Source of the DNA: an uncultured Bacteroidota bacterium
Lineage (GTDB): Bacteria > Bacteroidota > Bacteroidia > Flavobacteriales_F > PHOS-HE28
NCBI GenBank assembly: GCA_902826215.1
Contig: CADEDY010000016.1
Location: 3,109-67,108, forward strand
Direction: 5' to 3'
DNA: 64,000 nucleotides
Under the pieces are notes generated by a model that saw nothing but the letters and a program-made list of their open reading frames with translations, did no database searches and had not been told where the DNA came from. The position numbers and the translations under genes are program-made. Positions within the stretch are counted from its first letter, which is position 1; every line of letters starts with the position of its first letter. Shown one piece after another: positions 1 through 64,000 of this stretch.

Positions 1-1055
1 ACTTCCTTGTTCTCGATCGCGAGTTTGATGCGGTCGATGGCCTTCGCGGGATCTTGCGGAAAGAGCATCACATCGTTCCCGGCAAGCAGTGCGCGCAGCT
101 CGATCTCACCCGGCTTGTCGGCATTCGCTACGCCCTTCATGTTGAGCGCATCGGTGAAGACCAGTCCACGGAAACCGAGTTCACGTTCGAGAATGCCCGT
201 CACGATCGGCTCGCTGAGCGTGCTCGGCAATCCCTTCGTACTATCCAACGCAGGCACTTCCAAGTGGCCCACCATCATTGCGCTGAGGCCCTCGTCCACC
301 AATCGTTGGAAGGGATAGAGCTCCAGTGAATCCAAACGCGTGCGACTGTGGGCGATCAAGGGCAGTCCGAAATGTGAATCGGTATCGGTATCACCGTGGC
401 CGGGGAAGTGCTTCGCCGTGGCGATCACACCACCTTCTTGCAGGCCACGCATGTAAGCGATGCCTTTGCGTGCTACGAGTTCACGGTCCTCCCCGAAGCT
501 GCGGTCGTTGATCACCGGGTTCGATGGGTTGTTGTTCACATCCACTACCGGACTGAAGCTCACCTGCACGCCGAGGCGTTTCATTTCACGCGCGATCTCC
601 ATGCCCATGGCCTCGATCAGCGTATCGCTGCGCAGAGCACCCAAGGTCATTTGGCGCGGAAAACGGATGGTGCTATCCAGCCGCATGGCCAACCCCCACT
701 CGAGGTCCATGCCGATGAGCAAGGGCGTTTTGGCTACCTGCTGGAAACGGTTGGTGAGCTTGGCCTGCCGGTGCGGACCGCCTTTGAAGAAGATGAGCCC
801 GCCGATGTTGCGATCGCGCACAAGGTCCTCGACACCTTGCTCGTGCTTCGCGTCCTTATCGCTGTAAACGGCCACCATCATCAGCTGGGCGATGCGCTGA
901 TCCAAGGATAGCGAACTGAACACCGAATCGGCCCACGGCGTGGCGGGCTCCAAGAACGGCGGTGATATGCCCTGGACCGCCAAACGGGTCTGGGCGCTGC
1001 TGAAGGAAAGCACGGCGCCGAGCAGCACCGCGATGATGGAATACCTGCGCTTCAT
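1..1055 (-). CDS. Glycoside hydrolase family 3 N-terminal domain protein (NagZ-like beta-N-acetylhexosaminidase). N-terminal 351 aa present; the C-terminus runs off the window start.
   Basis: I translated the reverse strand from ATG at 1055-1053. It gives MKRRYSIIAVLLG... (signal-like) and contains the GH3/NagZ signature KHFPGHGDTDTDSH and GMDLEWG. The frame stays open to position 1. The gene is absent from the ORF track because no stop lies inside the window. Confidence 0.7.
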   Translation of the reverse strand, partial: MKRRYSIIAVLLGAVLSFSSAQTRLAVQGISPPFLEPATPWADSVFSSLSLDQRIAQLMMVAVYSDKDAKHEQGVEDLVRDRNIGGLIFFKGGPHRQAKLTNRFQQVAKTPLLIGMDLEWGLAMRLDSTIRFPRQMTLGALRSDTLIEAMGMEIAREMKRLGVQVSFSPVVDVNNNPSNPVINDRSFGEDRELVARKGIAYMRGLQEGGVIATAKHFPGHGDTDTDSHFGLPLIAHSRTRLDSLELYPFQRLVDEGLSAMMVGHLEVPALDSTKGLPSTLSEPIVTGILERELGFRGLVFTDALNMKGVANADKPGEIELRALLAGNDVMLFPQDPAKAIDRIKLAIENKE

Positions 1056-1207
1056 ATGATCGTGCGAAGCTATCCCCGTGCCAAGGGCGCATCCGGCTGC
1101 AGCGCATGCAGTTGTGAACAGCGGGGATGGGGATAGTGCGCCTAAATGGAACGTCAAGGAACGTGATCCTGATATCCAAGTTGAGAAGATGAGAAAAGTC
1201 GGAGGAC

Positions 1208-1720
1208 TCAATTGAGCACCAGCCGATAGACCATGCGCATGAAACCGCGTGGGTCGGCATGGTCGCGTTCGGTGGCACGCACGAATCCGAGCCGTTCGTA
1301 CAAACGCTGTGCGGCGAGCATGGTCGGTTGGGTCCACAGAACCAATGCCTGCGCACCATCGGCGATGCTGCGCTCGATGCAGGCGTGCACCAGTGCTTGG
1401 CCAACGCCTTGTCCGCGTGCTGCGGTGCTCACGGCGAGCAGCCGGAATTCGCATTCGCCCGGACCTGCCAGTTGCCGCATCGTGCTCTCGGGATGGAGCA
1501 GTAGGGTGAATCCGAGCACCTCCTCATTCTCACCGACCACGATCAGTCCCTGCCCTTCTGGTTCCAGCACGGTTCTTTGCAAGGTGGTATCCGCCCAGGT
1601 GTCGGCGGAATAGCCTTGTCCGACGTATACCGCTCGAAGCAGCGCCAAGGCTTGATGCCAGTCGGCTTCGGATCGGGCAACATGGATGGTATTCGGCATC
1701 GAACGGCGCAGGGCTTCCAA
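1208..1720 (-). CDS. GNAT family N-acetyltransferase
   Basis: 170-aa ORF. The acetyl-CoA binding motif region RGQGVGQALVHACIERS...LGF is present. Start is TTG at 1720 or a downstream ATG (MPNTIHV). Confidence 0.7.
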   Translation of the reverse strand: MEALRRSMPNTIHVARSEADWHQALALLRAVYVGQGYSADTWADTTLQRTVLEPEGQGLIVVGENEEVLGFTLLLHPESTMRQLAGPGECEFRLLAVSTAARGQGVGQALVHACIERSIADGAQALVLWTQPTMLAAQRLYERLGFVRATERDHADPRGFMRMVYRLVLN

Positions 1721-1735
1721 TGATCCCGGGGCTTT

Positions 1736-2926
1736 CTACTCGCTTACCTCTGCGAACTGCTCCGCCACCTGCCTTGGGAGGATCATCAAGCGTTGTCCCA
1801 CCCGCAAGCGCGCACGCTCGGGCAGGCCGTTGAGGTAGCATACCGCCGGAAGGGGCACCTCGTATTCCGCCGCGATGGCGCTGAGGTATTCGCCCTTGGC
1901 CACGGTGTGGAACCGTGTTCCTTTGGGATAGGCCGCATAGCTGTTGCGCTTGGCCCTGAGCACGATGGACTCGCAGAGCAAGTTGCCCGTGGTGAGGTCG
2001 ATGATGTGTGCAGGATCCAAGGGCACACCACGGAAACGCATTTCGAAATGCAGGTGACTGCCCGTGCTGTGTCCACTACTGCCGCCGAGGCCGACGACTT
2101 GACCAGCTTCCACTTCATCGCCCACGGCCACTTTGAAACGGTGCAAGTGCGCGTAGAAAGTTTCCAAACCGTTGTAGTGGCGCACCACCACCAAGCGACC
2201 GAAGCCACCGTAGGTACCGGCAAAGCGCACCACGCCGGGGAAAGTCGACCGCACGGGATCCCACACTTCGAGATCCAGATCGACCCCATTGTGGTTGCGG
2301 CCATCGCGCCAGCCGAAGCGACTGGTGAGGATCGGAGGAACAGGGATGCTGTAATCGCAGTTGAGTTCCCCTTCGATCAGCCGCAATTGAATCGTGCTGT
2401 CCCCCATCGTCGGCAGACCGGTGTAGGCATTGGGGTTGGTGGTATTCCAGGCGCCGTAGAGTTCAACTCCTGGTTCGAAAGGAGAAAGATCCCACGCAAG
2501 CAACCGGCTACCATCCACTTCGGCCTGACTGGGCAATTGATCCACATACAGGTTGATCTCGTTGATCAAGGCATACGGGACGGTTTCCAATTCGAACAGG
2601 GAGTCGATGAGCACCACCATACCGTGCTCGTCCATGGAACGGATGCGTTGAAAAAGGCGCAGGTCGCGGATCAGATCACCAGGCGCCGGATCCAGTGTGC
2701 ACAGGGAATCCAGCATCAGTGCCAACCGTTCGTCGGTGATGGCCTCTTCGGCTTCGATCAGTTTGGAATCGCCGTAGGTGACCAAGGCTTCAACGAACTC
2801 ACCCGATTGAGCTTTGGCCGCGTTGTAGGGGGAGATCAAGAAAAGCGCGAAAAAGAGCACCAGACCCACACAGAACCTGCTGTCGGAAAAGCACCCGGTA
2901 TGGACCTGCATTGCCTTCACTGCCAC
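1736..2926 (-). CDS. M23 family metallopeptidase with C-terminal LysM domain
   Basis: N-terminal signal/TM. M23 motifs HYNGLETFYAHL and GSSGHSTGSHLHFE. The C-terminal LysM-like segment is YTVAKGEYLSAIAAEYEVPLPAVCYLNGL. Confidence 0.8.
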   Translation of the reverse strand: MAVKAMQVHTGCFSDSRFCVGLVLFFALFLISPYNAAKAQSGEFVEALVTYGDSKLIEAEEAITDERLALMLDSLCTLDPAPGDLIRDLRLFQRIRSMDEHGMVVLIDSLFELETVPYALINEINLYVDQLPSQAEVDGSRLLAWDLSPFEPGVELYGAWNTTNPNAYTGLPTMGDSTIQLRLIEGELNCDYSIPVPPILTSRFGWRDGRNHNGVDLDLEVWDPVRSTFPGVVRFAGTYGGFGRLVVVRHYNGLETFYAHLHRFKVAVGDEVEAGQVVGLGGSSGHSTGSHLHFEMRFRGVPLDPAHIIDLTTGNLLCESIVLRAKRNSYAAYPKGTRFHTVAKGEYLSAIAAEYEVPLPAVCYLNGLPERARLRVGQRLMILPRQVAEQFAEVSE

Positions 2927-3085
2927 CTTATTACGTGAAAAAGGGCGGGAAGGTACATTGAACGGGTCCAGTTCGGTTCCATGGACGTTCTAAACGTCAA
3001 GAACAGCGGCAAGTCCCTGAGACTGAACGACCGATGACCCCGAAGTGGCTACGATCGCCAAGGAACCATTCGCGGCGGGCTAACT

Positions 3086-3400
3086 TTGGCGGCGCCCATG
3101 CAAGCCCCAAAGCTTCCAGCCATGTTCAGCCTCTTCCGTCAGCGCGGACCAAGGGGCTTCGACCTGCCCACCAGGTACTACGATGCGGAGAAGGAGCAGC
3201 GCGAGGAAAGGAAGCGCAGCATTCGGGTTCAAGCCAAGAGCGGTTCCGTGGACCATGAACTCTTTCGCGAGCGGCTCCACCATTCGTGGCACAGAGAGCG
3301 GAGTGGATCGGCTCAATTGCAGCGACTGGTCCTCATCATCGGTATGGTGTCGGTGATCCTATTCTTCATCATCAAGGGCTTCGGGCTTGTGCGGTTCTAG
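3086..3400 (+). CDS. Hypothetical small protein with C-terminal TM helix (start uncertain; alternative ATG at 3122)
   Basis: High-GC3 codon usage consistent with the neighbours. C-terminal hydrophobic stretch LVLIIGMVSVILFFIIKGFGL. Lies immediately upstream of mutL, with 3 nt between its stop and the mutL start. Confidence 0.4.
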   Translation: MAAPMQAPKLPAMFSLFRQRGPRGFDLPTRYYDAEKEQREERKRSIRVQAKSGSVDHELFRERLHHSWHRERSGSAQLQRLVLIIGMVSVILFFIIKGFGLVRF

Positions 3401-3403
3401 AGC

Positions 3404-5218
3404 ATGGCCGACCTGATCCGCTTGCTGCCCGACCACGTCGCGAACCAGATCGCAGCCGGTGAGGTGGTGCAACGTCCTGCCAGCGTGGTGAAGGAACTGT
3501 TGGAGAACAGCGTGGACAGCGGTGCTACCCGCATCATCGTGGTGGTGAAGGATGCCGGAAGAACCTTGGTGCAGGTGACCGACGACGGCCATGGGATGAG
3601 TCCGATGGATGCGCGCGCCTGTTTCGAGCGACATGCAACGAGCAAGATCCGGGAGGCCGATGACCTGAGCTCCTTGCGCACCAAAGGCTTCCGTGGTGAG
3701 GCGTTAGCGAGCATCGCCGCCATCGCGCATGTCGAACTGCGCACCCGCGAGACCGATCAAGAGCTGGGCACCCGCGTGGTGATCGAAGGCAGTCGGGTGC
3801 GCACCCAAGAAGCCATGGCAGGCGCAGCGGGCACAACGATCGCCGTCCGCAACCTCTTCTACAACGTACCTGCTCGTCGGCAGTTCCTCAAGAGCGATGG
3901 GGTGGAGTTGAAGCACGTGTTGGAGGAATTCCATCGCGTGGCCTTGGCACATCCCGAGATCGCCTTCCAGTTCGTCCACAACGACCACGAGGAATTCCAT
4001 ATGCCCGCCGGATCGGAGCGGCAACGGATCGTTCACCTCTTCGGCCGCAAGTACGATGAGCGCTTGGTGCCTGTTGAAGAGCACACCGAGTTCTTGGGCG
4101 TCACGGGCTTCGTTGGCAAACCTGAATTCGCCAAACGATCTCGCGGCGAGCAATACTTCTTCGTGAACCGTCGCTTCATCCGCAGCAACTACCTGGATCA
4201 CGCGGTGCGCAAGGCGTACGACGAATTGGTGTCCCGGGAGAACTACCCTTCGTGGTTCCTCTTCCTGGATCTGGATCCCGCGCAGATCGACATCAACATC
4301 CACCCCACCAAAACGGAGATCAAGTTCCGCGATGACCGGACGGTGTATGCCATCGTGCATGCAGCGGTGCGTCGAGCCTTGGGTCGGTTCAACATCGTGC
4401 CCAGTTTGGACTTCGAACCGGAACCCGCCATCCTCGCTGCCTTCTCGGGGCAACAAGCGCAGGCTGCGCCGCCCCGCGAAACCGTCCCTGCTTGGCGTCC
4501 GCAGGACCTCGGCGCATTCAGCGCGCCGCCACGCCAGAGCAGCGAAGGTTGGCAGCAGCTGTTCGATGTGGACAGCCCCGCTCCTACTGTCGCACCGGAG
4601 TTGGAAGGCACACCGTGCATCATGCCCTCACGTGAGCATGAAGGCATGCCCGGTGAACGGCCGGTCTTCCAACTGCACGGCACTTACATCATGGCCCAGT
4701 TGCGCAGCGGCTTCATGGTGGTCGATCAGCAACGTGCACACGAACGCATTCTGTATGAGCGCAACCTGAAGTTGCTCGAACAAGGTGCAGGACTCAGTCA
4801 AACGGAGCTCTTTCCGCGCCACGTGGAATTGAACAGCGGCGACCTGGCCTTGGTACAGGACGTCCTCCCTGAATTGCGCAGCCTGGGTTTCGATCTGGAA
4901 CTCTTCGGCGGGCATACGGTGCAGGTGAACGGCATGCCGGCCGAAGCATCGGACGAAGACCCGACGAAGTTGCTCGAGGATCTGCTCGAACAGTTGAAGA
5001 ACGAGCGCGGCACCTTGCGTCAAGAGCGTCATCACATTCTTGCACGCAGTATGGCGCGCAGCACCGCGATCCGTCCGGGACGTGTGCTCGCCACTGCAGA
5101 GATGCATGACCTGATCGATCGCCTCTTCGCTTGTGCGATGCCCTATACCACGCCCGGTGGTCGGCCTACGCTGATCACCTACGGGCTCGATGAACTGAAC
5201 CAACGATTTGAACGCTGA
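3404..5218 (+). CDS. mutL: DNA mismatch repair protein MutL
   Basis: N-terminal GHKL ATPase motifs (IAAGEVVQRPASVVKELLENSVDSGAT, DDGHGMS), 604 aa, and a conserved C-terminal dimerisation region. Confidence 0.93.
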   Translation: MADLIRLLPDHVANQIAAGEVVQRPASVVKELLENSVDSGATRIIVVVKDAGRTLVQVTDDGHGMSPMDARACFERHATSKIREADDLSSLRTKGFRGEALASIAAIAHVELRTRETDQELGTRVVIEGSRVRTQEAMAGAAGTTIAVRNLFYNVPARRQFLKSDGVELKHVLEEFHRVALAHPEIAFQFVHNDHEEFHMPAGSERQRIVHLFGRKYDERLVPVEEHTEFLGVTGFVGKPEFAKRSRGEQYFFVNRRFIRSNYLDHAVRKAYDELVSRENYPSWFLFLDLDPAQIDINIHPTKTEIKFRDDRTVYAIVHAAVRRALGRFNIVPSLDFEPEPAILAAFSGQQAQAAPPRETVPAWRPQDLGAFSAPPRQSSEGWQQLFDVDSPAPTVAPELEGTPCIMPSREHEGMPGERPVFQLHGTYIMAQLRSGFMVVDQQRAHERILYERNLKLLEQGAGLSQTELFPRHVELNSGDLALVQDVLPELRSLGFDLELFGGHTVQVNGMPAEASDEDPTKLLEDLLEQLKNERGTLRQERHHILARSMARSTAIRPGRVLATAEMHDLIDRLFACAMPYTTPGGRPTLITYGLDELNQRFER

Positions 5219-5982
5219 TGCGAAGTGGAGCGGATCCATTCTCTGGGTTGCCGGTGGTGGTCAAGAACCTATTGATCATCAATGTGATCTTCTATTTGCT
5301 GAAGCTCACGAGCATGGTTCATTTCAATGGCTTGGACATCGATGATCTCTTGGCCTTGCACTACTACAGCTCACCGCTTTTCCGACCGTGGCAATTGGTC
5401 ACGCACATGTTCATGCATGCGGACTTCGGGCACCTCTTCTTCAACATGCTCGCCCTCTTTATGCTGGCTCCGCGGTTGGAGTACAAGTGGGGATCGCAGC
5501 GCTTCTTGACATTCTACATGATCACCGGGGTTGGTGCGGCGGTGCTCTATTCATTGGTACATGTAGTGGAGTATCAAAGGGTGGTGGAGGTCCTTACATC
5601 GAGTGAAATGGCGACGATACGGAATAACGGCTACGACATTCTGAAAGGTGGACAGAACTACGTCAAACCGAACTGGGCCTCCTACAATTCCCTCCAATAC
5701 GGATACATGCTGGGAGCTTCTGGAGCGATCTATGGCGTCCTCTTGGCGTTCGGTATGACTTTCCCGGATGTGGAATTGATGTTCTTCCCGATCTTCATTC
5801 CGATCAAGGCGAAATACTTCGTTGCGATACTGGGAGCAATTGAGGTGTATGGCAGCATTAAAGCGAACCCGGACGATAACGTGGCCCACATCGCCCACCT
5901 CGGAGGGATGTTGGTGAGCTACGTCCTGATACGGCTCTGGCGCGGTCGCGGCGGTGGAAACCAATTCGGGTGGGATCGCTAG
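5218..5982 (+). CDS. Rhomboid family intramembrane serine protease
   Basis: GASGAIYGVLLAFG (catalytic Ser motif) and HIAHLGGMLVSY (catalytic His). Multiple TM helices. Its ATG overlaps the mutL TGA by 1 nt. Confidence 0.85.
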   Translation: MRSGADPFSGLPVVVKNLLIINVIFYLLKLTSMVHFNGLDIDDLLALHYYSSPLFRPWQLVTHMFMHADFGHLFFNMLALFMLAPRLEYKWGSQRFLTFYMITGVGAAVLYSLVHVVEYQRVVEVLTSSEMATIRNNGYDILKGGQNYVKPNWASYNSLQYGYMLGASGAIYGVLLAFGMTFPDVELMFFPIFIPIKAKYFVAILGAIEVYGSIKANPDDNVAHIAHLGGMLVSYVLIRLWRGRGGGNQFGWDR

Positions 5983-6139
5983 TTGCGTGGCGCTGATCTT
6001 CAGAACCTTCTGCTCGATCAACAGCGCTATCGGTGATCCGATCCACGAACGGCTGTGTATGTCGCACTTCAGGAACGAACTTTGTGCCGTACGCAGCTGT
6101 GCCTCCAACGCGTTGAGGTGTAGTAGACGTTGAACTCGC

Positions 6140-7063
6140 ATGGGACTCCAGAACGATCTTCGAATGCAGTGGCGCACCGGCGGTATGGTGGTGCAGCTGA
6201 TCCTGATCAACGTTGCCGTATTCGTTGCGTTGCTTCTGGCCTATTTGGTCCTACTACCCGTCGGTGGCAGCGGCGCAGGGGCGACCTATCTACGGGACGT
6301 GTACGTTGTGCAATGGCTGCGTTCAACCGCTGACCTCGGCCAGTTGGTCACTCGACCCTGGACGGTATTCACCTATATGTTCGTGCACACTGGTCTTGGG
6401 CACATCTTCTGGAACATGATCCTGTTGTGGTTCGGTGGTCGCATGTTCCAGGATCTGTTGGGCGGCAAGCGTTTGCTCGGCAACTACATCCTTGGTGGGC
6501 TCAGCGGTTTCGCCTTGTTCGCACTGGTTCACAACCTGTTGCCCGGCATGCATGGTGGTGCATCCGCTCCGGGTATTCTTGGTGCATCAGCCGGTGTGCT
6601 CAGTGTCTTCATCGGCATAGCAGCTTACCGACCGGATATGGTGGTGCATCTCATCCTCATTGGCCCGGTGAAACTGATGTACGTTGCTGCGGTATTCCTT
6701 CTGCTTGATCTGGTCGGGATCGGCTCGGGCGATGGTGTTGCGCACGAAGCGCATATCGGCGGTGCTTTGTATGGTTTCCTAGCGGCACGTCAACTCGCAA
6801 GTGGTCGAGACTGGTCGCTGAGTTTCGTCAACTTCCTGGAGAAACTCAGCGCACCGTTCCAACGCAAGCGTGGATCCCGTATGCGGGTGGAGAAGAAGTT
6901 CGCACGAAGCACCGTTTCACAAGATGCAGCCTACAACGCCAGCAAACTGGAGAAGCAAGCGCGAGTGGACCACATCCTCGACAAGATCTCACGAAGCGGA
7001 TACGATAGCTTGAGCAAGGAGGAAAAGGATTTCTTGTTCAAGGCGAGTGATGGGAAGGGTTAG
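6140..7063 (+). CDS. Rhomboid family intramembrane serine protease (second paralog, with a C-terminal soluble extension)
   Basis: GASAGVLSVFIG and HEAHIGGALYGF motifs, 6-7 TM helices, and a C-terminal charged tail. Confidence 0.85.
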   Translation: MGLQNDLRMQWRTGGMVVQLILINVAVFVALLLAYLVLLPVGGSGAGATYLRDVYVVQWLRSTADLGQLVTRPWTVFTYMFVHTGLGHIFWNMILLWFGGRMFQDLLGGKRLLGNYILGGLSGFALFALVHNLLPGMHGGASAPGILGASAGVLSVFIGIAAYRPDMVVHLILIGPVKLMYVAAVFLLLDLVGIGSGDGVAHEAHIGGALYGFLAARQLASGRDWSLSFVNFLEKLSAPFQRKRGSRMRVEKKFARSTVSQDAAYNASKLEKQARVDHILDKISRSGYDSLSKEEKDFLFKASDGKG

Positions 7064-7164
7064 TTGTGAAACACGTGCAACGGCTTCGGCGTGCTAGTGG
7101 AGAACAGAGCATGGAACACGATAACCGGCCTTGGAAGACCCACTAGCACAGTTCGATATTCGAA

Positions 7165-8310
7165 ATGTCAGCACCGCAAACCACGAACTCAACGGAAACC
7201 AAGCGCCCCTCGCGTTGGCATCGGCCGTTGTGGTGGCTGAACGTCTTGGCGGCAGTGGTGTTCTTGATCACCTTCCTCGCTCCCAGTGTGAGTCCTGTGA
7301 TCTCCTGGATACCGGCTTTGTTGGCGATGACCTTCGTCTTCCAGTTGGCGGTCCACGTCGGGTTCCTCGTGTGGTGGTTCTTGTTCCGCCGCAAGCGGAT
7401 GTTGCTCTCGGGGGCCTTGTTGGTGCTGGGCTACGGACACGTGAAGGACCATGTGCAGTTCTTCGGCCGCAGTGGACCGGAACAGCCCACCGTGCAGGAA
7501 ATGAAGGTGCTCTCGTACAACGTGCGCCTCTTCGACCTGTACAATTGGAGCCACAACAAGGTGACACGCGACAGCATTTTCGCGTTGCTCCATCGCGAAG
7601 ATGCCGACGTTCTTTGCCTGCAGGAATTCTTCCAGAGCAACGATGCACGGTTCTTCCCCACGCGATCCAGTCTATTGAAGGACTTCCGCTACAATCAGGC
7701 CCACGAGCACTATACCCATGAAGCGCGCTACGATCAGCATTTCGGGATCGCCACGTTCAGCGCGTTCCCGATCGTCAAGAAGGGCTTCATCGACTTTCCG
7801 GGAACCACGAACAATGTGTGCATCTGGTCGGACATCGCCTTGACGAGCGACACGATCCGTGTGTACAATGCGCACCTGGCCTCCTACCACTTCGGCGATG
7901 AGGACTACAAATTCCTTCAGGACCTCGACACCGATACGCACACCGATAGTTTGAAACTGGGCGGCGAGCGGATCCTGAAACGTTTGCGGCGTGGCTTCCG
8001 ATTGCGCGCAGGTGAAGTGGAGAAGATCGCCGAGCACATGCGAAACAGCCCCCATCCGGTGTTGTACTGCGGCGACATGAACGATGTACCGATGAGCTAC
8101 GGCTATGCTGCCTTGCGATCGGTGCTGGAGGACGCCTTCGTGGAAAGTGGAACCGGGTTGGGTGGCACCTACATCGGCAACTTGCCCAGCCTTCGCATCG
8201 ATCACATTCTTCATGGCCCCGAATTGGAGGCCTGGAATTTCCGCACGCTCCCGAATGAGCTGAGCGACCACCGTGCGATCTCTTCGACCATCGGACTTCG
8301 CGCTCCTTGA
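7165..8310 (+). CDS. Endonuclease/exonuclease/phosphatase (EEP) family membrane protein
   Basis: N-terminal TM helices followed by an EEP fold with DVLCLQEF, the terminal SDHRAI motif, and catalytic Asp/His positions. Confidence 0.75.
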   Translation: MSAPQTTNSTETKRPSRWHRPLWWLNVLAAVVFLITFLAPSVSPVISWIPALLAMTFVFQLAVHVGFLVWWFLFRRKRMLLSGALLVLGYGHVKDHVQFFGRSGPEQPTVQEMKVLSYNVRLFDLYNWSHNKVTRDSIFALLHREDADVLCLQEFFQSNDARFFPTRSSLLKDFRYNQAHEHYTHEARYDQHFGIATFSAFPIVKKGFIDFPGTTNNVCIWSDIALTSDTIRVYNAHLASYHFGDEDYKFLQDLDTDTHTDSLKLGGERILKRLRRGFRLRAGEVEKIAEHMRNSPHPVLYCGDMNDVPMSYGYAALRSVLEDAFVESGTGLGGTYIGNLPSLRIDHILHGPELEAWNFRTLPNELSDHRAISSTIGLRAP

Positions 8311-8401
8311 GCCGAGTGGGATCGAACGGTCCGACCCGTAGCGTGTACGGAGCATCACAATAGCAGGCCACGGCTGCCGTTGTGCCAACTCAACCACCTT
8401 C

Positions 8402-9358
8402 ATGCACCACGCACCACTCCTCACGTACCTGTTCCTCGCCTTGTTGTTCTTGATCGGTTGCAGCCGTTCTGCCGAGAGCGCTCAGGACCTGTTCAAGACA
8501 GATGAAAGCGCAGCGAACGGTGATCTCGAATTTCTTTCCAATGGTGAAAGTGCAGGTCTGGCAAGCCCGAGTAAACCCGAAGAGGCCTTGAGTTCGAGCG
8601 CAGCACGCGCCACCGCTGACACATCGCGACGCTTTCTCCGCACAGGGGATCTGCGCTTTCGGGCCAAGGATGTGGTGCGCACCACCTTTGCGATCGAAGA
8701 GTTGATCGCGGGCCACGGCGGCTACGTAGCCGAAACGCGCCTCAGGACCGAGATCGGGCACCGGTACCTCACACTGATAAGTGCCGACAGCTCGTTGGAG
8801 ACCACCAAATTCACGGTGATCAACAGGCTCACTGTTCGTGTGCCGAGTGCAGCACTGGATACCACGCTCAAGAGTTTGATCGCGCATGTGGACTTCTTGG
8901 ATCACCGCACGCTTTCCGCGACGGATGTACGCTTGCAGTTGCTGCGGGACCAGCTCACACGTTCACGAATCGCAATGCATGAGACACGGCTGTCCGACGC
9001 GATCGACGAACATGGCAACAAGCTGAAGGACGCCGTTGCTGCGGAAGAACAACTGCTCGCACGTCAGGAACAAGCCGACGAGGCCGCGCTGCATACCCTG
9101 GATCTCGAAGACCGCATCGCCTACAGCACGTTGACCCTGGACATTTACCAACGTGAACAGATCCGCCGCGAACTGCTTGCCAATGAGCAGAACATCGAAG
9201 TCTACAAGCCCGGCTTCTTTGCGCGAGCAACAGAAGCCTTAGCCGACGGCTGGTCCTTGCTTGTTCAATTCAGCTTGTTCCTGCTGCGGTCGTGGAGCGT
9301 GATCCTGTTGACGGTGCTGGCCTACGTGCTCTTCCGTCGGTTCATCCGTCGTGCGTGA
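8402..9358 (+). CDS. DUF4349-like lipoprotein (signal + lipobox LIGC, central coiled-coil, C-terminal TM anchor)
   Basis: LFLALLFLIGCS lipobox. Long Q/E/R-rich helical middle. C-terminal hydrophobic LLVQFSLFLLRSWSVILLTVLAYVLF. The architecture matches DUF4349, but the family assignment is from memory only. Confidence 0.5.
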   Translation: MHHAPLLTYLFLALLFLIGCSRSAESAQDLFKTDESAANGDLEFLSNGESAGLASPSKPEEALSSSAARATADTSRRFLRTGDLRFRAKDVVRTTFAIEELIAGHGGYVAETRLRTEIGHRYLTLISADSSLETTKFTVINRLTVRVPSAALDTTLKSLIAHVDFLDHRTLSATDVRLQLLRDQLTRSRIAMHETRLSDAIDEHGNKLKDAVAAEEQLLARQEQADEAALHTLDLEDRIAYSTLTLDIYQREQIRRELLANEQNIEVYKPGFFARATEALADGWSLLVQFSLFLLRSWSVILLTVLAYVLFRRFIRRA

Positions 9359-10249
9359 TCACCGATCCGGCTCTGGATCCTCGGGCTTGCGTGCCGCACT
9401 CATCACCGCTTCCACAGCATACCCTTTGGCCCGTAGGCCGGCGATCAAGCCATCGGCATTGGGCAAATGCGCTGCTCCGATCAAGAAGAAAGCGCTTTCG
9501 CCTGTGCGCAGCAGGCTGTCCATGCGATGGACCATGCGCGCATTGCGATCGGTGAGCAAGGACTTCTCCATCTCGGCGGACATGCCCCCGCTCGTTTCCG
9601 CCGCTTTCAACAGGCCTTGCAGATCCTGTGCAGCATAGCGGTCCAGCATGGTCTCCATTTCTTCGGGGTAGCCCTCGTGGTCGATGTGATCAAGCAACAT
9701 GGCGGCCTGCTCCTTCAAGGAGATCACGTCCATGGCCGACAGTTGCTCATCGATCGTCTCTATCCCGATGACCCGTTGGCCGTTCTCCCTTCCCCGTATC
9801 TGCAGGTATTCATCCAGCACATTCGGCCGATCACCTTCCATTGTGGCTTCGGTGAGCATCGCCACGACGAACATCGGTTTCACGCGATAAAGGAGCGGCG
9901 CGGCCATGCCTAGGCGACCTTTCAGGGCCTGATCCACGCGGGTCCAATCCTTCTTCTTGTACAGGTCCTTCAACTCCTTCCCGTCGGGCATCCACATGCG
10001 TTTGATCAGGGCGATGCCTTGCTGATCCGTGTTCAGGTCCAATTCACCGGCCACGATGCGGCACCGATCCATGGCTGGTAGCACGGAATCACCGAACTGA
10101 AAAGCCCGGTCATCCTTGCTGTGCATGGTGCCATAGAGATAACTACTCGCAGCACCATCGGAAGAGATGCGCCACAGGAGTGTGTGCTCCAGCTCTTGCG
10201 AGAGCAGCAACGTAGGAAACAACGAGAAGACGATCAGGAGCCTGCGCAT
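9359..10249 (-). CDS. TraB/GumN family protein
   Basis: Signal peptide and conserved GTMHSKD...FLIGAAHL motifs typical of TraB/GumN. 296 aa. Confidence 0.75.
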   Translation of the reverse strand: MRRLLIVFSLFPTLLLSQELEHTLLWRISSDGAASSYLYGTMHSKDDRAFQFGDSVLPAMDRCRIVAGELDLNTDQQGIALIKRMWMPDGKELKDLYKKKDWTRVDQALKGRLGMAAPLLYRVKPMFVVAMLTEATMEGDRPNVLDEYLQIRGRENGQRVIGIETIDEQLSAMDVISLKEQAAMLLDHIDHEGYPEEMETMLDRYAAQDLQGLLKAAETSGGMSAEMEKSLLTDRNARMVHRMDSLLRTGESAFFLIGAAHLPNADGLIAGLRAKGYAVEAVMSAARKPEDPEPDR

Positions 10250-10417
10250 GTGCGCAAGTTAAAGCGCGCCCGAAGTGCGGATCAACCGGCCACGCGGGCC
10301 AAAGCGAAGGAGACGATCGCCAGCAGGGAAAAGAGCAACATGCTCACACGGATCAAGTTGGCTCGGTCGGCGGGTCGTGTTCGTTCCATGTTCGGGTCCT
10401 GTCGAGTAGTACCAAGA

Positions 10418-10439
10418 CGAATGGTTGCCGAATGGTTGC
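10418..10439. repeat. 11-bp tandem duplication CGAATGGTTGC x2 in the 3' flank of the paralog array
   Basis: Direct reading of the sequence at 10418-10439. Confidence 0.6.
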
Positions 10440-10449
10440 TTGGATCGAT

Positions 10450-12633
10450 CTACTCCTTCACGAAAGATGCGTACTCCCAACCACCATCGGAACTTCGCAC
10501 CCCGAAATGGTAGACCCCGGCCGGAAACCGCTCAACGTCCAAGTCCAAACGACGGACAGACCCTTTCCATCCATGAACGACCCTGCCATCGATCGTGGTG
10601 ATGCGTGACTCAATGATGAATGTGTTGTTCGGCAGTTCGATGAACACTCGGTTCTTGGCGGGGTTCGGGTAGAGCATTGGGCTTGATCCGATCCGCTCTG
10701 TGATGTCGGTACTGAACTCTGCCACCAGCACGCTGGGCTCGGTGATCACCGGTGGGTTGAAGTCGAAGTAGATGTTGGTGATATTCTGGATCGCCGTACC
10801 AGCCGAAAGCGGCTGTTTTGGGCGGATGCGGAAACTGATGAGGCCATGGCTCATCGGCTCGTTCACATTGCTATCCGGGAGCAGGATGTTGGGGAAGATG
10901 AACTTCAAAGTGCCTTGACCCTGCACACTCCAGATATGGGCATGTGAGGCGCTCACCAACGAGATCGAAGCTGGGTCAAGCGTGGCCGGAAGCGTGTCCG
11001 TGACAACAATGGTGAAAGCCGTGTCCGTTCCCGTATTCTGGTAGCGGATCACATAGTCGATCCACTCATCCTGATCGATGAAGTAGAGTTCATTACTACC
11101 ACGGGTGCTGGTGTAGGCGGTCTTGTCGTTGGGATCAAAACTGCCGGTGACGGTGATCGACGCTGATGCGGTGTTGTTGCTCACGTCCCCATCCGTGTTC
11201 GCGACAGCAATTGTGGCACTTGCCAGCAGTTCAGTACCGATGAGGCCAACATCGGGCGGCACCTGCAGTTGGATCTGGTAGTCGCGGTCCTGGAAAAGGT
11301 CGAGCGCGGATCCGTTCCACGTGATGGTGTTACCGCTGACCGTGCTGGGTGTCGGGGTCGCGCTGATGTAGCTCAACGTTGGATCGAATGTGAGCGTGGT
11401 CGTTGTGGCCCCACTTGAGGAGGAGGATAGATTCTCCACATGCACCGTATGGTGCACTTGGAAACCGGGCCGCGCTGGGCCCGACGCCAGGCTGATGGCA
11501 ACATCCAAGGGGATCGTGGCCTGATGCCCGATATTGGCTATGGTATTGGCGCCGTTCACCGTAGCGCCTGCCGGACAGCTCTGCGCAATGGCCGCAACGC
11601 TGGTGGTCAGTGTGTAACTGCCGTTCGGCACCACCACGGAATAGCCTCCGTTGGATGTGGTATAGATCGGCCCCGGTTGTATCTCCACCACCACGTTCGT
11701 GGCGTTTGCTTCGGTATCGATACAGTCGCTGTTGTAGTCCATGTACGTGCTTCCGGAAATACTGCCGCATGTGGGCCCGAGATCGGGGATCGTCACGAGG
11801 ATGCTATCGGTCGTACATCCCCCTCCCTGAAGCAATGAGTATGTAAGAGCAAGGCGATACAAAAGCCAGTAGTTCCCCGGCTCCAAATAGCCGAATGCGT
11901 ATACGTCCGGAGCGACGGTCTCCAAGTTGGTCTCCCACCCTTCGTACTCTGTGCTCCCCTCTGGCTTCAGGATATAGTACATATCCCCCATCGTCGTGGG
12001 CGTGGTGACGAAGGTGACCTTGCCGGTCCCTTGGCTGGTGCAGGAGCCTTGCACATCCACCACGGTGAAGCTGGGCCACACGGTAATGGGGTAACCGGCC
12101 GTGAAGTTCAAGGTGCCAGAGCATCCGTTCACATCCCAAAAGGTCACCGATTGACTGCTGCCGGGAGCAATGGACCCAGGATCCAGATACCAGTTGTTCG
12201 GACCGGCCGGTGGTGGCACTTGGGCAATGATCCCCAGCGAGGAACTCCAGGGGCTCACGTCGACGGGTATTCCATGTGGCCCTGGAGGAAAGAAGAACTC
12301 GTGATAGTTCTGTCCAGGGCAATATGGGTGGGGATAGTTGTAGTCAAGTGTACCGTAATCCGCGCTGATCACCGTGGCCTGTTCCGTGACCTGCGTGCCA
12401 ACGAAGTCGGTGACAGTGACACTGTACGTGCCCGAGCCCAGGTTGCTTATCCCTTCCGTGGTCTCACCACCGCCCCAGAGGTAGGTGTAGGGTGGTACTC
12501 CACCGGATACCGCCGCGTAAACAGATCCGTCCGCATACGAGCATGTCTCGTTCTGCACCTGCAAGTCCACTGTCAGCGCCCATGCTGTCGTTGATACGAA
12601 GAGGTGCGCGCAACCAAATAGTGCTCTTTTCAT
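10450..12633 (-). CDS. T9SS type-A sorting-domain protein with N-terminal SprB repeat (array paralog 1)
   Basis: Signal peptide. SprB-type repeat CSYADGSVYAAVSGGVPPYTYLWGGG...GTYSVTVTD. CG-ISG...DC SdrD-B/Cna-B-like module. GSFDPNDK, WIDYVIRYQNTGTDTAF, ILLPDSNVNEP and FDFNPPVITEPSVLVAEFST motifs. C-terminal LYPNPAKNRVFIEL...YHFGV tail typical of Por_Secre_tail. Confidence 0.85.
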   Translation of the reverse strand: MKRALFGCAHLFVSTTAWALTVDLQVQNETCSYADGSVYAAVSGGVPPYTYLWGGGETTEGISNLGSGTYSVTVTDFVGTQVTEQATVISADYGTLDYNYPHPYCPGQNYHEFFFPPGPHGIPVDVSPWSSSLGIIAQVPPPAGPNNWYLDPGSIAPGSSQSVTFWDVNGCSGTLNFTAGYPITVWPSFTVVDVQGSCTSQGTGKVTFVTTPTTMGDMYYILKPEGSTEYEGWETNLETVAPDVYAFGYLEPGNYWLLYRLALTYSLLQGGGCTTDSILVTIPDLGPTCGSISGSTYMDYNSDCIDTEANATNVVVEIQPGPIYTTSNGGYSVVVPNGSYTLTTSVAAIAQSCPAGATVNGANTIANIGHQATIPLDVAISLASGPARPGFQVHHTVHVENLSSSSSGATTTTLTFDPTLSYISATPTPSTVSGNTITWNGSALDLFQDRDYQIQLQVPPDVGLIGTELLASATIAVANTDGDVSNNTASASITVTGSFDPNDKTAYTSTRGSNELYFIDQDEWIDYVIRYQNTGTDTAFTIVVTDTLPATLDPASISLVSASHAHIWSVQGQGTLKFIFPNILLPDSNVNEPMSHGLISFRIRPKQPLSAGTAIQNITNIYFDFNPPVITEPSVLVAEFSTDITERIGSSPMLYPNPAKNRVFIELPNNTFIIESRITTIDGRVVHGWKGSVRRLDLDVERFPAGVYHFGVRSSDGGWEYASFVKE

Positions 12634-12639
12634 GGTGTG

Positions 12640-14907
12640 TCAGTTCTTGATGAAGCGCTCGCGTGCGGTTGTTCCATTGGTCAGGTCCGCGATAAGCAGG
12701 TAGGCTCCGCTCATCAGGTTGTTCACATCCACCCTAGCGCTGCTCGTGCGCAGGTTCGAACGAAGGACCTCCCGTCCATCCGCAGCAACGATCCTTATCG
12801 AAATGATCCCCGTATTGGAGGTCACAGTCAAAAGATCGGTAGCCGGATTCGGCAGCAGGTTCAACTGTCGTGGAGATGTCGTCGAACCTTGACCGATCGA
12901 AGTACTGAACTCCGCCACCAGCACGCTCGGCTCCGTGATCACTGGCGGGTTGAAGTCGAAGAAGATGTTGGCGATGTTGGAGATCTCATCGCCCGGCAAC
13001 AAGGGCAGACGCGGACGGATGCGGAAGCCCACGAAACCGTGACTGCGTGGCTCATTGATGTTGCTGTCCGGAAGCTGGATGTTCGGGAAGTAGAACTTCA
13101 GGGTGCCGGAATCACGCAGTTCCCAGGAGAACGTGTGCGAAGCCGCACCCATGACGATGCTTCCAGGATCCAGGTTCGCCGGCAATGTGTCGGTGATCAC
13201 CACGTTGAAGGCGGTGTCCGTACCTGTGTTCTGGAAGCGGATGGTGTAGTCGATCCACTCGTCGGCACCGAGGAGCCACGCGTTGGTGTTGCCGGTGCTG
13301 GTGGTAGCTAGCTTGTCATTGGGGTCGTAGGCGCCGGTAATGGTGCGCTGCAACAGGTAACTATTGTTGGGAAGGTCAGCATCGGTATTGCTGGTGCTCA
13401 CCGTGGCCGTGGTGAGCAAGTCCGTTCCGAGCAGGCCCACGTCAGGTGGCACTTGGAAACGTAGTTGGACGGTGCGCGATTGAAAAGCGTTGGTGAAAGA
13501 AAAGTCTGCACCCGTCCAGGTGAGTACGTTGCCGGCCGTGGTGGTGGGCGCCGGTGTGGCGAAAACCAACCCCAGCAGCGCATCATGCTCCAACATCAGC
13601 GATACCGTGCCCGCAGCATCGGCGGTCAGGTTGTTCACCTGCACAGCTACCTGATACTCGAATCCAGGCCGCGCCGCACCATCGCTCATCGTCACCTGCA
13701 TATCCAGTTGCGCGCCCACCTCCATGGGCACATGCACATTGTTGTTCACGGCTTGCTGCACCACCTGCACCACCGGGCACGATTGCTCCAGCACGGGGTG
13801 CTCGGCGAAGACCTCGTAGGTACCATAAGGCACCTGCACGCTGTACTGGCCGCTGCTGTTGGTGTTGCCGAAATAGGGACCGGGCTCCAACCGCACCACC
13901 GTGGCCGGCACGTTGTTCTCGCTGGTGTTCGTCGCGCAGTTGGAGTTATTATCCATGAACACGCGACCGCTCACCACACCACAATCGCCGGGCAATGCGG
14001 GCACCAACACTTGGATGGAATCGCGGCACTGGTAGTCGTACCAGTCCGTGAAATCGAAGTTGAAGGTCTGCCCGGAGACATGCACCCAGTAGTTCCCCGG
14101 CGCAAGACCGGTGAAGGTGTAGGGTGTACCGATGAAACCTGCGGGTTCGATCCCGGTCTGGGAACAACCGCCCGCTACGACCTCCCCCGCGCTGTTCTTC
14201 AGCCGGGTCACCACCTGCGGATAGAGCCCAAAACCGCCAAAGGACATGGTGATGCTACCGCTCGCCCCGTTGCTGCACGAACCCGCTACATCCACCACTT
14301 GCATCACAGGGAGCGTCTCCGGGCCATTGAGGCCGACCCAGGCATCCAGGATACAGCCGTTCTGATCCTCGAACTGCAGTGGATAGGAACCGTAGCCCGG
14401 GAACATCAGGGCCCGATAGGTGAACTGCCCGCACTCATCCAGTTGCTGCGAGGAGTCGATCACATCGGGACCCCAGATGTCCACGATCCCGTTCTCGAAC
14501 ATGTTCACCACGGCGATGGGTGGCTCACCGGGACATGTGGCGATCGCTTGTATGGCCAGGTTGACCGCACCATCGATGACCACCTCGATCGGACCGGTAC
14601 TGGCCATGTCCATCTGGGAATCGACCACGGTGAGGGAATAAACACCAGGATAAAGACCCTCCAGTGCCAGGTTGGCGACCGACGAACTGCTTTCTTGGAA
14701 CACCTCACCCCCGGCATCATACCAGGTCACGGTGAACGGGGGCAGGCCGCCCACCACATCCACGTAGATGGAACCATCCGGTCCACCACAAAGGGACGGC
14801 CCCACAGCAGCCACAAAGAGCTCGATGGCGTGGAGTGGCGCCATACCGAGCAAGATGCCCACCAGTGCGGTCGACGCGCGCAGCCAGTATGTATCGATGG
14901 ATGTCAT
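12640..14907 (-). CDS. T9SS type-A sorting-domain protein with N-terminal SprB repeat (array paralog 2). Start trimmed to ATG 14907; the ORF track extends to 14949.
   Basis: Same architecture as paralog 1. MTSIDTYWLRASTALVGILLG is signal-like. C-terminal LLPNPATDLLTV...GAYLLIADL CTD. Confidence 0.8.
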   Translation of the reverse strand: MTSIDTYWLRASTALVGILLGMAPLHAIELFVAAVGPSLCGGPDGSIYVDVVGGLPPFTVTWYDAGGEVFQESSSSVANLALEGLYPGVYSLTVVDSQMDMASTGPIEVVIDGAVNLAIQAIATCPGEPPIAVVNMFENGIVDIWGPDVIDSSQQLDECGQFTYRALMFPGYGSYPLQFEDQNGCILDAWVGLNGPETLPVMQVVDVAGSCSNGASGSITMSFGGFGLYPQVVTRLKNSAGEVVAGGCSQTGIEPAGFIGTPYTFTGLAPGNYWVHVSGQTFNFDFTDWYDYQCRDSIQVLVPALPGDCGVVSGRVFMDNNSNCATNTSENNVPATVVRLEPGPYFGNTNSSGQYSVQVPYGTYEVFAEHPVLEQSCPVVQVVQQAVNNNVHVPMEVGAQLDMQVTMSDGAARPGFEYQVAVQVNNLTADAAGTVSLMLEHDALLGLVFATPAPTTTAGNVLTWTGADFSFTNAFQSRTVQLRFQVPPDVGLLGTDLLTTATVSTSNTDADLPNNSYLLQRTITGAYDPNDKLATTSTGNTNAWLLGADEWIDYTIRFQNTGTDTAFNVVITDTLPANLDPGSIVMGAASHTFSWELRDSGTLKFYFPNIQLPDSNINEPRSHGFVGFRIRPRLPLLPGDEISNIANIFFDFNPPVITEPSVLVAEFSTSIGQGSTTSPRQLNLLPNPATDLLTVTSNTGIISIRIVAADGREVLRSNLRTSSARVDVNNLMSGAYLLIADLTNGTTARERFIKN

Positions 14908-14945
14908 TGTCCTATGTTCTGTTCGTTGGTCCTGCATTCGGTCGC

Positions 14946-17171
14946 TCATCGTTTCACGAAGCGCACTGTGCTGCGGCTCCCATCGTCGGTCAGAAGCTCC
15001 AGCATATAGACCCCGGTGGACAAGGCCTCCACGTTAATTGTCGCACTGGTGCCCGGCATGCGCTGTTCCAACATCGATCGGCCATCAATACCCCGAACGA
15101 TCAACATGCCTGTGTGCAGGTCATCGCCACTCCTTCGAACCATGAGCCAACCTTCGGTCGGGTTCGGCGTCACCAGCAGTTGTGCAAGGCTCTCCGGTTC
15201 CTCCACACCCGTACTGAACTCCGCCACCAACACGCTCGGCTCCGTGATCACCGGCGGATTGAAGTCGAAGAAGATGTTGGCGATGTTCTCGATGCTCGTT
15301 GTTGCAGCAAGTGGAAGTCGTGGCTTGATTCGGAAGGAGACAAAGCCATGGCTAAGAGGCTCGTTCACGTTGCTATCCGGCAGTTGGATGTTGTAGAAGG
15401 CCCAGCGCAACACGTTGCCATCGCGAATGGATAGCGCATGCGCATGTGATGATGCACCTGCTTGGAAGGTGCCCAGATCGAGCTCCGTTGGGATGGTGTC
15501 GGTCACCACGATGTTGAATGCGGTGTCGCTGCCCGTATTCTGGAATCGTATGGTGTAGTCGATCCATTCATCCACATCCATATAGTACAGGTCGTTGCTT
15601 GAGCCACTGCTCGTGCGTGCCGTCTTGTCGTTCGGATCGTAGCTGCCGGTCACCGTGGTGGTGAGTGCGGCGGCATTGTTCGCAGGTACCGCATCGACAT
15701 TGCCTGTGGTGAGGCTCGCGTTGAAGACCAGGTCCGTCCCGAGCAGGTTGATGTCCGGCGGAACCTGTAACTGCACATGCACTGTTCGTTCTTGGAAGGA
15801 ACTGAATGCAGCGATGTTCCACGTGAGCGTATTGCCGGACACGTTCGGTGCCGGGAAGGCGGAAACGAAGGAGAGCACCGGGTCGAAGGTGATGGTGAGC
15901 GTGCTGGCTCCGGTGCTGGACAAGGTGTTGTTCGCCACTCGAGCTGTGAGGGCCATTTGGAACCCGGGCCGTGCAGCACCGCTCGCTAGCGATACGCTGG
16001 CATCCATCGGCACGAGTGCGGTATCGGCCACATTCACCGTTTGGAACGGAACACCCGAAGACAAGGTGAACGGTGCGGGTGCTGAAATGCAATGATCCTC
16101 CAGAACGGCACTCTGCTGTTGTATGGTGTAAGAGCCCAATGGCAGGTTGATGCCGTACAGACCACCGCCGGTGATCGTATAGATCGGGCCGGGGAGTATC
16201 TCAAGCACCACACCGCTAGCTCCGGGCTCGTTGCCTTGCCGAACGCAGTCCTCGTTGTCGTCCATGAACACGGTGCCACTGATGTTGCCGCAACCGGGGC
16301 CGAGGTCCGGTATGGTGAAGGGAGTGCTCACCCGGCACCCGCTGCTCGCCAAGAATGTGCTCTCGCTCATGAATTGGATGAGCAGGTAGTCTCCGGGCGG
16401 CAGAGCGTATGAGTTCGTGCTCACCGCGTTCCCTGCTCCGAAGGAGGTGATGTACTGGTTGTTGATGGTTTCGATCTTCACTTGGGTGAACTGGCTGTGG
16501 CCTTCAAGCCCCGTTTGGAAGGTGATGGACCCGTTGTTACCACCGGAGCATGCACCTTGTATCTCCAGGATGGTCAGGTCGGGCCATTCGATCGGGTAAC
16601 CGATGTATTCGTTCAAGGTGCCCGTACATCCGGCGCCGTCGCTGAACGTGTAAGTCTGCCAACCACCGAACTGTGGTGCGGGCCAACTGGCGGCATAGAA
16701 GGTATCGACCGGGAAGAGCCACTCGTAATAGATGGTCTCTTGCATGGTCTGTCCGTTCACGGTGTAGGGCAACGGACCCATATACTGACCTAAACCCGTG
16801 TTCCCATTCCCCGGTCCGTCCAGCAGCACATCCGTGAACGTGTTGCACAGTCCGGTCGTCCCGCCGTCGGCGATGTCCGAGAGCGCGTAGGGTTGACCTG
16901 AAAGAACGATCTCACCTGTCGCCTGATCATTGTTGAAGTCGGTCACTGTCACCGAATAGGTACCCGGTGGTAGATCGGAAACAACAGCGGTGGTGGCTCC
17001 GGTGCTCCACAAATAGGCATACGGGCCCACACCACCAGTGGCATTGGCTTGGATGTTGCCGCTGGGATAATTGCACGTTGGGTATCGGTTCACCCAAATG
17101 TTGACCGTTACGGCTTGTGCTGCGATATGCACAGCGAAAAGTAGGGGCAGAAGGATGCTTCTCATGGTCAT
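14946..17171 (-). CDS. T9SS type-A sorting-domain protein with N-terminal SprB repeat (array paralog 3)
   Basis: Same architecture, 741 aa. Its start overlaps the paralog 4 stop (ATGA). Confidence 0.85.
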   Translation of the reverse strand: MTMRSILLPLLFAVHIAAQAVTVNIWVNRYPTCNYPSGNIQANATGGVGPYAYLWSTGATTAVVSDLPPGTYSVTVTDFNNDQATGEIVLSGQPYALSDIADGGTTGLCNTFTDVLLDGPGNGNTGLGQYMGPLPYTVNGQTMQETIYYEWLFPVDTFYAASWPAPQFGGWQTYTFSDGAGCTGTLNEYIGYPIEWPDLTILEIQGACSGGNNGSITFQTGLEGHSQFTQVKIETINNQYITSFGAGNAVSTNSYALPPGDYLLIQFMSESTFLASSGCRVSTPFTIPDLGPGCGNISGTVFMDDNEDCVRQGNEPGASGVVLEILPGPIYTITGGGLYGINLPLGSYTIQQQSAVLEDHCISAPAPFTLSSGVPFQTVNVADTALVPMDASVSLASGAARPGFQMALTARVANNTLSSTGASTLTITFDPVLSFVSAFPAPNVSGNTLTWNIAAFSSFQERTVHVQLQVPPDINLLGTDLVFNASLTTGNVDAVPANNAAALTTTVTGSYDPNDKTARTSSGSSNDLYYMDVDEWIDYTIRFQNTGSDTAFNIVVTDTIPTELDLGTFQAGASSHAHALSIRDGNVLRWAFYNIQLPDSNVNEPLSHGFVSFRIKPRLPLAATTSIENIANIFFDFNPPVITEPSVLVAEFSTGVEEPESLAQLLVTPNPTEGWLMVRRSGDDLHTGMLIVRGIDGRSMLEQRMPGTSATINVEALSTGVYMLELLTDDGSRSTVRFVKR

Positions 17172-19453
17172 TGCTTCAACAGTGAAGTACGTATGGTCCT
17201 GCCTTCAGTGGTATGAACCACGAGCGTGTAGCTGCCGGCAGCTAAACCACCGATATCGAATGAGGCGCTCGTTCCGATGCATTGGATCTCGGCTACCACA
17301 CGGCCATCCAACGCTGTAAGTACGAGCCGTTGCAACGCGTTGCTATCCACCCGGACCGTGACCGCGTCCTTGGCCGGATTCGGATACACGGACAGTGCGG
17401 CGGCCGTCTCTGGAACCCCGCTCACCCCCGTACTGAACTCAGCCACCAGCGCGCTCGGCTCGGTGATCACGGGTGGGTTGAAGTCGAAGTAGATATTGGC
17501 GATGTTGGAGATCTCATCGCCCGTCAACAAGGGCAGACGCGGACGGATGCGGAAGCCCACGAAACCGTGACTGCGTGGCTCATTGATGTTGCTATCCGGC
17601 AGCAGGATGTTGGGGTAATAGAACTTCAACGTGCCTTGGTCGCGGAGTTCCCATGTGAAGGTGTGCGAGGAAGCGCCCATGATGATGCTTCCGGGATCCA
17701 GGTTGGATGGAAGGGTATCCGTGATAACCACCGTGAAGGCGGTATCGGTGCCGGTGTTCTGGAAGCGGATGGTGTAGTCGATCCATTCATCCGCGCCAAG
17801 CTGCCACAGGTCCGTGTTACCGCTGCTGGTAACGGCCAGCTTATCGTTGGGGTCATAGCTACCCGTCACGACCACACCGTACACAGCGGTGTTGTTGGAG
17901 AGGTCGGCATCCACATTCGCTGTGATCAAGGTGGCTGTGGATTGAAGCGTGGTGCCCAGCAGACCCACATCGGGTGGCACCTGGAACCGCACTTGGAAGG
18001 TCCGCTCTTGGAAAGGCTGCGTAAGGGTGAAGGCCGGTGCCGTCCAGGTCAGTACGTTTCCCGTGATGGATGTTGGGACATACGTGGATGAAAGAAAGCT
18101 GAGCACAGGGTCCACCTCCAGTGTAAGCGTCACGGTGCCGGTGCTGGAAGGGGTCAGGTTGCGCGCATGGATGCCGTATTGTAGTTCGAACCCGGGGCGG
18201 GCTGCACCGCTGGTCAGGCTCACCATCGCATCCATCGGAACCCCGCCGGAGCAGGCCGTGTTCGCTTGTTGCATGGCTGTGGAACTGATCGTGAAAGCCG
18301 CCGGACAACTCTGCTCGAACAGCGGATGCTCCTCGGTGATGGTGTAGGAGCCAAAAGGCAGGGTGGCAGCATACGAGCCGAATTGATCGCTTAGCAGGTA
18401 GATGGGTCCGGGATCGACCCGCACAATGCTGTTGGGGATGTGGTTCTCGGAACCGAGGATGCAGTTGGCATCGTCGTCGATGAACAGCCTGCCGGTCAGG
18501 TTGCCGCAATCCTGGGAGACCACTGGTATGGTGAATGGGATGACGCCTTCGCACGCCGTGACCAGTGAACCGATCTGCTGGCCGTAACCGCTCGGATCGG
18601 TGGTCCAGACCAGTTCGAAGTCGCCTGGCGGCAGGTTCGCGAAGGTCCTCACGCCCGCATCGCTCGGTTGTCCGAATAGGATGGGGTCCATACTGGCCAC
18701 GCAGTCCACCGATTGCCCTACTGGCCGAATGTAAAGACCGAACGTGTTGAACGAATTGATGCCTACCGCAACGCGTAAGGTCCCTGCAGCACTGTTCTGG
18801 CAACTCGGGGTGATGTTCATGATCTGCAAGCTGGGTGGTTCGAAGGGTGCGGGAACGGTCACGGTCGCGGTACCTGCACATCCGTTCGCATCGCTGTAAT
18901 TCACGGTCACATCGGATCCTGGAGGTGCATCGATGAATATCACGTCGTAGACGATGTATCCTGACGGGTCGCTGCAGTTAAGGACCTGTCCGTAGTTCGA
19001 TACGGCATCGCCCCAATACGAGTAAGGTCCAGGTCCGTAGGGTGAGGAGGGATCGTAGGGTTCCACAAGGCTGTTGCCGGAATACCTGATCAATTGGGGT
19101 AGCCCACCAATACAATAGCTGGCACCGATCCCGAACCCACCGAACGGTTCCCAGGAGGAACCATAGCCATCGATCTCATCGATCACCACCTCCGCCGTAG
19201 CCTCCTCCATGGCGGCATCGGTCACGATCACCGTGTAGGTGCCCGGTGATAGTCCGATCACTGAATTCCCAATGGGCAGCCCATCGCTCCATGCATAGCT
19301 GTAGGGCATCACGCCATCGGTAGCGATCGCGTAGGCCCTGCCGTTCGCCCGACCGCAGTTGCTGTGCGCCTGCACACTGGTGGTGACGCTCAGTGCAGCG
19401 GAAGCATGAACGCTGAACAAAAGCAAAGAGGCGAGCAGTAGTTGCTTGTTCAT
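17168..19453 (-). CDS. T9SS type-A sorting-domain protein with N-terminal SprB repeat (array paralog 4). Start trimmed to ATG 19453 (MNKQLLLASLLLFSVHASA).
   Basis: Same architecture. The C-terminal half is near-identical to paralog 2 at the protein level and, in places, at the nucleotide level. Confidence 0.8.
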   Translation of the reverse strand: MNKQLLLASLLLFSVHASAALSVTTSVQAHSNCGRANGRAYAIATDGVMPYSYAWSDGLPIGNSVIGLSPGTYTVIVTDAAMEEATAEVVIDEIDGYGSSWEPFGGFGIGASYCIGGLPQLIRYSGNSLVEPYDPSSPYGPGPYSYWGDAVSNYGQVLNCSDPSGYIVYDVIFIDAPPGSDVTVNYSDANGCAGTATVTVPAPFEPPSLQIMNITPSCQNSAAGTLRVAVGINSFNTFGLYIRPVGQSVDCVASMDPILFGQPSDAGVRTFANLPPGDFELVWTTDPSGYGQQIGSLVTACEGVIPFTIPVVSQDCGNLTGRLFIDDDANCILGSENHIPNSIVRVDPGPIYLLSDQFGSYAATLPFGSYTITEEHPLFEQSCPAAFTISSTAMQQANTACSGGVPMDAMVSLTSGAARPGFELQYGIHARNLTPSSTGTVTLTLEVDPVLSFLSSTYVPTSITGNVLTWTAPAFTLTQPFQERTFQVRFQVPPDVGLLGTTLQSTATLITANVDADLSNNTAVYGVVVTGSYDPNDKLAVTSSGNTDLWQLGADEWIDYTIRFQNTGTDTAFTVVITDTLPSNLDPGSIIMGASSHTFTWELRDQGTLKFYYPNILLPDSNINEPRSHGFVGFRIRPRLPLLTGDEISNIANIYFDFNPPVITEPSALVAEFSTGVSGVPETAAALSVYPNPAKDAVTVRVDSNALQRLVLTALDGRVVAEIQCIGTSASFDIGGLAAGSYTLVVHTTEGRTIRTSLLKQ

Positions 19454-19457
19454 CCGC

Positions 19458-21632
19458 TCAAGGGTTGATGATATGAACGACCGATCGGAAGGTGCTGCCC
19501 GAAGTGGACATGGCCTCCACGATGTAGGTGCCACTGGCGAGTCCTGCGGTGTCCACCCAAATTCGCTCGTTCGGGACGGAGACGACCCTCACCACCCTTC
19601 CATGCAGGTCTCGGAGACCGAGCTGTGCGGTCCTTTGCCCGGAAAGTGACACATGGAAGCCAGTTGTGGTGGGGTTGGGGCTGATGAGCATCGCTTCGGA
19701 CGAATGCGTGCCCACCCCCGTACTGAATTCGGCTACCAGCACGCTCGGTTCCGTGATCACCGGCGGGTTATAGTCGAAGTAGATGTTGGCGATGTTCTCG
19801 ATCACGGTGCCTGGAAGGAGCGGCAGCTTGGGCCGCATCCGGAACTTCACGAGGCCATGACTGCCCAGTTCGTTGCTGGCGCTGTCAGGAAGTTGGATAT
19901 CGTCAAAGCGCCACTCGATAACACGGCCGTGTTTGAAAGAAACGCTGAAGGGATGGGATGCCGCACCTTGCTCGAAGGAGAGCATATCCAACTCAGGAGC
20001 GATGGTGTCCGTGATCACCACGAACTCCGCTGGGAAGGTGCCGGTGTTCTGGAAACGGATCGTGTAATCGATCCATTGGTCCTGGTCGATGAAGTAGAGA
20101 TCCTCGCTGGCTCTGGTACTCGTTACTGCGCGCTTGTCGTTGGGGTCGTAACTGCCCACCACGATGTTCTGTTCATCGGCCGTGTTGTTCAGTAGGGTCG
20201 ATTCGGCGAGCGGGTTGGAAAGCCCAGCGGTCGTGTACAAGACAAGTCCCAACGGGGTTCCCACAGGCACTTGAACGTCGATCAAAAGGGTCTGGATCGC
20301 GAAACTCTCCAAGGCCGACAGGTCCCAAATGAGTGTCTGACCGGCAACGGAGGTCGGTGCCACACTCGCAGCGAGGAAGGTCAAGGTCGGGTCCAATTGC
20401 ACGGTGAGTTCCAACGGCCCGCTTATCTGCGGCGAGAGGTTGCGGGCGTATACGGCGTAGGATGTTTGGAACCCAGGTCTGAATACACCGCTGGCGAGAT
20501 CGACGGAAAGGTCCAATGGCACCGTTGACCCATTGGCCAGGTCGATCGTTTGTTGATCGCCAGACACCGTGAACGGGACAGGTTGCACAGCAGGGCAGAT
20601 CGGGGCCAAGGTGGGGTCGGTCTGTTCCAAGGTGTAAGAACCATCCGCCACTCCGAAGAGGAAATGACCGGTTCCATCCGTGATGGCGATCTCGCTACCA
20701 GGTTCGATCAGTAGCGTGCTATAGGGCACGCCGACCTCATTCGGACCATGCACACAATCTCCATCCATATCGAACCAACTGGTACCGCTCACACTACCGC
20801 AGAAAGGGCTGAGGTCAGGGACGTTCACCCATAGGGTATCGTAGGTGCATAGGCCCGGATCCGCCGCCTCGCCCGTATGTCCCAACCACCAATGCACGCC
20901 ATAGTAGCCGGGTTCCAGTCCGGTGAAGAGGACATTGCCGTCCAGATCAGGCTGTTCGGCCTGGAACTGGTCCACGCCGTCGCTGCGTATCAAATGGATC
21001 CATGTTGAGAAGGCCGGTGGGGGGCCAGTGGAGTGAACGGTGATAGCCCCATCGGCCACAAGGTCGCAGGCCGGTCCAACATCCGCAATGGAGAGGGCCG
21101 GCCAATTCCCTGCGTAACTGACCCCAAAGGTGGTGATGGTACCCGCACAACCATCGCCATCGCTTACCGTGTACACTTCACCAGAGCTTGCTCCGGTGGT
21201 GAAAACATAACGATTAGAAGCGTCGGGAAGGAGCATGGCGGGCAACCCATCCACATACCATGGAGCGTGAGGCTCACCGTCGAACAGGGGATCATCGAGG
21301 ATATTGGTGGGGCCTGTGCAGAACGCATAGCCTCCGCCGCCTTGCAACTGGTAGGGCTGTGCCAGGATCGTTACGCTCTCCATCACCTCTTCGGCCAGCG
21401 CGTCGACCACGGTCACCGAATAGGTACCCGCAGGAACATCCAGGATCCCGGTGCCCGTCGCCCCGTTGGACCATTGGTAGGTATACGGCGGTGCGCCCCC
21501 GGAAGCGATGGCGAAGGCTGATCCGGTAGCGTACGTGCAGACGGCATCGGTATGTTGTATCGTCACCGTAAGGACCGCGGTCGCTGCCATGGGCGAAGCA
21601 ACGATCAAGAGGGCTAACAGCTGGCGTGTCAT
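19458..21632 (-). CDS. T9SS type-A sorting-domain protein with N-terminal SprB repeat (array paralog 5)
   Basis: Same architecture, 724 aa. SprB repeat CTYATGSAFAIASGGAPPYTYQWSNG. CTD ISPNPTTTGFHVSL... Confidence 0.85.
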   Translation of the reverse strand: MTRQLLALLIVASPMAATAVLTVTIQHTDAVCTYATGSAFAIASGGAPPYTYQWSNGATGTGILDVPAGTYSVTVVDALAEEVMESVTILAQPYQLQGGGGYAFCTGPTNILDDPLFDGEPHAPWYVDGLPAMLLPDASNRYVFTTGASSGEVYTVSDGDGCAGTITTFGVSYAGNWPALSIADVGPACDLVADGAITVHSTGPPPAFSTWIHLIRSDGVDQFQAEQPDLDGNVLFTGLEPGYYGVHWWLGHTGEAADPGLCTYDTLWVNVPDLSPFCGSVSGTSWFDMDGDCVHGPNEVGVPYSTLLIEPGSEIAITDGTGHFLFGVADGSYTLEQTDPTLAPICPAVQPVPFTVSGDQQTIDLANGSTVPLDLSVDLASGVFRPGFQTSYAVYARNLSPQISGPLELTVQLDPTLTFLAASVAPTSVAGQTLIWDLSALESFAIQTLLIDVQVPVGTPLGLVLYTTAGLSNPLAESTLLNNTADEQNIVVGSYDPNDKRAVTSTRASEDLYFIDQDQWIDYTIRFQNTGTFPAEFVVITDTIAPELDMLSFEQGAASHPFSVSFKHGRVIEWRFDDIQLPDSASNELGSHGLVKFRMRPKLPLLPGTVIENIANIYFDYNPPVITEPSVLVAEFSTGVGTHSSEAMLISPNPTTTGFHVSLSGQRTAQLGLRDLHGRVVRVVSVPNERIWVDTAGLASGTYIVEAMSTSGSTFRSVVHIINP

Positions 21633-23884
21633 TCTTGGATGATGAAGCGTTGGCGGGACTCGGTACCTTCCGTGTATCGTACCACAAGGAGATAGGCTCC
21701 TGGTTGTAGACCGGACACATCCAGACTTGAAAAGGCTGTCCGGGTGTAGGGGATGTCGACCTCACGACCATCGCTGGCGACCACGCGCAAGCTGGAGATC
21801 GATGAAGTCGCTGTGATGTTCAGCCGATCTTTCGCGGGGACAGGCCAGACCTGAAAAGTATTCACCGGATATCCTGCCACCCCCGTACTGAACTCCGCCA
21901 CCAGCGCGCTCGGTTCGGTGATCACGGGTGAGTTGAAGTCGAAGTAGATGGCCGCCGTGTTCTCCAAGGCATCGCCGGGCAAAAGGCCCACTCGTGGTTT
22001 CAAGCGGAAGGCCACGAAGCCCTGGCTGCCGAGCAGATCGGTGGTGCTATCGGGAAGCAGTATGTCGGAGAAGGTGAACACCAGTTCGCGGGCGCCGCCG
22101 AAGGAAGGTGTGTAAGGATGTGAAGCGCCGAGGATCTCCAGGCTTTCAATGTCCAGGTCCGCTTCCAGTTCATCGCGGATGACCACCGTGAACGCAGTGT
22201 CCGTGCCGGTGTTCTGGAACCGGACGAGGTAATCCACCCACTGGTCCTGGTCCAGGAAGAACTGCGTGCTGCTGCCACTGACGTTGGCGATACCCTGCTT
22301 GTCGTTGGGGTCGTAGCTGGATACGATGGCATGGGTGATGGCATACGTGTTGTTCGTCGTGTTCGGCTCTGCGGTGCTGCTGGCCACAGTCGCTGTTGCG
22401 GTATGCAGAGTTCCCAGCAAGCCCGGGTCCGGCGGCACTTGCAGATCCACATTCAACCACCTTTGCTCAAATGGCCCAAGCACTGGAATGCTCCATTCCA
22501 CCTGACCTGGCACGCTGGTGTTGGCACCCGATGAAGCGCTGATGAGCGGGAAGAGCGGATCGTATGCCAAGGAAACGCTGACGTTTTCGCTGGGGTGCCC
22601 GGTACTGTTGATCACTCGAACGGAATAGCGGAATGGAAAGCCTACCCGCGAGGTGCCTGAATAGAGGTACGCGCGCATGTCGAAGGGTGTCAGGAGCGAA
22701 TCGGCGAGGTCCAGGACCACGTTGGTTCCGCTGCTCACGGTGATGGGGACCGGTGCGGTTCCCGGACAGAGTTGAACAGCATCCGTGTTGAGCTGCTCCA
22801 GGTCATAGCCGCCGTATGGCAGCGCGATGGAATAGGTACCATCGCTCGCAGTAATGCCGTAAAGCGGCCCCGGGGTCACACGCATCAACTGGTTGGGCAT
22901 ACCCACCTCAAGACCATCCTGAACGCAATCTTCGTCCGTTTCGAAGTGCAGTGTACCACTCACGGTGGCGCAGGCCGTGCCCAGATCCGGAACGGTCACA
23001 GGCACTTCGTAAATGCAAGGTGATTGACCAGAACCCACCGATTCGATCGTGGTGAACCGCAAGGTCCAATCGCCAGGATGCAGGTTGAAGAACTGGAGAT
23101 CGTCGGTGCCCATGCTGTACAAGATGTTCGGCGATGGCACGACGACAGCTCCCTGGTCGTCCACGGCCCGCAGGATCCAGGAGTCCTCGCTCATAGGAGG
23201 ATCGGTCACAATGGTGACCTGTCCCGAGATGGTACCATCGTCCGCACTGCTGCAACTGCCCGTCACTTCATCCAAGGTCACAACGGGTTCATACAAAGTG
23301 GGTATCGTTATGCTTGTACTTCCGGACCCACATCCATTGATCACAGACAACTCGATCGTTTGCCCGGCGCAGGCACCTAGGATCTCGTAGCGGTGGTAGT
23401 AGCTCAGGTTATCCGGCTCATCGTTATCAACCTCCACGACCGAGAGCGTCGGGGTGGTGCTAATGCTATAGCCACCTGCCTGCTGGAACAGGTACAAGCG
23501 GAAACCGCCATTGCATTCGCCTGTGCAAGGGGCCAGACCCCCGTAACCGATATCAGCAAGCAGCATGGCTCCTGTTCCCGGTGCTCCACCCACATAGACC
23601 TCGCCGGTCGCACTGTTCTGTGAGCCAGTGTCGTCAGTGACGGTCACCGTATAGAAACCGGGGGCAAGGTTAAAGATCTCCGGGTCGGTGATCCCGCCGC
23701 CCCAGTCGTAGGTATAGGGTGCGACCCCACCAGTGGCAGAGGCAAAAATGGCGCCGTCATCCCCATTGCACGAAGTCGCATAAACGTCGAGAAGGACTTG
23801 GAACGCCGATGCCTCCATCGCCACCACCGAGAGGGCGATGGACAAGGCCGTGGTGCGCATAGCGCTCGTGGGAGGCAGCTTCAT
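21629..23884 (-). CDS. T9SS type-A sorting-domain protein with N-terminal SprB repeat (array paralog 6)
   Basis: Same architecture, 751 aa. ATGA overlap with paralog 5. Confidence 0.85.
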   Translation of the reverse strand: MKLPPTSAMRTTALSIALSVVAMEASAFQVLLDVYATSCNGDDGAIFASATGGVAPYTYDWGGGITDPEIFNLAPGFYTVTVTDDTGSQNSATGEVYVGGAPGTGAMLLADIGYGGLAPCTGECNGGFRLYLFQQAGGYSISTTPTLSVVEVDNDEPDNLSYYHRYEILGACAGQTIELSVINGCGSGSTSITIPTLYEPVVTLDEVTGSCSSADDGTISGQVTIVTDPPMSEDSWILRAVDDQGAVVVPSPNILYSMGTDDLQFFNLHPGDWTLRFTTIESVGSGQSPCIYEVPVTVPDLGTACATVSGTLHFETDEDCVQDGLEVGMPNQLMRVTPGPLYGITASDGTYSIALPYGGYDLEQLNTDAVQLCPGTAPVPITVSSGTNVVLDLADSLLTPFDMRAYLYSGTSRVGFPFRYSVRVINSTGHPSENVSVSLAYDPLFPLISASSGANTSVPGQVEWSIPVLGPFEQRWLNVDLQVPPDPGLLGTLHTATATVASSTAEPNTTNNTYAITHAIVSSYDPNDKQGIANVSGSSTQFFLDQDQWVDYLVRFQNTGTDTAFTVVIRDELEADLDIESLEILGASHPYTPSFGGARELVFTFSDILLPDSTTDLLGSQGFVAFRLKPRVGLLPGDALENTAAIYFDFNSPVITEPSALVAEFSTGVAGYPVNTFQVWPVPAKDRLNITATSSISSLRVVASDGREVDIPYTRTAFSSLDVSGLQPGAYLLVVRYTEGTESRQRFIIQE

Positions 23885-26136
23885 CGTGTCGTGTGGTTGA
23901 GCATGGAGTGGTGAAGCGTCCCATCCGTGAAGGTCGCTTGCAGCAGGTAACTCCCTGCGGCCAGGGATGCGATATCGAGCTTGGTCGTTCTTCCGCTCAC
24001 CGGTGTGCGCAGTACTTCTCGTCCATGGAGGTCAAGAAGCCTAAGGTGTTTGATCATGCCTTGGATCGATCTCACCTCCACATCATCAAAAGCCGGGTTG
24101 GGGAATACGAGCAACGGTTGCTGCTCCAGCGCTCGCACCCCCGTACTGAACTCCGCCACCAGCACGCTCGGCTCGGTGATCACCGGTGGGTTGAAGTCGA
24201 AGTAGATGGCCGCCTCGTTGCTGATCTCCGTTCCAGGAAGCAGGCTGCTCACCGGGCGTATGCGGAAAGTGATCACCCCATGGCTGGCCGCCTCGTTCGT
24301 TCCGCTATCCGGTAACAGAATATTGTCGAAATGCCACTCCACCTTGCGACCGGGCATCAAGTTCAAGGTGAAGGGATGTGAACCCGGACCTTGCTCGAAA
24401 GTGCCCATATCCAGTTCCGCCGGAAGCACGTCACGCACGACCACGGTGAACGCGGTGTCCGTGCCTGTATTCTGGAAACGGATCGTGTAGTCGATCCATT
24501 CGTCCGTGTCCAATAAGTAGAGGCTTTCACTTGATCGGCTGCTGGTGAGTGCAGTCTTGTCATTGGGGTCATAGCTGCCCGTTATGGTGCCCCAACTAAC
24601 AGCGGTGTTGTTGGCAAGATCGATCTCTGCGATCGGTTGCGAGATAGAGAACGAATGCGAGAACGGTTGCCCGATCAGGAGCACATCAGCAGGTACTTGC
24701 ACTTGAATGTGCAAGTTGGTCCGTCCGAAATCCGGAACAGCAGGAAGCCCGATCCATGAGACCACGTTACCAGTCACACTCGTTGGCGTAGGTGTGGCAT
24801 CGATGTAACTCATTTGCGGGTCGAAGGTCAACGTGGCATCCATGAGGCCAGCGGCCATGCCCGACGGCTTCTCCACGAGGGCCCATAAGTTCTGGACGAA
24901 TCCCGGGCGTGCAGCGTTGGAGTAGAGTTCCGCTTCAAGGTCCAACGGGATCAAACTGCTATCCGCCACGTTCACCATCTGGTTCACGCCACTGACGGTC
25001 ACCGGTATTGGTTGCACCGGCGGACAAACCGGGTAAAGATCGGATCCTGTTCCCGACACGTTCATGGTGTAACTGCCATTCGCCAGGTAGCACCCATAGG
25101 TCCCGCTGGGGTTGGCCACGGCGTAGTACGGGCCAGGCAGGAACTCGATCAGCCGGAAGCCAAGGCCGGAATCACCGGGATCCTGTGCGCAATCCTGATC
25201 GTGGTCCAGAAATAGGGATCCGCTCACGAGCGCGCATTGACCGAGCAGATCCGGCACTTCCACGTACATGGAATCCACGCAGAAGAGCGGATACAGGGGA
25301 TCGTTCGGTTCGGTGCCGAGCTGGTCCGGATCGGTGATGACCCAATACGCACCAGCAGCAAGGTTGGGGAAGGTGAATGTCGAGTTGTTCGATACCAGTC
25401 GGCTCCCATATGTTCCAGCAAGATTTGGAGGGATCTGTCCATCCAGCGTGCGCACATTCACGCGGAAAGCCTGGTTGGCGTCAGCCCCACTAACAGCCAT
25501 GTTGATGCGGCCGTTGCTACCACCGCAGGCACCTTGTACACTCACGATCGAAACATTCGGTTCCACCCATTCCGTGGAGAACTGAAGCGTGGTAGAACCA
25601 GGGCACCCAGCAGCATCGGTCCAGTTGATCGTGTTGTATGTACCCGGTGTTACATCCATCCACACACCGATGTAGCTATATAGGAAAGCGTTGAAATGAT
25701 CACTGAAATTCCCGAAGAGGATCGCCGGAGATGTTACGTTGTGCGGCTCCGGTCCATTGTGCGGATCCTCCAAGTGCAAGTAGGTGTATGGATAATCGCC
25801 CGGACAATGGACCAAGCCACCGAAACCTGGGACATTTACCTCTTGGTGCGAAGTCGTGACCAGTATCTCACCACTTCCCGTTGCCATATCGCCGATGCCA
25901 TCAGTGACGGTCACGGTATACATTCCTGCAGAAAGGAATTCGATGTACTCCGTGGTGGCGCCATTGCTCCATTGAATGGTATACGGCGGCGTCCCACCCA
26001 TCACCACGGCGTTCAACGTCCCCAGCGCTTGTCCGCAAGCCGCATCGGAATATTTCTCGACGACCACTGTAACGGCTGCACATTCCGTGGCTAGGAATAA
26101 GGACATCAGAGCGGTAAGGGCAGTTGCACGGATCAT
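23881..26136 (-). CDS. T9SS type-A sorting-domain protein with N-terminal SprB repeat (array paralog 7)
   Basis: Same architecture, 751 aa. ATGA overlap with paralog 6. Confidence 0.85.
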   Translation of the reverse strand: MIRATALTALMSLFLATECAAVTVVVEKYSDAACGQALGTLNAVVMGGTPPYTIQWSNGATTEYIEFLSAGMYTVTVTDGIGDMATGSGEILVTTSHQEVNVPGFGGLVHCPGDYPYTYLHLEDPHNGPEPHNVTSPAILFGNFSDHFNAFLYSYIGVWMDVTPGTYNTINWTDAAGCPGSTTLQFSTEWVEPNVSIVSVQGACGGSNGRINMAVSGADANQAFRVNVRTLDGQIPPNLAGTYGSRLVSNNSTFTFPNLAAGAYWVITDPDQLGTEPNDPLYPLFCVDSMYVEVPDLLGQCALVSGSLFLDHDQDCAQDPGDSGLGFRLIEFLPGPYYAVANPSGTYGCYLANGSYTMNVSGTGSDLYPVCPPVQPIPVTVSGVNQMVNVADSSLIPLDLEAELYSNAARPGFVQNLWALVEKPSGMAAGLMDATLTFDPQMSYIDATPTPTSVTGNVVSWIGLPAVPDFGRTNLHIQVQVPADVLLIGQPFSHSFSISQPIAEIDLANNTAVSWGTITGSYDPNDKTALTSSRSSESLYLLDTDEWIDYTIRFQNTGTDTAFTVVVRDVLPAELDMGTFEQGPGSHPFTLNLMPGRKVEWHFDNILLPDSGTNEAASHGVITFRIRPVSSLLPGTEISNEAAIYFDFNPPVITEPSVLVAEFSTGVRALEQQPLLVFPNPAFDDVEVRSIQGMIKHLRLLDLHGREVLRTPVSGRTTKLDIASLAAGSYLLQATFTDGTLHHSMLNHTTR

Positions 26137-28355
26137 GGGTGAGTGGTTTTGACGAAGGTGGTGGTAAGCGTTCGATCGGTGGATAGGAGGCGCAACAAAT
26201 AGGTTCCAGAAGCCAACGAACTGATGTCAACGGTCGGGTGGTCGGCGCTCACGTTCCCGGTGGACACCATGCGCCCATCCAAAGCAAGAATGACCCACTG
26301 CGAATTCGCCAAGACGCCCTTCTTGAAAATTCGGATGTGATCGCTAGCCGGGTTCGGGACCAAACTCAATTGGCTTTGGTCCTGCTGTTGCATCCCCGTA
26401 CTGAACTCCGCCACCAGCACGCTCGGATCGGTGATCACAGGGTCATTGAAGTCGAAGTAGATGTTGGCGGTATTCTCGATCACCGTGCCTGCAAGCAATG
26501 GCTGCACAGGCTTGATCCTGAACTTCACGAAGCCCTGACTTCCGGCAAGGTCCGTCGTGCTGTCCGGAAGGTTGATGGCATCGAACAACCACTCCACCAC
26601 GCGACCGGGTTTGAAGGTGTAGGTGTGTGCATGCGAAGCCAAGGCCATCTGGAACGTTGTCATGTCCAGTTCCTCTGGCAACGTGTCGGTAACGGTGACG
26701 AAGAAGGCCTCGGCCGTTCCGGTGTTCTGGAAGCGGATGGTGTAGTCGATCCACTCGTCCTCGTCGATGTAGTACAGAACATCGCTCTGCTGCGAGCTGG
26801 TCGTTGCGGTCTTGTCGTTGGGGTCGTAGCTGCCCGATACCACTCTTGTCTCGCTATCCGTGTTGTTCGCCAGGTAGGTGTCGGTGTTCGCGCTGGAAAC
26901 ACTGATGCTGTGGCTGAGCATGGTGCCCAGCGGCGTGCCGACTGGCACAGTGGTATAGATGACGAAGCCTTGCGAGCTGAAGTAGTCCAATTCAGCGATC
27001 TGCCAGGTGAACACGTTTCCGGTGATCGTAGTTGGTGTTGGCGAAACACTCCCGATGACTACTGTTGGGTCGATGGTGACGATCACCTCCACGGCTCCCG
27101 TGGCCTGCACCGTGTTGTTGGCCGCACCGCCAGAGATCCTGTGCGAGAAACCCGGCCGTGCCCATGTGGAGTTGATGTTCGCGCGCAGATCGAGCGATGC
27201 TGTGCTGTTGTTGGCGAAGTCAATGTTGGCGATGGGCCCGTTCACCGTGAAGGGCACCGGTTGCGTGACCGGGCAATAGGGAACGAGCGTTGGGTTGGTC
27301 TGTGCAATGGTGTAATTGCCCGCTGCCAGATTGAAACTGAAGTGCCCATTGCCTCCCGATATCGCGTACTGCGTTCCGGGCTGGATCACCATCACGCTTC
27401 CCGGCACGCCCATCTCGCCACCATCCCACACGCAGTCGCCGTCCTGATCGAACCACGCATTGCCTTCAACCTGCGTGCAGCCGGGGCCGAGATCGGGCAC
27501 TTCGAAGTTGTCATTGAACATGCACTGGCCGAGCATGGGATAGGCGTTCAGCGTGTAGATCCCCGCCGCCAATCCATCGTAGGTCGCGGTTGAGAACTCG
27601 AACAAAGTCGTATCCGGCACTACGATGTTCCCGATGCCATCGGTGACGGAGTACCTTACCGGATAGCCCGTTTGCAACGAAACGCTCCCGATCTCCGAGC
27701 CGACGCATGCACCTTCCATATCGGTTACAGTAGGCATCTGGGTTTCGTCGATCGTCGATACGGTGAAAATGCTGGAACCCTGGCAGCCCAGCGCATCCGT
27801 GATGGTATAGGTCACGAGATCGCCGCCACAGAAACCGGAGTAGTAAGGGAAGCCATAAGTATCCAAGCCCTCATAGTTCGCAGCCACACTGAAATCAACA
27901 GTGAACGGTGGCGTGCCGCCCAAGGAGACCATGGGCATGCCGACCATGCCATTGCATAGGCCGCCACATGCGCCGCCAGCGAATCCGGTGATGTCGTAGA
28001 ACGAAACGTAGCTCGGATAGTAATTGATGTTCCCATCAAAGGGCAAGGCGCTGAAGCTCTCCACGGTCGCGTTCGCGCTGTATGGGGTGCCCACCGCATC
28101 AGTGATCGTAACGGAGTAGCTGCCTCCCGGCACACCGGTCACCGTCTCCGTGGTGGCACCATTGCTCCACAAATAGGTGTATGGCGGGACGGACCCGCTT
28201 CCACTGATGTACGCGTACATCTCACCGTTGGAATTGCCGCAGGTCTCGGGCTTCCCCACATTGATGTATGCCGTGGCAGCATTCGAGACGAACGCGAAGC
28301 AGATAGCGGCCATGGCGGCGGCGCTTCGGGTCCGTTGCAAGTTCATGATCCTCAT
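26133..28355 (-). CDS. T9SS type-A sorting-domain protein with N-terminal SprB repeat (array paralog 8)
   Basis: Same architecture, 740 aa. ATGA overlap with paralog 7. Confidence 0.85.
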   Translation of the reverse strand: MRIMNLQRTRSAAAMAAICFAFVSNAATAYINVGKPETCGNSNGEMYAYISGSGSVPPYTYLWSNGATTETVTGVPGGSYSVTITDAVGTPYSANATVESFSALPFDGNINYYPSYVSFYDITGFAGGACGGLCNGMVGMPMVSLGGTPPFTVDFSVAANYEGLDTYGFPYYSGFCGGDLVTYTITDALGCQGSSIFTVSTIDETQMPTVTDMEGACVGSEIGSVSLQTGYPVRYSVTDGIGNIVVPDTTLFEFSTATYDGLAAGIYTLNAYPMLGQCMFNDNFEVPDLGPGCTQVEGNAWFDQDGDCVWDGGEMGVPGSVMVIQPGTQYAISGGNGHFSFNLAAGNYTIAQTNPTLVPYCPVTQPVPFTVNGPIANIDFANNSTASLDLRANINSTWARPGFSHRISGGAANNTVQATGAVEVIVTIDPTVVIGSVSPTPTTITGNVFTWQIAELDYFSSQGFVIYTTVPVGTPLGTMLSHSISVSSANTDTYLANNTDSETRVVSGSYDPNDKTATTSSQQSDVLYYIDEDEWIDYTIRFQNTGTAEAFFVTVTDTLPEELDMTTFQMALASHAHTYTFKPGRVVEWLFDAINLPDSTTDLAGSQGFVKFRIKPVQPLLAGTVIENTANIYFDFNDPVITDPSVLVAEFSTGMQQQDQSQLSLVPNPASDHIRIFKKGVLANSQWVILALDGRMVSTGNVSADHPTVDISSLASGTYLLRLLSTDRTLTTTFVKTTHP

Positions 28356-30598
28356 TGTTTGATGAAGCGCTCGCGCGCCGTGTTTCCATTCTCCAGTTCA
28401 GCGATGAGCAGGTAGGCCCCGCTCTTCAAACCGTTCAGGTCGATGCGTAGTTGTGTTGATCGAGTGCTCATGCGCATCACCTCACGGCCATCGGCGGCCA
28501 GGATCCACACGTTCGACATTGCATCGCCACTGGTCATGATCAACTCATCGCTCGCAGGCACCGGTGCCAAGGAGATCGCACTGCTCCGCTGCTGTGCCAC
28601 CCCCGTACTGAACTCCGCCACCAGCACGCTCGGCGTTGTGATCACAGGCGGATTGAAGTCGAAGTAGATGTTGGCGACATTCTCGATCACGGTGCCGGGC
28701 GCGATCGGCTGGTGCGGCTTGATCCGGAATTGCACCAGTCCGTGCGACGCGGCCTCGTTCACATTACTGTCCGGCAACTGGATGTTGTTGAAGATGTAGC
28801 GCAGGACACCTTGCCCGCCCATTTGGGTGATACAGCTATGCGAGCGTGGACCTAGCTCGAAGGTCGCGGGATCCAATGACGGGGGAAGCGTGTCGGTGAT
28901 CACCACGTTGAAGGCCGTGTCCGTTCCCGTGTTCTGGAAGCGGATGGTGTAGTCGATCCACTCGTCCTCATCGATGAAGTATAGTGCGTCGCTCAACTGA
29001 CTGCTGGTGGTGGCCAGCTTGTCGTTGGGGTCGTAACTGCCGGTCACGGTGCGCAAATGCACCGCGCTGTTGTTGGTCAGGTTCGTTTCGGGCTGCGCGA
29101 TGCTCGCCGTGGCGCTGTGCATGAGTTCGTTGCCGATCAAGGCCGGGTTGGACGGCACCAGCAGGTTCACGTTGATGTGCCGATTGCCGAATGAGGTGAG
29201 CTGCGCGAGCGTCCAGGTGAGGGTGTTGCCGTTCACCACGGGCGTCGGGCTGGCACTGGTGAAAGTGAGCGTCGGATCGAAGGTGCAGGACACGGTGAGC
29301 GTGCCGGTTCCGCCGAGCGTCTCATGATGAACGTGCAAGACCAGCTGATGATTGAAGCCAGGGCGTGCCGGACCTGAACCGATGAACAGCTCAATGTCAC
29401 GCGGCACCAATACCGTATCGCCCATGTTCTGCGTCACGGATTGCCCGTTGCTTCCAAGGTTGAATGGGATCGGCCCGCCGATGCAATGCTCATCGAGCAC
29501 GGCTGAAGCTTGCTCGACCGTGTAGGACCCGGTGGGCAGGTTGACCTGGTAGTATCCATTGGCGCCGGACATGGCCGTGTAGCCGCCCGGTTCGATCAGC
29601 ATCACCTCGTTCGGCACGCGCGTCTCGAGGCCGGCCATGATGCAATCCTGGTTATCGTCCATATGGACCGTGCCCTTCAGCGTGCCACAGGGTCCCGGCA
29701 TCTCAGGCACGGTGAACCACACGGTGTCCGTGCAGAAATCCTCAGATACAAAGAAGTACCCTTCAAGCCATTCATACGCGGAGTCCTCGAATCTCGGCGA
29801 CGATACCAGCGCGTATCCGCCCGGTGCGAGGTCCTGCCGGAGGATGGTGTGCGGGATCTGGCCGAACATCTGGCCGACCGTGGACTGAGTCTGGAGATCA
29901 CCTGCGTCCGCACCATCGCGAATGAGCCGCAACAGGTAGGGATCATCGTTGGGTGATCCGTCCACTTGGACCAAGGCGCTCCCGTTGTACCCGGCAGCAC
30001 ACGCCTCATCCACCATCAGCACTTGCCGTTGAGGGTGCGCAGGCGGCTGCGGCACCTGCCCGTAGATCGTTCCCGGACAACCATTGGCATCGGTGAAAGC
30101 GATGGAGAGCGAGGTGCCAGCAGGAGGCCAGATATCGAAGTTGCCCACATATAAGGCGGAGTAGCCATTCGGACCATTGATCACATCGGAGACATAATTC
30201 CCCGATAGGGTCAATGGAGGAACTCCCGTATTGTAAATGCCAGCCTGTCCGAGCATCCGGAATGGAGGGCCGAGCATTTGGTCAGGGCAGCCCACCATTC
30301 CGTCCACATACGCTTCGAGGGGAAAGGGCGAGAGCGTGAAATCAGCAGTGGCCTGTTCCAGATTGGCGTCGGTCACTGTGACACTGTAGGTGCCCGCTAC
30401 CAGATCGTTCAGCCAAGAGTCCGTTGAGCCCGTGCTCCAGGAACAGGTGTACGGCTCCGTCCCGCCTTGTGGCTGCGCGTAGATCGACCCGGTCGGGTAG
30501 GTGCAGAATGCCGGTATGTACATCTGTATGCTCACCGTGACGGAAAGCGCGGGTGAACTGATCAGCGCGCAGAAGACGAATGCGTTGAGGTGTTTCAT
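28352..30598 (-). CDS. T9SS type-A sorting-domain protein with N-terminal SprB repeat (array paralog 9)
   Basis: Same architecture, 748 aa. ATGA overlap with paralog 8. Confidence 0.85.
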   Translation of the reverse strand: MKHLNAFVFCALISSPALSVTVSIQMYIPAFCTYPTGSIYAQPQGGTEPYTCSWSTGSTDSWLNDLVAGTYSVTVTDANLEQATADFTLSPFPLEAYVDGMVGCPDQMLGPPFRMLGQAGIYNTGVPPLTLSGNYVSDVINGPNGYSALYVGNFDIWPPAGTSLSIAFTDANGCPGTIYGQVPQPPAHPQRQVLMVDEACAAGYNGSALVQVDGSPNDDPYLLRLIRDGADAGDLQTQSTVGQMFGQIPHTILRQDLAPGGYALVSSPRFEDSAYEWLEGYFFVSEDFCTDTVWFTVPEMPGPCGTLKGTVHMDDNQDCIMAGLETRVPNEVMLIEPGGYTAMSGANGYYQVNLPTGSYTVEQASAVLDEHCIGGPIPFNLGSNGQSVTQNMGDTVLVPRDIELFIGSGPARPGFNHQLVLHVHHETLGGTGTLTVSCTFDPTLTFTSASPTPVVNGNTLTWTLAQLTSFGNRHINVNLLVPSNPALIGNELMHSATASIAQPETNLTNNSAVHLRTVTGSYDPNDKLATTSSQLSDALYFIDEDEWIDYTIRFQNTGTDTAFNVVITDTLPPSLDPATFELGPRSHSCITQMGGQGVLRYIFNNIQLPDSNVNEAASHGLVQFRIKPHQPIAPGTVIENVANIYFDFNPPVITTPSVLVAEFSTGVAQQRSSAISLAPVPASDELIMTSGDAMSNVWILAADGREVMRMSTRSTQLRIDLNGLKSGAYLLIAELENGNTARERFIKQ

Positions 30599-30606
30599 GG
30601 CGGCGG

Positions 30607-32853
30607 TTATTCGTGCTCGATGAGGAATGGATGGTACAACTGGTTGCCTTCAGTGTCCATGACCCGGAGGAGGTAGGCGCCCGAAGGAAGCCCTTGCAGA
30701 CCCACCAAGGCGCGGTGTCCTTGTATCGGCTCTTCGCGGACCATGCGCCCATCCAAGGTCAGGATCGACAGCCGCATCAGCAGTGTGGTCGAATGAACGT
30801 TCAATTGCTCTCGCGTCGGAACCGGGAAGACATGTAGTTGATCAGGGCTCTCCACTCCCACCCCGGTGCTGAACTCCGCGACTAGCACACTCGGCTCGGT
30901 GATCACCGGCGGGTTGAAGTCGAAGAAGATGTTGGCGATGTTCTCGATCAGCGTACCGGGTAGAATGGGTTGATGCGGCTTGATGCTGAAGTTCACGAAA
31001 CCGTGGCTGCGTGGCTCGTTGGCGTTGATGTCCGGAAGCAGGATATTGGCGAACATGAACCGCAACACGTTGTCGCGCATCAGCATGGTCATGGGGTGCG
31101 ATGCCGCGCCGAGCTGGAAGGTGGCCGGGTCCAAGGTGGACTGGAGCGTATCGGTGATCACCACCGAAAAGGCCGTATCCGTACCGGTGTTCTGGAAGCG
31201 GATGGTGTACTCCAAGCGATCATCGACGTCTATCAGGTAGAGACCCTCGGCCCCACTTTCCGTGCGCACTGTCTTATCATTCGGATCATAGGAGCCGGTC
31301 ACTATCACGGTATGCGCCACCGTGTTGTTGGAGAGTTCAGTTTCGGCACCCGCAACACTTACCGTCGCCGAACCCGATAGAACTTGGCCGAGCAAGGAGA
31401 TATCCGGTGGCACTTGGAATTGCGCGTAGAAGTCACGGTCTGCAAAGGCCCCCATGCTGCTCAAGTTCCACGTGATCACATTGCCGCTGACGTTCGTGGG
31501 GGTGGTCCCGATGTTGAGATACACCAGCGCTGGATCGAAGGTGAAAGTGACCGTACCAGCACCACTGAGCACACCGGTCAGGTTGTCCACATCGATGCCA
31601 TAGCCGATCTCGAAACCAGGCCGAGCTGCACCACTTTCCATGCTGATCCGAACATCAAGCCCGGTGAGGCTCGTGTCGGCCAAATTCCGTGTCACGTTCG
31701 TTTGCCCGGTGGAAACGGTGAATGCCGTGCCTTCAACGCCGCAGTGCTCTTGGAACAGGGCATTCTGGTCCGCCACGGTGTACGACCCGTATGGGAGGTT
31801 CATGGTGTACTGGCCGCTGGAATTGGTAATGGCGAAATGGTCGCCGGGTTGCACCTCCACCACCGTATTCGGCAGGTTCGCATCGGTGCTGCCATAGCTG
31901 CAGTTCTCGTTCGCGTCCACGAAGACCTTACCGCTCAACGTTCCACATGGATAGCCCAGATCGGGCACCTCGATCACGAGGGTATCGCGGCACAGGTCAT
32001 CGATGCCCGTGTAAACGTTATCCAATAGACCTTGCAAGCCTTCCCAGTAGATCGTCTGTACCACGTGATAGGTCCCGTTAGGCAATCCTGAGGCTTCGAG
32101 CGTCATGTTCGACAATCCTGTGGCGCTGCTCCCACTGGGCGAGGTCCATCCGAATTCCGAACCAGCGTCATTGAAGATCTTCATGGTGGAGGCCCAGCCG
32201 TTCGGTTCGGCCGGGATGAAAAGAGTGAACGCTCCATTGCTACCGCCACTACATGCACCGTTAACATCCAGTACTTGGGGCACCAACCATTGTGGGTTCG
32301 GCGGTGCTACACCCTGGGCCAAGGTCTGGCAGCCATTGGCATCGGTAATGGTGAAATTGAATGCCTGGCCCGGCTGGTAGGGATCGGCACCCACATAGAT
32401 GAACTGCATGCCTTGGTCTTGTACGGTGTTCATTGCACCCCACTCCGTCGAAGTGAACGGCGCCATACCCACTGCGGAAGGCCAACCGCTGAGAAGCAGA
32501 CGCCTGCCCGGCTCGCCGGATTCTCCCCCATCCGGGCAACCCGGAAGCCATAGGATGTCCGGTCCATACAAGGGTTGGGAAGTAAGGGTGATCTGATCGG
32601 TGGCTTGCGCACCCATGAAGTCGGTCACCGTGACCGAATACGTCCCGGGCAGGAGTTGCTGGATCTGGGGTTCAGTGGATCCCGTGCTCCACAGATAGGT
32701 ATATGGACCAACGCCGCCGGCGGCGTTAGCGCTGAGGGCTCCGTAGGCGTATACACAAAGCGGAAACTCCTGGACCACGATGTCCACGGTCACTGCGTGC
32801 GCTAATGTGCCAAATCCACACAGCGGCAGGACAAGGAATAACACACTTTTCAT
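30607..32853 (-). CDS. T9SS type-A sorting-domain protein with N-terminal SprB repeat (array paralog 10, promoter-proximal)
   Basis: Same architecture, 748 aa. First gene of the array relative to the divergent intergenic region 32854-33014. Confidence 0.85.
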   Translation of the reverse strand: MKSVLFLVLPLCGFGTLAHAVTVDIVVQEFPLCVYAYGALSANAAGGVGPYTYLWSTGSTEPQIQQLLPGTYSVTVTDFMGAQATDQITLTSQPLYGPDILWLPGCPDGGESGEPGRRLLLSGWPSAVGMAPFTSTEWGAMNTVQDQGMQFIYVGADPYQPGQAFNFTITDANGCQTLAQGVAPPNPQWLVPQVLDVNGACSGGSNGAFTLFIPAEPNGWASTMKIFNDAGSEFGWTSPSGSSATGLSNMTLEASGLPNGTYHVVQTIYWEGLQGLLDNVYTGIDDLCRDTLVIEVPDLGYPCGTLSGKVFVDANENCSYGSTDANLPNTVVEVQPGDHFAITNSSGQYTMNLPYGSYTVADQNALFQEHCGVEGTAFTVSTGQTNVTRNLADTSLTGLDVRISMESGAARPGFEIGYGIDVDNLTGVLSGAGTVTFTFDPALVYLNIGTTPTNVSGNVITWNLSSMGAFADRDFYAQFQVPPDISLLGQVLSGSATVSVAGAETELSNNTVAHTVIVTGSYDPNDKTVRTESGAEGLYLIDVDDRLEYTIRFQNTGTDTAFSVVITDTLQSTLDPATFQLGAASHPMTMLMRDNVLRFMFANILLPDINANEPRSHGFVNFSIKPHQPILPGTLIENIANIFFDFNPPVITEPSVLVAEFSTGVGVESPDQLHVFPVPTREQLNVHSTTLLMRLSILTLDGRMVREEPIQGHRALVGLQGLPSGAYLLRVMDTEGNQLYHPFLIEHE

Positions 32854-33014
32854 GGAAAGGCGGTTAGGTGACGTCTTGACGAACAGACGAGTAGACCGAA
32901 AAGGGATGCCTGAAACTAACTGAATATCCGCGAACTACCGGTTGTTCACGACCCGTTACCTTTGCGGCGGCTTGCTCCGGGTCATCACCCATTTTCGCGT
33001 GAGTACATGGCCAC
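32854..33014. promoter_or_regulatory. Divergent intergenic region, candidate promoter for the 10-gene array (minus strand) and for mtaB (plus strand)
   Basis: This is the only sizeable non-coding gap bordering the array. A TAGTTTCA element (partial match to the Bacteroidota -7 TAnnTTTG motif) lies on the minus strand about 57 nt upstream of the paralog 10 ATG. I verified no -33 element. Confidence 0.3.
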
Positions 33015-34355
33015 ATGAGGCATTCAAACACCGTCGCCTTCCACACCTTGGGCTGCAAGCTCAACTTCAGCGAGACCAGCACCCTGGCCCGTTCGCTGGA
33101 GGATGCCGGCTATGCGCGTGTGAAGGTGGAGGAACGTCCGGATGTGTTCGTATTGAACACCTGCAGTGTTACGGAGAATGCCGACAAGGAATGCCGCCGC
33201 CACGTGCGCCGTTTCCAAGGCATCAACCCGGAAGCGTTCATCGCTGTGGTGGGTTGCTATGCACAATTGAAGCCCGAGGAGATCGCCGCGATACCCGGTG
33301 TGGACATGGTGCTTGGCGCGAATGAGAAGTTCGACTTGGCCGCATTTCTTGACCGTCATGCCAGGGCCGACACGGCATCTCGTCAAGGTCATGCGCACTA
33401 TTCCCCCATCAAGGACCTCAAGCACTTCGTCCCAAGTTACAACGCGAACGACCGCACCCGCACCTTCCTGAAAGTGCAGGATGGGTGCGACTACTTCTGC
33501 TCCTTCTGCACCATTCCCTTGGCCCGTGGGCGCAGCCGCAGCGGCACCATCGCCGAGACCGTGGAGCAGGCCGAAATGATCGCCCGGTCGGGCGTGAAGG
33601 AGATCGTGCTCACGGGTGTGAACACCGGCGATTTCGGTCGGCAGCATGATCAGAATTTCCTTCAATTGATCGAAGCGCTCGACGAGGTCGAAGGCATCGA
33701 ACGGTTCAGGATCAGCAGCATCGAACCTAACCTGTGCCACGACGGTGTGATCGACTTCGTGGCAAGCAGCAAGCGCTTCGCGCCGCACTTCCACATGCCC
33801 TTGCAAAGCGGAAGCGATGTGATACTGGAACGCATGCGTCGTCGGTATGATACAGCGTTGTATCGCGAACGCGTGCTGCGCATCAAGGAGCGCATGCCAC
33901 ATGCGTGCATCGGTGTGGATGTGATCACCGGAACGCCGGGTGAGACCGAGGAAGAGTTCGTGAATACTCATGAGTTCTTACGGAGCATACCAGTCGACTA
34001 CCTGCACGTATTCACATACAGCGAGCGCGCCAACACCACGGCCGTGCGCATGGACGAAAGCGTACCCATGGAGACGCGCCGCGAACGAACAAAGCAGCTT
34101 CGCATACTCAGCAACAAGTTGCAGCGAGCGTTCTATGAGCGCCACATCGGATCATCGCGTCTCGTTCTTGTGGAAGCAGAAGAGCAAGAAGGACAAGTGC
34201 ACGGCTACACCGACAACTACATCCGCGTGGCCCTTCTTTTCGACCCGTCGATCATCAATAAGGTAATCCCCATGGAACTCGGCCGGATCAACGGAGACGG
34301 TCATGTTCAAGCCACCATTCCGGCATTCCAATTAGCTAATTGCGCCATCAGCTAA
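33015..34355 (+). CDS. mtaB: Radical-SAM tRNA methylthiotransferase, MtaB-like (MiaB/RimO family)
   Basis: N-terminal MTTase motif VAFHTLGCKLNFSE. Radical-SAM CDYFCSFC cluster. 446 aa. Confidence 0.8.
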   Translation: MRHSNTVAFHTLGCKLNFSETSTLARSLEDAGYARVKVEERPDVFVLNTCSVTENADKECRRHVRRFQGINPEAFIAVVGCYAQLKPEEIAAIPGVDMVLGANEKFDLAAFLDRHARADTASRQGHAHYSPIKDLKHFVPSYNANDRTRTFLKVQDGCDYFCSFCTIPLARGRSRSGTIAETVEQAEMIARSGVKEIVLTGVNTGDFGRQHDQNFLQLIEALDEVEGIERFRISSIEPNLCHDGVIDFVASSKRFAPHFHMPLQSGSDVILERMRRRYDTALYRERVLRIKERMPHACIGVDVITGTPGETEEEFVNTHEFLRSIPVDYLHVFTYSERANTTAVRMDESVPMETRRERTKQLRILSNKLQRAFYERHIGSSRLVLVEAEEQEGQVHGYTDNYIRVALLFDPSIINKVIPMELGRINGDGHVQATIPAFQLANCAIS

Positions 34356-34369
34356 TTTGCTAATTCATT

Positions 34370-35542
34370 ATGTACCCTACCCTTTACCACGCCCTGCTCG
34401 ACCTCACCGGCATTGACCTTCCCGGGCTGCGGTTCTTGAACAGCTTCGGCTTCTTCGTGGCCCTCGCCTTCCTCTTCGCGAGTTGGACCTTGGGGCTGGA
34501 ATTGCGTCGTAAGGAAGGGCTCGGCCTGCTGCAACCCGTCATGCGGAAGGTCACCATCGGCCTACCCGCATCACCTTGGGAATTGATCAGCACCGGCTTG
34601 ATCGGCTTTCTGATCGGGTGGAAGGGCATTCACCTGCTCTTGCATTTCGAGGCTTCCACCGCCGATCCGCAAGGCTTCCTCTTGAGCGGACAAGGAAATT
34701 TCATTGGCGGTCTCGCGGTGGGCGCTCTGCTTGCTTCGAACAAATGGCGCGAGAAACAGAAGGCCAGGCTGGCTGAACCGAAGACCGAAGAAGTTCGGAT
34801 GCAAGCGCACGAACACGGTGGCAACATCACCATGGTGGCCGCGCTGTGGGGCCTCATCGGCGCCAAGCTCTTCCATTGGTTGGAGAACCCCGATGAGTTC
34901 GTCGCCTTCATCAAGAACCCCGGTGGCGATGGCGTCTTCAGTGGTCTTACGATGTACGGTGGCTTGATCCTCGCGGGCTTCATGGTGATCCGGTACTTCA
35001 AGAAGAACGGCATTCCCGCTTGGCATGGCATGGATGCAGCAGCACCCGGAGTGATGCTCGCCTACGGCATTGGTCGCATAGGCTGCCAAGTGAGCGGCGA
35101 CGGGGATTGGGGCATCGTGAACAACACACCAGCGCCGAGTTGGATCCCCAACTGGCTGTGGTCCTATTCCTACCCGAACAACGTGAACGGTGTAGGTGTT
35201 CCGTTCACCGGCGAACCCTGCTTCCCCGGCTATTGCACGGTACTTCCGGAACCCGTTTACCCCACCCCGATCTACGAGACCCTCATGTGCGTGGGCTTGT
35301 TCTTCGTGCTCTGGGCATTGCGAAAACACGTCACTACGGGTGGCATCGTTTTCTTCGCCTTTCTGCTCTTCAATGGCATCGAACGCTTCTTCATCGAGAA
35401 GATCCGTGTGAACGTTCCCTTCGCTGGAACGTGGACGCAAGCCGAGGTGATCTCCTTGATCCTGATACTCGTGGGCATCGCCGGCATCGTCTGGCTACGC
35501 TCCAAAAAGACCCCTGACCATGGACCTCAAGAAACTGACTGA
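34370..35542 (+). CDS. lgt: Prolipoprotein diacylglyceryl transferase (long Bacteroidota form)
   Basis: Polytopic membrane protein with the Lgt signature region YGIGRIGCQVSGDGDWG and a conserved N-terminal region. 390 aa. Confidence 0.8.
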   Translation: MYPTLYHALLDLTGIDLPGLRFLNSFGFFVALAFLFASWTLGLELRRKEGLGLLQPVMRKVTIGLPASPWELISTGLIGFLIGWKGIHLLLHFEASTADPQGFLLSGQGNFIGGLAVGALLASNKWREKQKARLAEPKTEEVRMQAHEHGGNITMVAALWGLIGAKLFHWLENPDEFVAFIKNPGGDGVFSGLTMYGGLILAGFMVIRYFKKNGIPAWHGMDAAAPGVMLAYGIGRIGCQVSGDGDWGIVNNTPAPSWIPNWLWSYSYPNNVNGVGVPFTGEPCFPGYCTVLPEPVYPTPIYETLMCVGLFFVLWALRKHVTTGGIVFFAFLLFNGIERFFIEKIRVNVPFAGTWTQAEVISLILILVGIAGIVWLRSKKTPDHGPQETD

Positions 35543-36317
35543 ACAGGTCGAAGCATTGTGCATCGAGATCGCTGCCTTCATCCGTGAAGAAGCGCCGAAG
35601 CTCACCGAGGCGGGCGTTTCCAGCAAGAGCGCGAATAACCTGGTGACGCACGTGGACCACACCGCCGAGGACCGCTTGGTGGAAGCACTGGAGAAGATCC
35701 TGCCGGAAGCAGGCTTCATCGCCGAAGAAGGCAGTGGTGAGCGTGGCGAAGGGCTCAACTGGATCATCGATCCGCTGGATGGCACCACCAACTTCGTTCA
35801 CGGCGTGCCTTGCTACTGCATCAGCATCGCCTTGGTGGATGGCACCGAGCCCCTGCTTGGTGTGGTGCACGAGGTCACCCGTGACGAACGCTTCACTGCA
35901 TGGAAGGATGGCGGCGCTTTCATGAACGGCAAACCGATCCGGGTATCGCCGCGCAAGGAACTGGTGGATAGTCTCCTTGCAACAGGCTTCCCCTATGACG
36001 ACTTCGGCTACGAGGCCGAGTACATGGATCTGCTCCGCGAACTCATGCACCGCACACGCGGCATCCGTCGTTTGGGCAGTGCCGCTGCGGACTTGGCCTA
36101 TGTGGCTTGCGGACGCTTCGAGGCGTTCTACGAGTACGGATTGAACAGCTGGGATGTAGCAGCAGGTGTGCTGCTCGTGCGCGAGGCCGGTGGCAAGGTC
36201 AGCGGATTCGCGCCCAGCAAGGACCCGGTGTTCGACGAGGAGATCGTGGCCACCAACAGCGCTGTCCACGACGAGTTACTGGAAGCGATCGAGCGCAACT
36301 GGCAAAGGCAGGACTGA
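35520..36317 (+). CDS. Inositol monophosphatase family protein (SuhB-like)
   Basis: IMPase motifs WIIDPLDGTTNF and WDVAAG. 265 aa. Overlaps the lgt end by 23 nt. Confidence 0.85.
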   Translation: MDLKKLTEQVEALCIEIAAFIREEAPKLTEAGVSSKSANNLVTHVDHTAEDRLVEALEKILPEAGFIAEEGSGERGEGLNWIIDPLDGTTNFVHGVPCYCISIALVDGTEPLLGVVHEVTRDERFTAWKDGGAFMNGKPIRVSPRKELVDSLLATGFPYDDFGYEAEYMDLLRELMHRTRGIRRLGSAAADLAYVACGRFEAFYEYGLNSWDVAAGVLLVREAGGKVSGFAPSKDPVFDEEIVATNSAVHDELLEAIERNWQRQD

Positions 36318-36429
36318 ACCTGGCCTCAAAGGTTCTTAGCCCCAACCTGTGGAAGGAACCCTACCCTGCGGCAGAACGTAGAACGCGACGCATCGCACCT
36401 TTACAGCGATCGTCTCCTCGACCCGTTCG

Positions 36430-37545
36430 ATGAACCAGGAACTCATTCGCCCGCTTACCGCTCTGCGGTTCTATGCGGCCTTCATCGTCTTTTCGCTGCA
36501 CGCCAGCATGCTGCCGGGTCTGGAATGGTTGGGGCATGAACATGCTGAGCTGCAAGGCCGCATCGGTGTCTCGGTCTTCTTCGTACTCAGTGGCTTCATC
36601 ATGACCTACGTCTACTACGGCGAGGATCGGTATGACCCGACACGCGCCAATGCCGGTCGGTTCATGATCGCGCGCATCACCCGGATCTTCCCGCTGCACC
36701 TGATCACCATGATCATCTGCTTGCCGCTTGGTTTGAACAGCAGCACCTCGCCCATCCAAGTGGAGAACCTACCGATCCACATCGCCTTGTTGCAGGAGTG
36801 GAATCCCTTCGGCCCCGGCCCTGGTCCCGGCCCAAACAAAGTGTCGTGGACGTTGAGCTGCGAGATGCTCTTCTACGTGTGCACCCCCCTGCTCTTTGCC
36901 TTGATGCTGAGGGCGAGGAAGAACAAAGGGTTGGTGCTTGGTGCGATCGTACTTGTTCTAGTCGTGATCACGTCGGTCTACTGGGCCCCTTGGGGCGATC
37001 CATCGTCCGTTGTGCATGTGGAACGAGCACCGTTCCGGTTAGCGGATTATGTGCTCGGGATCATGGTCTTCCTATTCTTCCAGCGCTTCAAGAGCTTTGA
37101 CAAGGCGTGGATGCAGGCCCTCTTGCCCTTGGGCATTCTGTGGTTCTGTGGCCTGATGGCCGTTGAGTACTACCGCAACGAATCGACCCCGGAGAGCACG
37201 TGGCTTCTACCGGGCTGCGTGCTGGTGGTGCTGGGCACAGCGTTCAAGAAGAACACCAAGAGTTGGTTCCTCTCCTCGGATCGAATGGTCTTTCTCGGTG
37301 AGGCGAGCTTCACCTTCTACATGATCCACGAATTCATGCTGCGTTACAGCAGGCAGATCCTGCTGAAGCTCGGCTTCGAGATCCACTGGTTGTTGTACAT
37401 CCCGTGGTTCATCCTCGTGTTCACGCTGATCCAGTTGGCGGCCAACCAAGTGCACCTGCGTTTCGAGGCGCCGGTTCACTACAAAGCCCGCAAGTGGCTT
37501 ACGAAAAGGTTCGGTTTGGAGAAGAAGAAGGCTTCCGTCGCTTGA
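36430..37545 (+). CDS. Acyltransferase family 3 (OafA-like) membrane protein
   Basis: About 10 TM helices and the acyltransferase_3 N-terminal motif FYAAFIVFSLHAS...SVFFVLSGF. Contains a GPGPGPGP tract. Confidence 0.75.
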   Translation: MNQELIRPLTALRFYAAFIVFSLHASMLPGLEWLGHEHAELQGRIGVSVFFVLSGFIMTYVYYGEDRYDPTRANAGRFMIARITRIFPLHLITMIICLPLGLNSSTSPIQVENLPIHIALLQEWNPFGPGPGPGPNKVSWTLSCEMLFYVCTPLLFALMLRARKNKGLVLGAIVLVLVVITSVYWAPWGDPSSVVHVERAPFRLADYVLGIMVFLFFQRFKSFDKAWMQALLPLGILWFCGLMAVEYYRNESTPESTWLLPGCVLVVLGTAFKKNTKSWFLSSDRMVFLGEASFTFYMIHEFMLRYSRQILLKLGFEIHWLLYIPWFILVFTLIQLAANQVHLRFEAPVHYKARKWLTKRFGLEKKKASVA

Positions 37546-37557
37546 TCCATTGCGTGT

Positions 37558-38505
37558 TCACAACCCATCCAGGGCCGTTTCGAAATCGGCCAACGTGGTA
37601 GGCTGGAAGGTCAAAGGAATGGTCATGTCCGGGGTGACGGTAACGGTGCTGAATGCCGACTGATAGTCCGTGCCGTTGCGCGAGAGCCCGACCACGATCA
37701 TCTGAAAACCGATAGGGACCACTTGGTAGGTAAGGTAAATATTGGGGTCCTGCCAACCGGAGCCCATGACCGCATTCTCCGATGGGAAAGCGAACCAGAT
37801 CATGGTGCTATCCCTCGGCATATCCAAGGGAGTAGTTGCACGACAAATCGATGTATTCGAGAAACCAGCGAAATAGTCGCAATTGATCCATTGGAAAGAT
37901 GGAGCTGTGAACTGGTAGTAGAATGGCGTTGGCCCGGGCTCTCCGGTCCAACCAGTTCCCGTGGTATCCACGGCGATCGAATCCGCTAAGCTCCAGATCA
38001 TGTTCTGTTCGGTCATTCCGTTGGACAAGAAGACCTGCATGTTCGGGTCGGGTTGCGCAGTTGGCACGTTCACCCGCATGCCCTGTGGGCCCAATTCGAG
38101 TTGCTCCTGACCTTGGGTGGCGGTCACGCGGATCTCTCCACCACTCCGTAACAGGCGAAGTATACCGTTGTCGTTGCCCACGGTCTGCTTATTGAAACGG
38201 ATCATATCGCCGATCGCCAAGGCTTCCACGAGCTTCACTTGCACAGGCCCGGAGACCACTTGCCCGGCACTGTTGCGAAATGCTCCCGGACCGAACAGCA
38301 CTTGCACGCCATCCTCGCCGGTTATCACTCCACCGGTCGTGGCGTTCACGGTGAAGGTCTGCGCGGCGTTCTCCACACGCTGCTCGAAGAGTGCGTTCAG
38401 ATCCCCGCCCTGTGCACCGGGACCGATACCCGTGCCTTTGTGGCAACCCGATAACATCAGGAGTGAGCAAGCAGCTGCTGCCAAGGTCGATGTAGTGCGC
38501 ATCAT
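37558..38505 (-). CDS. Hypothetical lipoprotein (start trimmed to MMRTTSTLAAAACSLLMLSGC; the ORF track extends to 38625)
   Basis: Signal peptide plus lipobox LSGC. Beta-rich secreted protein. No recognised family. Confidence 0.55.
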   Translation of the reverse strand: MMRTTSTLAAAACSLLMLSGCHKGTGIGPGAQGGDLNALFEQRVENAAQTFTVNATTGGVITGEDGVQVLFGPGAFRNSAGQVVSGPVQVKLVEALAIGDMIRFNKQTVGNDNGILRLLRSGGEIRVTATQGQEQLELGPQGMRVNVPTAQPDPNMQVFLSNGMTEQNMIWSLADSIAVDTTGTGWTGEPGPTPFYYQFTAPSFQWINCDYFAGFSNTSICRATTPLDMPRDSTMIWFAFPSENAVMGSGWQDPNIYLTYQVVPIGFQMIVVGLSRNGTDYQSAFSTVTVTPDMTIPLTFQPTTLADFETALDGL

Positions 38506-38603
38506 GATAATTGGTTTCAGGTCAAGTGAAAGGTCTCCGAACACATACACGTAAAGAACGTGAAGAAGGTTGGGTACCTTCCCTATGACGACAATAACGC
38601 GCT

Positions 38604-40061
38604 TTACGCTGCCTGCGTATGCCACCGACCGATCAACGCCAAGCCGAGCATGGTGATCGCCCCGTTCACCAGCAGCAGTTCGAAGCCGAACGTGTAACCG
38701 CCAAAGAGTTCCACGGAGTACAGATCAAGCACGAAGGTCACGACCGGTGAAAGCACAGCGACCAGCGGCACCCAGCGATCATTCACAGCCATGCGTGTGA
38801 GCATGCCGAAAGCAAAGAGCCCTAACAAAGGCCCGTAGGTAAAACCGGCTACTTTGAACACGGTCTTGATCACACTGTCGTCGTTGAACAAGCGGAACAA
38901 GAGGATCAGCACCACCATGGCCGCACTGATGATGAGATGGACGCGCAACCGCAACGGCACTCGCTCCGCCTCCGGTCGCTTCTCGATCTCCAACACATCA
39001 ACGCACACGCTGGTGGTGAGTGCAGTGAGGGCGCTATCCGCACTGGAATACGCCGCTGCGATGAGCCCAAGGATGAAGAGCAGACCCACGATCACCGGTA
39101 GACTTCCGTCGGTAGCCAGCATCGGATAGAGCTGATCGGGCTTTGCTGGTAATGCGACACCAGCTTGTTCCACGTAGGTGTACAGCAAGGCCCCCAGCGC
39201 GAGAAAAGCCATATTGACCAAGACGAGCACCAAGCTGAACGAGACCATGTTCTTCTGCGCCTCACGGATGTTGCGGCAGCTGAGGTTCTTCTGCATCATG
39301 TCCTGATCCAGGCCCGTCATGGCGATAGCGATGAACATGCCACCGAGGAACTGCTTCCAGAAATACGTGCCGGGTTTCGGATCATCGAAGAAGAACACGC
39401 GCGAAAGCGGACTTTCCCGCAGCTGTGCGAACACCTCGCCGAGGCTCCAGCCCATCTTCTGGCCGAGCAGGACCACTGTCAGGCCCACGGCCAACAGCAT
39501 GAACAAGGTCTGCAACGTGTCCGTCCAGATGATGGTGCGGATGCCGCCCTTGTGCGTGTAGAGCCAGATGAGGGCGATGGTGATGACCACCGTGACCACG
39601 AACGGCACACCCATTCGTTCGAAGATGAGGAACTGCAACACCTCCGCCACGAGGTAGAGCCGGGCAGCGCTGCCCAAGCTTCGACTGAGCAGAAAGAACC
39701 ACGCACCGGTGAGGTAGCTGTTGCGACCGAAACGTTCGCCCAAGTAACCATAGATCGACGTGAGCTGCAGCCGGTAATACAAAGGCAACAGCACGAAAGC
39801 GATCACCGCGTAGCCCGGCAGGTAGCCCAGCACCATCTGCAGGTAGCTGAACTGGTCCGCCCCTACCATGCCCGGCACGCTGATGAATGTGACCCCGCTC
39901 AAGGATGATCCGATCATGCCGAAGGCGACGATGTACCATGGCGACTGTCGCTCGCCAACGAAGAATGCATCGTTCCCAGCTCCACGAGAAGTGACTACCG
40001 AGATGCCGTAGAGAAGCGCGAAATACGCGGTGATCGATGTGAGGATGAGGGCCGGGTGCAT
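38604..40061 (-). CDS. Sodium:solute symporter family (SSF) transporter (start trimmed to ATG 40061)
   Basis: About 13 TM helices and SSF-typical segments. 485 aa after trimming. Confidence 0.7.
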   Translation of the reverse strand: MHPALILTSITAYFALLYGISVVTSRGAGNDAFFVGERQSPWYIVAFGMIGSSLSGVTFISVPGMVGADQFSYLQMVLGYLPGYAVIAFVLLPLYYRLQLTSIYGYLGERFGRNSYLTGAWFFLLSRSLGSAARLYLVAEVLQFLIFERMGVPFVVTVVITIALIWLYTHKGGIRTIIWTDTLQTLFMLLAVGLTVVLLGQKMGWSLGEVFAQLRESPLSRVFFFDDPKPGTYFWKQFLGGMFIAIAMTGLDQDMMQKNLSCRNIREAQKNMVSFSLVLVLVNMAFLALGALLYTYVEQAGVALPAKPDQLYPMLATDGSLPVIVGLLFILGLIAAAYSSADSALTALTTSVCVDVLEIEKRPEAERVPLRLRVHLIISAAMVVLILLFRLFNDDSVIKTVFKVAGFTYGPLLGLFAFGMLTRMAVNDRWVPLVAVLSPVVTFVLDLYSVELFGGYTFGFELLLVNGAITMLGLALIGRWHTQAA

Positions 40062-40210
40062 GGCGACAGATGGCGCAAGTTGGGCATGGCATGGGGTTCG
40101 GTCAGCAACTCGCACATCGAGTTGTCAACGGCTGATGGAGCATTCACACACGAACTTCCGAACCAGGCCTTCCGACGAGGATCCATTAGTTTCACCCCAA
40201 CAACCAACGC

Positions 40211-41323
40211 ATGCTTGTCCGTTCGACCCTCCTTGTTGCTGCCCTGTGCGCAGGCCTTCACCTATCCGCACAGAAACCGGATGCCGCCCTGATCAAAGTG
40301 CATGAGGGTGTAGCCCTGCACGACAAGGGCGACTTCAAGAAAGCGCTGAAGAAGTACGACGATGCGCTGGCCTTGGACACGGACAACGCGATGGCCATGG
40401 CCGAGAAGGCGATGACGTTGAATTCCATGGGCGAGTTCGAGAAAAGTGCGGCCCTGTGCCAAGAGGTGATCACCAAGCACAACGGTGCCCGGGAGATGCC
40501 CATGGTATACGTGACCTACGGCAACTGCATGGACCAGCTCGGTCGCCCGGAAGCTTCGTTGCGCGTCTATGACCAAGGCATTTCCGTACTTCCGGAAATG
40601 GCCATGCTGCACTTCAACAAGGGCGTCACGCTCTTCGGCATGGACAGCTTGGCCGCTGCCCAGGTGGCCTTGCAGGAAAGTGCGCGCCTCGACCCGTACC
40701 ACCCCGGCACACAAGGGCTCATGGCGCGCTTGCTGGAACGCCAGGTGAACACCGTCCCTGCCATACTGGCGCTCTGCCGTTTCCTGATCCTGGAGCCGGA
40801 AGGGGCGCGTGCCGAAGAATGCCTTGCCCAACTCCAGCGCCTCACAATGTCCAATGTGAAGTCCGACAAGAAGGGCAACACCACCATTTACCTCGACCCG
40901 AGCAAAATAGGGCAGTTGGAGGATACGGTCATCCACGAGAACGATTTCCGCATGGCGGAGACCTCGATGCAACTATTGGGCAGCTTGAACCTTGCAGCCT
41001 TGATCGGCGGGGCCTTGAAAGAACAGGGCATCGAGAGCGAAGCACCGAACCCCGCAACCAACTTGAAGATGCAACTGGATCTGCTGGCCGGTAACCTCAA
41101 GGACAACCGCTCGAAGAACTTCGGATTCTATTGGGACTACCACGCCGCCTGGATCATCGCTGTGCGCGATGCGGAGCACATGGAGGCGCTATCGTACATC
41201 GCCAATGCCAGCAGTGGGGACAAGGCGGTGAAGAATTGGCTCAGCGCGAACGGTGATAAGGTGGGCGCCTACTACGATTGGGAGAAGGAATACACCGCGC
41301 AGTTCTTGAAGGCGAAGCAGTAG
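40211..41323 (+). CDS. Secreted tetratricopeptide-repeat protein
   Basis: Signal peptide MLVRSTLLVAALCAGLHLSAQ. TPR-like helical repeats (ALHDKGDFKKALKKYDDALALD...). Confidence 0.65.
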   Translation: MLVRSTLLVAALCAGLHLSAQKPDAALIKVHEGVALHDKGDFKKALKKYDDALALDTDNAMAMAEKAMTLNSMGEFEKSAALCQEVITKHNGAREMPMVYVTYGNCMDQLGRPEASLRVYDQGISVLPEMAMLHFNKGVTLFGMDSLAAAQVALQESARLDPYHPGTQGLMARLLERQVNTVPAILALCRFLILEPEGARAEECLAQLQRLTMSNVKSDKKGNTTIYLDPSKIGQLEDTVIHENDFRMAETSMQLLGSLNLAALIGGALKEQGIESEAPNPATNLKMQLDLLAGNLKDNRSKNFGFYWDYHAAWIIAVRDAEHMEALSYIANASSGDKAVKNWLSANGDKVGAYYDWEKEYTAQFLKAKQ

Positions 41324-41368
41324 AACGTAGACGGTGCGGATCACTGGATCCAGAAGCTTGAGCACCTC

Positions 41369-42325
41369 CTACCCCAACCACGCCTCCAGCGCATTCTGGA
41401 TCCGACCGTTCATGTCGTCCGTGGGTGCGGGAGCAAGGCGTTGGCCGGTGATGCGTTCGTAGAGTTCGGTATAGCGATCGGTGACGCTTTGCACGAAGGC
41501 ATCATCCATGTCCGGTACCTGCTCCCCTTCCTTGCCCATGAAGTGGTGGGCGATGAGCCATTCGCGCACGAATTCCTTGCTCAACTGCCGCTGCGGCTCG
41601 TTGCGGTCCTGGCGTTCTTGATAGCCTTCGGCGTAGAAATAGCGTGAACTGTCGGGCGTGTGGACCTCGTCGATCAGCAGGATCTCGCCGTTCCACGTGC
41701 GACCGAACTCGTATTTGGTATCCACGAGGATGAGGCCCCGTTCCGCAGCCAGTCGTGTGCCCTCCGCGAAGAGTGCGCGGGCATAGCGGCACATGGTATC
41801 CCACTCGAACCGGGAACAGATTCCTTGCTCCAGGATCTCCGCTGGTGTGATGTCCTCGTCGTGGCCCTCCTCGGCCTTGGTGCTTGGCGTGATCAGCGGT
41901 ACAGGGAAACGATCGTTCTCCTTCAATCCATCGGGCATCTCGGCACCGCACAGCATTCGTTCACCGGCCTTGTACCGACGCCAAGCATGCCCTGCGAGGT
42001 AGCCGCGTACCACCATCTCCACACGCACGGTCTTCGCGGTATACCCGATCACCACGTTGGGGTCGGGCGCAGCGATGGACCAATTGGGGGCGACATGTGC
42101 CGTGGACTGCAACATGAACCAGCTGAGCTGACTGAGCACTTGGCCCTTGTGCGGAATGCCACGCGGCAACACCACATCGAACGCACTGATGCGGTCGGTG
42201 GCCACCAGGATCGTACGGCCATCAGTGAGGTGGTACACATCGCGCACCTTGCCGCGGTAGATCTTCTCCACGTGTGGCAAGTACAGGTCCGAATGCATCA
42301 ACGTGCCGGCCATTCCCATGCTCAT
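41369..42325 (-). CDS. purC: Phosphoribosylaminoimidazole-succinocarboxamide synthase
   Basis: SAICAR synthetase motifs YRGKVRDVY, TDRISAFD and LILVDTKYEFG. 318 aa. Confidence 0.9.
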   Translation of the reverse strand: MSMGMAGTLMHSDLYLPHVEKIYRGKVRDVYHLTDGRTILVATDRISAFDVVLPRGIPHKGQVLSQLSWFMLQSTAHVAPNWSIAAPDPNVVIGYTAKTVRVEMVVRGYLAGHAWRRYKAGERMLCGAEMPDGLKENDRFPVPLITPSTKAEEGHDEDITPAEILEQGICSRFEWDTMCRYARALFAEGTRLAAERGLILVDTKYEFGRTWNGEILLIDEVHTPDSSRYFYAEGYQERQDRNEPQRQLSKEFVREWLIAHHFMGKEGEQVPDMDDAFVQSVTDRYTELYERITGQRLAPAPTDDMNGRIQNALEAWLG

Positions 42326-43284
42326 TGCTTCGGTTTGTTCTTTTCCTCCAGCTCCCGGAATGCTTTCAGCACCTTGATCACGAGCTCGTGTCGGATCACA
42401 TCCTTCTCGTCCAGTTCGATCACGTTGACGCCTTCCACGTTGCGCAGCATGCTCACCGTCGGCAAGAGCCCCGATGGCATGCGATCCGGAAGATCCACCT
42501 GCGTCATGTCCCCGGTGATCACGAATTTAGCGTTGCGCCCCATCCGGGTCAGGAACATCTTCAGCTGCGGCAAAGTGGCGTTCTGGGCCTCGTCCAGGAT
42601 CACGAAAGCGTGATCGAGGGTTCGACCGCGCATGAAGGCCAGTGGTGCGATCTGGATCACCCCTTCGTCCAAGTGATCGGCCAGCTTGCTCGCCGGGATC
42701 ATCTCGCGCAGGGCGTCGTAGAGCGGCTGCAGGTACGGGTCGAGCTTCTCGCGCAGGTCGCCGGGCAGGAAACCGAGGTTCTCCCCCGCTTCCACCGCCG
42801 GACGGGTAAGGATGATGCGGCGCACCTTCCGTTCCTTCAGTGCCTTCACGGCAAGGGCCACCGCGGTGTAGGTCTTCCCTGTTCCCGCCGGGCCGATGGC
42901 GAAGACCATGTCGTTGGCTTCCACGGCCTCCACGAGCCTCTCCTGATTGCGGGTGCGGGCTTTCACGCGCAGGCCGGCGTTGCCGTATACGAGCACACCG
43001 GCTTCATCCGGATTTTCGCGCTCACCAGGTCCACTGGTGCCCATGATGTCGTCCAGCACCTTGCGGGGCAGTTCGTTGTACTTCGCAACATGGTCCACCA
43101 GTTGCTGGAACCGGCCCTCGAAGGCAAGGATGTCCGCCTCGGCACCGCTCACCTTGAGCGTATCGCCGCGAGCGATCAGGCTCAGCTTCGGAAAGTGGGT
43201 ACGGATCAGGCGAAGGTTGGCGTCGTTAGCCCCTAGAACCTCCACAGGGTCCACGCCAGATAGGGTGATGAGCTTCTCGATCAA
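42322..43284 (-). CDS. phoH: PhoH family ATPase
   Basis: Walker A GPAGTGKTY, Walker B FVILDEAQN, and a C-terminal PhoH region. 4-nt overlap with purC. Confidence 0.9.
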   Translation of the reverse strand: MIEKLITLSGVDPVEVLGANDANLRLIRTHFPKLSLIARGDTLKVSGAEADILAFEGRFQQLVDHVAKYNELPRKVLDDIMGTSGPGERENPDEAGVLVYGNAGLRVKARTRNQERLVEAVEANDMVFAIGPAGTGKTYTAVALAVKALKERKVRRIILTRPAVEAGENLGFLPGDLREKLDPYLQPLYDALREMIPASKLADHLDEGVIQIAPLAFMRGRTLDHAFVILDEAQNATLPQLKMFLTRMGRNAKFVITGDMTQVDLPDRMPSGLLPTVSMLRNVEGVNVIELDEKDVIRHELVIKVLKAFRELEEKNKPKQ

Positions 43285-43388
43285 AGTAACAATCGGTTGT
43301 TGATCAATTCAGCCGAAGTCCGCTAGAGGACCTCGATAGTTTTGAGCGCCGAAGGTAGTCCGCCATTGGCCTTCGTTCGTCTTCCGTC

Positions 43389-44201
43389 ATGTCCATCATC
43401 ACGCTCACCACCGATATGGGGCTGAAGGACCACTATGTGGCCACGGTGAAGGGTGCGATCTGGACCCAATACCCGGAGGCGCGGATCGTGGATGTGAGCC
43501 ATTCGATCAAGCCTTTCGACAATGGGCAGGCTGCTTTCGTGCTTCGGCAAGCCTACCCGGTGTTCCCGCGCGGCACCATCCACATCATCGGGGTGAATCC
43601 GGAGGCCGATGGGCAAACGCCGCACCTCGTTGTGCGTCACGATGGGCACTTCTTCATCGGCGCGGACAACGGCATCTTCAGCCTGCTTTTCGATGGCATG
43701 CCGCACGAGGCCTTCGAGATCACGATGAAGTTGGACGACGACCACGTGGCCTTCCCCACGCGGAGTGTCTTCGTGAAGGTGGCCTGCCACATCGCACGCG
43801 GCGGCACTATGGATGTGATCGGCCGCAAGGTGGTGCACATCAAGGAGCAGATCGGTTTCCAGCCCGCAGTGGACCCTGCAGCCATTCGCGGCAAGGTGCT
43901 CTACATCGACTCCTACGGCAACCTGGTCACCAACGTGCGCAAGCAGCTTTTCGACGATGTGGGCAAAGGGCGCACCTTCCGCATCGGCTTCGGTCTATCG
44001 GCCGACGACATCACCCGCATACACGCCACGTATGGCGATGTGCCACAAGGAGAACGGCTCGCCTTCTTCAACGCTACCGGACTGCTGGAGATCGCCGTGA
44101 ACAAAGGCGTGGAAGGATCCGGAGGTGGCGCAGCGCGCTTGTTCGGTGTGAAGTACAACGATGCCGTACGGGTCGAGTTCGGGGATTGGACGAGGAAGTA
44201 G
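43389..44201 (+). CDS. SAM hydroxide adenosyltransferase family protein (DUF62/COG1912)
   Basis: N-terminal TLTTDMGLKDHYVATVKG and the conserved YIDSYGNLVTN motif. 270 aa. Confidence 0.75.
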   Translation: MSIITLTTDMGLKDHYVATVKGAIWTQYPEARIVDVSHSIKPFDNGQAAFVLRQAYPVFPRGTIHIIGVNPEADGQTPHLVVRHDGHFFIGADNGIFSLLFDGMPHEAFEITMKLDDDHVAFPTRSVFVKVACHIARGGTMDVIGRKVVHIKEQIGFQPAVDPAAIRGKVLYIDSYGNLVTNVRKQLFDDVGKGRTFRIGFGLSADDITRIHATYGDVPQGERLAFFNATGLLEIAVNKGVEGSGGGAARLFGVKYNDAVRVEFGDWTRK

Positions 44202-44326
44202 TTGGGTGCCCGTTCGCACTGGATGGTCGCCCGAGTCCTTGATGCACGAATACGCCAAGGCATTCTGGACCACGGATCCTCGCTGGCAAAGGATGTCCAA
44301 CAACTGACACCGATCAACCAAGGCCC

Positions 44327-44623
44327 ATGCTCATCCGCATCGTCAAAATGACCTTCCGCCCAGAGGAGACCGGGTACTTCCAGGATCTGTTCGAGGCCTG
44401 GAAACCGAAGATCCGCGCCTTCCCTGGATGCAGGCACCTGGAGCTGCTGCACGATGTGGACGACCCGCGCATCTTCTTCACCTACAGCCATTGGGACGGT
44501 CCTGCTGATCTGGAAGCGTACCGTGTTTCGGAGGTCTTTGCTTCGGTATGGCCTGTGGTGAAGGCCTTGTTCGTTGCACCGGCCGAAGCCTGGAGCGTGG
44601 AGAGGGAGCATCATTTGCCTTGA
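44327..44623 (+). CDS. Antibiotic-biosynthesis-monooxygenase (ABM)-like small protein
   Basis: 98 aa with a ferredoxin-like ABM fold signature (IVKMTFRPEE...HLELLHD...FTYSHWDGPADLEAYRVSE). Confidence 0.6.
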   Translation: MLIRIVKMTFRPEETGYFQDLFEAWKPKIRAFPGCRHLELLHDVDDPRIFFTYSHWDGPADLEAYRVSEVFASVWPVVKALFVAPAEAWSVEREHHLP

Positions 44624-44714
44624 CCATTGGTATTCGGTTGTTGGACGTTCGTTGATGGACGGCGACCACGGTGCCTTGGGTTCAGGTTGACTACCCTCGC
44701 TACGTTCGAAAACC

Positions 44715-44890
44715 AAGGAGCTTTCTGCGACCCCGCTAGGGTCGGAACACGCGCAACTGGAACTACAACAATGCTCGCCGACCCCGCTGGGTCCCGGATA
44801 CGTGTAACATCAATGCTCGACCATGACCCCGTCGGGGTCACAGAAACTAGAACAATAGGTCGCGCACCATTGACCCCAGCGGGGTCGCAG
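44715..44890. repeat. Four tandem hairpin-bearing repeat units of about 47 nt. The hairpins are GACCCC-N3-5-GGGGTC at 44728-44744, 44780-44793, 44824-44840 and 44872-44886.
   Basis: Direct reading. The palindromes are cGACCCcgctaGGGTCg, GACCCcgctGGGTC, TGACCCCgtcGGGGTCA and GACCCCagcGGGGTC. The spacers also share motifs (aac..caatgctcg / caataggtcgcg). Confidence 0.7.
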
Positions 44891-44929
44891 AGGATCAGCC
44901 GGTCCGAGACGTAGCGCTAACCGCTTTCT

Positions 44930-45586
<657 letters not shown>

Positions 45587-45653
45587 GGGTTGCGAGGTCG
45601 GCAAGCAACTCAAGAGTTGGCGCTCCGTCTCCGGTGTATAAACGAGGTATTGG

Positions 45654-48617
45654 ATGATCACGTTGCAGAGAATCATTCTTAGTGCAGGGTTGGCCACATC
45701 GGCCGGGCTACTTACGGCTCAGGAAGGGGCGCTCGATCCCACGTTCAATACTAACGATGTGGGTTTCGGACAAGGCATGGGGGTGCTCGGCACGCCGATC
45801 CTCACCCTGCAACCTGACGGCATGATCCTGATCGGCGGGACCGCCCTGTACAATGGCAGAAGCGCTCCCGGTCTGGCTCGAGCGAATGCGAACGGCTCAT
45901 TCGATGCGGGCTTCAACATAGGAACGGGGGCCAACAGCAATGTATGGGATGTGGCCGTTCAAGCGGATGGGAAGATCCTGATCGGCGGATCATTCACCCT
46001 CTTCAATGGCGTATCGCGAAATGGCATTGCCCGCTTGAACACGGACGGATCACTGGACACCGGTTTCGACCCCGGTAGCGGCGTGGTCGGCACGGTCTAC
46101 AGCTTGAACATACAGGCCGATGGCAAGATCATCCTCACTGGGAATTTTCTGACCTATAATGGTATCGTGCGCAACAACCTGGCACGGGTAAATTCGAACG
46201 GTAGCCTTGATACGAGCTTTGACCCCGGTACAGGAGCCAACTTCGAGATCGCGGATGCTGTGCTACAACCGGACGGTAAATTGCTGATCGGGGGGAGCTT
46301 CACCACGTACGGTGGAGTTTCTCGAAACCGCGTCGCGCGCGTCTTGGCGAACGGGATGTTGGACTCAGGATTCAACCCTGGAACCGGTGCATCGGATCCG
46401 GTAAGTTGCATCGCCTTGCGTTCGGATGGACGTGTAATGATCGGCGGTTCTTTCATCAATTACAATTCCACTGCGTGCGGCCGTATCGCTCGATTGAACA
46501 GCAACGGCAGCCTCGACGCCACGTTCAACACTGGGACCGGGGCCAACGGAGCTATCGATGAAATTTCGATACAACCCGATGGCAAGATCGTTCTGGGCGG
46601 CAGTTATACCGATTTCAACGGCACCGCTCAACCCTATCTGGTACGCGTGAATACGAACGGCACGTTCGACACCGGATTCGCACCGGCCGGGGATGGTGGA
46701 ATTTCCAGTATCGCGCTGCGCGCCGACGGGTCCATGTTTATTGGCGGAGTGTTCACCACCATGGGCGGATATGGTTACAACGGGCTCGCCCACCTCAACA
46801 CCGATGGGAATACGGACCTTACGTTCAACCCGGGATCGGGTGTGAACAGCTACCCGACCGCTTTGGCCGTGCAACAGGATGGAAAGGTGCTGCTGGGAGG
46901 TGGTTTCAGCGGGTTCAATGGTCCGGCAAGAAAGTTCCTGGCCAGGCTGCTTCCGGACGGATCACTCGATGCTTCCTACGATGCCCGGTTCACATCCGGG
47001 ATCTGGACCAGTGCGATCACCGTACAACCTGATGGCAAAGCGCTCGTAGGGGGAGTGTTCTGGACGGTCAACGGTATCACCCGCAACGGTCTGGTCCGCC
47101 TCGGCACCGACGGGAGCGTTGACACCGGATTCGATCCGGGATCGGGGACCTCGGGATCCGTGGATGGCATCATCGTTCAGCCCGATGGAAAGATCCTGAT
47201 CTGCGGCCAGTTCACTACGTTCAATGGTGCGCCACGGAACAGGATCGCACGTCTGTTACCGAACGGTAACGTGGATAGCGGATTCGATCCCGGAAGCGGT
47301 GCGAACCAGGCCGTACGGAACATCCTTCTGCGACCGGATGGTAAGATCGTCGCGGTCGGGGCCTTCACCACATTCAATGGCTTACCCCGCAACGGGGTCG
47401 TGCAATTGAACCCAGACGGAAGCGTCGATCAGCTGGTGGACTTCGGTGCTGGAGCCGACGCCAGCCTCAATGAAGCCGCGCTACAGGCCGATGGCAAAGT
47501 CCTCATCTCAGGCTGGTTCACGACGGTCAATGGCACACCCCGCAACAAGATCGCCCGTTTGAACGTGGATGGCACATTGGACAGCAGCTTCGATCCCGGG
47601 ACGGGGCTGGACATGCCTCCGACCTCCATCGTTGTTCAACCGGACAGCAAGATCATGATCGGTGGGTTCTTCACCACTTACAACGGCACCACAAGGAATA
47701 GGATGGCCATGCTGATGCCCAATGGGGATCTGGACCCGAACTTCGACCCTGGGACGGGACCCAGTGGCGCGGTTCTCGCAATTACTCCGCTTCCCGATGG
47801 GAAACACGTGTTGGGTGGTCAGTTCATTTCATACAACGGGATCGGCCGGAACAACATCGCCCGCATCAACGGAACCCCTCGTGCAAGCATTAGGCTGATG
47901 CTCGAAGGACCCTACAGCGCCACATTGATGAATGACGCCTTGCGCACCCTCCCCACCTTCCCGCTCACCCAGCCCTTCACGGCAATGGGCTATGCGCACC
48001 CGACGTTCACCGCAGGCAGCACGATCCCAACTTCGATCTTGAGCACCACCGGTAATAACGCCATCGTGGATTGGGTGATCGTGGAAATGCGACCGGCCGC
48101 GACGCCGGGCACCGTTGCGGCTTCACGTGCAGTTCTCTTGCAGCGCGATGGCGATGTGGTGGACCTCGATGGCGTGAGCACCGTCGGTTTCCCCGGCCTG
48201 GCTGCTGGCAGTTATTGCGTGGCGATCCGATCACGGAACCACCTGCCTGTAATGCTTTCAACGGCAACACCTGTTACCTACGGTTCGGGCATTGCCTTTG
48301 TGGACTTCACGTTACCGACCACACAGGTTTACGATGGTGGAGCGAGGGTAGCTACCGACGGTGTAATGGTGTTGGCGGCGGGCGATGTGAACTTCAATGG
48401 AACGGTGCGTTATACCGGAGATGCAAGCGACCGTGACCTCGTGCTTCTACGCATTGGCGGTGTGGTACCCACCGCCACCCTAGCGGGCTACTGGCCAGAG
48501 GACGCGAACATGGATGGGGCTGTTAAATACACCGGTCCAGAGAATGACCGCGATGTCGTCTTGCGCAGTATTGGTGGTGTCGTCCCAACGAACACGCGCA
48601 GTGCCGCGCTCCCATGA
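45654..48617 (+). CDS. Secreted delta-60 / SBBP beta-propeller repeat protein (about 17 repeats) with a C-terminal duplicated dockerin-like Ca-binding motif
   Basis: Signal peptide. Repeats of about 50 aa with the pattern NGSLDxxFDPGTG...DGKILIGGxFTxxNG..RNxIARL. The C-terminus carries DVNFNGTVRYTGDASDRDLVLLRIGGVVPT and DANMDGAVKYTGPENDRDVVLRSIGGVVPT. Confidence 0.75.
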   Translation: MITLQRIILSAGLATSAGLLTAQEGALDPTFNTNDVGFGQGMGVLGTPILTLQPDGMILIGGTALYNGRSAPGLARANANGSFDAGFNIGTGANSNVWDVAVQADGKILIGGSFTLFNGVSRNGIARLNTDGSLDTGFDPGSGVVGTVYSLNIQADGKIILTGNFLTYNGIVRNNLARVNSNGSLDTSFDPGTGANFEIADAVLQPDGKLLIGGSFTTYGGVSRNRVARVLANGMLDSGFNPGTGASDPVSCIALRSDGRVMIGGSFINYNSTACGRIARLNSNGSLDATFNTGTGANGAIDEISIQPDGKIVLGGSYTDFNGTAQPYLVRVNTNGTFDTGFAPAGDGGISSIALRADGSMFIGGVFTTMGGYGYNGLAHLNTDGNTDLTFNPGSGVNSYPTALAVQQDGKVLLGGGFSGFNGPARKFLARLLPDGSLDASYDARFTSGIWTSAITVQPDGKALVGGVFWTVNGITRNGLVRLGTDGSVDTGFDPGSGTSGSVDGIIVQPDGKILICGQFTTFNGAPRNRIARLLPNGNVDSGFDPGSGANQAVRNILLRPDGKIVAVGAFTTFNGLPRNGVVQLNPDGSVDQLVDFGAGADASLNEAALQADGKVLISGWFTTVNGTPRNKIARLNVDGTLDSSFDPGTGLDMPPTSIVVQPDSKIMIGGFFTTYNGTTRNRMAMLMPNGDLDPNFDPGTGPSGAVLAITPLPDGKHVLGGQFISYNGIGRNNIARINGTPRASIRLMLEGPYSATLMNDALRTLPTFPLTQPFTAMGYAHPTFTAGSTIPTSILSTTGNNAIVDWVIVEMRPAATPGTVAASRAVLLQRDGDVVDLDGVSTVGFPGLAAGSYCVAIRSRNHLPVMLSTATPVTYGSGIAFVDFTLPTTQVYDGGARVATDGVMVLAAGDVNFNGTVRYTGDASDRDLVLLRIGGVVPTATLAGYWPEDANMDGAVKYTGPENDRDVVLRSIGGVVPTNTRSAALP

Positions 48618-48625
48618 TGTTCAAC

Positions 48626-48688
48626 CATAGTGCGGAGTTGGCGGACATGGCGGATCGACGGTTGGTGATGCGGGATGGGGTGATCTGA
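48626..48688 (+). pseudogene. Degenerate relic of a lolD-type gene 3' end ([20 protein letters not shown])
   Basis: About 80% nt identity (45 of 56) to 45531-45586, the 3' end of the intact lolD-like gene ([20 protein letters not shown]). It ends at the same in-frame TGA context GGGGTGATCTGAGG. Confidence 0.7.
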
Positions 48689-48714
48689 GGACCAAGCAAA
48701 CCGTGATACGCACG

Positions 48715-49161
48715 ATGCGAAAGATCTTGACCCCATTCCTCTGCCTCTTCATGGTCGCATGCGGGACCGGTCCAGCTCCGGGCACACCCACTTCGGCCGA
48801 GCGTGCACCGCAAGAGACCATCGTCCTTCAGGATCAAGGAACATGCGCGCTATGCGGTTCTTGGAGTGCGACCAAGGTCACCATCAACGGCCTTTCGGAC
48901 CCGGACATGGACCCCACTGGCAAAGTGGATTGGATCATTCGGCCGGATAGTACGCTGACCATGCGCGACGCCACGGAAGGGGAATTGGAAACAATGGATG
49001 GGAAATGGCGCGCTGGCGAGAAAGGAAGGCTCACGTTGATCGACCCGGAAGGCAACGAGTTCACTGAATTCCTGGTGACCCGATTGAACAACGGTGAGTT
49101 GGTCATGCAAGTGCTCGAAGAAGACCAAGCAGAGGTCCTTCTGTATTTCTCGCGGCAGTGA
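48715..49161 (+). CDS. Hypothetical lipoprotein (start at ATG 48715; a GTG at 48703 is also possible)
   Basis: MRKILTPFLCLFMVACG lipobox. 148 aa beta-rich (lipocalin-like guess). No recognised family. Confidence 0.55.
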   Translation: MRKILTPFLCLFMVACGTGPAPGTPTSAERAPQETIVLQDQGTCALCGSWSATKVTINGLSDPDMDPTGKVDWIIRPDSTLTMRDATEGELETMDGKWRAGEKGRLTLIDPEGNEFTEFLVTRLNNGELVMQVLEEDQAEVLLYFSRQ

Positions 49162-49227
49162 CGGTGAAGGCTTGATCCCGGCCCGTTTCTTGCTCAAGCG
49201 CGCGCGCTTCGAACCGATCTTCGCACC

Positions 49228-50892
49228 ATGCGCTTAACAGCACTTTGTCTTCTCCTTATCACCAGCGCCAGCACAGCCTTCGCCCAACCCGAACTCGCAG
49301 GCGACTTGAACACGCTGCCCGGTTGGATGCAACAGGTGATCTCCACCGAGAAGACACAGTCCTGTATCCTACCGAAGCGCGCCCCCTTGCACACCAACGC
49401 CTTCATCGGCACATGGAGCATCGCGAAGAAGAACGGATCGCGCTACGATTTCTGGAGCGACAAGTATCGTGTGGTGATCAAAGAGATCGACCGGAAAGGC
49501 GAACAACGGCGAACCTATTACATCGACCTGGAGGCGAACCTGCGCATGAACGCAAGCACGCACGAGGATGGAAACTTCTTCGCTGTAGAGGATCTGGAGA
49601 TCCCGCAGGCCGGTTACTTCCGAGAGCTTTGGAACGATTCGGTGCAAGCGACCGGTCGTGTGGAGGACATCCTGGGAGCATCTTGCAAGGAGCTGCGCGG
49701 CATCGACGGCAACAAGGACACGACCTACTACTGGAGCACCAACAAGCACCCCAAGCTCTTCGCCGACCTGCTGGTGTGGGCGCAGTGGCTGTGCCGCGAA
49801 GGCGACCTGAAATTCCTGAGCGCACTCAGCGACAGGAACGCTGGCGGATCGATGCGTGTGGACTGGCCGAAGCGCCGCTTTGGGCTAGAAGCCGGGAGTA
49901 TCGCCTTCCTGTCGATCACGCCCGGCGCCACGCCCATGCCTGTGCTGGAGCATAGGCCATACAAGGTGGTGGAGCAGCGTTTCCAGTGGTTGAACAACTC
50001 GGGCATCGGCCGCCTGCCGGATTGGATGCGCAGCTCCATCACTTCGCTCGAGCCCCATCCATTACCAGTGCAATTCACACCCGCACCCGTGGATCGCGGC
50101 ATCGCGGACAATGCCTTCATCGGCACCTTCACGGCGGAAACGCCTACGCGCTATGTTGATGAGAGGAAGGACACCACCATCCGGCTTGCGAAATACAGCT
50201 ACTGGGCCGATGCACGCCGTGCTGTCCTCACCCTCAACGACCCGGACGATGAAGGCACCGTGATCTACATGGTCGATCTCGATGCAGACGTGGCCATCGT
50301 AGCGACCAACGAAGGACACAGCTATGTGATCCCCAAGCTCTACATCGGCACGCTGGAGGACGCTGGACTTACCGAGTTCGGGCGTGGTGTGGAAATGGAC
50401 TTCCAACCACAAGGCCAATACAAGACAATTCTAGGCCGTAAATGCGAACTGCACACTTCGGCGGAAAGGTTCCTCCATTTCTACCTGTTCCCGAAGGAGG
50501 AAGTGCAGAACCCCATCTTCGACATGGCCCGGTGGATGGAACCACGCCCTTCGCAGAAGTTCAAGGACATCATGTTCTTCGGTGTCGCCGATAGGCCGAT
50601 GCCGATGGCCGTAATGAGCACGCAATTGACCAGTTACAAGCCCGGCAGCACCAAGCCACCGATCATCGACCTGAGCAATTACAGCGTGCGGGATCAGCGG
50701 CTCGAGCGTCGCCGGAATCGGGAGGAGCGACCGATGATCGAAGAACGCATCATTTCCATGGATGACCTGGAGAACGACAATTTGGTGGCACCAACTGAAG
50801 AGCCACCGGTATACATGATCGCAGAACCGCGGATTGAAATACCCGAACCACCACCGGTTGCGCCACCGCCACCGCCCGTGGCCCCGCGATGA
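49228..50892 (+). CDS. Secreted protein with two homologous internal domains and a Pro-rich C-terminal tail (paralog family member A)
   Basis: Signal peptide MRLTALCLLLITSASTAFAQ. Domains at about 30-270 and 280-520 share FIGTW / FIGTF and ILGASCKEL / ILGRKCEL motifs. The tail is EPPPVAPPPPPVAPR. Confidence 0.65.
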   Translation: MRLTALCLLLITSASTAFAQPELAGDLNTLPGWMQQVISTEKTQSCILPKRAPLHTNAFIGTWSIAKKNGSRYDFWSDKYRVVIKEIDRKGEQRRTYYIDLEANLRMNASTHEDGNFFAVEDLEIPQAGYFRELWNDSVQATGRVEDILGASCKELRGIDGNKDTTYYWSTNKHPKLFADLLVWAQWLCREGDLKFLSALSDRNAGGSMRVDWPKRRFGLEAGSIAFLSITPGATPMPVLEHRPYKVVEQRFQWLNNSGIGRLPDWMRSSITSLEPHPLPVQFTPAPVDRGIADNAFIGTFTAETPTRYVDERKDTTIRLAKYSYWADARRAVLTLNDPDDEGTVIYMVDLDADVAIVATNEGHSYVIPKLYIGTLEDAGLTEFGRGVEMDFQPQGQYKTILGRKCELHTSAERFLHFYLFPKEEVQNPIFDMARWMEPRPSQKFKDIMFFGVADRPMPMAVMSTQLTSYKPGSTKPPIIDLSNYSVRDQRLERRRNREERPMIEERIISMDDLENDNLVAPTEEPPVYMIAEPRIEIPEPPPVAPPPPPVAPR

Positions 50893-51689
50893 GCAACACG
50901 ACACACCACTGTTACATGCGGCATCCAGCGCTATTGCTCGTTCTTGTTCTGGCCACCTGCACACACGCACAATCCATCGCGCTTCCCGAATGGATCCATG
51001 GGTCCTTTGCACCCGAAGCCTCCACCGTGCTCACGGACCAGCCGACGCATAGCGCCTTGCGCAACACCTTCATCGGCAGCTACATGGTGCGCATCACCAT
51101 CCGGCACGATGGCATCACCCAACAACTCTATGTGAGCCAATGGTCCGACACCACACGCGGGGTGGTGCAGGTGCAGATGATACCGGGCTTCCCGCACACC
51201 ACCTACTTCGCCGACTTCAGCAGCAATACGGCCGTGATCGCCAACATCATCGAGCGCAAGGCGCGCGTGGGCGAGTTGAATGCGGTGCTGCTCACCGATC
51301 GCTTGGGTTCACCCGGCGCAGGCGCGCAGTTCGCTCCCTTCGGATCGATCAACGCCAAGCAGACCGAGAACATCGCTGGTATCGATTGCACGGAACACCT
51401 GCTCGTGGAAGGCGCCGACACCATGCACATGTGGCTCGCTGACATTTCGCCATCGCCCTTTGCCGAAGCTCCCGCTTGGATCCCGTTGAATGAAGGGCCA
51501 TTGAAAGCATTCCGTTTGCTGTACAAACTCGGTGATCGCGTTGCGTTCAAGTTCGTGTTGGCGCCGATGATCGAACTGGAGGTGATGGACTACACACCCG
51601 GCAGTGCACCTCCACCCTCCATCGACCTCAGCAGCTACACGTTGGAACGCATGCCAGCTGGGTCATTGGCGAGTCCCAAGCGCCCGTAG
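50889..51689 (+). CDS. Secreted single-domain paralog (family member B)
   Basis: Signal peptide. FIGSYMVRI and NIAGIDCTEHL motifs homologous to the domains of 49228-50892. ATGA overlap with the preceding gene. Confidence 0.65.
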   Translation: MSNTTHHCYMRHPALLLVLVLATCTHAQSIALPEWIHGSFAPEASTVLTDQPTHSALRNTFIGSYMVRITIRHDGITQQLYVSQWSDTTRGVVQVQMIPGFPHTTYFADFSSNTAVIANIIERKARVGELNAVLLTDRLGSPGAGAQFAPFGSINAKQTENIAGIDCTEHLLVEGADTMHMWLADISPSPFAEAPAWIPLNEGPLKAFRLLYKLGDRVAFKFVLAPMIELEVMDYTPGSAPPPSIDLSSYTLERMPAGSLASPKRP

Positions 51690-51716
51690 CAAGCGAAGAT
51701 ACAAGGCTTCATTATC

Positions 51717-52541
51717 TTGTCGTCCCTACCATCCCTGATCATGAGAACCGCACTCCTCCTCTCCCTGCTCGTTGTTTCCGTTGGCCAGAACACCCACGCC
51801 CAATCGCTCGAAGAGCTGATGAAGAGGGCGATGGAGCAAAGTCAGCAGAGTGCCGGCGGTGGTGCTGGAAGTGTCACCATCGAAGAGAACAACGACCCTT
51901 TCGAGCCGTTGGGTTTCACCGGTTCCTACAAGATGGAGGTGCATAATTACAAGAGCGGGAAAGAGGACAAGGACAGCCCGATGTTCGTGGACCTGGCATT
52001 CACCGACGATAAGATGGCCATTGCACCGCACAGCAGCTCTGCTGCCAAGCAGGACATGCGCATGATCTATGACCTCAAGAACAAATTCACGTACACGTTG
52101 ACGACGGATGAGAACGGAAAGCGCACCGGCATGAAGATGAAAATGATGAAGGTGAACGTGGATGAGAAGGAAGGCAAGGCCTCGTCCGATAAGACCAAGG
52201 TCGTGCGAACCGATGAGACCAGGACCATTGCCGGGCACACCTGCCGCAAATACACGTTCAGCGATGAGACCGGTAGCGGCGAAGCCTGGATCGCGGAGGA
52301 TGTCAAGTTCGATCCATCGAAGGCCATGGGCACCATGGTGGGCGGCAAGAAAGTGGAGAACTGGCAGAAGACGCCCTATACCGGCCTGGTGATGGAGACC
52401 ACGTGGAACGATGCCAATGGCAAGGACAAAATGGTCATGTACTGCAAGGACCTCGTGGTGGGCAAGGTGGATGAAGCCGCCTTCAGCACATCGGGCTACG
52501 AGATCATGGACATGAGCAACATGCCGATGTTCGGGAAGTGA
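51717..52541 (+). CDS. Secreted single-domain paralog (family member C; possibly DUF4412-like)
   Basis: Signal peptide MRTALLLSLLVVSVGQNTHAQ. FTGSYKMEV and RTIAGHTCRKY motifs in the same order as in members A and B. Lys-rich and lower in GC. The DUF4412 attribution is from memory only. Confidence 0.6.
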   Translation: MSSLPSLIMRTALLLSLLVVSVGQNTHAQSLEELMKRAMEQSQQSAGGGAGSVTIEENNDPFEPLGFTGSYKMEVHNYKSGKEDKDSPMFVDLAFTDDKMAIAPHSSSAAKQDMRMIYDLKNKFTYTLTTDENGKRTGMKMKMMKVNVDEKEGKASSDKTKVVRTDETRTIAGHTCRKYTFSDETGSGEAWIAEDVKFDPSKAMGTMVGGKKVENWQKTPYTGLVMETTWNDANGKDKMVMYCKDLVVGKVDEAAFSTSGYEIMDMSNMPMFGK

Positions 52542-52978
52542 TCATGCAAATCCATCCGGGGCTCATCGTAGCGGGCGGGATCGGCCAGATCTTCACCGCA
52601 TTGATCTACCCGTATATCCGCCATCGGGTATTCGATTGGTACACGGATGTGCGGAAGTTGAAACCGTTGAACCAAGAGATCGCCAAGACCTACGGACGGT
52701 ACATCGTTGGACTCAACTTCGGCTTCGGGCTTATGGCCGTTCTGATCCCGAACGACCTGATGAACGGGACTCCTCTTGCCGTTGCCATCACCGGCTTGAT
52801 CGCCGCCTATTGGATCGGTAAAGTGATCACGCAGTTCGCATACTATCCGATGTACACCATACCTCCCGGGGCGATCTTCAAATGGGGAGGCTACGGCATG
52901 AACATCCTTTTTTGCTCCTTCGCCGTGCTGTATGCAATGCTCGTGTATCATAACATAGCCTTGTTGACCGCTTCATGA
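52538..52978 (+). CDS. Hypothetical small integral membrane protein (GTG 52538 or ATG 52544 start)
   Basis: Four predicted TM segments in 146 aa. Overlaps the stop of the preceding gene. Confidence 0.5.
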   Translation: MIMQIHPGLIVAGGIGQIFTALIYPYIRHRVFDWYTDVRKLKPLNQEIAKTYGRYIVGLNFGFGLMAVLIPNDLMNGTPLAVAITGLIAAYWIGKVITQFAYYPMYTIPPGAIFKWGGYGMNILFCSFAVLYAMLVYHNIALLTAS

Positions 52979-53580
52979 CCCCTACGGGCAAACCCAGCAA
53001 GCTCGATTCTTTGGAGCGTGTGGAGGTGTGCAGCCGTGCGGAATGGCGTGCGTGGTTGAGAAAGCATCACACCCGAAAGGCCGGAATTTGGCTCGTGTAC
53101 TGGAAGAAGGGTCATCCCGACAAGCACATCGGTTATGTGCCGATCGTGGAAGAGGCCCTTTGTTTCGGGTGGATCGATAGCACGGCGCGCACTCTGGATG
53201 CCGACCGGTCCATGCTCCACGTCTGTCCGCGCAAGCCGAAAAGCATGTGGAGCAAGGTGAACAAAGGCCACGTGGACAGGCTGATCGCGAGCAAACGCAT
53301 GATGCCTGCCGGCATGAAGGCCATCGAGGTGGCCAAGGCCAATGGTTCATGGACCACACTCGATGCAGTGGACACCTTGGAAGTTCCGAAGGATCTGGCC
53401 AAGGCGTTGGCCATGGACCGTACCGCGAAGAAGCATTTCGATGCCTTCCCCGCCAGTGCGCGCAAGTACATCCTCTACTGGATCAGCAGTGCACGGACGG
53501 ACGGCACACGAGCCAAGCGCATCGCCCAGACCGTTGACCAAGCGGCACAGAACATCCGCGCTGGGATGCAACGACCATGA
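52975..53580 (+). CDS. YdeI/OmpD-associated family protein (DUF1801-like)
   Basis: Conserved LCFGWIDS and YILYWISSAKT-type motifs (here YILYWISSARTDGTRAKRI). 201 aa. Confidence 0.65.
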   Translation: MTPTGKPSKLDSLERVEVCSRAEWRAWLRKHHTRKAGIWLVYWKKGHPDKHIGYVPIVEEALCFGWIDSTARTLDADRSMLHVCPRKPKSMWSKVNKGHVDRLIASKRMMPAGMKAIEVAKANGSWTTLDAVDTLEVPKDLAKALAMDRTAKKHFDAFPASARKYILYWISSARTDGTRAKRIAQTVDQAAQNIRAGMQRP

Positions 53581-54398
53581 ACGCGACAGCAGTGAAGGGG
53601 GTATTGAACGAGGCCTACGAACGCTACGCGCAACCCTCCTTCATCGACCTCGACCCCATCCACATCCCGCGCTCCTTCGCACGACGCGCCGACGCGGAGG
53701 TGATCGGCTTCCTCACGGCCACCATCGCGTGGGGCCAACGCGTCACCATCATCAACAACGCGAAGAAGCTGGTGCAACTGATGGACGAAGCACCACACGA
53801 CTTCGTAATGAACGCTACGGACAGCGAACTCGATCGCCTCGCCCCTTTCATCCACCGCACCTTCAACGGCACCGACCTGCGGCATTTCGTGCTCGGTCTT
53901 CGCCACCTGTACAACGCCTACGGCGGTTTGGAGAACGCATTCCTTCCGGAAGCGAACGGAGCTTCGAGCCGCGAGCCACGAGCTGGCGCAAGCAAGCTCA
54001 AGGCTCGAAGCTCGTGGCTCGCAAGTGAAGGCATTCCCCTCTTCAAGCAACGCTTCTTCGAGCCCACCCACCAGCCACGCACGCAAAAGCACGTCGCCGA
54101 TCCCGGCAAGGGCAGCAATGCCAAACGCATCAACATGTACCTGCGCTGGATGGTGCGCCCCAACGACCGCGGCGTGGATCTCGGCCTGTGGAAGAAGATC
54201 ACACCCGCCGACCTGATGGTGCCGCTGGATGTCCACACCGGCCGTGTAGGCCGCGAGCTGGGCCTCTTGCAACGTACCCAGGACGATTGGAAGGCCGTGG
54301 AGGAACTCACCGCCAGCCTACGCATGTTCGATCCGGCAGACCCGGTGAAGTACGACATCGCGTTGTTCGGTATCGGGGTGAATACGGAACGCAGATGA
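53577..54398 (+). CDS. TIGR02757/DUF2400 family protein
   Basis: Conserved segments YLRWMVRPNDRGVDLGLW and VPLDVHTGRVGRELGLL typical of this Bacteroidota-enriched family. Assignment from memory. Confidence 0.5.
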   Translation: MNATAVKGVLNEAYERYAQPSFIDLDPIHIPRSFARRADAEVIGFLTATIAWGQRVTIINNAKKLVQLMDEAPHDFVMNATDSELDRLAPFIHRTFNGTDLRHFVLGLRHLYNAYGGLENAFLPEANGASSREPRAGASKLKARSSWLASEGIPLFKQRFFEPTHQPRTQKHVADPGKGSNAKRINMYLRWMVRPNDRGVDLGLWKKITPADLMVPLDVHTGRVGRELGLLQRTQDDWKAVEELTASLRMFDPADPVKYDIALFGIGVNTERR

Positions 54399-54640
54399 CG
54401 CGGATCTTGCTGATGAACGCTGATCAAAGCTCAGGCATTGGGGGGAGCTATGGAACGCAGAGGACGCGGATCCAGCTGACGAGCACTGATCCTTCGTCAT
54501 GAAGCAATGGGTGGCATTCATCTGTGTCGATCCCCCCATCTGTGTCATCAGCGTTCCAACCCCATCCCATCCGCATTCCACCGCCACCATCTGCATAATC
54601 CGCGTCGATCCGCCCCATCTGCGTCCTCTGCGTTCCAACA
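54385..54640. repeat. Cluster of degenerate direct and inverted repeats (motif GGAACGCAGAKGACGCGGATC and its reverse complement; CATCTGYG sub-repeats) upstream of the BatA-domain gene
   Basis: Direct copies at 54385-54432 and 54451-54496 (about 75% identical). Inverted partial copy at 54605-54634 (reverse complement GGAACGCAGAGGACGC...CGGATC). CATCTGTGTC at 54519 and 54538. CATCTGC at 54588 and 54616. GTCGATCC at 54525 and 54603. Confidence 0.6.
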
Positions 54641-54664
54641 CCCACCCGACTATCTTCGCACCCA

Positions 54665-56701
54665 ATGTCCTTCCTACACCCGGCATTCCTCTGGGCCCTT
54701 ACCGCCCTGGCGATCCCGGTGCTCATCCACCTCTTCCAGCTTCGGCGCTTCAAGCGCATCGACTTTCCGAACGTTCGGTTCTTGGCGGAGATCTCGCAGC
54801 AGACGCGTGCTCGGAAGAAGGTGCAGCATTGGCTCGTGCTCTTGGCTCGCTTGCTCGCCCTGGCCTGTTTGGTATTGGCCTTCGCGCAACCCTACTTGCC
54901 CAGCAAAAGCGGCGCGGTGCAGGCCGGACAGCGGGCGGTATCGCTCTTCTTGGACGACTCCTTCAGCATGGACGGTCGCAACGCGCAAGGGCGCTTGTTG
55001 GATCAAGCCCGTAAAGGCGCACAGGATGCCGTGATGGCCTACAGTGCCACCGACCGTTTCCAAGTACTCACCGGCCAGTTCGGTGGCAAAGAGCAGATCC
55101 TGCTCGGGCGCGACGAAGCCCTCGATGCATCGGCACAAGCAGAGGTCGGTCCGTACTCCCGTTTGCTCAGCAAAGTGCTGTTGCGCCAACGTGAAGCCCT
55201 GGCCAGCAGCGAGGCACGGACCAAGCGGTCCATCCTCTTCACCGACCTGCAACGCTCCATCACCGATGTGGAAAGTTGGACCAACGACAGCCTCGTCCCC
55301 ACCGTGATCGTGCCGCTCACCGCCAGCACGCCGGACAACCTCAGCATCGACAGCGCCTGGTTCGGCAGCCCCGTTCGCCGCGCCGGACAGGATGAAGAAC
55401 TGCATGTCCGGATCCGCAACTACGGCGACCAAGAACTGGTGAATGTGCCATTGCGCTTGGATGTGGACGGACGACAACGCGCCGTGGCCTCCTTCAGCGT
55501 GGGTGGCGGTGCTGTGGTGGATACCACCTTGCGTTTCCTAGGCGATGGCCCCGGCAACCACTGGGGCGTGGTGAGCGTGACCGATCAACCCGTGGTGTTC
55601 GATGACCGCCTTTACATCGCGTACCAAGTGACCGACCGATTGCGCGTGCTGCTCGTGAGCGGTGGCGATGCAACCGGCGACCGCGCCGTCACCAGTGTTT
55701 TCGCAGGTGATAGCACGCACACCTTCACCACCCAACCCTACCGTGCGCTCGACCTCGCCGGACTTGCGGCGCAGGACCTCGTGGTGCTGAACGCCCTGCC
55801 CGATGTGCCCGGCGGACTGCTCAACGCGCTCACCGATTTCGTCGCCAATGGCGGCAGCATGGTCGTGTTCCCGCCGAGCCAAGGCGATGCCAGCCGCTAC
55901 ACCGAACTCTTCGGGGCCATGGGTGCGGCTGCTCCCACCCGTCTCGATACCGGCACCGTGCGCGTGGACCGCATCGACCTGGAAGAACCCTTCTACCGCG
56001 CCATCTTCCAGACCATGCCCCGCAACGTGGAACTGCCCGTGGTGCGCGAACGCTGGAACGTGCGCCCTGCTCCGGGCAGCGATGTTCTGCTGCGCTTGCA
56101 GGACGGCAGCCCCTTCCTCGCGCGCAGCATGCGGGGCAAGGGCACCGTGTACCTCTGCGCGGCGCCCTTGGCCGAAAGCGCAAGCAACCTCACCCGTCAC
56201 TCGCTCTTCGCCACGTCGCTGCTGCGCATGGCCGAACTGAGCCGCCCCATGGGCGCCCTCTACCACACCATCGGCGACGAGGCCAGCATTCCGTTGGAGA
56301 CCGCCACACCCACCGACGAGCCTCCACATTTGAAAGGTCCCGAAGGCCTGGATCTGGTGCCCGAAGTGCGTCGCACCGCCAGCCGCACCGAGCTGCTGTT
56401 GCACGATCAGGACCTGCCCGACGGCCCCTACTTCATCACCAGCGGCACCGACACCTTGAGCGCCGTTGCGCTGAACCTCGCCCGCCGCGAGAGCGACCTG
56501 CAAGCCTTCACCGGCGACGAGCTGCGCGCCCTCCTCACCGAGCGCGGGCTCACCACCTTCTCGGTGCTCGAAGGCGGCTCCGAGGATCTTTCGTTACGTT
56601 TGAATGAACTCGACCAGGGGCGCAAACTGTGGAAGTGGTTCATCCTCTTCGCCCTGCTCTTCCTGGCCGCTGAAGTGTTCCTGATCCGCTACGTCCGATG
56701 A
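54665..56701 (+). CDS. BatA-domain protein (N-terminal double-transmembrane domain), large periplasmic region, C-terminal TM anchor
   Basis: N-terminal FLHPAFLWALTALAIPVLIHLFQLRRFKRIDFPNVRFL matches the BatA/N-terminal double-TM domain. C-terminal helix WFILFALLFLAAEVFLI. 678 aa. Confidence 0.7.
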   Translation: MSFLHPAFLWALTALAIPVLIHLFQLRRFKRIDFPNVRFLAEISQQTRARKKVQHWLVLLARLLALACLVLAFAQPYLPSKSGAVQAGQRAVSLFLDDSFSMDGRNAQGRLLDQARKGAQDAVMAYSATDRFQVLTGQFGGKEQILLGRDEALDASAQAEVGPYSRLLSKVLLRQREALASSEARTKRSILFTDLQRSITDVESWTNDSLVPTVIVPLTASTPDNLSIDSAWFGSPVRRAGQDEELHVRIRNYGDQELVNVPLRLDVDGRQRAVASFSVGGGAVVDTTLRFLGDGPGNHWGVVSVTDQPVVFDDRLYIAYQVTDRLRVLLVSGGDATGDRAVTSVFAGDSTHTFTTQPYRALDLAGLAAQDLVVLNALPDVPGGLLNALTDFVANGGSMVVFPPSQGDASRYTELFGAMGAAAPTRLDTGTVRVDRIDLEEPFYRAIFQTMPRNVELPVVRERWNVRPAPGSDVLLRLQDGSPFLARSMRGKGTVYLCAAPLAESASNLTRHSLFATSLLRMAELSRPMGALYHTIGDEASIPLETATPTDEPPHLKGPEGLDLVPEVRRTASRTELLLHDQDLPDGPYFITSGTDTLSAVALNLARRESDLQAFTGDELRALLTERGLTTFSVLEGGSEDLSLRLNELDQGRKLWKWFILFALLFLAAEVFLIRYVR

Positions 56702-57999
56702 ACGAGATCGTACTTCGCAAGGTGAAGGTGGTGGACCCCGGTGGTCCGCACCACGACAGCATCGTGGACATCCTCATCCGCGATGGCCGCATCGAGAAGA
56801 TCGGCGAACGCATCGCCCGCGGCGACACCCCCGTGGTGAAGATCGACGGGGCGCATGCCAGTCCCGGTTGGGTGGATCTGCGCGCGCACTTCCGCGATCC
56901 CGGCGAAGAGTGGAAGGCCGGCATCACCAACGGCCTCGATGCCGCCGCTGCCGGTGGCTTCACTGCGGTGGCTGTGCTGCCCAGCACCAAACCCGTCACC
57001 GACGACCGCGCGGGTATCGGCTACCTGCTGCGCCAAGCCGAGGGCCACCCCGTGCAACTGCTGCCGCTGGGCGCCATCACCCAAGGCCTCAAGGGCGAAC
57101 AGCTCGCCGAACTGCACGACCAGCAACAGGCCGGTGCGGTGGGCTTCAGCGACGACCAGCACACCATCCGCAATGCGCGGCTGATGCTCCTTGCCCTGCA
57201 ATACGCCGCTGGTCTCGGGGCCAAGGGACTGCCCGTGATGGTGTTCCCGAACGACCCGGACCTGGCCCGCAACGGGCAGATGCACGAAGGCGCCATGAGC
57301 ACCCGCCTCGGCCTCAAGGGCCTGCCCCCGCTGGCCGAAACACTTCAGCTGCAACGCGACCTCGCGATCCTGGCATACACCGGTGGGCACCTGCACGTAT
57401 CAACGATCAGCACCGCCGAAAGCGTGGAACTGGTGCGCCAAGCGAAGGCGAAGAAGTTGCACATCACCGCCAGCGTGGCCACTCACAACCTGCTGCTGGA
57501 CGATGGCTGCCTGCGCGGCTTTGAGACCTGCTACAAGGTGCTGCCGCCACTGCGCGACCTGGAACACATCGATGCCCTGCGCGAAGGCGTGAAGGACGGC
57601 ACCATCGACGCCATCGTGAGCGACCACCGCCCTGAGGACCGCGAACACAAGGTGCTGGAATACGGCCCCGCCGCCTTCGGCATCATCGGGCTGGAGACCG
57701 CCTTCGGAGTGGCCAACACCGCCCTGAAAGGCCGCATGCCCTTGCGCCGCACCATCGAACGTTTCACCCACGGCCCGCGCGCCGTGCTGGGCCTGCCCCG
57801 CGTACACATCGCCGAGGGCACCGCCGCCAACATCACCCTCTTCGACCCCGAAGTGGACTGGACCTGCACCGAAGCCGACCTCGTGAGCAAGAGCCACAAC
57901 ACCCCTTTCTTGGGGCAACGGCTTACCGGCCGGCCGCTGGGCATTGTGGTTGGGAAGGTGGTGAGGATGGTGCCGGCGATGAAGGGCGAAGTAGCATAA
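56698..57999 (+). CDS. pyrC: Dihydroorotase (amidohydrolase superfamily, multifunctional-complex type)
   Basis: WVDLRAHFRDPG (metal-binding His pair context), FSDD, ITASVATHNL and DHRPED motifs. 433 aa. 4-nt overlap with the upstream gene. Confidence 0.85.
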   Translation: MNEIVLRKVKVVDPGGPHHDSIVDILIRDGRIEKIGERIARGDTPVVKIDGAHASPGWVDLRAHFRDPGEEWKAGITNGLDAAAAGGFTAVAVLPSTKPVTDDRAGIGYLLRQAEGHPVQLLPLGAITQGLKGEQLAELHDQQQAGAVGFSDDQHTIRNARLMLLALQYAAGLGAKGLPVMVFPNDPDLARNGQMHEGAMSTRLGLKGLPPLAETLQLQRDLAILAYTGGHLHVSTISTAESVELVRQAKAKKLHITASVATHNLLLDDGCLRGFETCYKVLPPLRDLEHIDALREGVKDGTIDAIVSDHRPEDREHKVLEYGPAAFGIIGLETAFGVANTALKGRMPLRRTIERFTHGPRAVLGLPRVHIAEGTAANITLFDPEVDWTCTEADLVSKSHNTPFLGQRLTGRPLGIVVGKVVRMVPAMKGEVA

Positions 58000-58129
58000 G
58001 TTGCTCCGTTAAGGAAGCTCCATCATTACGCCAAGACCTCTAATTGGCATCATAAGTTCGCGAAGAACGGAACAGCCACAAGCACACTTGGCAATCTCGA
58101 AATGCCGTTAGGTCTCCACACTGGGTGAA

Positions 58130-58888
58130 TTGGACAAGCGCTTGAAATATCTCTTGATCGTCTCGATCCTCTTGAACGGGATTCTGCTCTACTTGCTCTT
58201 CCGACCCGAGGCGATCGATCGAATCCCCCCTTGGCATCCATTCCAATTGAACTCGGACCTCACCTTGGGATCGATCGTGGACGATGGATATCGCTTCGCA
58301 AGTATGCCGTGTGGTCAAGTGCAATACACCAAGCAATTAGGCGATACCATCATTCAATATGAAGTTGAAGTCGATTGCAGATCCTATCATGGCAAGCATG
58401 AACCGAACTTCGAGTTCGGGGGTGATGAAGTGATCCCGGATTTGAATGAAGGCGAAAGAACGCAGGAGGAGATTGAACAGGAGAAGCTCAGCGCTAGAAA
58501 TTGGGAAGCGGCGGTCAAGTCGAACGCGTATTACCCGTGGACCCCAAATGAGATCGAAGGTTGCTATCAGAACATCAATTGGCGGGTATTCACCATAGTC
58601 CTCGGTCAAACGATCGATAGCCTCTTCATTGAGGACTACATCAGGAGCAAAGACGGCGTAGTGAATGAACACTTGAGCGATTGGAACGCACGCGATGGCG
58701 GAAATATCGTTGTCTATTACCCTGCGACATCGATCTACTTTCAATGTTCGCTGAGCCGCGACTGGTCCAGCGAAGAATCCGAACAATGGGAATTCAGGAT
58801 CGTAAGGACAATTCCTGACCTTGACCAGCGGGCGAGAGAAGCCAGACAGGAGCGCTCGAAGATGATCGGGAAGTACTATGGACGCTGA
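58130..58888 (+). CDS. Hypothetical membrane-anchored protein (TTG start at 58130; N-terminal TM helix). First gene of the low-GC islet.
   Basis: N-terminal LKYLLIVSILLNGILLYLLF helix. GC about 50-52% versus about 65-70% in the flanking genes. No recognised family. Confidence 0.5.
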   Translation: MDKRLKYLLIVSILLNGILLYLLFRPEAIDRIPPWHPFQLNSDLTLGSIVDDGYRFASMPCGQVQYTKQLGDTIIQYEVEVDCRSYHGKHEPNFEFGGDEVIPDLNEGERTQEEIEQEKLSARNWEAAVKSNAYYPWTPNEIEGCYQNINWRVFTIVLGQTIDSLFIEDYIRSKDGVVNEHLSDWNARDGGNIVVYYPATSIYFQCSLSRDWSSEESEQWEFRIVRTIPDLDQRAREARQERSKMIGKYYGR

Positions 58889-59016
58889 ATCGACGCAAGG
58901 TCCTCGATCTTCTACATCCTATTGAACCATACCGTTATCGGTTCCATGAAGTCGATCTCCGATCAAACCACGGAGGTCAACAGTTCGGTGATATCTTCGA
59001 ACAGTAACCTCACCCT

Positions 59017-59412
59017 ATGCGGAAGATCGCTGGCCTTTCCCTTCTCGTTTCCCTTCTCACAAGTTGCGGGCCTGTTGACCACAGGTGTGCTGAGGATGGA
59101 AAGCGGATCGCCGAACTGGACAGTGCTTATGTCATGGGTCTGCGACGAGGCGGGGAACAGATGGACCCAATGCATCTCGGTGAGCAGAAATACGATCTCA
59201 TGACCGTGCGTATGATGGCCGACCAAGAACACGTGCCTGTTGCCGATATCGCACTGGGCTATCAGGAACGATTGTTCTGCAGCGAAGACTGCGCGAGTTC
59301 AACTTTGGCCCAATTGAACAGTAAAGTGGACAGCTTGGTGAACCATAGAAGGCAGTTGCACATCTTGGACTCGCTTGTCATGGACAGCATACATCGGGGG
59401 TTGATCAGGTAG
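59017..59412 (+). CDS. Hypothetical small lipoprotein
   Basis: MRKIAGLSLLVSLLTSCG lipobox. 131 aa. Lies on the low-GC islet. Confidence 0.5.
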   Translation: MRKIAGLSLLVSLLTSCGPVDHRCAEDGKRIAELDSAYVMGLRRGGEQMDPMHLGEQKYDLMTVRMMADQEHVPVADIALGYQERLFCSEDCASSTLAQLNSKVDSLVNHRRQLHILDSLVMDSIHRGLIR

Positions 59413-59432
59413 CAGCGGAATTGAACTGATCC

Positions 59433-60356
59433 ATGGATTCCAATCCCGCCATCCTCTTCTGCAAGAACCCTGTTGATCCCAGCACGGTGGATCCGGATTT
59501 CGCGGCTGAGATGAATGCAGCAACGCAGGCTGGGTTCTCGACCGTACTCCTCGACTACGAAAGCCTCACCACAACGGACGATCCCGATCGTGCGCTGCGA
59601 AGTGTAAAGCAAGCAGCGCAGCGTACCAGGCTGATCTATCGAGGCTGGATGCTAACTCCACAGGAGTATACGAGGTTGTTCGTAGCCCTTGGAGCGAAGG
59701 GCTACGACCTGGTGAATAGCCCCACAGAGTACCAGAACTGCCACTATCTGCCCGATAGTTTGAAGTACATCAAGACCAGAACACCACGGGCCGTTTTCGC
59801 TCCCATCAACGACCAAAGCGATATTGAAAGCTTGGTGCAGATGGCCCATGTGTTCGGGAACTCGCCGGTCGTTATCAAGGATTACGTGAAGTCCGAAAAG
59901 CACGATTGGGAGCAGGCATGCTACGTTGCGAATGCCTTCGACAGTGTTTCACTAGAACGATCCATCGGCAACCTTTTGAAGCTTCGCGACAAGTACTTGA
60001 ACGTGGGTGTTGTGGTCCGTGAATTCGTGGAGTTGAACCTGTTGACCAACCATTCGAAAAGCGGGATGCCGTTGGCGGAGGAGTACCGGCTGTTCTTCTT
60101 CAACAACGAATTGCTATCCGCAGCTGCCTATTGGGAAGAGGGAACTTATGCGACCACACCAGTTGACACGAAGGAATTCGAGGCCGTCGCACGAACGGTC
60201 GAGAGCAACTTCTTCTGCATGGACATCGCTCGTAAGAAGAATGGTGAGCTCATCATCATCGAGCTTGGCGACGGACAAGTGGCAGGGTTACCAGAGCGGA
60301 TGGAGTGCCTCGAGTTCTATCGAACATTGTGGGCTAGGTACAAAGTCAGCTCGTAG
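59433..60356 (+). CDS. ATP-grasp fold protein (possibly R2K-clade / DUF4343-like)
   Basis: 307 aa. ATP-grasp-like segments VVIKDYVKSEKHDWEQACYV, VVVREFVEL and the C-terminal ELIIIELGDGQVAGLP resemble the Mg/ATP-binding strands of ATP-grasp enzymes. Assignment by eye; needs HMM confirmation. Confidence 0.55.
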   Translation: MDSNPAILFCKNPVDPSTVDPDFAAEMNAATQAGFSTVLLDYESLTTTDDPDRALRSVKQAAQRTRLIYRGWMLTPQEYTRLFVALGAKGYDLVNSPTEYQNCHYLPDSLKYIKTRTPRAVFAPINDQSDIESLVQMAHVFGNSPVVIKDYVKSEKHDWEQACYVANAFDSVSLERSIGNLLKLRDKYLNVGVVVREFVELNLLTNHSKSGMPLAEEYRLFFFNNELLSAAAYWEEGTYATTPVDTKEFEAVARTVESNFFCMDIARKKNGELIIIELGDGQVAGLPERMECLEFYRTLWARYKVSS

Positions 60357-60404
60357 TTCCAGACTATGTTGGAAACTGGGCAGAATAGAATTAACCACCA
60401 TACA

Positions 60405-61010
60405 ATGAAATACCAGATCCGTGCTCGGTTTACGGACACCACTATACGTGTATATCAGGCGTACAGTCCTGCCATTGCTAGACCTGCACTTGAGGCGGGC
60501 GAGTTCGTCGCGCCTTTCAAAATGGGGCGCATGACCTGGATCAAACCCTCATTCAATTGGATGATGTACCGATGCGGATACGGCCAGAAAGAAGGGCAAG
60601 AATTCGTTCTTGCCATCGACATTTCGCGAGAAGGTTTCGAGTGGGCATTGGCGAACGCTGTGCTTTCCCATCCCCTGCCTGGGCTATACCCATCGCACGA
60701 GGCATGGAAAACCGAATTGGTGAACAGTTCCGTTCGGGTGCAATGGGACCCAGAGCGCAATTGGGCGCTTCAAGAGATACCGAATATCCGCTCCATTCAG
60801 ATCGGCCTGTCCGGGGAAGCAGTGGAACGCTATGTCAATGAATGGATCACAGGCATCACCGATGTATCCGCCATAGCTGCTCAACAGGCGGAATCACCTT
60901 CGGTCATGATCAACGAACATCCTCAAACCCAAGAGCAGCCTTATCCATTGCCCATTTCGATCGCAGAGAAACTCATCCCCACCGGAGAGAGCGAGCAAGC
61001 CGGGTTGTAG
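60405..61010 (+). CDS. DUF4291-like protein (start at MKYQIRA; the ORF track begins at 60366)
   Basis: IRVYQAY...WIKPSFNWMMYRCGYGQKEGQEFVLAIDI segment matches my recollection of DUF4291. 202 aa. Lies 9 nt after the ATP-grasp gene (48 nt if the ATG 60405 start is used). Confidence 0.5.
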   Translation: MKYQIRARFTDTTIRVYQAYSPAIARPALEAGEFVAPFKMGRMTWIKPSFNWMMYRCGYGQKEGQEFVLAIDISREGFEWALANAVLSHPLPGLYPSHEAWKTELVNSSVRVQWDPERNWALQEIPNIRSIQIGLSGEAVERYVNEWITGITDVSAIAAQQAESPSVMINEHPQTQEQPYPLPISIAEKLIPTGESEQAGL

Positions 61011-61084
61011 TAGAGTCCCTTGACCAGCACAGGGTCTTCCATCTTCGTAGACCCCGCCCGCATTTTGACTTACCCCTCACGTCC

Positions 61085-61348
61085 ATGAAGATCACCCTCG
61101 ACATCCCCGACCATGACCCCGACCGTGGTTTGCAACACACCTGGGTCGACGGATTCACCATCCAAGTTTCAGTGGCGGATGGCGAAGTGCTGATCGAAGC
61201 GAACGATGCGGGCTTGATGTCGTTGGCGAACCACTTGGTGATGCTGGCACAGCAGGGCACACCGGATAGCAGCCACATCCATTTGGACGAGCACAATGCG
61301 TTGGAGGATGGGTCAACGGCACTCGTGATCGGGAAGTTGGCTGGGTAG
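61085..61348 (+). CDS. Hypothetical 87-aa protein (MKITLDIPDHD...); last ORF of the low-GC islet
   Basis: ORF with an ATG at 61085 inside the longer track ORF 60842-61348. The size and acidic character are reminiscent of small immunity-type proteins, but no family was recognised. Confidence 0.35.
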   Translation: MKITLDIPDHDPDRGLQHTWVDGFTIQVSVADGEVLIEANDAGLMSLANHLVMLAQQGTPDSSHIHLDEHNALEDGSTALVIGKLAG

Positions 61349-61425
61349 GCTCGGACCCACGGCGACCCGAAATGCACCACGCACCTTGTCGATGACTTGC
61401 TAACCGACCCTCTCAAGTGTTCAGG

Positions 61426-62232
61426 TCAGATGGGGCCGGGTGCAGGTGGAACGGGTTCGAGGAACGGATGCGCCGAGGGATCCTGCACGACAGCGTCCAA
61501 CCAGGCGCTGAATTGCGAGACGCGCACGAAGTGCTCCACGGCACCATAGCTGCACGGACCATCGTTACCCGGTTCGCCCATGGAACTGATACCGGCCAGG
61601 CGAAGGCTGCCATCGGTTCCGATCAGGGCTGGTCCACCGCTATCGCCCGGTCCGCTGGTACCTTCCTTATCCGTCGCATCCGGTCCGGGTGCGTCGTAGT
61701 CGAAGAGGAGGTGCGTGTCGTCCACCGCATCCACCACATTGGTGTAGGTGCGCAACTTCCCGTCGCGCAACCAGGTACCGTCCGGGTTGCGGCGGTCGCC
61801 GTGGCCGGCAAGAATGATCATGCGGCCCAACTCGTCGTTCCCTGTGTAATACGGGACCGGTTCCACGTGTGGCACGCTCTCCTTCAACTGAAGGAGCGCG
61901 ATGTCGTACCGCCCCATCGGTGTGAACCGCGGATGCAGGTACACCTTGTCAACTGACCTGATCGTTCCGTCGTCGAAGTACACGTTGAGCGCGCCTTCAC
62001 TCCTCCGGTACAAGCCATAGGCGACATGCGCGGCGGTGAGCACCCATTGCGGGGCGATCAAGGTGCCATCGCCTCCCTGTTGCCCCACTTTGCACACGGC
62101 GTTGATGCTCGTTACACCATTCATCGGGTCGGTGTGCTGCGGGCGCTCGAAACCGATCTCCTTTCCACCACAACCGGACCGCATGGTGGTGATGACCACA
62201 CTGGCGAGTACGAAGGCGATCGGATTATTCAT
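61426..62232 (-). CDS. Secreted trypsin-like (S1 family) serine protease
   Basis: Signal peptide. Catalytic triad contexts TAAHV (His), DIALL (Asp) and GDSGGP (Ser). 268 aa. Confidence 0.8.
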   Translation of the reverse strand: MNNPIAFVLASVVITTMRSGCGGKEIGFERPQHTDPMNGVTSINAVCKVGQQGGDGTLIAPQWVLTAAHVAYGLYRRSEGALNVYFDDGTIRSVDKVYLHPRFTPMGRYDIALLQLKESVPHVEPVPYYTGNDELGRMIILAGHGDRRNPDGTWLRDGKLRTYTNVVDAVDDTHLLFDYDAPGPDATDKEGTSGPGDSGGPALIGTDGSLRLAGISSMGEPGNDGPCSYGAVEHFVRVSQFSAWLDAVVQDPSAHPFLEPVPPAPGPI

Positions 62233-62674
62233 CGCAATTGGAGATCAACTTGTCCAACGTCACTTTCAACGCAGCCACCTCTGTTGCGGAGACGCCTTTG
62301 AGAGCTTTGCTCCGGTAGTCCTTCACCACGGGTGCGAGCAGGGTGAGCTGCTTCGCGCCTTTGCGGGTCAGCGCCAAGCTGACACTGCGCCGGTCCTCCT
62401 GCGGGATCGTACGCGTGACCAATTGTGCTTCCACGAGCAGATCGATCATCCGAGCGATCGAGGCTTTGTCCTTGAAGACCATTTCGGCCACCGTGCCCTG
62501 CTGGATACCGGGTTCCGCCTCGATCGCATTCAACACCAGCCACTGGTCCACAGTAATGGACGAACCGGCAGCGACCAAACGGCGCTGCGCGAACTGACGG
62601 TACATCTTTATGGCGCGTTCGATCGTGTAGAAGGGGGTCTTGCCGATGTCGCTCATGACGGGATCACGATACAA
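62225..62674 (-). CDS. MarR family transcriptional regulator
   Basis: Winged-helix MarR pattern (ITVDQWLVLNAI...GTVAEM...DKASIARMIDLLVEAQLV.R..DRR). 8-nt overlap with the protease gene start. Confidence 0.75.
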   Translation of the reverse strand: MYRDPVMSDIGKTPFYTIERAIKMYRQFAQRRLVAAGSSITVDQWLVLNAIEAEPGIQQGTVAEMVFKDKASIARMIDLLVEAQLVTRTIPQEDRRSVSLALTRKGAKQLTLLAPVVKDYRSKALKGVSATEVAALKVTLDKLISNCDE

Positions 62675-62813
62675 TGATACAACAACTGTTGATGTATCAT
62701 CTATTAAAGAAGGTTAGAACGAGGAACGGTGACCTCTTCGCCCCTGTTCTGCATTCCACCTTTCTGAATGACAGGAATGATCCGATGTGTCGCGGACCTT
62801 CTCCTCGCCCGGC

Positions 62814-63749
62814 TCAATTATCCAGGATCAACCGATACCCCACGCCACGGATGTTGGCGATGCGCACCTTCGGGTCGGCTTCCAGCTTCTTGCGCAGTTT
62901 GGAGATGAAGACATCCAGGGTCCTACCGACGTAGTCGCTTTCGTTGCCCCACACTTCCTTCAGCATCACCTCCCGTGCGACCGTTTCATTCGCGCGGGCA
63001 TGGAGCAAGTCCAGCAGGTCGGCTTCTTTGCCGGAGAGTTCCACCTTTCGGTCCTGGATGCTCAATTCCAACTTGCCTTTGTCGAAGTGGAAGGCACCTA
63101 TCGGCACGCCGGAACCGTTGTCGGTGTAAACCGGAACAGCCTTCTTCCGGAAGACCGCGAACGCGAGGAGTGTGAGGAGCAGACCGAGACCGACAGCGAG
63201 GATCCATCCCTTGGGGCCTTGAAAGGTCGTGGGCACCGTGACCGGCATCCCAGCCAGTTGCTTCTCGGGTGCTGCGGCATCCAGTAGGGTGATGCGTAAG
63301 GCGTAGCACGCACGGGGCAACGCACGCGAAAGGCAGGGCATGATGGCGAGCGTATCGACGGCGCGGTGCTCGTAGCTGTGCACCACGTCGCGCGTTCCGC
63401 AGCGCTCCACCTCCACCACGTAATTCGCGGATAGCCGTGTCGCCTTCATCACACTGTCCACGGTGGCGGCCAACTTCTCGGGAACGAACCCGAATTCCGT
63501 ACCGAAGGAGACCAGGTAGGTATCAGCATCGCGCTCGACGGGAAGTACCAAGGACGTGGTATCGCCGACCGACAACAGCACCGCGTGCCCGATCATGCGC
63601 ACGCCGACATGCAGGTGTGGGGGACCCACTTCACTGCGCTGTGCACGCACCGGCGCGAGCAGCAACAAGGCCCCGAAGAAGCATAGAAAGGGCCGAGGAA
63701 GCCTGCCGAACATGCCCCGAAGGTATTGCGCTAAGACGTTGGTCCACAA
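62814..63749 (-). CDS. Membrane-anchored ToxR/CadC-like transcriptional regulator with C-terminal OmpR/PhoB-type winged-helix domain (trans_reg_C)
   Basis: C-terminal LSGKEADLLDLL...VWG...RTLDVFISKLRKKLE...IRGVGYRL is a trans_reg_C domain. One internal TM helix (WILAVGLGLLLTLLAFAVF). N-terminal signal and periplasmic region. Confidence 0.7.
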   Translation of the reverse strand: MWTNVLAQYLRGMFGRLPRPFLCFFGALLLLAPVRAQRSEVGPPHLHVGVRMIGHAVLLSVGDTTSLVLPVERDADTYLVSFGTEFGFVPEKLAATVDSVMKATRLSANYVVEVERCGTRDVVHSYEHRAVDTLAIMPCLSRALPRACYALRITLLDAAAPEKQLAGMPVTVPTTFQGPKGWILAVGLGLLLTLLAFAVFRKKAVPVYTDNGSGVPIGAFHFDKGKLELSIQDRKVELSGKEADLLDLLHARANETVAREVMLKEVWGNESDYVGRTLDVFISKLRKKLEADPKVRIANIRGVGYRLILDN

Positions 63750-63839
63750 TGATTCACAGAGGGTTTACACTATTTTACATTGCGTAGCACTCTTCGGCGT
63801 ACGATGGCCTCACCTTTAGCGTATCAAAGCAACAACGCC

Positions 63840-64000
63840 ATGAAACGCTCCCTCAAGATCCCCGTCCTTGCGCTCGTTCTGCTCACCGCGATCGTCTCGG
63901 TGGAATGCACGGTGGTCGACCCGCCGAAGAGGCTCGGGTGCCGCCCGGCTCCGGTACAGTCGTTCGATCCGCTGAGCCTTCCGCAAGATAGCATCTTGCG
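63840..64000 (+). CDS. Hypothetical secreted protein, N-terminal fragment (continues past the window end)
   Basis: MKRSLKIPVLALVLLTAIVSVEC signal/lipobox-like N-terminus. Open to the window end. Confidence 0.4.
   Translation, partial: MKRSLKIPVLALVLLTAIVSVECTVVDPPKRLGCRPAPVQSFDPLSLPQDSIL

Follow-up and report, generated by a model that had tools for sequence, protein, structure and literature searches.

The ten consecutive minus-strand genes at 10450-32853 of the window (the whole stretch of DNA analysed, 64 kb) fairly probably encode adhesin-like, LPS-anchored proteins that together form a co-expressed repertoire and evolve by cassette shuffling at the boundary between the DUF7619 domain and the C-terminal sorting domain (CTD). 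It is the composition of the array that varies between relatives, not the cores of its proteins. The array boundaries, the single direction of transcription and the near absence of intergenic DNA given in an initial annotation agree exactly with the open reading frames (Table 1); of the nine junctions, six overlap by 4 nt and three leave gaps of 4, 6 or 8 nt, a spacing that suggests that the ten genes are probably co-transcribed. None of the ten is incomplete: every gene has a start codon, a signal peptide and a CTD of its own, and no silent cassettes are present. The annotated size range of 724-762 aa holds at its lower end and extends to 769 aa at its upper end, and the signal peptides agree with a basic and hydrophobic N-terminus on 10/10 proteins in a heuristic scan. 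The sequence motifs quoted in that annotation are also present, and its flanking TraB/GumN and MtaB genes match the neighbour annotation; the mtaB-like neighbour recurs at comparison loci L001, L007, L008, L009, L011 and L086, and the TraB/GumN neighbour at L002 and L009. No flanking inverted repeats were found around the 161-nt region upstream of g10, leaving an invertible promoter unsupported, and a single, weak terminator-like site lies downstream of g1.

Table 1. Positions of the array genes, their crossover segments, the gene-conversion tracts and the flanking features in the window.
Feature	Coordinates	Strand	Description	Basis
mtaB-like gene	33015..34355	+	MtaB-like radical-SAM gene; conserved upstream boundary of locus	Neighbour annotation
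161-nt region	32854..33014	-	Between g10 and divergent mtaB-like gene; putative array promoter region	
g10	30607..32853	-	First array gene, 748 aa; SP, D1 SprB repeat, D2, D3, D4, CLIPPER, DUF7619, type-A CTD	
g9	28352..30598	-	748 aa; architecture as g10	ORF and domain matches
g8	26133..28355	-	740 aa; architecture as g10	ORF and domain matches
g7	23881..26136	-	751 aa; architecture as g10	ORF and domain matches
g6	21629..23884	-	751 aa; most divergent paralog	ORF and domain matches, pairwise identity
g5	19458..21632	-	724 aa; architecture as g10	SprB match above Pfam gathering score
g4	17168..19453	-	761 aa from ATG at 19453	ORF extendable to GTG at 19534
g3	14946..17171	-	741 aa; exemplar	AF2 model, domain coordinates, orthologs
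g2	12640..14949	-	769 aa; long n-region	ORF and domain matches
g1	10450..12633	-	Last array gene, 727 aa	ORF and domain matches
TraB/GumN-family gene	9359..10249	-	Downstream boundary	Neighbour annotation
g10 crossover segment	30865..30930	-	66 nt (IFFDFNPPVITEPSVLVAEFST)	Conserved segment mapping
g9 crossover segment	28604..28669	-		L011 and L086 blocks end 245-253 nt before g9 stop
g8 crossover segment	26397..26462	-		Parent switch of L010 and L005 chimeras
g7 crossover segment	24142..24207	-		Blocks end 242-255 nt before g7 stop
g6 crossover segment	21884..21949	-		Conserved segment mapping
g5 crossover segment	19719..19784	-		Conserved segment and homology block mapping
g4 crossover segment	17429..17494	-		L002 chimera
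g3 crossover segment	15210..15275	-		L002 block ends 257 nt before g3 stop
g2 crossover segment	12901..12966	-		Homology with near-identical relative L085 stops here
g1 crossover segment	10708..10773	-		Conserved segment mapping
Gene-conversion tract, g2 side	12902..13201	-	87% nt identity with g4, including a 69-nt exact match	
Gene-conversion tract, g4 side	17430..17729	-	Partner of g2 tract	

Domain architecture of the array proteins

All ten proteins share one domain order: a signal peptide; D1, a SprB-type repeat; D2, a beta-sandwich particular to each paralog; D3, a second, degenerate SprB-like module; D4, a CnaB/transthyretin-like module that bears Cys; D5, a CLIPPER/DUF11 domain; D6, a DUF7619 domain whose Lys-Asp-Asn isopeptide triad is invariant; and a type-A type IX secretion system (T9SS) CTD. 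In g3, these occupy residues 1-20 (signal peptide), 21-92 (D1), 93-194 (D2), 195-290 (D3), 291-386 (D4), 387-508 (D5), 509-656 (D6) and 657-741 (linker and CTD). Pfam/NCBIfam profile searches matched DUF7619 (135-149 bits), DUF11/TIGR01451 and, above the NCBIfam cut-off, Por_Secre_tail/TIGR04183 in every protein, recovering the expected sorting domain and bearing out the earlier description of T9SS type-A cargo that carries a SprB-type repeat and a variable tip on a compact stalk. The SprB Pfam match exceeded the gathering score in only 2/10 proteins and was absent in g4. Despite these weak scores, D1 is, judged by sequence comparison, a genuine SprB-type unit, because it matches (~40% identity) the units of giant many-repeat SprB-like proteins, which span 2,000-7,400 aa and carry as many as 89 units in tandem. 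Contrary to the annotation of one repeat per protein, it is not the only such module, since D3 is related to it (hhalign probability 88.6%, E 2.6e-6) as a degenerate copy; D3 also forms a 27%-identity island within a core that had been described as essentially unalignable between paralogs. For the proposed SdrD-B/Cna-B module, every SdrD_B and CarboxypepD_reg match was below threshold.

The AF2 model of g3 is all-beta and multi-domain (pLDDT 91.3). Within DUF7619, residues K516, D558 and N629 (g3 numbering) are invariant across the ten paralogs and 110 aligned homologs and fit the Lys/Asp/Asn triad predicted for this family (PMC12617251); it is accordingly predicted that an isopeptide bond joins Lys516 to Asn629 in the array proteins, Asp558 being catalytic.

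Age of the paralogs and conservation of their cores

Overall pairwise identity among the ten paralogs is 29-43%. By region, the mean is highest in DUF7619 (0.5-0.84), followed by D1 (0.40-0.45), and falls to 0.23-0.31 in the CTD, 0.22-0.29 in the D3 island and 0.09-0.18 where the core is most variable. The two termini are therefore not equally conserved, as the initial annotation had it; the conserved block is the membrane-proximal DUF7619, and the CTD lies outside it. Synonymous sites between paralogs are saturated (pS ~0.7 in every region), and codon identity outside DUF7619 is 0.39, compared with 0.38 expected from codon usage; the paralogs are thus ancient, and the proposed tenfold amplification is not supported in the sense of a recent expansion.

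Orthologs of the window genes in other genomes are 51-97% identical (97, 81 and 70% for g3; 72% for the g10 body ortholog that adjoins mtaB in L001), and no close ortholog of g6 was found among the comparison loci retrieved. Compared across orthologs, core identity is 86-94% and dN/dS of the cores is 0.07-0.28. The cores are paralog-specific yet conserved and under purifying selection, and do not behave as the hypervariable, diversifying segments first envisaged. A diversifying or antigenic-variation family, in which recombination between paralogs would trade positively selected cores and so yield new surface variants, is therefore very unlikely. Such a family could explain why cores are nearly unalignable between paralogs and why array content differs even from that of a relative whose g3 is 97% identical, and a dN/dS of 1.1 in the var2 window of g3 against L085, which stems from a handful of substitutions, also points that way; ortholog conservation, synonymous saturation, the lack of silent cassettes and the lack of inverted repeats at the promoter region all argue against it, as do the mapped breakpoints, every one of which lies at the DUF7619/CTD boundary and none within a core.

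Crossover segments, cassettes and array composition

The nucleotide homology blocks shared with relatives end, in nine of nine cases, 242-262 nt before a stop codon, coinciding with the downstream edge of a 66-nt segment at the end of DUF7619 that encodes I[YF]FDFNPPVITEPSVLVAEFST. Nowhere else do the paralogs stay nearly identical over so long a stretch. In 28 of 45 paralog pairs the longest exact match falls 277-348 nt ahead of the stop, and identical-codon use in the segment is 0.75 against 0.48 expected. Chimeras change parent 300-390 nt before the stop, and identity between g2 and L085 drops abruptly from 76-100% to ~50% at roughly positions 12955-12910 of the window. The conversion tract shared by g2 and g4 has a pS of 0.10. 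Recombination between paralogs, as initially proposed, does occur, but crossovers at this boundary move whole cassettes instead of exchanging cores.

Since homology blocks end at the DUF7619/CTD boundary, a protein body travels with the CTD of the upstream gene and not with its own. Only one of ten cross-genome pairs with body identity of at least 85% also shares its own CTD; the upstream CTD, where assessable, matches at 68-95% in five of six such pairs. The g9 body has orthologs (90-92%) in L011 and L086, preceded every time by a g10-type CTD, and the g7 body (93% identical in L005 and L010) lies downstream of a g8-type CTD in both, the g8 CTD itself being found there at 83-85% identity on non-orthologous bodies. 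Similarly, L002 has the g4 CTD (68%) attached to another body, upstream of its g3 ortholog; the g2 body, at 85-90% identity in both L010 and L085, carries other CTDs there; and the g1 body (80%) is joined to a g10-type CTD in L086.

It is highly improbable that these mosaics and permuted gene orders are assembly artefacts created by mis-joining paralogs or strains at the conserved segment. The comparison genomes are mostly metagenome bins, L085, L002 and L011 are short-read metagenome contigs, and the breakpoints do fall in the most repeat-like sequence of the gene, where mis-joins would arise; however, exact matches between paralogs (median 23 nt, maximum 69 nt) are far shorter than the k=141 suggested by the 'k141_' contig names of the short-read assemblies. 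The junctions g8 CTD/g7 body, g10 CTD/g9 body and g9 CTD/g8 body are seen repeatedly and independently, in the window as well as in L005, L010 and L086, which are large contigs (286 kb to 3.66 Mb), two of the three bearing 'tig' names typical of long-read assemblers. Within a cassette, dS is similar for the parts that are linked, and it differs from that of neighbouring cassettes.

Divergence is also uneven between cassettes and flanks. In L086, one foreign cassette separates the g9 body from the g9 CTD, inserted precisely at their junction; dS between the window and L086 is 0.10 and 0.12 for the g10 and g9 CTDs, respectively, and 0.32 for the g9 body, compared with 1.07-1.33 for the housekeeping genes mtaB, lgt and inositol monophosphatase. 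Contrasts are similar for L011, L002, L005 and L010. Taken over the comparisons, some cassettes have dS of 0.1-0.3 where flanking housekeeping genes are at ~1.1-1.3. That single cassettes have diverged so much less than their flanks suggests lateral exchange of cassettes between species. Codon-usage constraint in highly expressed genes is an unlikely source of the low values, as dS reaches 1-2 in other cassettes compared between the same two genomes. Although the locus has a chromosomal, syntenic position, the earlier view that it is not mobile is not supported, since its cassettes appear to have moved.

Copy number at the mtaB-flanked locus ranges, as had been anticipated, from one plus a remnant in L011 through three in L009 and at least nine in L005 to the ten described here, and gene order differs between genomes. 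This variability bears on the possibility that the ten proteins are not independent adhesins but subunits of one composite coat or fibril, with DUF7619 as the shared assembly interface, which is unlikely. The operon-like packing suggests stoichiometric co-expression, DUF7619 is conserved far above the other stalk domains, and full-length fold matches include strings of Ig-like domains in filament or coat proteins (e.g. GhpA, an S-layer protein). These matches are nevertheless generic, with very low TM-scores (0.09-0.15), the type-A CTD on each protein implies individual anchoring, and a copy number of 1-3 to at least 10 with permuted order is hard to reconcile with a fixed assembly.

Proposed shuffling, function and export

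For the favoured repertoire of separately anchored proteins, homologous recombination, presumably of the RecA type, would take place at the 66-nt segment. A crossover just upstream of a CTD that is later discarded would leave the mature proteins intact. On this reading the unit of inheritance is a cassette that starts with the CTD of one gene (n-1), runs across the gene junction and takes in the signal peptide and body of the next (n); such cassettes are lost, gained and rearranged, and apparently also pass from one species to another.

The mature protein would stand on a stalk, with DUF7619 and its predicted isopeptide lock closest to the cell, followed by CLIPPER and the Cys-bearing CnaB/transthyretin-like domain. 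At the N-terminal tip, there would be three SprB-type beta-sandwiches, the middle one paralog-specific and conserved among orthologs. The architecture points to a role in adhesion, and ten genes would provide ten different fixed binding tips at once rather than alternates of one variable antigen.

Export would begin with the Sec pathway, which would deliver each protein to the periplasm, where the T9SS may recognise the type-A CTD and carry the protein across the outer membrane; none of the T9SS machinery is encoded within the 64-kb window. The CTD would then be cut off and the new C-terminus linked to anionic LPS. CTD removal and LPS anchoring have been described for type-A cargo (PMC4560394, PMC4804311, PMC9143113), and the array proteins are assumed to behave, by analogy, like those of Porphyromonas, in which CTD cleavage is accompanied by attachment to anionic LPS.

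Organization of the array and architecture of its proteins

The ten consecutive minus-strand genes of the initial annotation were recovered in the ORF list at precisely the coordinates it had given, and all ten are complete. They run from g10, beside mtaB, to g1, beside traB, with a 4-nt overlap at six of the nine junctions and gaps of 4, 6 and 8 nt at the other three; g4 likely starts at the ATG at 19453 rather than at the GTG at 19534. The G+C content of the array (about 0.58) is the same as that of its flanks, and the genes on both sides are housekeeping genes. No further family members occur in the window, T9SS components are not encoded within its 64 kb, and neither neighbour of the array (TraB/GumN downstream, MtaB-like upstream) is a PorP/SprF-type gene. 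A scan that covered 20 flanking ORFs found no integrase or recombinase domain and no attC-like site. An integron-like cassette array was rejected because no integrase was found among these 20 ORFs and the junctions are 4-nt overlaps or 4-8-nt gaps, while an antigenic-variation layout, with one expression site and silent partial cassettes, is contradicted by the ten complete genes. An invertible promoter or phase variation was likewise rejected, the upstream region having no inverted repeats beyond a 10-nt chance match. Sigma-70 promoter and terminator predictions at the 3' end of the array were set aside, since they did not outnumber those in shuffled sequence and since Bacteroidota do not follow this promoter consensus.

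Features of the window, of the exemplar protein g3 and of comparison loci (L numbers) from genomes of relatives
Feature	Location	Observation
Downstream flank of array	window, from g1 outward	TraB/GumN (9359-10249), DUF4349, EEP-family nuclease/phosphatase, two rhomboids, MutL
Upstream flank of array	window, from g10 outward	MtaB-like radical-SAM enzyme, Lgt, inositol monophosphatase, acyltransferase
DUF5122 protein	window 45654-48617 (+)	987 aa, 12 beta-propeller repeats (556 bits), possibly secreted; about 13 kb from array
G+C shift	window 54001-60000	0.63-0.66 at 54-58 kb (BatA-like and amidohydrolase genes), then 0.515 at 58-60 kb; about 0.58 elsewhere
g2-g4 tract	window 12902-13201 and 17430-17729	about 300 nt
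Signal peptide	g3 1-20	
D1	g3 21-92	tip
D2	g3 93-194	tip
D3	g3 195-290	tip
D4	g3 291-386	stalk
D5	g3 387-508	stalk, CLIPPER/DUF11
D6	g3 509-656	stalk, DUF7619
Linker and CTD	g3 657-741	sorting tag
Copies, L011	mtaB-flanked	1 intact gene and g10 remnant
Copies, L009	between mtaB and traB	3
Copies, L001	mtaB-flanked	at least 4
Copies, L008	mtaB-flanked	4
Copies, L007	mtaB-flanked	5-6
Copies, L086	mtaB-flanked	at least 7
Copies, window	mtaB-flanked	10
Counterpart of g7		93% identity
Counterpart of g9		90-92%
Counterpart of g3		90-97%
Counterpart of g2		85-90%
Counterpart of g1		80%
Counterpart of g10		72%
Counterpart of g8		70-75%
TraB/GumN of L002	L002:14058-14996	
DUF4907 gene	L001:4810-5304	small; between mtaB and first array gene; absent in window (161-nt interval)
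Gene remnant	L011:6511-7155	3' stump of g10-type gene adjoining mtaB
Split gene	L007:8135-10292	family gene in two ORFs
Gene fragments	L010:7795-16587	several family-gene fragments
Longer members	L009:2832-5747 and 5797-8619; L008:8851-11694; L087:14423-17134	about 900-970 aa, as is P0057, a relative's protein of the same family

The proteins measure 724-769 aa and begin with a Sec signal peptide in 10/10 cases, recognized by a heuristic sequence check (basic n-region, a hydrophobic 10-mer scoring 2.0-2.7 within the first 30 residues, AxA-like site). At the other end, the T9SS type-A sorting domain (CTD) is matched by the NCBIfam model TIGR04183 in all ten (24.8-44.1 bits, cut-off 23), and PF18962 (Por_Secre_tail) scores above 27 bits in eight, 26.0 in g5 and 24.5 in g9. 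An AlphaFold2 model of g3, built with 110 homologs, is confident (pLDDT 91.3) and all-beta, and the domain boundaries read from its secondary-structure string were mapped onto all ten genes. Foldseek comparison of the full-length model with the PDB returned only generic strings of Ig-like domains (TM-scores 0.09-0.15), headed by the Aureispira grappling-hook protein GhpA, which provides no functional lead.

The SprB model PF13573 (gathering score 28 bits) is passed only by g1 (30.8) and g5 (33.3), with 18-27 bits in seven other paralogs and no match in g4. When 1.84 billion representative proteins were scanned in full with HMMER, D1 of g3 (residues ~20-110) aligned at about 40% identity with 20-89 tandem copies in proteins of 2,000-7,400 aa, and we regard D1 as a real SprB-type unit. 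Profile-profile comparison of D3 with D1 (probability 88.6%, E 2.6e-6) identifies D3 as a degenerate D1 copy, and D2 may be another (65%); modelled alone, D2 gave a poor model that matches only generic beta-sandwiches, some of them carbohydrate-binding modules. Since D3, and maybe D2, are related to D1, the tip is better described as three SprB-type beta-sandwiches than as the single grafted repeat originally annotated. Eight cysteine columns are conserved, each in at least nine of the ten paralogs, and three cysteines of D4 are kept in all. The SdrD_B/Cna_B-like module proposed for this domain was rejected at Pfam thresholds, SdrD_B reaching 18-25 bits (cut-off 29.7) in three of ten proteins only; CarboxypepD_reg (21-26 bits, cut-off 32.3) is likewise always below threshold.

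The remainder of the stalk belongs to the isopeptide-type domains described in a 2025 survey (Costa et al., Protein Sci; PMC12617251), in which DUF11 was renamed CLIPPER and one such domain was solved with a Lys-Asn isopeptide bond (9IFR). The survey lists among related CnaA-like families DUF7619, which is frequent in surface proteins of Gram-negative bacteria and for which a Lys/Asp/Asn triad is predicted. DUF7619 (PF24595) is found in 10/10 proteins at 135.3-149.2 bits (cut-off 27; profile positions 1-128 of 133), and its triad, K516 (GSYDPNDK), D558 (VVITDT) and N629 (ENIANI) in g3 numbering, is invariant in the ten paralogs and 110 aligned homologs, with spacings of +42 and +113 as against +38 and +107 in the reference protein L7WFS8 (PMC12617251). 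A Lys-Asn isopeptide bond is accordingly predicted for DUF7619. PF01345 is above its cut-off of 24.6 in all ten proteins (27-48 bits), its best stretch being D5 in g1, g4, g5 and g6 and overlapping the related DUF7619 in the others; TIGR01451 (NCBIfam) is also above cut-off in 10/10, and D5 of P0057 is clear as CLIPPER/DUF11 (67 bits). The first strand of D5, (P/S/G)xD(x6-7)S(G/N/T)xxR(P/V)GF, has no Lys in any of the ten, and D5 therefore probably has no isopeptide bond, which is also missing from some other DUF11 domains (PMC12617251). A PDB sequence search with the CLIPPER and DUF7619 region of g3 found nothing significant (best E 0.63).

Sliding-window identity among paralogs is 0.40-0.45 in D1, 0.09-0.18 in the most variable core, 0.24-0.29 in an island in D3, 0.22 where D3 meets D4, about 0.35 in D4-D5, 0.5-0.84 in DUF7619 and 0.23-0.31 in the CTD. 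The contrast between conserved termini and variable core drawn in the initial annotation is thus real, except that conservation does not extend to the extreme C-terminus. Overall identity between paralogs is only 29-43%, their synonymous differences are saturated (pS about 0.7 everywhere, 0.61 in DUF7619), and outside DUF7619 a shared amino acid has the same codon at a frequency of 0.39, compared with 0.38 predicted from codon usage. The genes are therefore old duplicates and do not reflect a recent amplification.

An exact look-up of g10 in the public gene index gave no record. A search with the g3 protein retrieved hundreds of proteins with identical domain layout, almost all assigned to uncultured "Flavobacteriales bacterium" bins, in a graded series of identities (97, 81, 76, 70 ... 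%). Comparison loci were drawn from public assemblies and GTDB species representatives; the latter yielded 587 confirmed matching stretches, mostly from uncultured Flavobacteriales and other Bacteroidota, and several isolate names among the matches resemble those of wastewater-plant surveys (a likeness of names only). The family is covered already by Pfam models and generic NCBI names, and no description of it as such was found in the literature searched. Surface adhesins often occur as tandem families; this one is widespread and uncharacterised, and it provides candidate attachment proteins for uncultured Flavobacteriales and other Bacteroidota. Most genes of the window resemble a counterpart in another genome much more closely than they resemble any of their paralogs within the window. 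Between such orthologs, region-by-region Nei-Gojobori dN/dS is 0.07-0.28 in the "variable" segments and 0.02-0.2 elsewhere, and the single value above 1 (the var2 segment of g3 against its 97% ortholog) rests on very few changes. The supposedly hypervariable cores are consequently paralog-specific yet conserved between orthologs.

Bodies and sorting domains out of register

In ortholog pairs, the CTDs are only 22-35% identical, whereas the remainder of the protein is 85-95% identical. When the proteins were split at the end of ...AEFST(G) and the two parts, body and CTD, were matched separately, high-identity CTDs were found on non-orthologous bodies. The g8 CTD (83-85%) is attached to a g2-type body in L010 and to a g3-like one in L005, followed in both by the g7 body (93%); the g4 CTD (68%) lies on an unrelated body in L002 and precedes the g3 body (90%); the g10 CTD (79-86%) terminates a gene remnant in L011 and, in L086, a g1-type body, with the g9 body (90-92%) next in each; and L086 also joins the g9 CTD (90%) to a foreign body ahead of the g8 body. 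In the full set of loci, body identity reaches 85% or more in ten cross-genome pairs, and only one of these has its own CTD in common, while the CTD of the upstream gene is shared in five of the six such pairs where it could be assessed. The conserved unit is the cassette formed by an upstream CTD, the junction and the next body. L010 has the order [g3 CTD + g2], [g8 CTD + g7], [g9 CTD + g8], compared with g10 through g1 in the window. In L086, the difference from the window is a single foreign cassette, placed precisely between the body and the CTD of g9.

Nucleotide alignments place the breakpoints at the same position. Nine homology blocks of 250 nt or more, with identity of at least 78%, connect relatives with the window; all nine stop 242-262 nt short of the stop codon of a window gene, which is the DUF7619/CTD boundary, and each starts inside DUF7619 of the preceding gene. 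Three chimeric genes switch parent in a stretch where both parents are 87-93% identical, 300-390 nt before the stop. L085, the source of the 97% identical g3, matches the window at 76-100%, mostly above 90%, from 17230 down to ~12955, falls to about 50% by ~12910, and continues with another CTD and a g8-like gene in place of g1. Mis-assembly, in which cross-matching paralogs would produce the same body/CTD mosaics, is unlikely because exact matches between paralogs reach at most 69 nt (median 23 nt) and the mosaics occur in large contigs of 286 kb (L005), 439 kb (L010) and 3.66 Mb (L086), the first two with 'tig' names typical of long-read assemblers. Recombination in this T9SS cargo family is thereby placed at the boundary between mature protein and cleaved export tag, and gene boundaries and units of inheritance are out of register. 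The remnants and split copies in L011, L007 and L010 are either real pseudogenes or assembly frameshift errors.

The same region also stands out among paralogs. Of the 45 paralog pairs, 28 have their longest exact match in the segment for NIANIYFDFNPPVITEPSVLVAEFSTG, 277-348 nt before the stop, and another 12 have it in DEWIDYTIRFQNTG. Within the 22-codon motif, identical amino acids are encoded by identical codons in 75% of cases (48% expected from codon usage), compared with 52% (43% expected) in the rest of DUF7619. In addition, g2 and g4 share a tract of 87% identity and pS 0.10, with a 69-nt exact match, that ends at the crossover motif; outside it they are saturated, and the tract looks like gene conversion within the array. 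Homogenisation was considered as the cause of DUF7619 conservation overall and rejected for most of the domain (pS 0.61, pN 0.29), although it is retained for the g2-g4 tract and for the last 66 nt of the domain, the crossover segment just before the CTD. Given the codon-identity figures and the g2-g4 tract, we attribute most DUF7619 conservation to purifying selection and recognize in the last 66 nt an additional DNA-level signal of repeated recombination.

Related genes carry other combinations of the same parts. In the longer members, a ~250-aa C-terminal region with no Pfam or NCBIfam match replaces the type-A CTD; in P0057, the one such sequence read, this region contains two DxNxDGxxKYxGxNNDRDxIL (dockerin/EF-hand-like) motifs, and the switch occurs right after ...ITEPSVLV, the same junction as in the CTD swaps. 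The C-terminal half alone (D4, CLIPPER, DUF7619, CTD) is joined to other N-termini in genes at L032, L037, L043, L044, L046 and L075, from Flavobacteriales, Bacteroidota, Chitinophagaceae and Cytophagales bins, and in distant Bacteroidota such half-scaffold genes occur in tandem as well, 2-4 to an array. Stalk and tag together seem to be a widely reused scaffold.

Evidence of unequal cassette ages and a proposed mode of exchange

Copy number at the same locus varies among relatives, as a comparison of mtaB-flanked loci demonstrates (table). Of the other loci, L002 carries five family genes, the last of them beside traB, L005 carries nine or more, and L087, in a complete 3.9-Mb genome, has seven in a different genomic context. 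Synonymous divergence is similarly uneven. Between the window and L086, dS is 1.07-1.33 for the flanking mtaB, lgt and inositol-monophosphatase genes, as against 0.10 for the g10 CTD, 0.32 for the g9 body, 0.12 for the g9 CTD and 0.99 for the g8 body. L011, L002, L005 and L010 show similar mosaics in which the linked CTD and downstream body are alike in dS each time, and some cassettes have synonymous divergence 4-10 times below that of adjacent housekeeping genes. TraB/GumN of the window and of L002 are 47.5% identical with saturated dS, whereas the g3 cassette is 90% identical (dS 0.6), a sign that cassettes and flanks differ in history. Codon-bias effects are a possible though less likely cause of low cassette dS; the simplest reading of the values is that cassettes differ in age within one genome pair. 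Different ages would in turn imply exchange between lineages, and the pattern points to an exchange of surface specificities between species.

The position of the breakpoints may be understood from T9SS cargo processing. Type-A cargo is guided through the T9SS by its CTD, PorU cuts the CTD off largely regardless of sequence, and anionic LPS is attached to the C-terminus thus formed (PMC4560394, PMC4804311, PMC9143113). By analogy, mature array proteins would end near ...AEFST(G) and stand on the cell surface, DUF7619 being closest to the membrane and the D1-D3 tip farthest from it. With a crossover immediately upstream of the cleavage site, only the discarded tag and everything downstream would be exchanged, so that every recombinant would encode intact mature proteins, which would explain why only DUF7619/CTD breakpoints are seen. 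The apparently many natural CTD swaps further imply that type-A CTDs are interchangeable among cargos.

A bolder proposal, which we consider improbable at present, is that exchange proceeds inside coding sequence with no integrase, the 66-nt end of DUF7619 acting as a docking site and the tip-plus-stalk cassettes forming a cross-species pool of specificities. In that case, the 66 nt would be near-identical in DNA for docking and not through protein constraint alone, their placement right before a disposable T9SS tag would make crossovers functionally silent, and complete tip-plus-stalk cassettes would be excised, reinserted and passed between species. If true, this would represent a general diversification route for T9SS cargo families and a natural demonstration of freely interchangeable type-A CTDs.

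Comparison with known systems

Tandem paralogs with a variable ligand-binding N-terminal region are also found in sdrC-sdrD-sdrE of Staphylococcus aureus, where the B repeats, of CnaB type, are conserved and the sorting signal at the C-terminus is cleaved for covalent anchoring. These are three genes whose presence or absence is strain-dependent, with Gram-positive sortase/LPXTG anchoring, and we know of no evidence there of cassettes offset from gene boundaries. In pilE/pilS, vlsE and integron cassettes, recombination reshuffles modules that lie between short conserved sequences. The array differs from these in having no expression site with silent copies, in that each cassette becomes a complete gene once joined to its neighbours, and in that its 'site' lies in coding sequence and is conserved because the protein needs it.

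D1, in our view an SprB-type unit, connects the array proteins with the giant SprB-repeat proteins, among them the mobile gliding adhesin SprB of Flavobacterium johnsoniae. SprB, however, is giant with many repeats, compared with one canonical and two diverged repeats in proteins of 724-769 aa here, and it has a type B CTD (TIGR04131) and a PorP/SprF-like partner (PMC9143113, PMC12618676), whereas the array CTD is type A (TIGR04183) with no sprF-like neighbour. On these grounds of small size, CTD type and missing SprF-type partner gene, SprB orthology was rejected, and there is no reason to assume a link to gliding. The CLIPPER/DUF7619 fibrillar adhesins (PMC12617251) share the order of signal peptide, tip, CnaA/CnaB-like stalk and sorting domain, and the array proteins represent a very short form of this layout, with a stalk of three domains and the triad in only one, encoded by an array of ten genes instead of one long tandem-repeat protein.

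Among described systems, the tandem LRR surface-protein array of Flavobacterium psychrophilum (THC0290_0171-0186) comes closest, being likewise composed of head-to-tail paralogous surface proteins in a member of the Flavobacteriia. Its proteins each carry a TIGR04183 CTD and require the T9SS/gliding machinery for secretion (PMC5682007), and its copy number varies by strain (PMC8400371). The two arrays differ in host, a fish pathogen as against an uncultured Flavobacteriales lineage, and in binding module, LRR there and SprB-type beta-sandwiches on an isopeptide-type stalk here; register-shifted CTD/body cassettes or a defined crossover segment are not described for F. psychrophilum in PMC5682007 or PMC8400371. 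The combination of out-of-register cassettes, a defined crossover segment at the boundary between mature protein and CTD, and evidence of unequal cassette ages appears to be new.

Follow-up and report, generated by a model that had tools for sequence, protein, structure and literature searches.

Introduction

Ectopic (interlocus) gene conversion has shaped several bacterial multigene families, including tufA/tufB, the opa genes of Neisseria and the bab/sab outer-membrane protein genes of Helicobacter pylori. Programmed antigenic-variation cassettes, as in Neisseria pilE/pilS, Borrelia vlsE and Treponema tprK, likewise copy segments non-reciprocally among related surface-protein gene sequences. 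Within the Bacteroidota, the T9SS cargo adhesins Kgp, RgpA and HagA of Porphyromonas gingivalis have undergone domain rearrangement and allelic exchange, and the mosaics of their C-terminal adhesin regions, which are independent of strain phylogeny, have been ascribed to recombination and gene conversion (PMC5266723). The stalk domains of fibrillar adhesins form a further point of reference, in that intramolecular isopeptide bonds occur in domains of the CLIPPER/DUF11, DUF7619 and CnaA/CnaB types (PMC12617251).

In this work, we analyze an array of ten paralogous genes in a 64,000-nucleotide stretch of DNA (hereafter, the window) from an uncultured bacterium of the Bacteroidota (GCA_902826215.1, contig CADEDY010000016.1, positions 3,109 to 67,108). 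The array shares with the classical families undergoing ectopic conversion short patches in which otherwise diverged paralogues become nearly identical without crossover, native flanks, a surface-protein gene context and mosaicism between strains. It differs from them in being a packed, co-oriented array of ten putative T9SS cargo genes belonging to an environmental member of the Flavobacteriales that is uncultured, and in that its exchange events cluster at a single junction between a domain and the C-terminal sorting domain (CTD), with no family-wide homogenization seen. The likeness to the P. gingivalis adhesins lies in their being modular Bacteroidota surface proteins with T9SS CTDs; however, the P. 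gingivalis loci are dispersed in the genome of a host-associated pathogen and encode cleaved adhesin domains and DUF2436, whereas the present genes are in tandem and encode SprB, DUF11 and DUF7619 domains.

The Paralogue Array and Its Products

The array extends over 10450..32853 on the reverse strand, with operon-like tight spacing and several ATGA stop/start overlaps. Its ten co-oriented members are complete open reading frames (ORFs) of 724-788 amino acids, each with an N-terminal hydrophobic leader and a CTD, and their overall identity to one another is 33-43%. The two paralogues of primary concern here are p2 (12640..14949, reverse strand), whose Met15 is the start in homologues (i.e., 14907), and p4 (17168..19453, reverse strand), for which the ATG at 19453 (MNKQ...) was taken as the start following homologues, the mechanical ORF extending to a GTG at 19534. 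The encoded domains run in the order SprB repeat, DUF11, DUF7619 and CTD. The CTD of p2 scores 43.4 bits against PF18962 (cut-off 27) and 44.1 against TIGR04183 (cut-off 23), and the CTDs of p4, p1 and p6 are likewise over the cut-off. From these sequence matches, the ten genes are predicted to be a family of T9SS cargo, namely secreted adhesin-like proteins; the annotated flanking genes include no T9SS component.

The DUF7619 domain matches profile PF24595 with an E-value of ~1e-41, the alignment covering positions 1-128 of the profile's 133. An AlphaFold model (pLDDT 89) consists of beta-sandwich domains, and its top Foldseek matches are the Ig-like stalks of adhesins and pilins, including PrgB, AgI/II, BcpA, SdrD and Cna. 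DUF7619 is accordingly modelled as an Ig-like stalk domain of a predicted isopeptide type: the Lys of a DPNDK motif and several invariant Asn residues of a NIANIYFDFN motif are conserved, with a spacing that does not exactly equal that of the published isopeptide triad. In their Pfam DUF7619 and DUF11 matches and their beta-sandwich model, the array proteins thus resemble known fibrillar adhesin stalks, the isopeptide bond being a prediction in the present case, but unlike sortase-anchored stalk adhesins they are probably exported by the T9SS.

Their organization also separates these genes from antigenic-variation systems. The array has no expression-site/silent-cassette layout, and the segment that is converted belongs to a conserved stalk domain, not a variable region. 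Cassette-type antigenic variation was rejected on architecture, as there are ten full ORFs with leaders and CTDs and no silent truncated cassettes.

A Near-Identical Tract in Two Non-Adjacent Paralogues

The maximal tract of near-identity joins 12968..13065 in p2 (reverse strand; amino acids 629-661, SNINEPRSHGFVGFRIRPRLPLLPGDEISNIAN) to 17496..17593 in p4 (reverse strand; gene positions 1861-1958 from the ATG at 19453), with 97 of 98 positions identical at an offset of 4528. The original prediction had described a single mismatch in about 95 nt; the count is correct at this offset (1/95), but the register in which it was given, pairing 12971 with 17501 (4530), is 2 nt off and yields 72 mismatches in 95. 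The longest exact run measures 69 nt (12997-13065), and the sole mismatch of the core, at 12996, is G in p2 and T in p4 on the forward strand, or CCG (Pro) and ACG (Thr) in gene sense. Prolonging the tract to 13080 brings in three further mismatches (4/110). The tract lies inside DUF7619 and codes for the penultimate pair of beta-strands in the model of this domain. It sits in the 3' half of DUF7619, directly upstream of a conserved box at the DUF7619/CTD junction. As had been claimed, other paralogue pairs are diverged in this region, the remaining 44 pairs being only 45-71% identical in the core.

The surroundings of the tract are unusual in a more modest way. Across the DUF7619-coding block of p2 (12902..13330, reverse strand), the likeness of p2 to p4 exceeds that of every other pair, with 67 mismatches in 429 positions; identity is ~78% at 13066-13330 and 89% at 12902-12967. 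By blastn, the two genes are 78.7% identical over 638 nt, and no other pair surpasses 74.4%. Beyond the block, p2 and p4 fall to ~45% in the codon alignment, like all other pairs, so that the identity of about 80% attributed to several hundred flanking bp is real within DUF7619 but not outside it. This local resemblance invites the suggestion that p2 and p4 duplicated recently and that the tract is what was left when everything else diverged rapidly under positive selection, since no other pair is as similar over DUF7619, even when the core is removed (80% vs. 61-73% for other pairs). However, the flank differences are mainly synonymous, third positions accounting for 41 of 61 in the 5' flank, and the gene bodies stand at the paralogue background of 45% nucleotide identity. 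Moreover, p2 and p4 each have their own orthologues in other genomes, down to 65-69% amino acid identity, and their duplication must therefore be old. We give a recent-duplication relic practically no credence, as the synonymous-site pattern refutes it.

Chance can be dismissed as well. In the flanks of p2 and p4, third positions mismatch at a rate of 0.42, and there are no synonymous differences over the 32 codons that lie fully within the tract; with this rate, 32 straight third-position matches have a probability of ~3e-8, or ~3e-6 allowing for start positions, which rules out coincidence. A GENECONV-like permutation test gave a global p<=0.0005 for the whole alignment, for the domain only and for third codon positions within the domain, where 31 polymorphic third positions in succession agree, compared with at most 23 in the permutations. 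Significance on third positions alone within DUF7619 answers the objection that the identity might reflect codon bias.

The PHI test (own implementation), which had also been proposed for the ten paralogues, went the other way: over the ten-paralogue DUF7619 block there was no significant family-wide recombination signal (p=0.69 for all sites and 0.61 for third positions), a null result that is compatible with one short event among saturated sequences. Other pairs flagged in pairwise comparison, namely p8/p9, p2/p9 and p2/p8 at a DEWIDYTIRFQNTGTDTAF motif and p6/p7, attained no global significance in the domain-confined test. The p6/p7 segment is 95% identical over 79 nt in the junction box, and all of these flagged segments are within the most conserved motifs. 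Paralogue identity is the same within genomes as between them (0.65 vs. 0.65 in the core; 0.87 vs. 0.85 in the box). Pervasive concerted evolution was rejected on this ground, and exchange in the array must consequently be sporadic and confined to short patches rather than a pervasive homogenization.

Comparison with Alleles of Related Strains

The window was compared with 28 related loci (L001-L028) from metagenome-assembled genomes (MAGs) and metagenome contigs. Its p4 has close counterparts in two of these, L010 (GCA_029560615.1) and L011 (GCA_016718655.1), from whose p4 alleles it departs at 28-30 positions in 2286 nt (~99.5% identity), with a CTD that is 100% identical. These differences are far from evenly spread: 16 of 28 fall in a 91-nt patch at 17441..17531 (reverse strand) that overlaps the tract, a clustering with a binomial P of 8e-16 and a scan-statistic permutation p<5e-5. 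The sequence flanking the patch on either side is collinear with the L010/L011 p4 alleles and ~99.5-100% identical to them. The tract itself is divided by this comparison. Its 5' 62 nt in p4 are identical in the L010 and L011 p4 alleles, and its 3' 36 nt contain five sites at which the window's p4 is unlike those alleles and the same as p2; at p4 gene position 1930 (window 17524), the state is found solely in the window's p4. Over the full tract, the L010/L011 p4 alleles differ from the window at 6 of 98 positions.

The p2 alleles of close relatives do not carry the tract. In the core, identity between p2 orthologues and the window's p2 is 72-86%, and although the gene order p5-p4-p3-p2 is collinear between the window and L011, the p2 and p4 genes of L011 differ from each other at ~19 of 98 core positions. 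The identity of the tract is therefore specific to the window's lineage. The exchange, moreover, left its surroundings in place: the p4 flanks still match the L010/L011 alleles at 99.5-100%, the p2 box differs from an L011-type p2 allele at 2 of 70 positions, and the order of genes is conserved, as a non-crossover event would have it.

Taken from these sequence comparisons, the tract is most probably the footprint of a recent ectopic conversion between p2 and p4, in which ~100 nt were copied without crossover; we put the probability of this reading at about 85%. The mosaic had been interpreted from the outset as an exchange between array members, and the significant third-position test, the native flanks on both sides and the orthologous pair in L011 that lacks the tract all uphold that interpretation.

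The provenance of the data raises the question of whether the tract is an artefact of assembly or polishing, arising in a metagenome-derived contig from mis-recruited reads, the consensus of a mixture of strains or a chimeric junction between paralogues. The relatives are themselves MAGs and metagenome contigs, and the haplotype of the tract's 3' third (CCCTTGTTG[A/C]CGGGCGATGAGATCTCC) was found in no other assembly. Searches of JGI metagenomes and GTDB representatives did not turn up another carrier of the window haplotype; a 43-mer of the core had no exact match in the JGI metagenomes, and its sole match among the GTDB representatives was a single occurrence, in p4, in the species-representative genome L011. 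Nevertheless, the patch is internal and not a join, lying in p4 between sides that are ~99.5-100% identical to independent alleles and in p2 next to the nearly unchanged box. The 5' 62 nt are confirmed in p4 of two other assemblies, and similar tracts are present in unrelated assemblies such as L014. Finally, at 98 nt the tract is shorter than typical reads, with flanks that are ~80% alike, which makes cross-mapping improbable. On balance, we regard an artefact as quite unlikely.

The signals for the direction of copying under gene conversion conflict along the tract. Derived GGT and CGT codons in the 5' 62 nt occur only in three p4 alleles and in the window's p2, by which p4-to-p2 transfer is slightly favoured for this portion. 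For the 3' 36 nt, where the window's p4 has shifted to the p2 state at five sites, the sequence favours p2-to-p4 transfer or a third donor. The p2 alleles give no decisive polarity, since every one sampled differs from the window's p2 by 8-12%. The history of the tract calls for two or more events or else for a third donor that was not sampled.

Such a donor, a paralogue or allele possibly residing in the DNA of another strain, could have converted both p2 and p4 with no direct transfer between them. The 3' 36 nt are derived in both genes (6/36 vs. p4 alleles; 6-15/36 vs. p2 alleles) and unique to the window, and allele shuffling at the strain level is evident, with between-strain identities of 99.5% for p4, ~90% for p2 and ~94% for p5. 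Against this, neither the window nor the 28 related loci contain a candidate, the scenario demands two conversions that began and ended at the same positions, and p4 alleles have the 5' 62 nt as native sequence. A third donor behind the entire tract is thus unlikely, if still worth some consideration.

Recurrent Exchange at the DUF7619/CTD Junction

Immediately downstream of the tract in gene sense lies a box of ~70-85 nt that is conserved at the nucleotide level in all family members. In p2 it occupies 12902..12967 (reverse strand), encoding the 3' end of DUF7619, namely its final strand and the transition into the linker and CTD, and the collinearity of p2 with L011, L003, L023 and L028 breaks off at 12902. 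The synonymous-codon identity of the box is 0.74, compared with 0.46 expected, an excess that extends across all paralogues and over species-level distances. This could be taken to mean that nucleotide-level selection, whether by way of an RNA or regulatory element embedded there or of extreme codon constraint, maintains the neighbouring tract with no copying at all, particularly as box identity reaches 0.85 between genomes. Yet synonymous sites of the core do vary in orthologues, both of p2 and, at the six differing positions, of p4 in L010 and L011, and the other eight paralogues retain only 45-71% identity there. A search of the tract for Rfam families returned no match, and its RNA fold z-scores are unremarkable (-1.1 sense; -1.9 antisense); an RNA or regulatory element in the tract was rejected on these two grounds. 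Selection without copying is consequently a very improbable account.

The box is where further exchanges are found. In p4 it spans 17423..17506 (reverse strand), which is the junction of a p5::p4 fusion present in L003 and L028, assembled independently of each other: L003 1139-1222 and L028 (reverse complement) 411-494 each align to both 17506-17423 and 19796-19713, and the L003 fusion gene matches a 71-nt stretch of the p4 box at 100%. The p5 box (19713..19796, reverse strand) differs between the window and L010 at 7 of 84 positions, and its segment 19732-19796 is present as a p5-type patch in the L010 and L011 p4 alleles, which match the window's p5 at 65 of 65 nt. In L014, p4 and the adjacent paralogue have in common a 353-nt tract with six mismatches that ends at the CTD junction. 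The L011 and L003 p2 alleles bear a p4-like segment immediately 5' of the core, and both p2 and p4 alleles carry differing CTDs in different strains, reflecting CTD swaps. The DUF7619/CTD junction is, then, a recurrent recombination hot spot, and the original prediction of an actively recombining array is borne out by these exchanges in relatives, with the provision that they are sporadic and of the short-patch kind.

A single process may underlie these outcomes. The box, together with the moderately conserved domain that surrounds it, would supply the homology through which array members could undergo RecA-type strand invasion, and the resolution of the intermediate would decide whether a short conversion patch (as for p2/p4), a longer tract or a swap of the CTD module results; unequal crossover could also occur, deleting one unit. 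Our best reading is that sporadic, short-patch ectopic gene conversion in this array is a fresh case of a known process, with no new mechanism. A more ambitious proposal, which we consider rather unlikely, is that the box has been kept as a dedicated recombination junction for cassette-like diversification of T9SS cargo, the p2/p4 patch being a by-product. If true, T9SS adhesin arrays could use the box to reassort their N-terminal binding modules, their stalk segments and their CTD export tags, and to gain or lose units.

Implications

Gene conversion between p2 and p4 would provide a clean, population-supported case of the short-patch process in a large tandem family of adhesin-like T9SS proteins, from an uncultured member of the Flavobacteriales of activated sludge. 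Because paralogue arrays of this kind are mosaic between strains, orthology calls and strain-resolved assemblies need care there, in annotation and binning alike. The DUF7619/CTD junction emerges as the site of sequence exchange, export-tag swapping and unit loss in these arrays, which is of relevance to the diversification of the surface proteome in Bacteroidota.

The p2/p4 tract

The original prediction held that p2 and p4, two of the ten tandem paralogues, have a near-identical tract in common. The tract exists, with one mismatch in 95 nt at an offset of 4528; the two genes had been paired 2 nt out of register, an alignment that yields 72 mismatches in 95. The maximal tract, hereafter the core, runs from 12968 to 13065 in p2 and from 17496 to 17593 in p4, with 97/98 positions identical and an exact run of 69 nt. 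The remaining 44 paralogue pairs, aligned by codon across the whole family, are 45-71% identical in the same columns. The single mismatch, at p2 12996 and p4 17524 (position 1930 of the p4 gene), gives Pro (CCG) in p2 and Thr (ACG) in p4, and Pro occupies this site in all other family members and all other aligned p2/p4 homologues. The Thr codon of window p4 could be a post-conversion mutation, a remnant of mismatch repair or a sequencing error. The flanks had been put at about 80% identity, which is correct inside the DUF7619 block (12902-13330), where p2 and p4 without the core are 80% identical vs 61-73% in other pairs, but only there; beyond it identity falls to the family background of ~45%.

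The mosaic was assessed with a GENECONV-style test, in which the longest matching fragment over polymorphic sites is evaluated by column permutation. With mismatch-free fragments, p2/p4 reached a global p<=0.002 over the whole alignment (500 permutations) and p<=0.0005 within the DUF7619 block (2000 permutations), and third codon positions of DUF7619 alone again gave p<=0.0005, each value being the resolution limit. In the third-position design, p2 and p4 match at 31 consecutive sites, against a permuted maximum of 23; the core's 32 codons contain no synonymous difference, and 42% of third positions differ in the p2/p4 DUF7619 flanks. No other pair was globally significant in the domain-confined test. 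The PHI test on the ten paralogues was not significant (p=0.69 and 0.61), and thus there is no family-wide recombination signal within the window's genome; we read this null as low power, with one short event amid saturated sequences.

The array and its encoded proteins

The paralogues are closely packed ORFs in one orientation on the minus strand: p1 (10450-12633), p2 (12640-14949), p3 (14946-17171), p4 (17168-19453/19534), p5 (19458-21632), p6 (21629-23884), p7 (23881-26136), p8 (26133-28355), p9 (28352-30598) and p10 (30607-32853). The mechanical ORF starts of p4 (19453-19534) and p2 (14907-14949) are probably too long: p4 homologues begin at ATG 19453 (MNKQ...), a GTG start at 19534 would put p4 77 nt into p5, and the database copy of p2 begins at Met15, or 14907. 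Overall identity among paralogues is 33-43% at the amino-acid and 46-53% at the nucleotide level, values that point to an old family. The array is flanked by housekeeping genes (TraB/PrgY-family, MiaB-like, Lgt, inositol monophosphatase and MutL), and no recombinase adjoins it among the annotated flanking genes. Recombination between diverged repeats is restricted by mismatch repair; a complete MutL mismatch-repair gene lies at 3404-5218, ~5 kb from the array. Annotation places the relatives among uncultured Flavobacteriales MAGs; one of them is the activated-sludge isolate 'OdNE_18-Q3-R46-58'.

Every tested paralogue has the same domain order: an N-terminal SprB-repeat region, DUF11 (CLIPPER), DUF7619 and a T9SS type-A C-terminal sorting domain (CTD). 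Modelled with AlphaFold (pLDDT 89), residues 421-769 of p2 fold into three beta-sandwich domains, in the order DUF11, DUF7619, disordered linker and CTD; the core covers the two penultimate DUF7619 strands, and the adjoining conserved segment, the box, spans the last strand plus the transition from domain to linker. The top fold matches are Ig-like stalks of PrgB, AgI/II proteins, BcpA, SdrD and Cna, and DUF7619 has been proposed to act in fibrillar adhesins as a stalk domain with an intramolecular isopeptide bond, related to CLIPPER (PMC12617251); in the array proteins its Lys/Asp/Asn triad is putative.

Comparison with independent assemblies

The p2 orthologues compared at the DNA level had 86, 83, 81 and 69% amino-acid identity; p4 alleles and orthologues were found at 99, 79, 76, 72 and 66%, and the DNA comparison covered the 99% cluster (loci L010, L011 and L012). 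L010 (GCA_029560615.1) follows window 19927-16471 without a gap and with 45 mismatches, and L011 (GCA_016718655.1) is collinear with window 21964-12902. Sixteen of the 28 p4 differences from L010 fall within 91 nt, 17441-17531 (binomial P=8e-16; scan permutation p<5e-5), a patch that overlaps the box and, next to it, the tract's 3' third; a further seven lie in the p5 box, over a background of 0.3-0.6%. The p4 CTD is 100% identical across five assemblies. This identity, together with the clustering, marks the tract as an internal patch flanked left and right by native sequence, and the native p4 flanks argue against a chimeric join as its source.

A conserved nucleotide element would be a further explanation of the identity. 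In L011, where both genes are present, p2 and p4 differ at ~19 of 98 core positions, and a core-derived 43-mer has one copy in that genome, in p4, and no match in the JGI metagenome collection. The identity is thus confined to the window's lineage and is not such an element. Likewise, an Rfam search and RNA folding of the tract returned nothing. The claim of recent, putatively non-reciprocal exchange is thus supported by the mosaic test and by the internal patch with native flanks seen against relatives.

Direction of transfer

Over the 5' 62 nt of the tract, window p2 is identical to three p4 alleles (window, L010 and L011), and the derived states GGT and CGT found there are absent from every other family member, a pattern that favours p4 as donor. 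Over the 3' 36 nt, six sites separate window p4 from L010/L011, and at five of these it has the window p2 state; this speaks for p2 as donor, or else for a change that arose earlier in p4 and was then passed from p4 to p2. The window's 3' haplotype has no other occurrence among the 28 loci examined. To account for the tract, no fewer than two events are needed, or else a donor outside the sampled loci; p4-to-p2 transfer appears slightly favoured for most of it.

The conserved box

In all ten paralogues the segment encoding NIYFDFNPPVITEPSVLVAEFST, some 70-85 nt long and located at 12902-12967 in p2, 17423-17506 in p4 and 19713-19796 in p5, shows an excess of synonymous-site conservation. Mean pairwise codon identity, taken over codons whose amino acid is kept in at least eight of the ten paralogues, was 0.74 in the box (0.46 expected from codon usage), against 0.41 (0.39) in the N-terminal region, 0.55 (0.45) in the 5' part of DUF7619, 0.56 (0.44) in the core and 0.34 observed in the CTD. 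Between paralogues, box identity is 0.87 within genomes vs 0.85 between the window and related loci L001, L002 and L006 (core, 0.65 vs 0.65); among these three, L002 is the one demonstrated to belong to another species or genus (amino-acid identity of 74% for MiaB-like and 68% for Lgt). Since identity within and between genomes is equal, the box is a family-wide conserved segment and not a product of local homogenisation. Conversion events are sporadic.

Further exchanges at the DUF7619/CTD junction

The tract region is a hot spot, with several further exchanges, rather than the site of a one-off event. The p4 alleles of L010 (2422-2486) and L011 (11948-12012) are 100% identical over 65 nt to window p5 (19732-19796), and the box of window p4 shares 71 nt at 100% identity with a p5-like gene of L003. 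The window p4 box is instead similar to the box at the p5 position in L011 and L003; box types thus appear to have been swapped between p4 and p5 among haplotypes. Immediately 5' of the core, the p2 alleles of L011 and L003 carry a p4-like segment, and window p2 and those of L001, L002 and L006 have another state in common.

In L014 (Ga0116158_10002414), the p4 orthologue and the adjacent downstream paralogue match over 353 nt with six mismatches (433-785 vs 2682-3034); the body of that neighbour reaches only ~44% identity with any paralogue of the window. The 353-nt match stops abruptly at the DUF7619/CTD junction and is a conversion tract longer than the p2/p4 patch, independent of it and at the same site. 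A more distant relative, L020, has a within-locus repeat of 143 nt, 97.9% identical, between neighbouring family members (1-143 vs 2769-2911).

A p5::p4 fusion with one unit fewer occurs in two independent assemblies, L003 (ENA, 1-1477) and L028 (JGI, reverse complement 1-749). Compared with window 19713-20934 and 17168-17506, the hybrid consists of the p5 body, the box and then the p4 CTD at 100% identity, with its junction inside the 84-nt box, and looks like an unequal crossover. Moreover, window collinearity with L011, L003, L023 and L028 stops exactly at 12902, the end of the p2 box. Past this point the window's p2 CTD (12640-12901) and p1 (10450-12633) have no counterpart in these relatives, whose p2 has a different CTD (46% nucleotide differences) followed by a p8-like gene; among p4 alleles, too, three different CTDs are found. 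Over its last 70 nt, the window p2 CTD matches that of p9 (28359-28428) at 83% identity.

Between the window and the same four strains, divergence is uneven along the array (p4 ~0.5%, p3 ~3% at the amino-acid level, p5 ~6%, p2 ~10%), with the p2 CTD replaced. This unevenness suggests between-strain, allele-level recombination added to inter-paralogue exchange.

Taken together, the alignments support the p2/p4 tract as a recent, short, non-crossover ectopic conversion patch. The array had also been predicted to be actively recombining, and, judged from the exchanges at the DUF7619/CTD junction, it demonstrably does so between strains. The closest Bacteroidota precedent for the p2/p4 conversion is found in the T9SS adhesins of P. 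gingivalis, which are mosaic (PMC5266723). As such, the patch adds a new case to a process already familiar from the surface-protein families of bacteria and is not a new type of system.

Follow-up and report, generated by a model that had tools for sequence, protein, structure and literature searches.

A probable relic of the lolD 3' end behind a delta-60 repeat protein gene in an uncultured Flavobacteriales clade

At the icd locus of Escherichia coli K-12, where e14 (or phage 21) lies between icd and icdC, recombination between the two ends yields a chimeric functional gene (PMC13626634). In Vibrio cholerae, the T6SS and Rhs loci provide a case in which displacement by a homologous anchor plus an illegitimate join leaves 3' relics and orphan arrays, ordinary homologous replacement being the commoner event (PMC5361080). 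The minimal mobile elements of Neisseria, a concept used in PMC3787668 and PMC3082526, are cassettes between conserved flanking genes that are moved by transformation and homologous recombination.

Here we consider a locus in an uncultured Bacteroidota bacterium, within a stretch of 64,000 nucleotides of contig CADEDY010000016.1 that we refer to as the window. An intact lolD-like ABC ATPase gene is followed there by a gene for a delta-60 repeat protein, and a 74-nt segment that begins at the stop codon of the latter resembles the end of the former (Table 1). This segment is best explained as the last 24 codons of lolD in a second, displaced copy without function, and we call it the relic. It is a known kind of footprint, and it is valuable as a record, since it offers a to-the-nucleotide account of how, in a clade of uncultured Flavobacteriales, the gene for a large beta-propeller surface protein would have come to follow a housekeeping ABC ATPase gene.

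The lolD end and its second copy

The best NCBIfam match of the upstream ATPase is TIGR02211 (LolD), ahead of MacB, YbbA and FtsE, and because its score of 266.6 bits lies below the equivalog cut-off of 307.75, "LolD-like" is the safe name; LolD orthologues of 215 aa are called in relatives. The downstream protein scores 316.6 bits against the delta-60 model TIGR02608 (cut-off 76.5; seven stretches, E 1e-96), and a literature search for "delta-60 repeat" found no papers. Its C-terminal end consists of a conserved 245-aa domain, then ...LP, then the stop, and its homologues of about 1000 aa (44-55% identity) all terminate in LP. The leader with its promoter, the delta-60 ORF and the lolD-end relic are best read as one module, of which the relic would form the right boundary. 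In relatives, a promoter-like box, CGTCTAnnTTG, precedes the delta-60 genes; it is degenerate in the window (45625-45636). The leader is unrelated between module types, such that those of the window and of the related locus L114 differ at almost all sites from 45590 onward.

On the other side of the relic, the small lipoprotein gene has no Pfam or NCBIfam match and is missing from the equivalent position in L001, L087 and L002, while a homologue of the 554-aa gene lies directly 3' of lolD at empty sites and 3' of the relic at occupied sites. The GC content of 45590-48625, 0.56-0.61, is no different from that of the flanks, so any donor would have been a relative and not a distant organism. The GC part of the compositional check proposed in the first-pass annotation thus yields no foreign signature.

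Table 1. Coordinates of features at the lolD/delta-60 locus (positions within the window).
Feature	Position	Strand	Basis or remark
lolD-like ABC ATPase gene, intact, 215 aa	44939..45586	+	Pfam ABC_tran, E 1.4e-34
Repeat copy A, functional lolD 3' end	45513..45586	+	Codons about 192-215, H-loop region to stop
Intergenic leader of the delta-60 module	45587..45653	+	Upstream regions compared
Delta-60 repeat (DUF5122 beta-propeller) protein gene, 987 aa	45654..48617	+	Pfam DUF5122 (PF17164), 14 stretches, E 2e-171
24-codon mini-ORF	48614..48688	+	ATG overlaps the delta-60 stop (ATGA)
Relic 5' part, apparently old and decayed	48615..48633	+	TGA at 48615-48617 doubles as the delta-60 stop
Relic 3' part, an undamaged lolD-end allele	48634..48690	+	Not the same allele as the resident end
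Small predicted lipoprotein gene (MRKILTPFLCLFMVACG...)	48715..49161	+	ORF list; starts 26 nt after the relic
554-aa gene, family not assigned	49228..50892	+	blastn matches to L002, L003, L001, L087

The final 74 nt of lolD (45513-45586) recur without gaps at 48615-48688, in the same orientation and with the same stop codon at the end. The copies agree at 56/74 positions, 10/19 in the first part and 46/55 in the remainder when the register is held fixed, and that register runs gap-free back to the delta-60 stop codon, where the relic begins. The best local match pairs 45532-45588 with 48634-48690 (48/57 nt, 84%). Searched against the whole window, the repeat returns E 8.7e-13 with blastn at word size 7 and 1.3e-6 with blastn-short, and the relic is the sole such match to the lolD end in the window, the next best having E >0.2; at the protein level, tblastn aligns the LolD C-terminal end with the relic at 16/24 identical residues (E 3.5e-7). 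A search for further LolD remnants in 45590-48760 found none beyond these 24 residues.

The first-pass annotation had described a decayed second lolD 3' end directly after the delta-60 gene, with no upstream remainder of an ABC ATPase, and had named alignment statistics as a check on the similarity. Each of these points stands, on the ungapped 74 nt, blastn and tblastn, on the lack of anything else detectable in 45590-48760, and on the blastn result for the window, respectively. Several of its figures need correction: the terminal context GGGGTGATCTGAGG, placed at 48675-48688, lies at 48677-48690; the identity, put at about 80% over 56 nt, is 84% over 57 nt; and 16 of the last 20 residues match, not 15.

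Homology beyond the stop codon (CAAGCAA and CGCAAG words) was entertained and dropped after more loci had been compared, and the dinucleotides in common after the stop, seen as TGAGG in the window and as TGACG in L001, are confined to 2/4 genomes and are taken as chance; the repeat ends at the stop. The relic sequence is identical in L086, an independent metagenome contig, and in L081, a 99% related strain on a 2.3-Mb contig, it is identical to the window's up to ...GGGGTGATC, so the relic is not an assembly artefact.

Empty sites, a common junction and module exchange among relatives

All relatives compared are metagenome assemblies. The LolD search of their contigs returned at least 600 stretches; close relatives such as L083 are not among the matches listed and were reached only through the delta-60 protein search. 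Among the matches listed, L002 and L003 are empty sites, in which lolD has a single end and lacks a delta-60 gene. The DNA that follows lolD in L002 is homologous (E 1e-7 to 4e-7) to what lies beyond the relic in L001, L087 and L117, not to the DNA that follows lolD in those loci. This is the outcome of a comparison with relatives lacking the delta-60 gene that the first-pass annotation had suggested, and it agrees with the insertion that was proposed there. When a second lolD end was sought in 80 contig loci from the matches listed, only chance-level short matches appeared (L006, L014, L020), and the same search missed the decayed relic of L001.

Adjacency of lolD and a delta-60 gene is widespread in the clade, with 0, 1, 2 or 3 module copies after lolD. 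The relic begins at the delta-60 stop in the window and L086, L081, L083-L085 and L090, L087, L099, L001, L117 and L119, and the junction of delta-60 ...CTGCC[R] with TGATCGTGACG is common to at least five lineages, whose delta-60 C-terminal domains have only 64-70% protein identity to the window's. Comparison shows a junction that is old and common to several lineages. Its 5' side is better preserved in L083, L087, L099, L117 and L119 than in the window, and the left boundary of the repeat, TGATCGTGACGCAC (also given as TGATCGTGAC), is sharp and common among lineages. An insertion of about 3.1 kb, as first proposed, thus holds as the reading of a footprint, but with the same junction in at least five lineages it was neither recent nor genome-specific.

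Modules are also found stacked. L117 has two delta-60 genes with a relic after each, and L119 has an array of three, the first cut by the contig end, in which the middle gene has no relic and neither of the two relics has indels. Seven loci (L082, L091, L092, L096, L097, L116 and L118) carry a lolD-adjacent delta-60 gene without a recognisable relic. In a neighbour-joining tree of the delta-60 C-terminal domain the relic-bearing genes are not monophyletic, so the history needs multiple relic losses or multiple transfers, and the simpler account in which one clade has the relic was rejected.

Exchange between close strains can be placed more precisely. L081 matches L114 upstream and through lolD to 45544, and matches the window from 45590 on. 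The lolD genes of L081 and L114 are 98.8% identical and their delta-60 modules are different, that of L114 being of the L087 type (80% over 2605 nt) and that of L081 of the window type (99.1%). The crossover between the two maps to 45545-45589, in copy A, and comparison shows modules swapped between close strains by a crossover in the last 45 nt of lolD. The contig of L114 stops within the delta-60 gene, and for that reason no strain pair shows the right-hand crossover of a module transfer. Among the called genes within about 4 kb, no integrase or transposase family was found at the window locus (by Pfam) or at eight related loci (among L081-L085 and L116-L119). Comparison shows the site to be a recombination hot spot, where gain, loss, duplication and exchange of delta-60-type genes take place with no mobile-element genes present.

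Probable origin and later history of the relic

The relic of the window appears to be composite, with a 3' part of 51-57 nt that is an undamaged lolD-type allele and a 5' part of 19-24 nt that is decayed. Compared with 15 functional lolD alleles, private states occupy 0/51 positions of the 3' part and about 7/24 of the 5' part (Fisher p 1.7e-4), and eight positions of the 3' part are non-consensus yet allowed. A random substitution hits an allowed state with a chance of 0.19, and at least four post-relic changes would all be allowed with p <=1.3e-3. Relative to the window's own lolD end, 6/9 nucleotide differences belong to synonymous codon pairs, where random changes would give a share of 0.20, and all nine differing relic states occur in functional lolD alleles. 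The copies differ as two functional alleles would, which fits the origin in a diverged relative suggested in the first-pass annotation. A single insertion event, also assumed there, is insufficient because the two parts of the relic are of different apparent age; L117 and L119, moreover, have two relics each.

The nearest functional allele is often not the resident one. In alignments of only 50-75 nt, in which nearest-allele statements rest on few sites, the 3' part of the window's relic matches its own lolD end at 48/57 positions and the lolD ends of L001 and L107 at about 89.5%; in the full alignment the relic is 80% identical to the L001 end vs 74.7% to its own. The relic of L083 is 93% identical to the lolD end of L115, from a sister lolD lineage with which it has a CTC codon in common, vs 84.5% to its own, and that of L087 is also nearer to other lineages' lolD ends.

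We moderately favour an origin of the relic in a one-sided-homology join, with the modules shuffled later as lolD ends recombined homologously with one another. Donor DNA carrying the 3' portion of lolD, the leader and the delta-60 gene would have recombined into a genome in which a gene of the 554-aa family directly followed lolD. The left crossover would have been homologous, within lolD, and the right join illegitimate, from the last delta-60 codon (native ...CTGCCG TAG) to lolD codon about 192 (...TTCGTGATCGTG) across a 3-nt CGT microhomology, a process that would amount to homology-facilitated illegitimate recombination. The present junction, delta-60 ...CTGCCG followed by TGATCGTG, fits a CGT microhomology of the native delta-60 end CTGCCGTAG with lolD TTCGTGATC, although a match of 3 nt has no statistical weight and the donor state is only conjectured. 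The resident lolD end would have been left behind as the relic, its TGATC now giving the delta-60 stop codon.

Bracketed in this way by two lolD ends, the module may subsequently enter a relative via ordinary double homologous recombination, with a left arm in lolD and a right arm formed by the donor relic pairing with the recipient lolD end. Another route to repair of the relic could be gene conversion, with the functional lolD copy as the template. Either transfer or conversion would renew the 3' part with the allele then functional and leave the 5' part beside the delta-60 gene old, which would explain why a decayed 5' stretch of 19 nt adjoins a pristine 3' stretch of 57 nt whose differences from the genome's own lolD are confined to sites and states found among functional alleles. 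Intragenomic conversion with later replacement of the functional lolD end would produce the same pattern as module transfer. A more tentative extension, which we regard as possible, is that the travelling lolD-end copy acts as a portable right homology arm that, together with lolD, lets a 3-kb surface-protein gene be inserted, stacked, deleted and swapped by ordinary homologous recombination. Such a locus would be a cassette array that works without an integrase and keeps, in every relic, a record of the lolD end that the preceding insertion displaced; a relic made by chance would then turn a gene into a cassette needing nothing but homologous recombination to spread.

Alternatively, a single ancient local duplication or insertion may have been followed by intragenomic conversion from the functional lolD end, which kept the relic recognisable, with no transfer of modules between lineages. 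This purely in-situ history would suit the relics of L119, which are pristine and almost identical to one another, and relic 1 of L117, with about 90% identity to the lolD end of its own locus; conversion between direct repeats at a distance of 3 kb is plausible, and the junction is of single origin. We nevertheless consider it unlikely, as the relics of the window, L083 and L087 are nearer to other lineages' lolD ends than to their own, and the different modules behind the nearly identical lolD genes of L081 and L114 demonstrate exchange. In the window, furthermore, the two copies are identical over runs of 11-14 nt at most. Efficient RecA-dependent conversion needs longer runs, so these are too short for it today.

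Slightly less credit still is due to the idea that the locus is the remnant of a site-specific integrative element, in which a delta-60 element integrated at an att site in the lolD 3' end and brought a replacement end, the relic being the native end at attR and the integrase since lost or acting in trans. Its topology would be that of icd-e14-icdC (PMC13626634), the left boundary of the repeat has the sharpness and recurrence that it would need, and stacked modules with the same terminal repeat resemble cassette arrays. However, no integrase or recombinase family was found within about 4 kb at the window and eight related loci, the "element" is a single gene, and lolD-adjacent delta-60 genes have diverged as much as host genes, with no sign of a mobile backbone. 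The sole mappable recent crossover (L081 vs L114 and the window; one event) falls some 30-75 nt downstream of the putative core, at 45545-45589, and not at the 5' boundary of the repeat (45513-45525).

It is very improbable that the relic was kept because it is functional, whether as a 24-residue peptide coupled to the delta-60 gene via ATGA or as an RNA or DNA signal (terminator, promoter, regulatory site) for downstream genes. In its favour, the window has an intact frame, an ATG that overlaps the delta-60 stop and 0 private substitutions in the 3' 51 nt, but in L083, L087 and L117 the frame is disrupted by indels of 1 or 2 nt or more, and it has lost its stop in the 99% related strain L081; a peptide-coding reading was therefore rejected. 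Many lolD/delta-60 loci have no relic, an Rfam search of the whole window gave no match, and neither terminator-like nor sigma-70-like sites turned up in a scan of the + strand at the relic; the allowed states match those of the protein-coding lolD end, which a non-coding signal would not need. The 24-codon mini-ORF is not conserved, we judge it to be incidental, and annotation should not call it a gene. Nothing in the evidence gives the relic a role in the cell. The segment is short, yet similarity by chance or through assembly can be given negligible weight in view of E values of about 1e-12 in the window and 3.5e-7 for the protein and of the same structure in independent assemblies and several lineages.

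Comparison with known systems

As in integron cassettes, single-gene modules are stacked here beside a fixed site, and a related repeat of about 75 nt closes each of them. Unlike them, every delta-60 gene has its own promoter-like box, intI is absent, with no integrase nearby, and the repeat is not an attC hairpin but a lolD coding fragment in which GGTTGGTG, read directly, does not fit GTTRRRY (cores RYYYAAC/GTTRRRY). The resemblance to icd-e14-icdC is closer in layout, with an intact gene whose 3' end comes from incoming DNA, an insert and then a short pseudogene copy of the original end, the two ends differing mostly by synonymous or conservative changes. However, e14 is a prophage with a site-specific integrase and a defined att core, whereas this locus holds one surface-protein gene and no recombinase, and its mapped exchange is homologous recombination inside the repeat.

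In the Neisseria minimal mobile elements, alternative gene content likewise occupies one site in related strains, with homologous exchange in the flanks and no mobility genes. There, resident conserved genes lie on both flanks, whereas here the right flank would be a 74-nt copy of the left gene that travels with the cassette; the Neisseria cassettes also move by transformation, whereas natural competence is not known for these uncultured Flavobacteriales. The V. cholerae T6SS and Rhs/CDI loci share with this one a conserved upstream anchor, modules proposed to enter by homology-facilitated illegitimate recombination, 3' gene ends and orphans that are shifted downstream, and arrays grown by repeated events (PMC5361080). 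There the relic is a piece of the variable effector gene, and selection acts on the immunity genes that are kept, whereas here its source is a housekeeping ABC ATPase that has nothing to do with the cargo, with no sign of selection on the relic or the older modules. If the lolD-end copy does act as a portable arm, the examples of Vibrio T6SS, Rhs and Neisseria would be extended to Bacteroidota and to non-toxin cargo.

A second lolD end behind the delta-60 gene

The delta-60 repeat gene (DUF5122 beta-propeller; 14 DUF5122 units in the window) is followed by a second copy of the 3' end of the neighboring lolD-like gene, as the first-pass annotation had reported, with coordinates now corrected by 2 nt. 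This relic matches lolD at 56 of 74 nt (10/19 in its first part, 46/55 in the remainder). The top local alignment, 45532-45588 against 48634-48690, has 48 of 57 positions identical (blastn E 8.7e-13 in the window), and blastn across the whole window found no competing match to the lolD-end segment. Read in frame with lolD, the relic gives 24 residues and a stop, aligning with the 24 C-terminal residues and stop of lolD, and no further LolD-like sequence was found between the two. LolD TIGR02211 is the top NCBIfam match of the intact protein, at a score under the equivalog cut-off.

Features of the lolD locus in the window, and composition of arrays at related loci
Feature	Position	Strand	Description
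lolD-like ABC ATPase gene	44939-45586	+	215 aa; Pfam ABC_tran
delta-60 (DUF5122 beta-propeller) gene	45654-48617	+	987 aa; 67 nt downstream of lolD
Relic	48615-48688	+	ungapped repeat of last 74 nt of lolD (45513-45586); begins at T of the delta-60 TGA stop
Predicted lipoprotein gene	48715-49161	+	downstream of relic
554-aa gene	49228-50892	+	after predicted lipoprotein gene; no Pfam or NCBIfam assignment
L117 array			lolD, delta-60, relic, delta-60, relic; two delta-60 proteins 44% identical
L119 array			end of delta-60 gene, relic, delta-60, delta-60, relic; both relics indel-free
L082 array			two delta-60 genes, without relics
L118 array			three delta-60 genes, without relics

GC content is even throughout the lolD-relic region. 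No terminator-like or sigma-70-like site on the plus strand and no Rfam family was found there. Within the delta-60 gene, internal repeats at 47178-47381 and 47484-47687 share ~68% nucleotide identity. Open reading frames downstream of the relic (49228-52541) encode 554, 266 and 274 aa, the third matching DUF4412 weakly. In relatives the family of the 554-aa gene is duplicated, with two paralogues each at loci L001 and L087.

Empty sites, occupied sites and a shared junction

Three close relatives stood among the matches listed in a genome scan with LolD: L001, L002 and L003, with 91%, 88% and 82% LolD identity. In L002 and L003, lolD leads directly into a homologue of the window's 554-aa gene, with no delta-60 gene and no second lolD end at the lolD locus; in L001, a 994-aa delta-60 gene follows lolD, and the relic is shorter and decayed, ending ...GGTGATCTGA. 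The flank beyond the single lolD stop of L002 is homologous to the flank beyond the relic in L001, L087 and L117 (E 1e-7 to 4e-7) and has no homology to their flank beyond lolD, as expected of an empty site compared with occupied ones. Thus, the relic records the lolD end that used to lie next to the downstream gene.

Delta-60 homologues and their contigs, together with metagenomes scanned for the conserved C-terminal domain, yielded about 20 distinct loci. The same join, delta-60 ...CTGCC[R] followed by TGATCGTGACGCACAAC..., with the relic starting exactly at the delta-60 stop, occurs in the window/L086, L081, L083/84/85/90, L087, L099, L001, L117 and L119, and all ~1000-aa homologues retrieved end ...LP. 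Because the C-terminal domains of these loci share only 64-70% protein identity with the window's, the junction is ancient and does not reflect a recent event in the window genome. At the lolD-adjacent delta-60 genes of L082, L091, L092, L096, L097, L116 and L118 no relic is recognizable, a TAG or TAA stop being followed by unrelated sequence, and relic-bearing delta-60 genes do not form a clade in a neighbor-joining tree. The 245-aa C-terminal domain is conserved across module types, unlike the repeat region, which is mostly unalignable (~1.0-1.2 kb of the window's ~3.1-kb module aligns with other types).

Several relatives carry stacked delta-60 genes (see table), and in relatives each delta-60 gene has a CGTCTAnnTTG box 20-35 nt 5' of its ATG. 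These arrays and individual leader boxes define the repeating unit, or module, as leader, delta-60 reading frame and lolD-end relic. The box resembles the Bacteroidetes -7 promoter element, whose consensus is TAnnTTTG. Box sites include L083 3975-3990, L119 185-200 and 3335-3350, and others in L116, L117 and L001; the window counterpart (45625-45636) is degenerate. The content of L118 is further variation at the lolD-delta-60 site: a 2OG-Fe(II) oxygenase gene (643-1194) separates lolD from its array, and one of its delta-60 genes carries a T9SS Por_Secre_tail.

Recombination breakpoints and preservation of the relic

The close strains L081 and L114, whose lolD genes are 98.8% identical, agree upstream of lolD and within it to window position 45544. 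Both are identical to the window over 45545-45589. From 45590 onward L081 has the window's sequence (99.1% identity across the module) and L114 differs at nearly every site, its module matching the L087 type at 80% over 2605 nt. Near-identical lolD genes with different modules, in this mosaic arrangement, indicate at least one module replacement, with a homologous crossover in the last 45 nt of lolD, inside the repeat. The window is highly diverged from both strains (77%) in roughly the opening 170 nt of lolD (region 44939-45147), and farther upstream it is highly diverged or unrelated, whereas most of the remaining lolD is 97-98% identical to L081 and 95-98% to L114, which places a second breakpoint within 650 nt, in the same small gene. 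No recombinase genes were found in the neighborhoods of the window locus and related loci. The locus behaves as a recombination-driven cassette site.

The 15-nt palindrome GACCCCnnnGGGGTC occurs four times in the intergenic stretch 5' of lolD (44722-44895; starts 44729, 44780, 44825 and 44872), spaced 45-51 nt, where synteny with L081 and L114 ends (homology begins at 44969). Matches to it number 3 with up to 1 mismatch allowed, vs 0.1 expected, and it is absent elsewhere in the window; the copies may be stacked hairpins or REP-like elements. Strain L081, at 99% identity, has a rearrangement directly after the relic's ...GGGGTGATC (about 7030-7090, vs window 48686-48790) that makes the sequence about 45 nt shorter. 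Lost with it are the stop codon of the relic and, from the lipoprotein gene downstream, both signal peptide and lipobox (MRKILTPFLCLFMVACG).

Against a set of 15 functional lolD ends drawn from the clade, the window relic has no state absent from functional alleles in its 3' 51 columns (8 are non-consensus but allowed) and ~7 private states in its 5' 24 columns (Fisher p 1.7e-4). Nine nucleotides of the 3' part distinguish it from the resident lolD; 6 of them sit in synonymous codon pairs, and the other 3 account for an E-to-D and a K-to-R replacement. Among random changes, only 20% are expected to be synonymous and only 19% to reach an allowed state, so that at least four changes since pseudogenization, all allowed, have p <= 1.3e-3. 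Such differences indicate that the two lolD ends diverged in separate lineages, at a time when each still encoded protein. The relic is too well preserved for its age: its 3' part has been a pseudogene for only a short time, and its delta-60-adjacent 5' part is much older. Nearest-allele comparisons point the same way. For the window relic the nearest lolD ends are those of L001, L096 and L107, at 79-80% across the whole alignment and, for L001 and L107, about 89.5% over 57 nt; it is discordant with its own lolD (74.7% and 84%, respectively). The L083 relic shares 93% identity with the lolD end of L115, the locus with the closest lolD overall, vs 84.5% with its own lolD end.

Origin and exchange of the module

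The initial reading of an insertion footprint holds for the displaced old gene end and for two ends from diverged lineages; its single recent event gives way to an ancient junction with stacked and exchanged modules. An integrative element entering at an att site would produce the same topology, as e14 does at icd (PMC13626634), but the locus has no integrase and the mapped crossover lies away from the repeat boundary. Frameshifts and loss of the stop in relatives, together with the many loci that lack a relic, contradict a functional peptide or RNA encoded there. Chance similarity and assembly artefact were excluded.

The relic is a real, well-resolved insertion footprint of a known kind. The first event would have joined a donor lolD-delta-60 segment to a recipient through homology in lolD and an illegitimate join at CGT microhomology. 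The module, lying between two lolD ends, could then enter, stack in or leave relatives via ordinary homologous recombination, or alternatively be repaired by gene conversion; either would renew the 3' part of the relic, and the data fit module transfer and gene conversion with lolD replacement alike. The first event would thus be a homology-facilitated illegitimate recombination, as has been proposed for Vibrio T6SS and Rhs arrays (PMC5361080).
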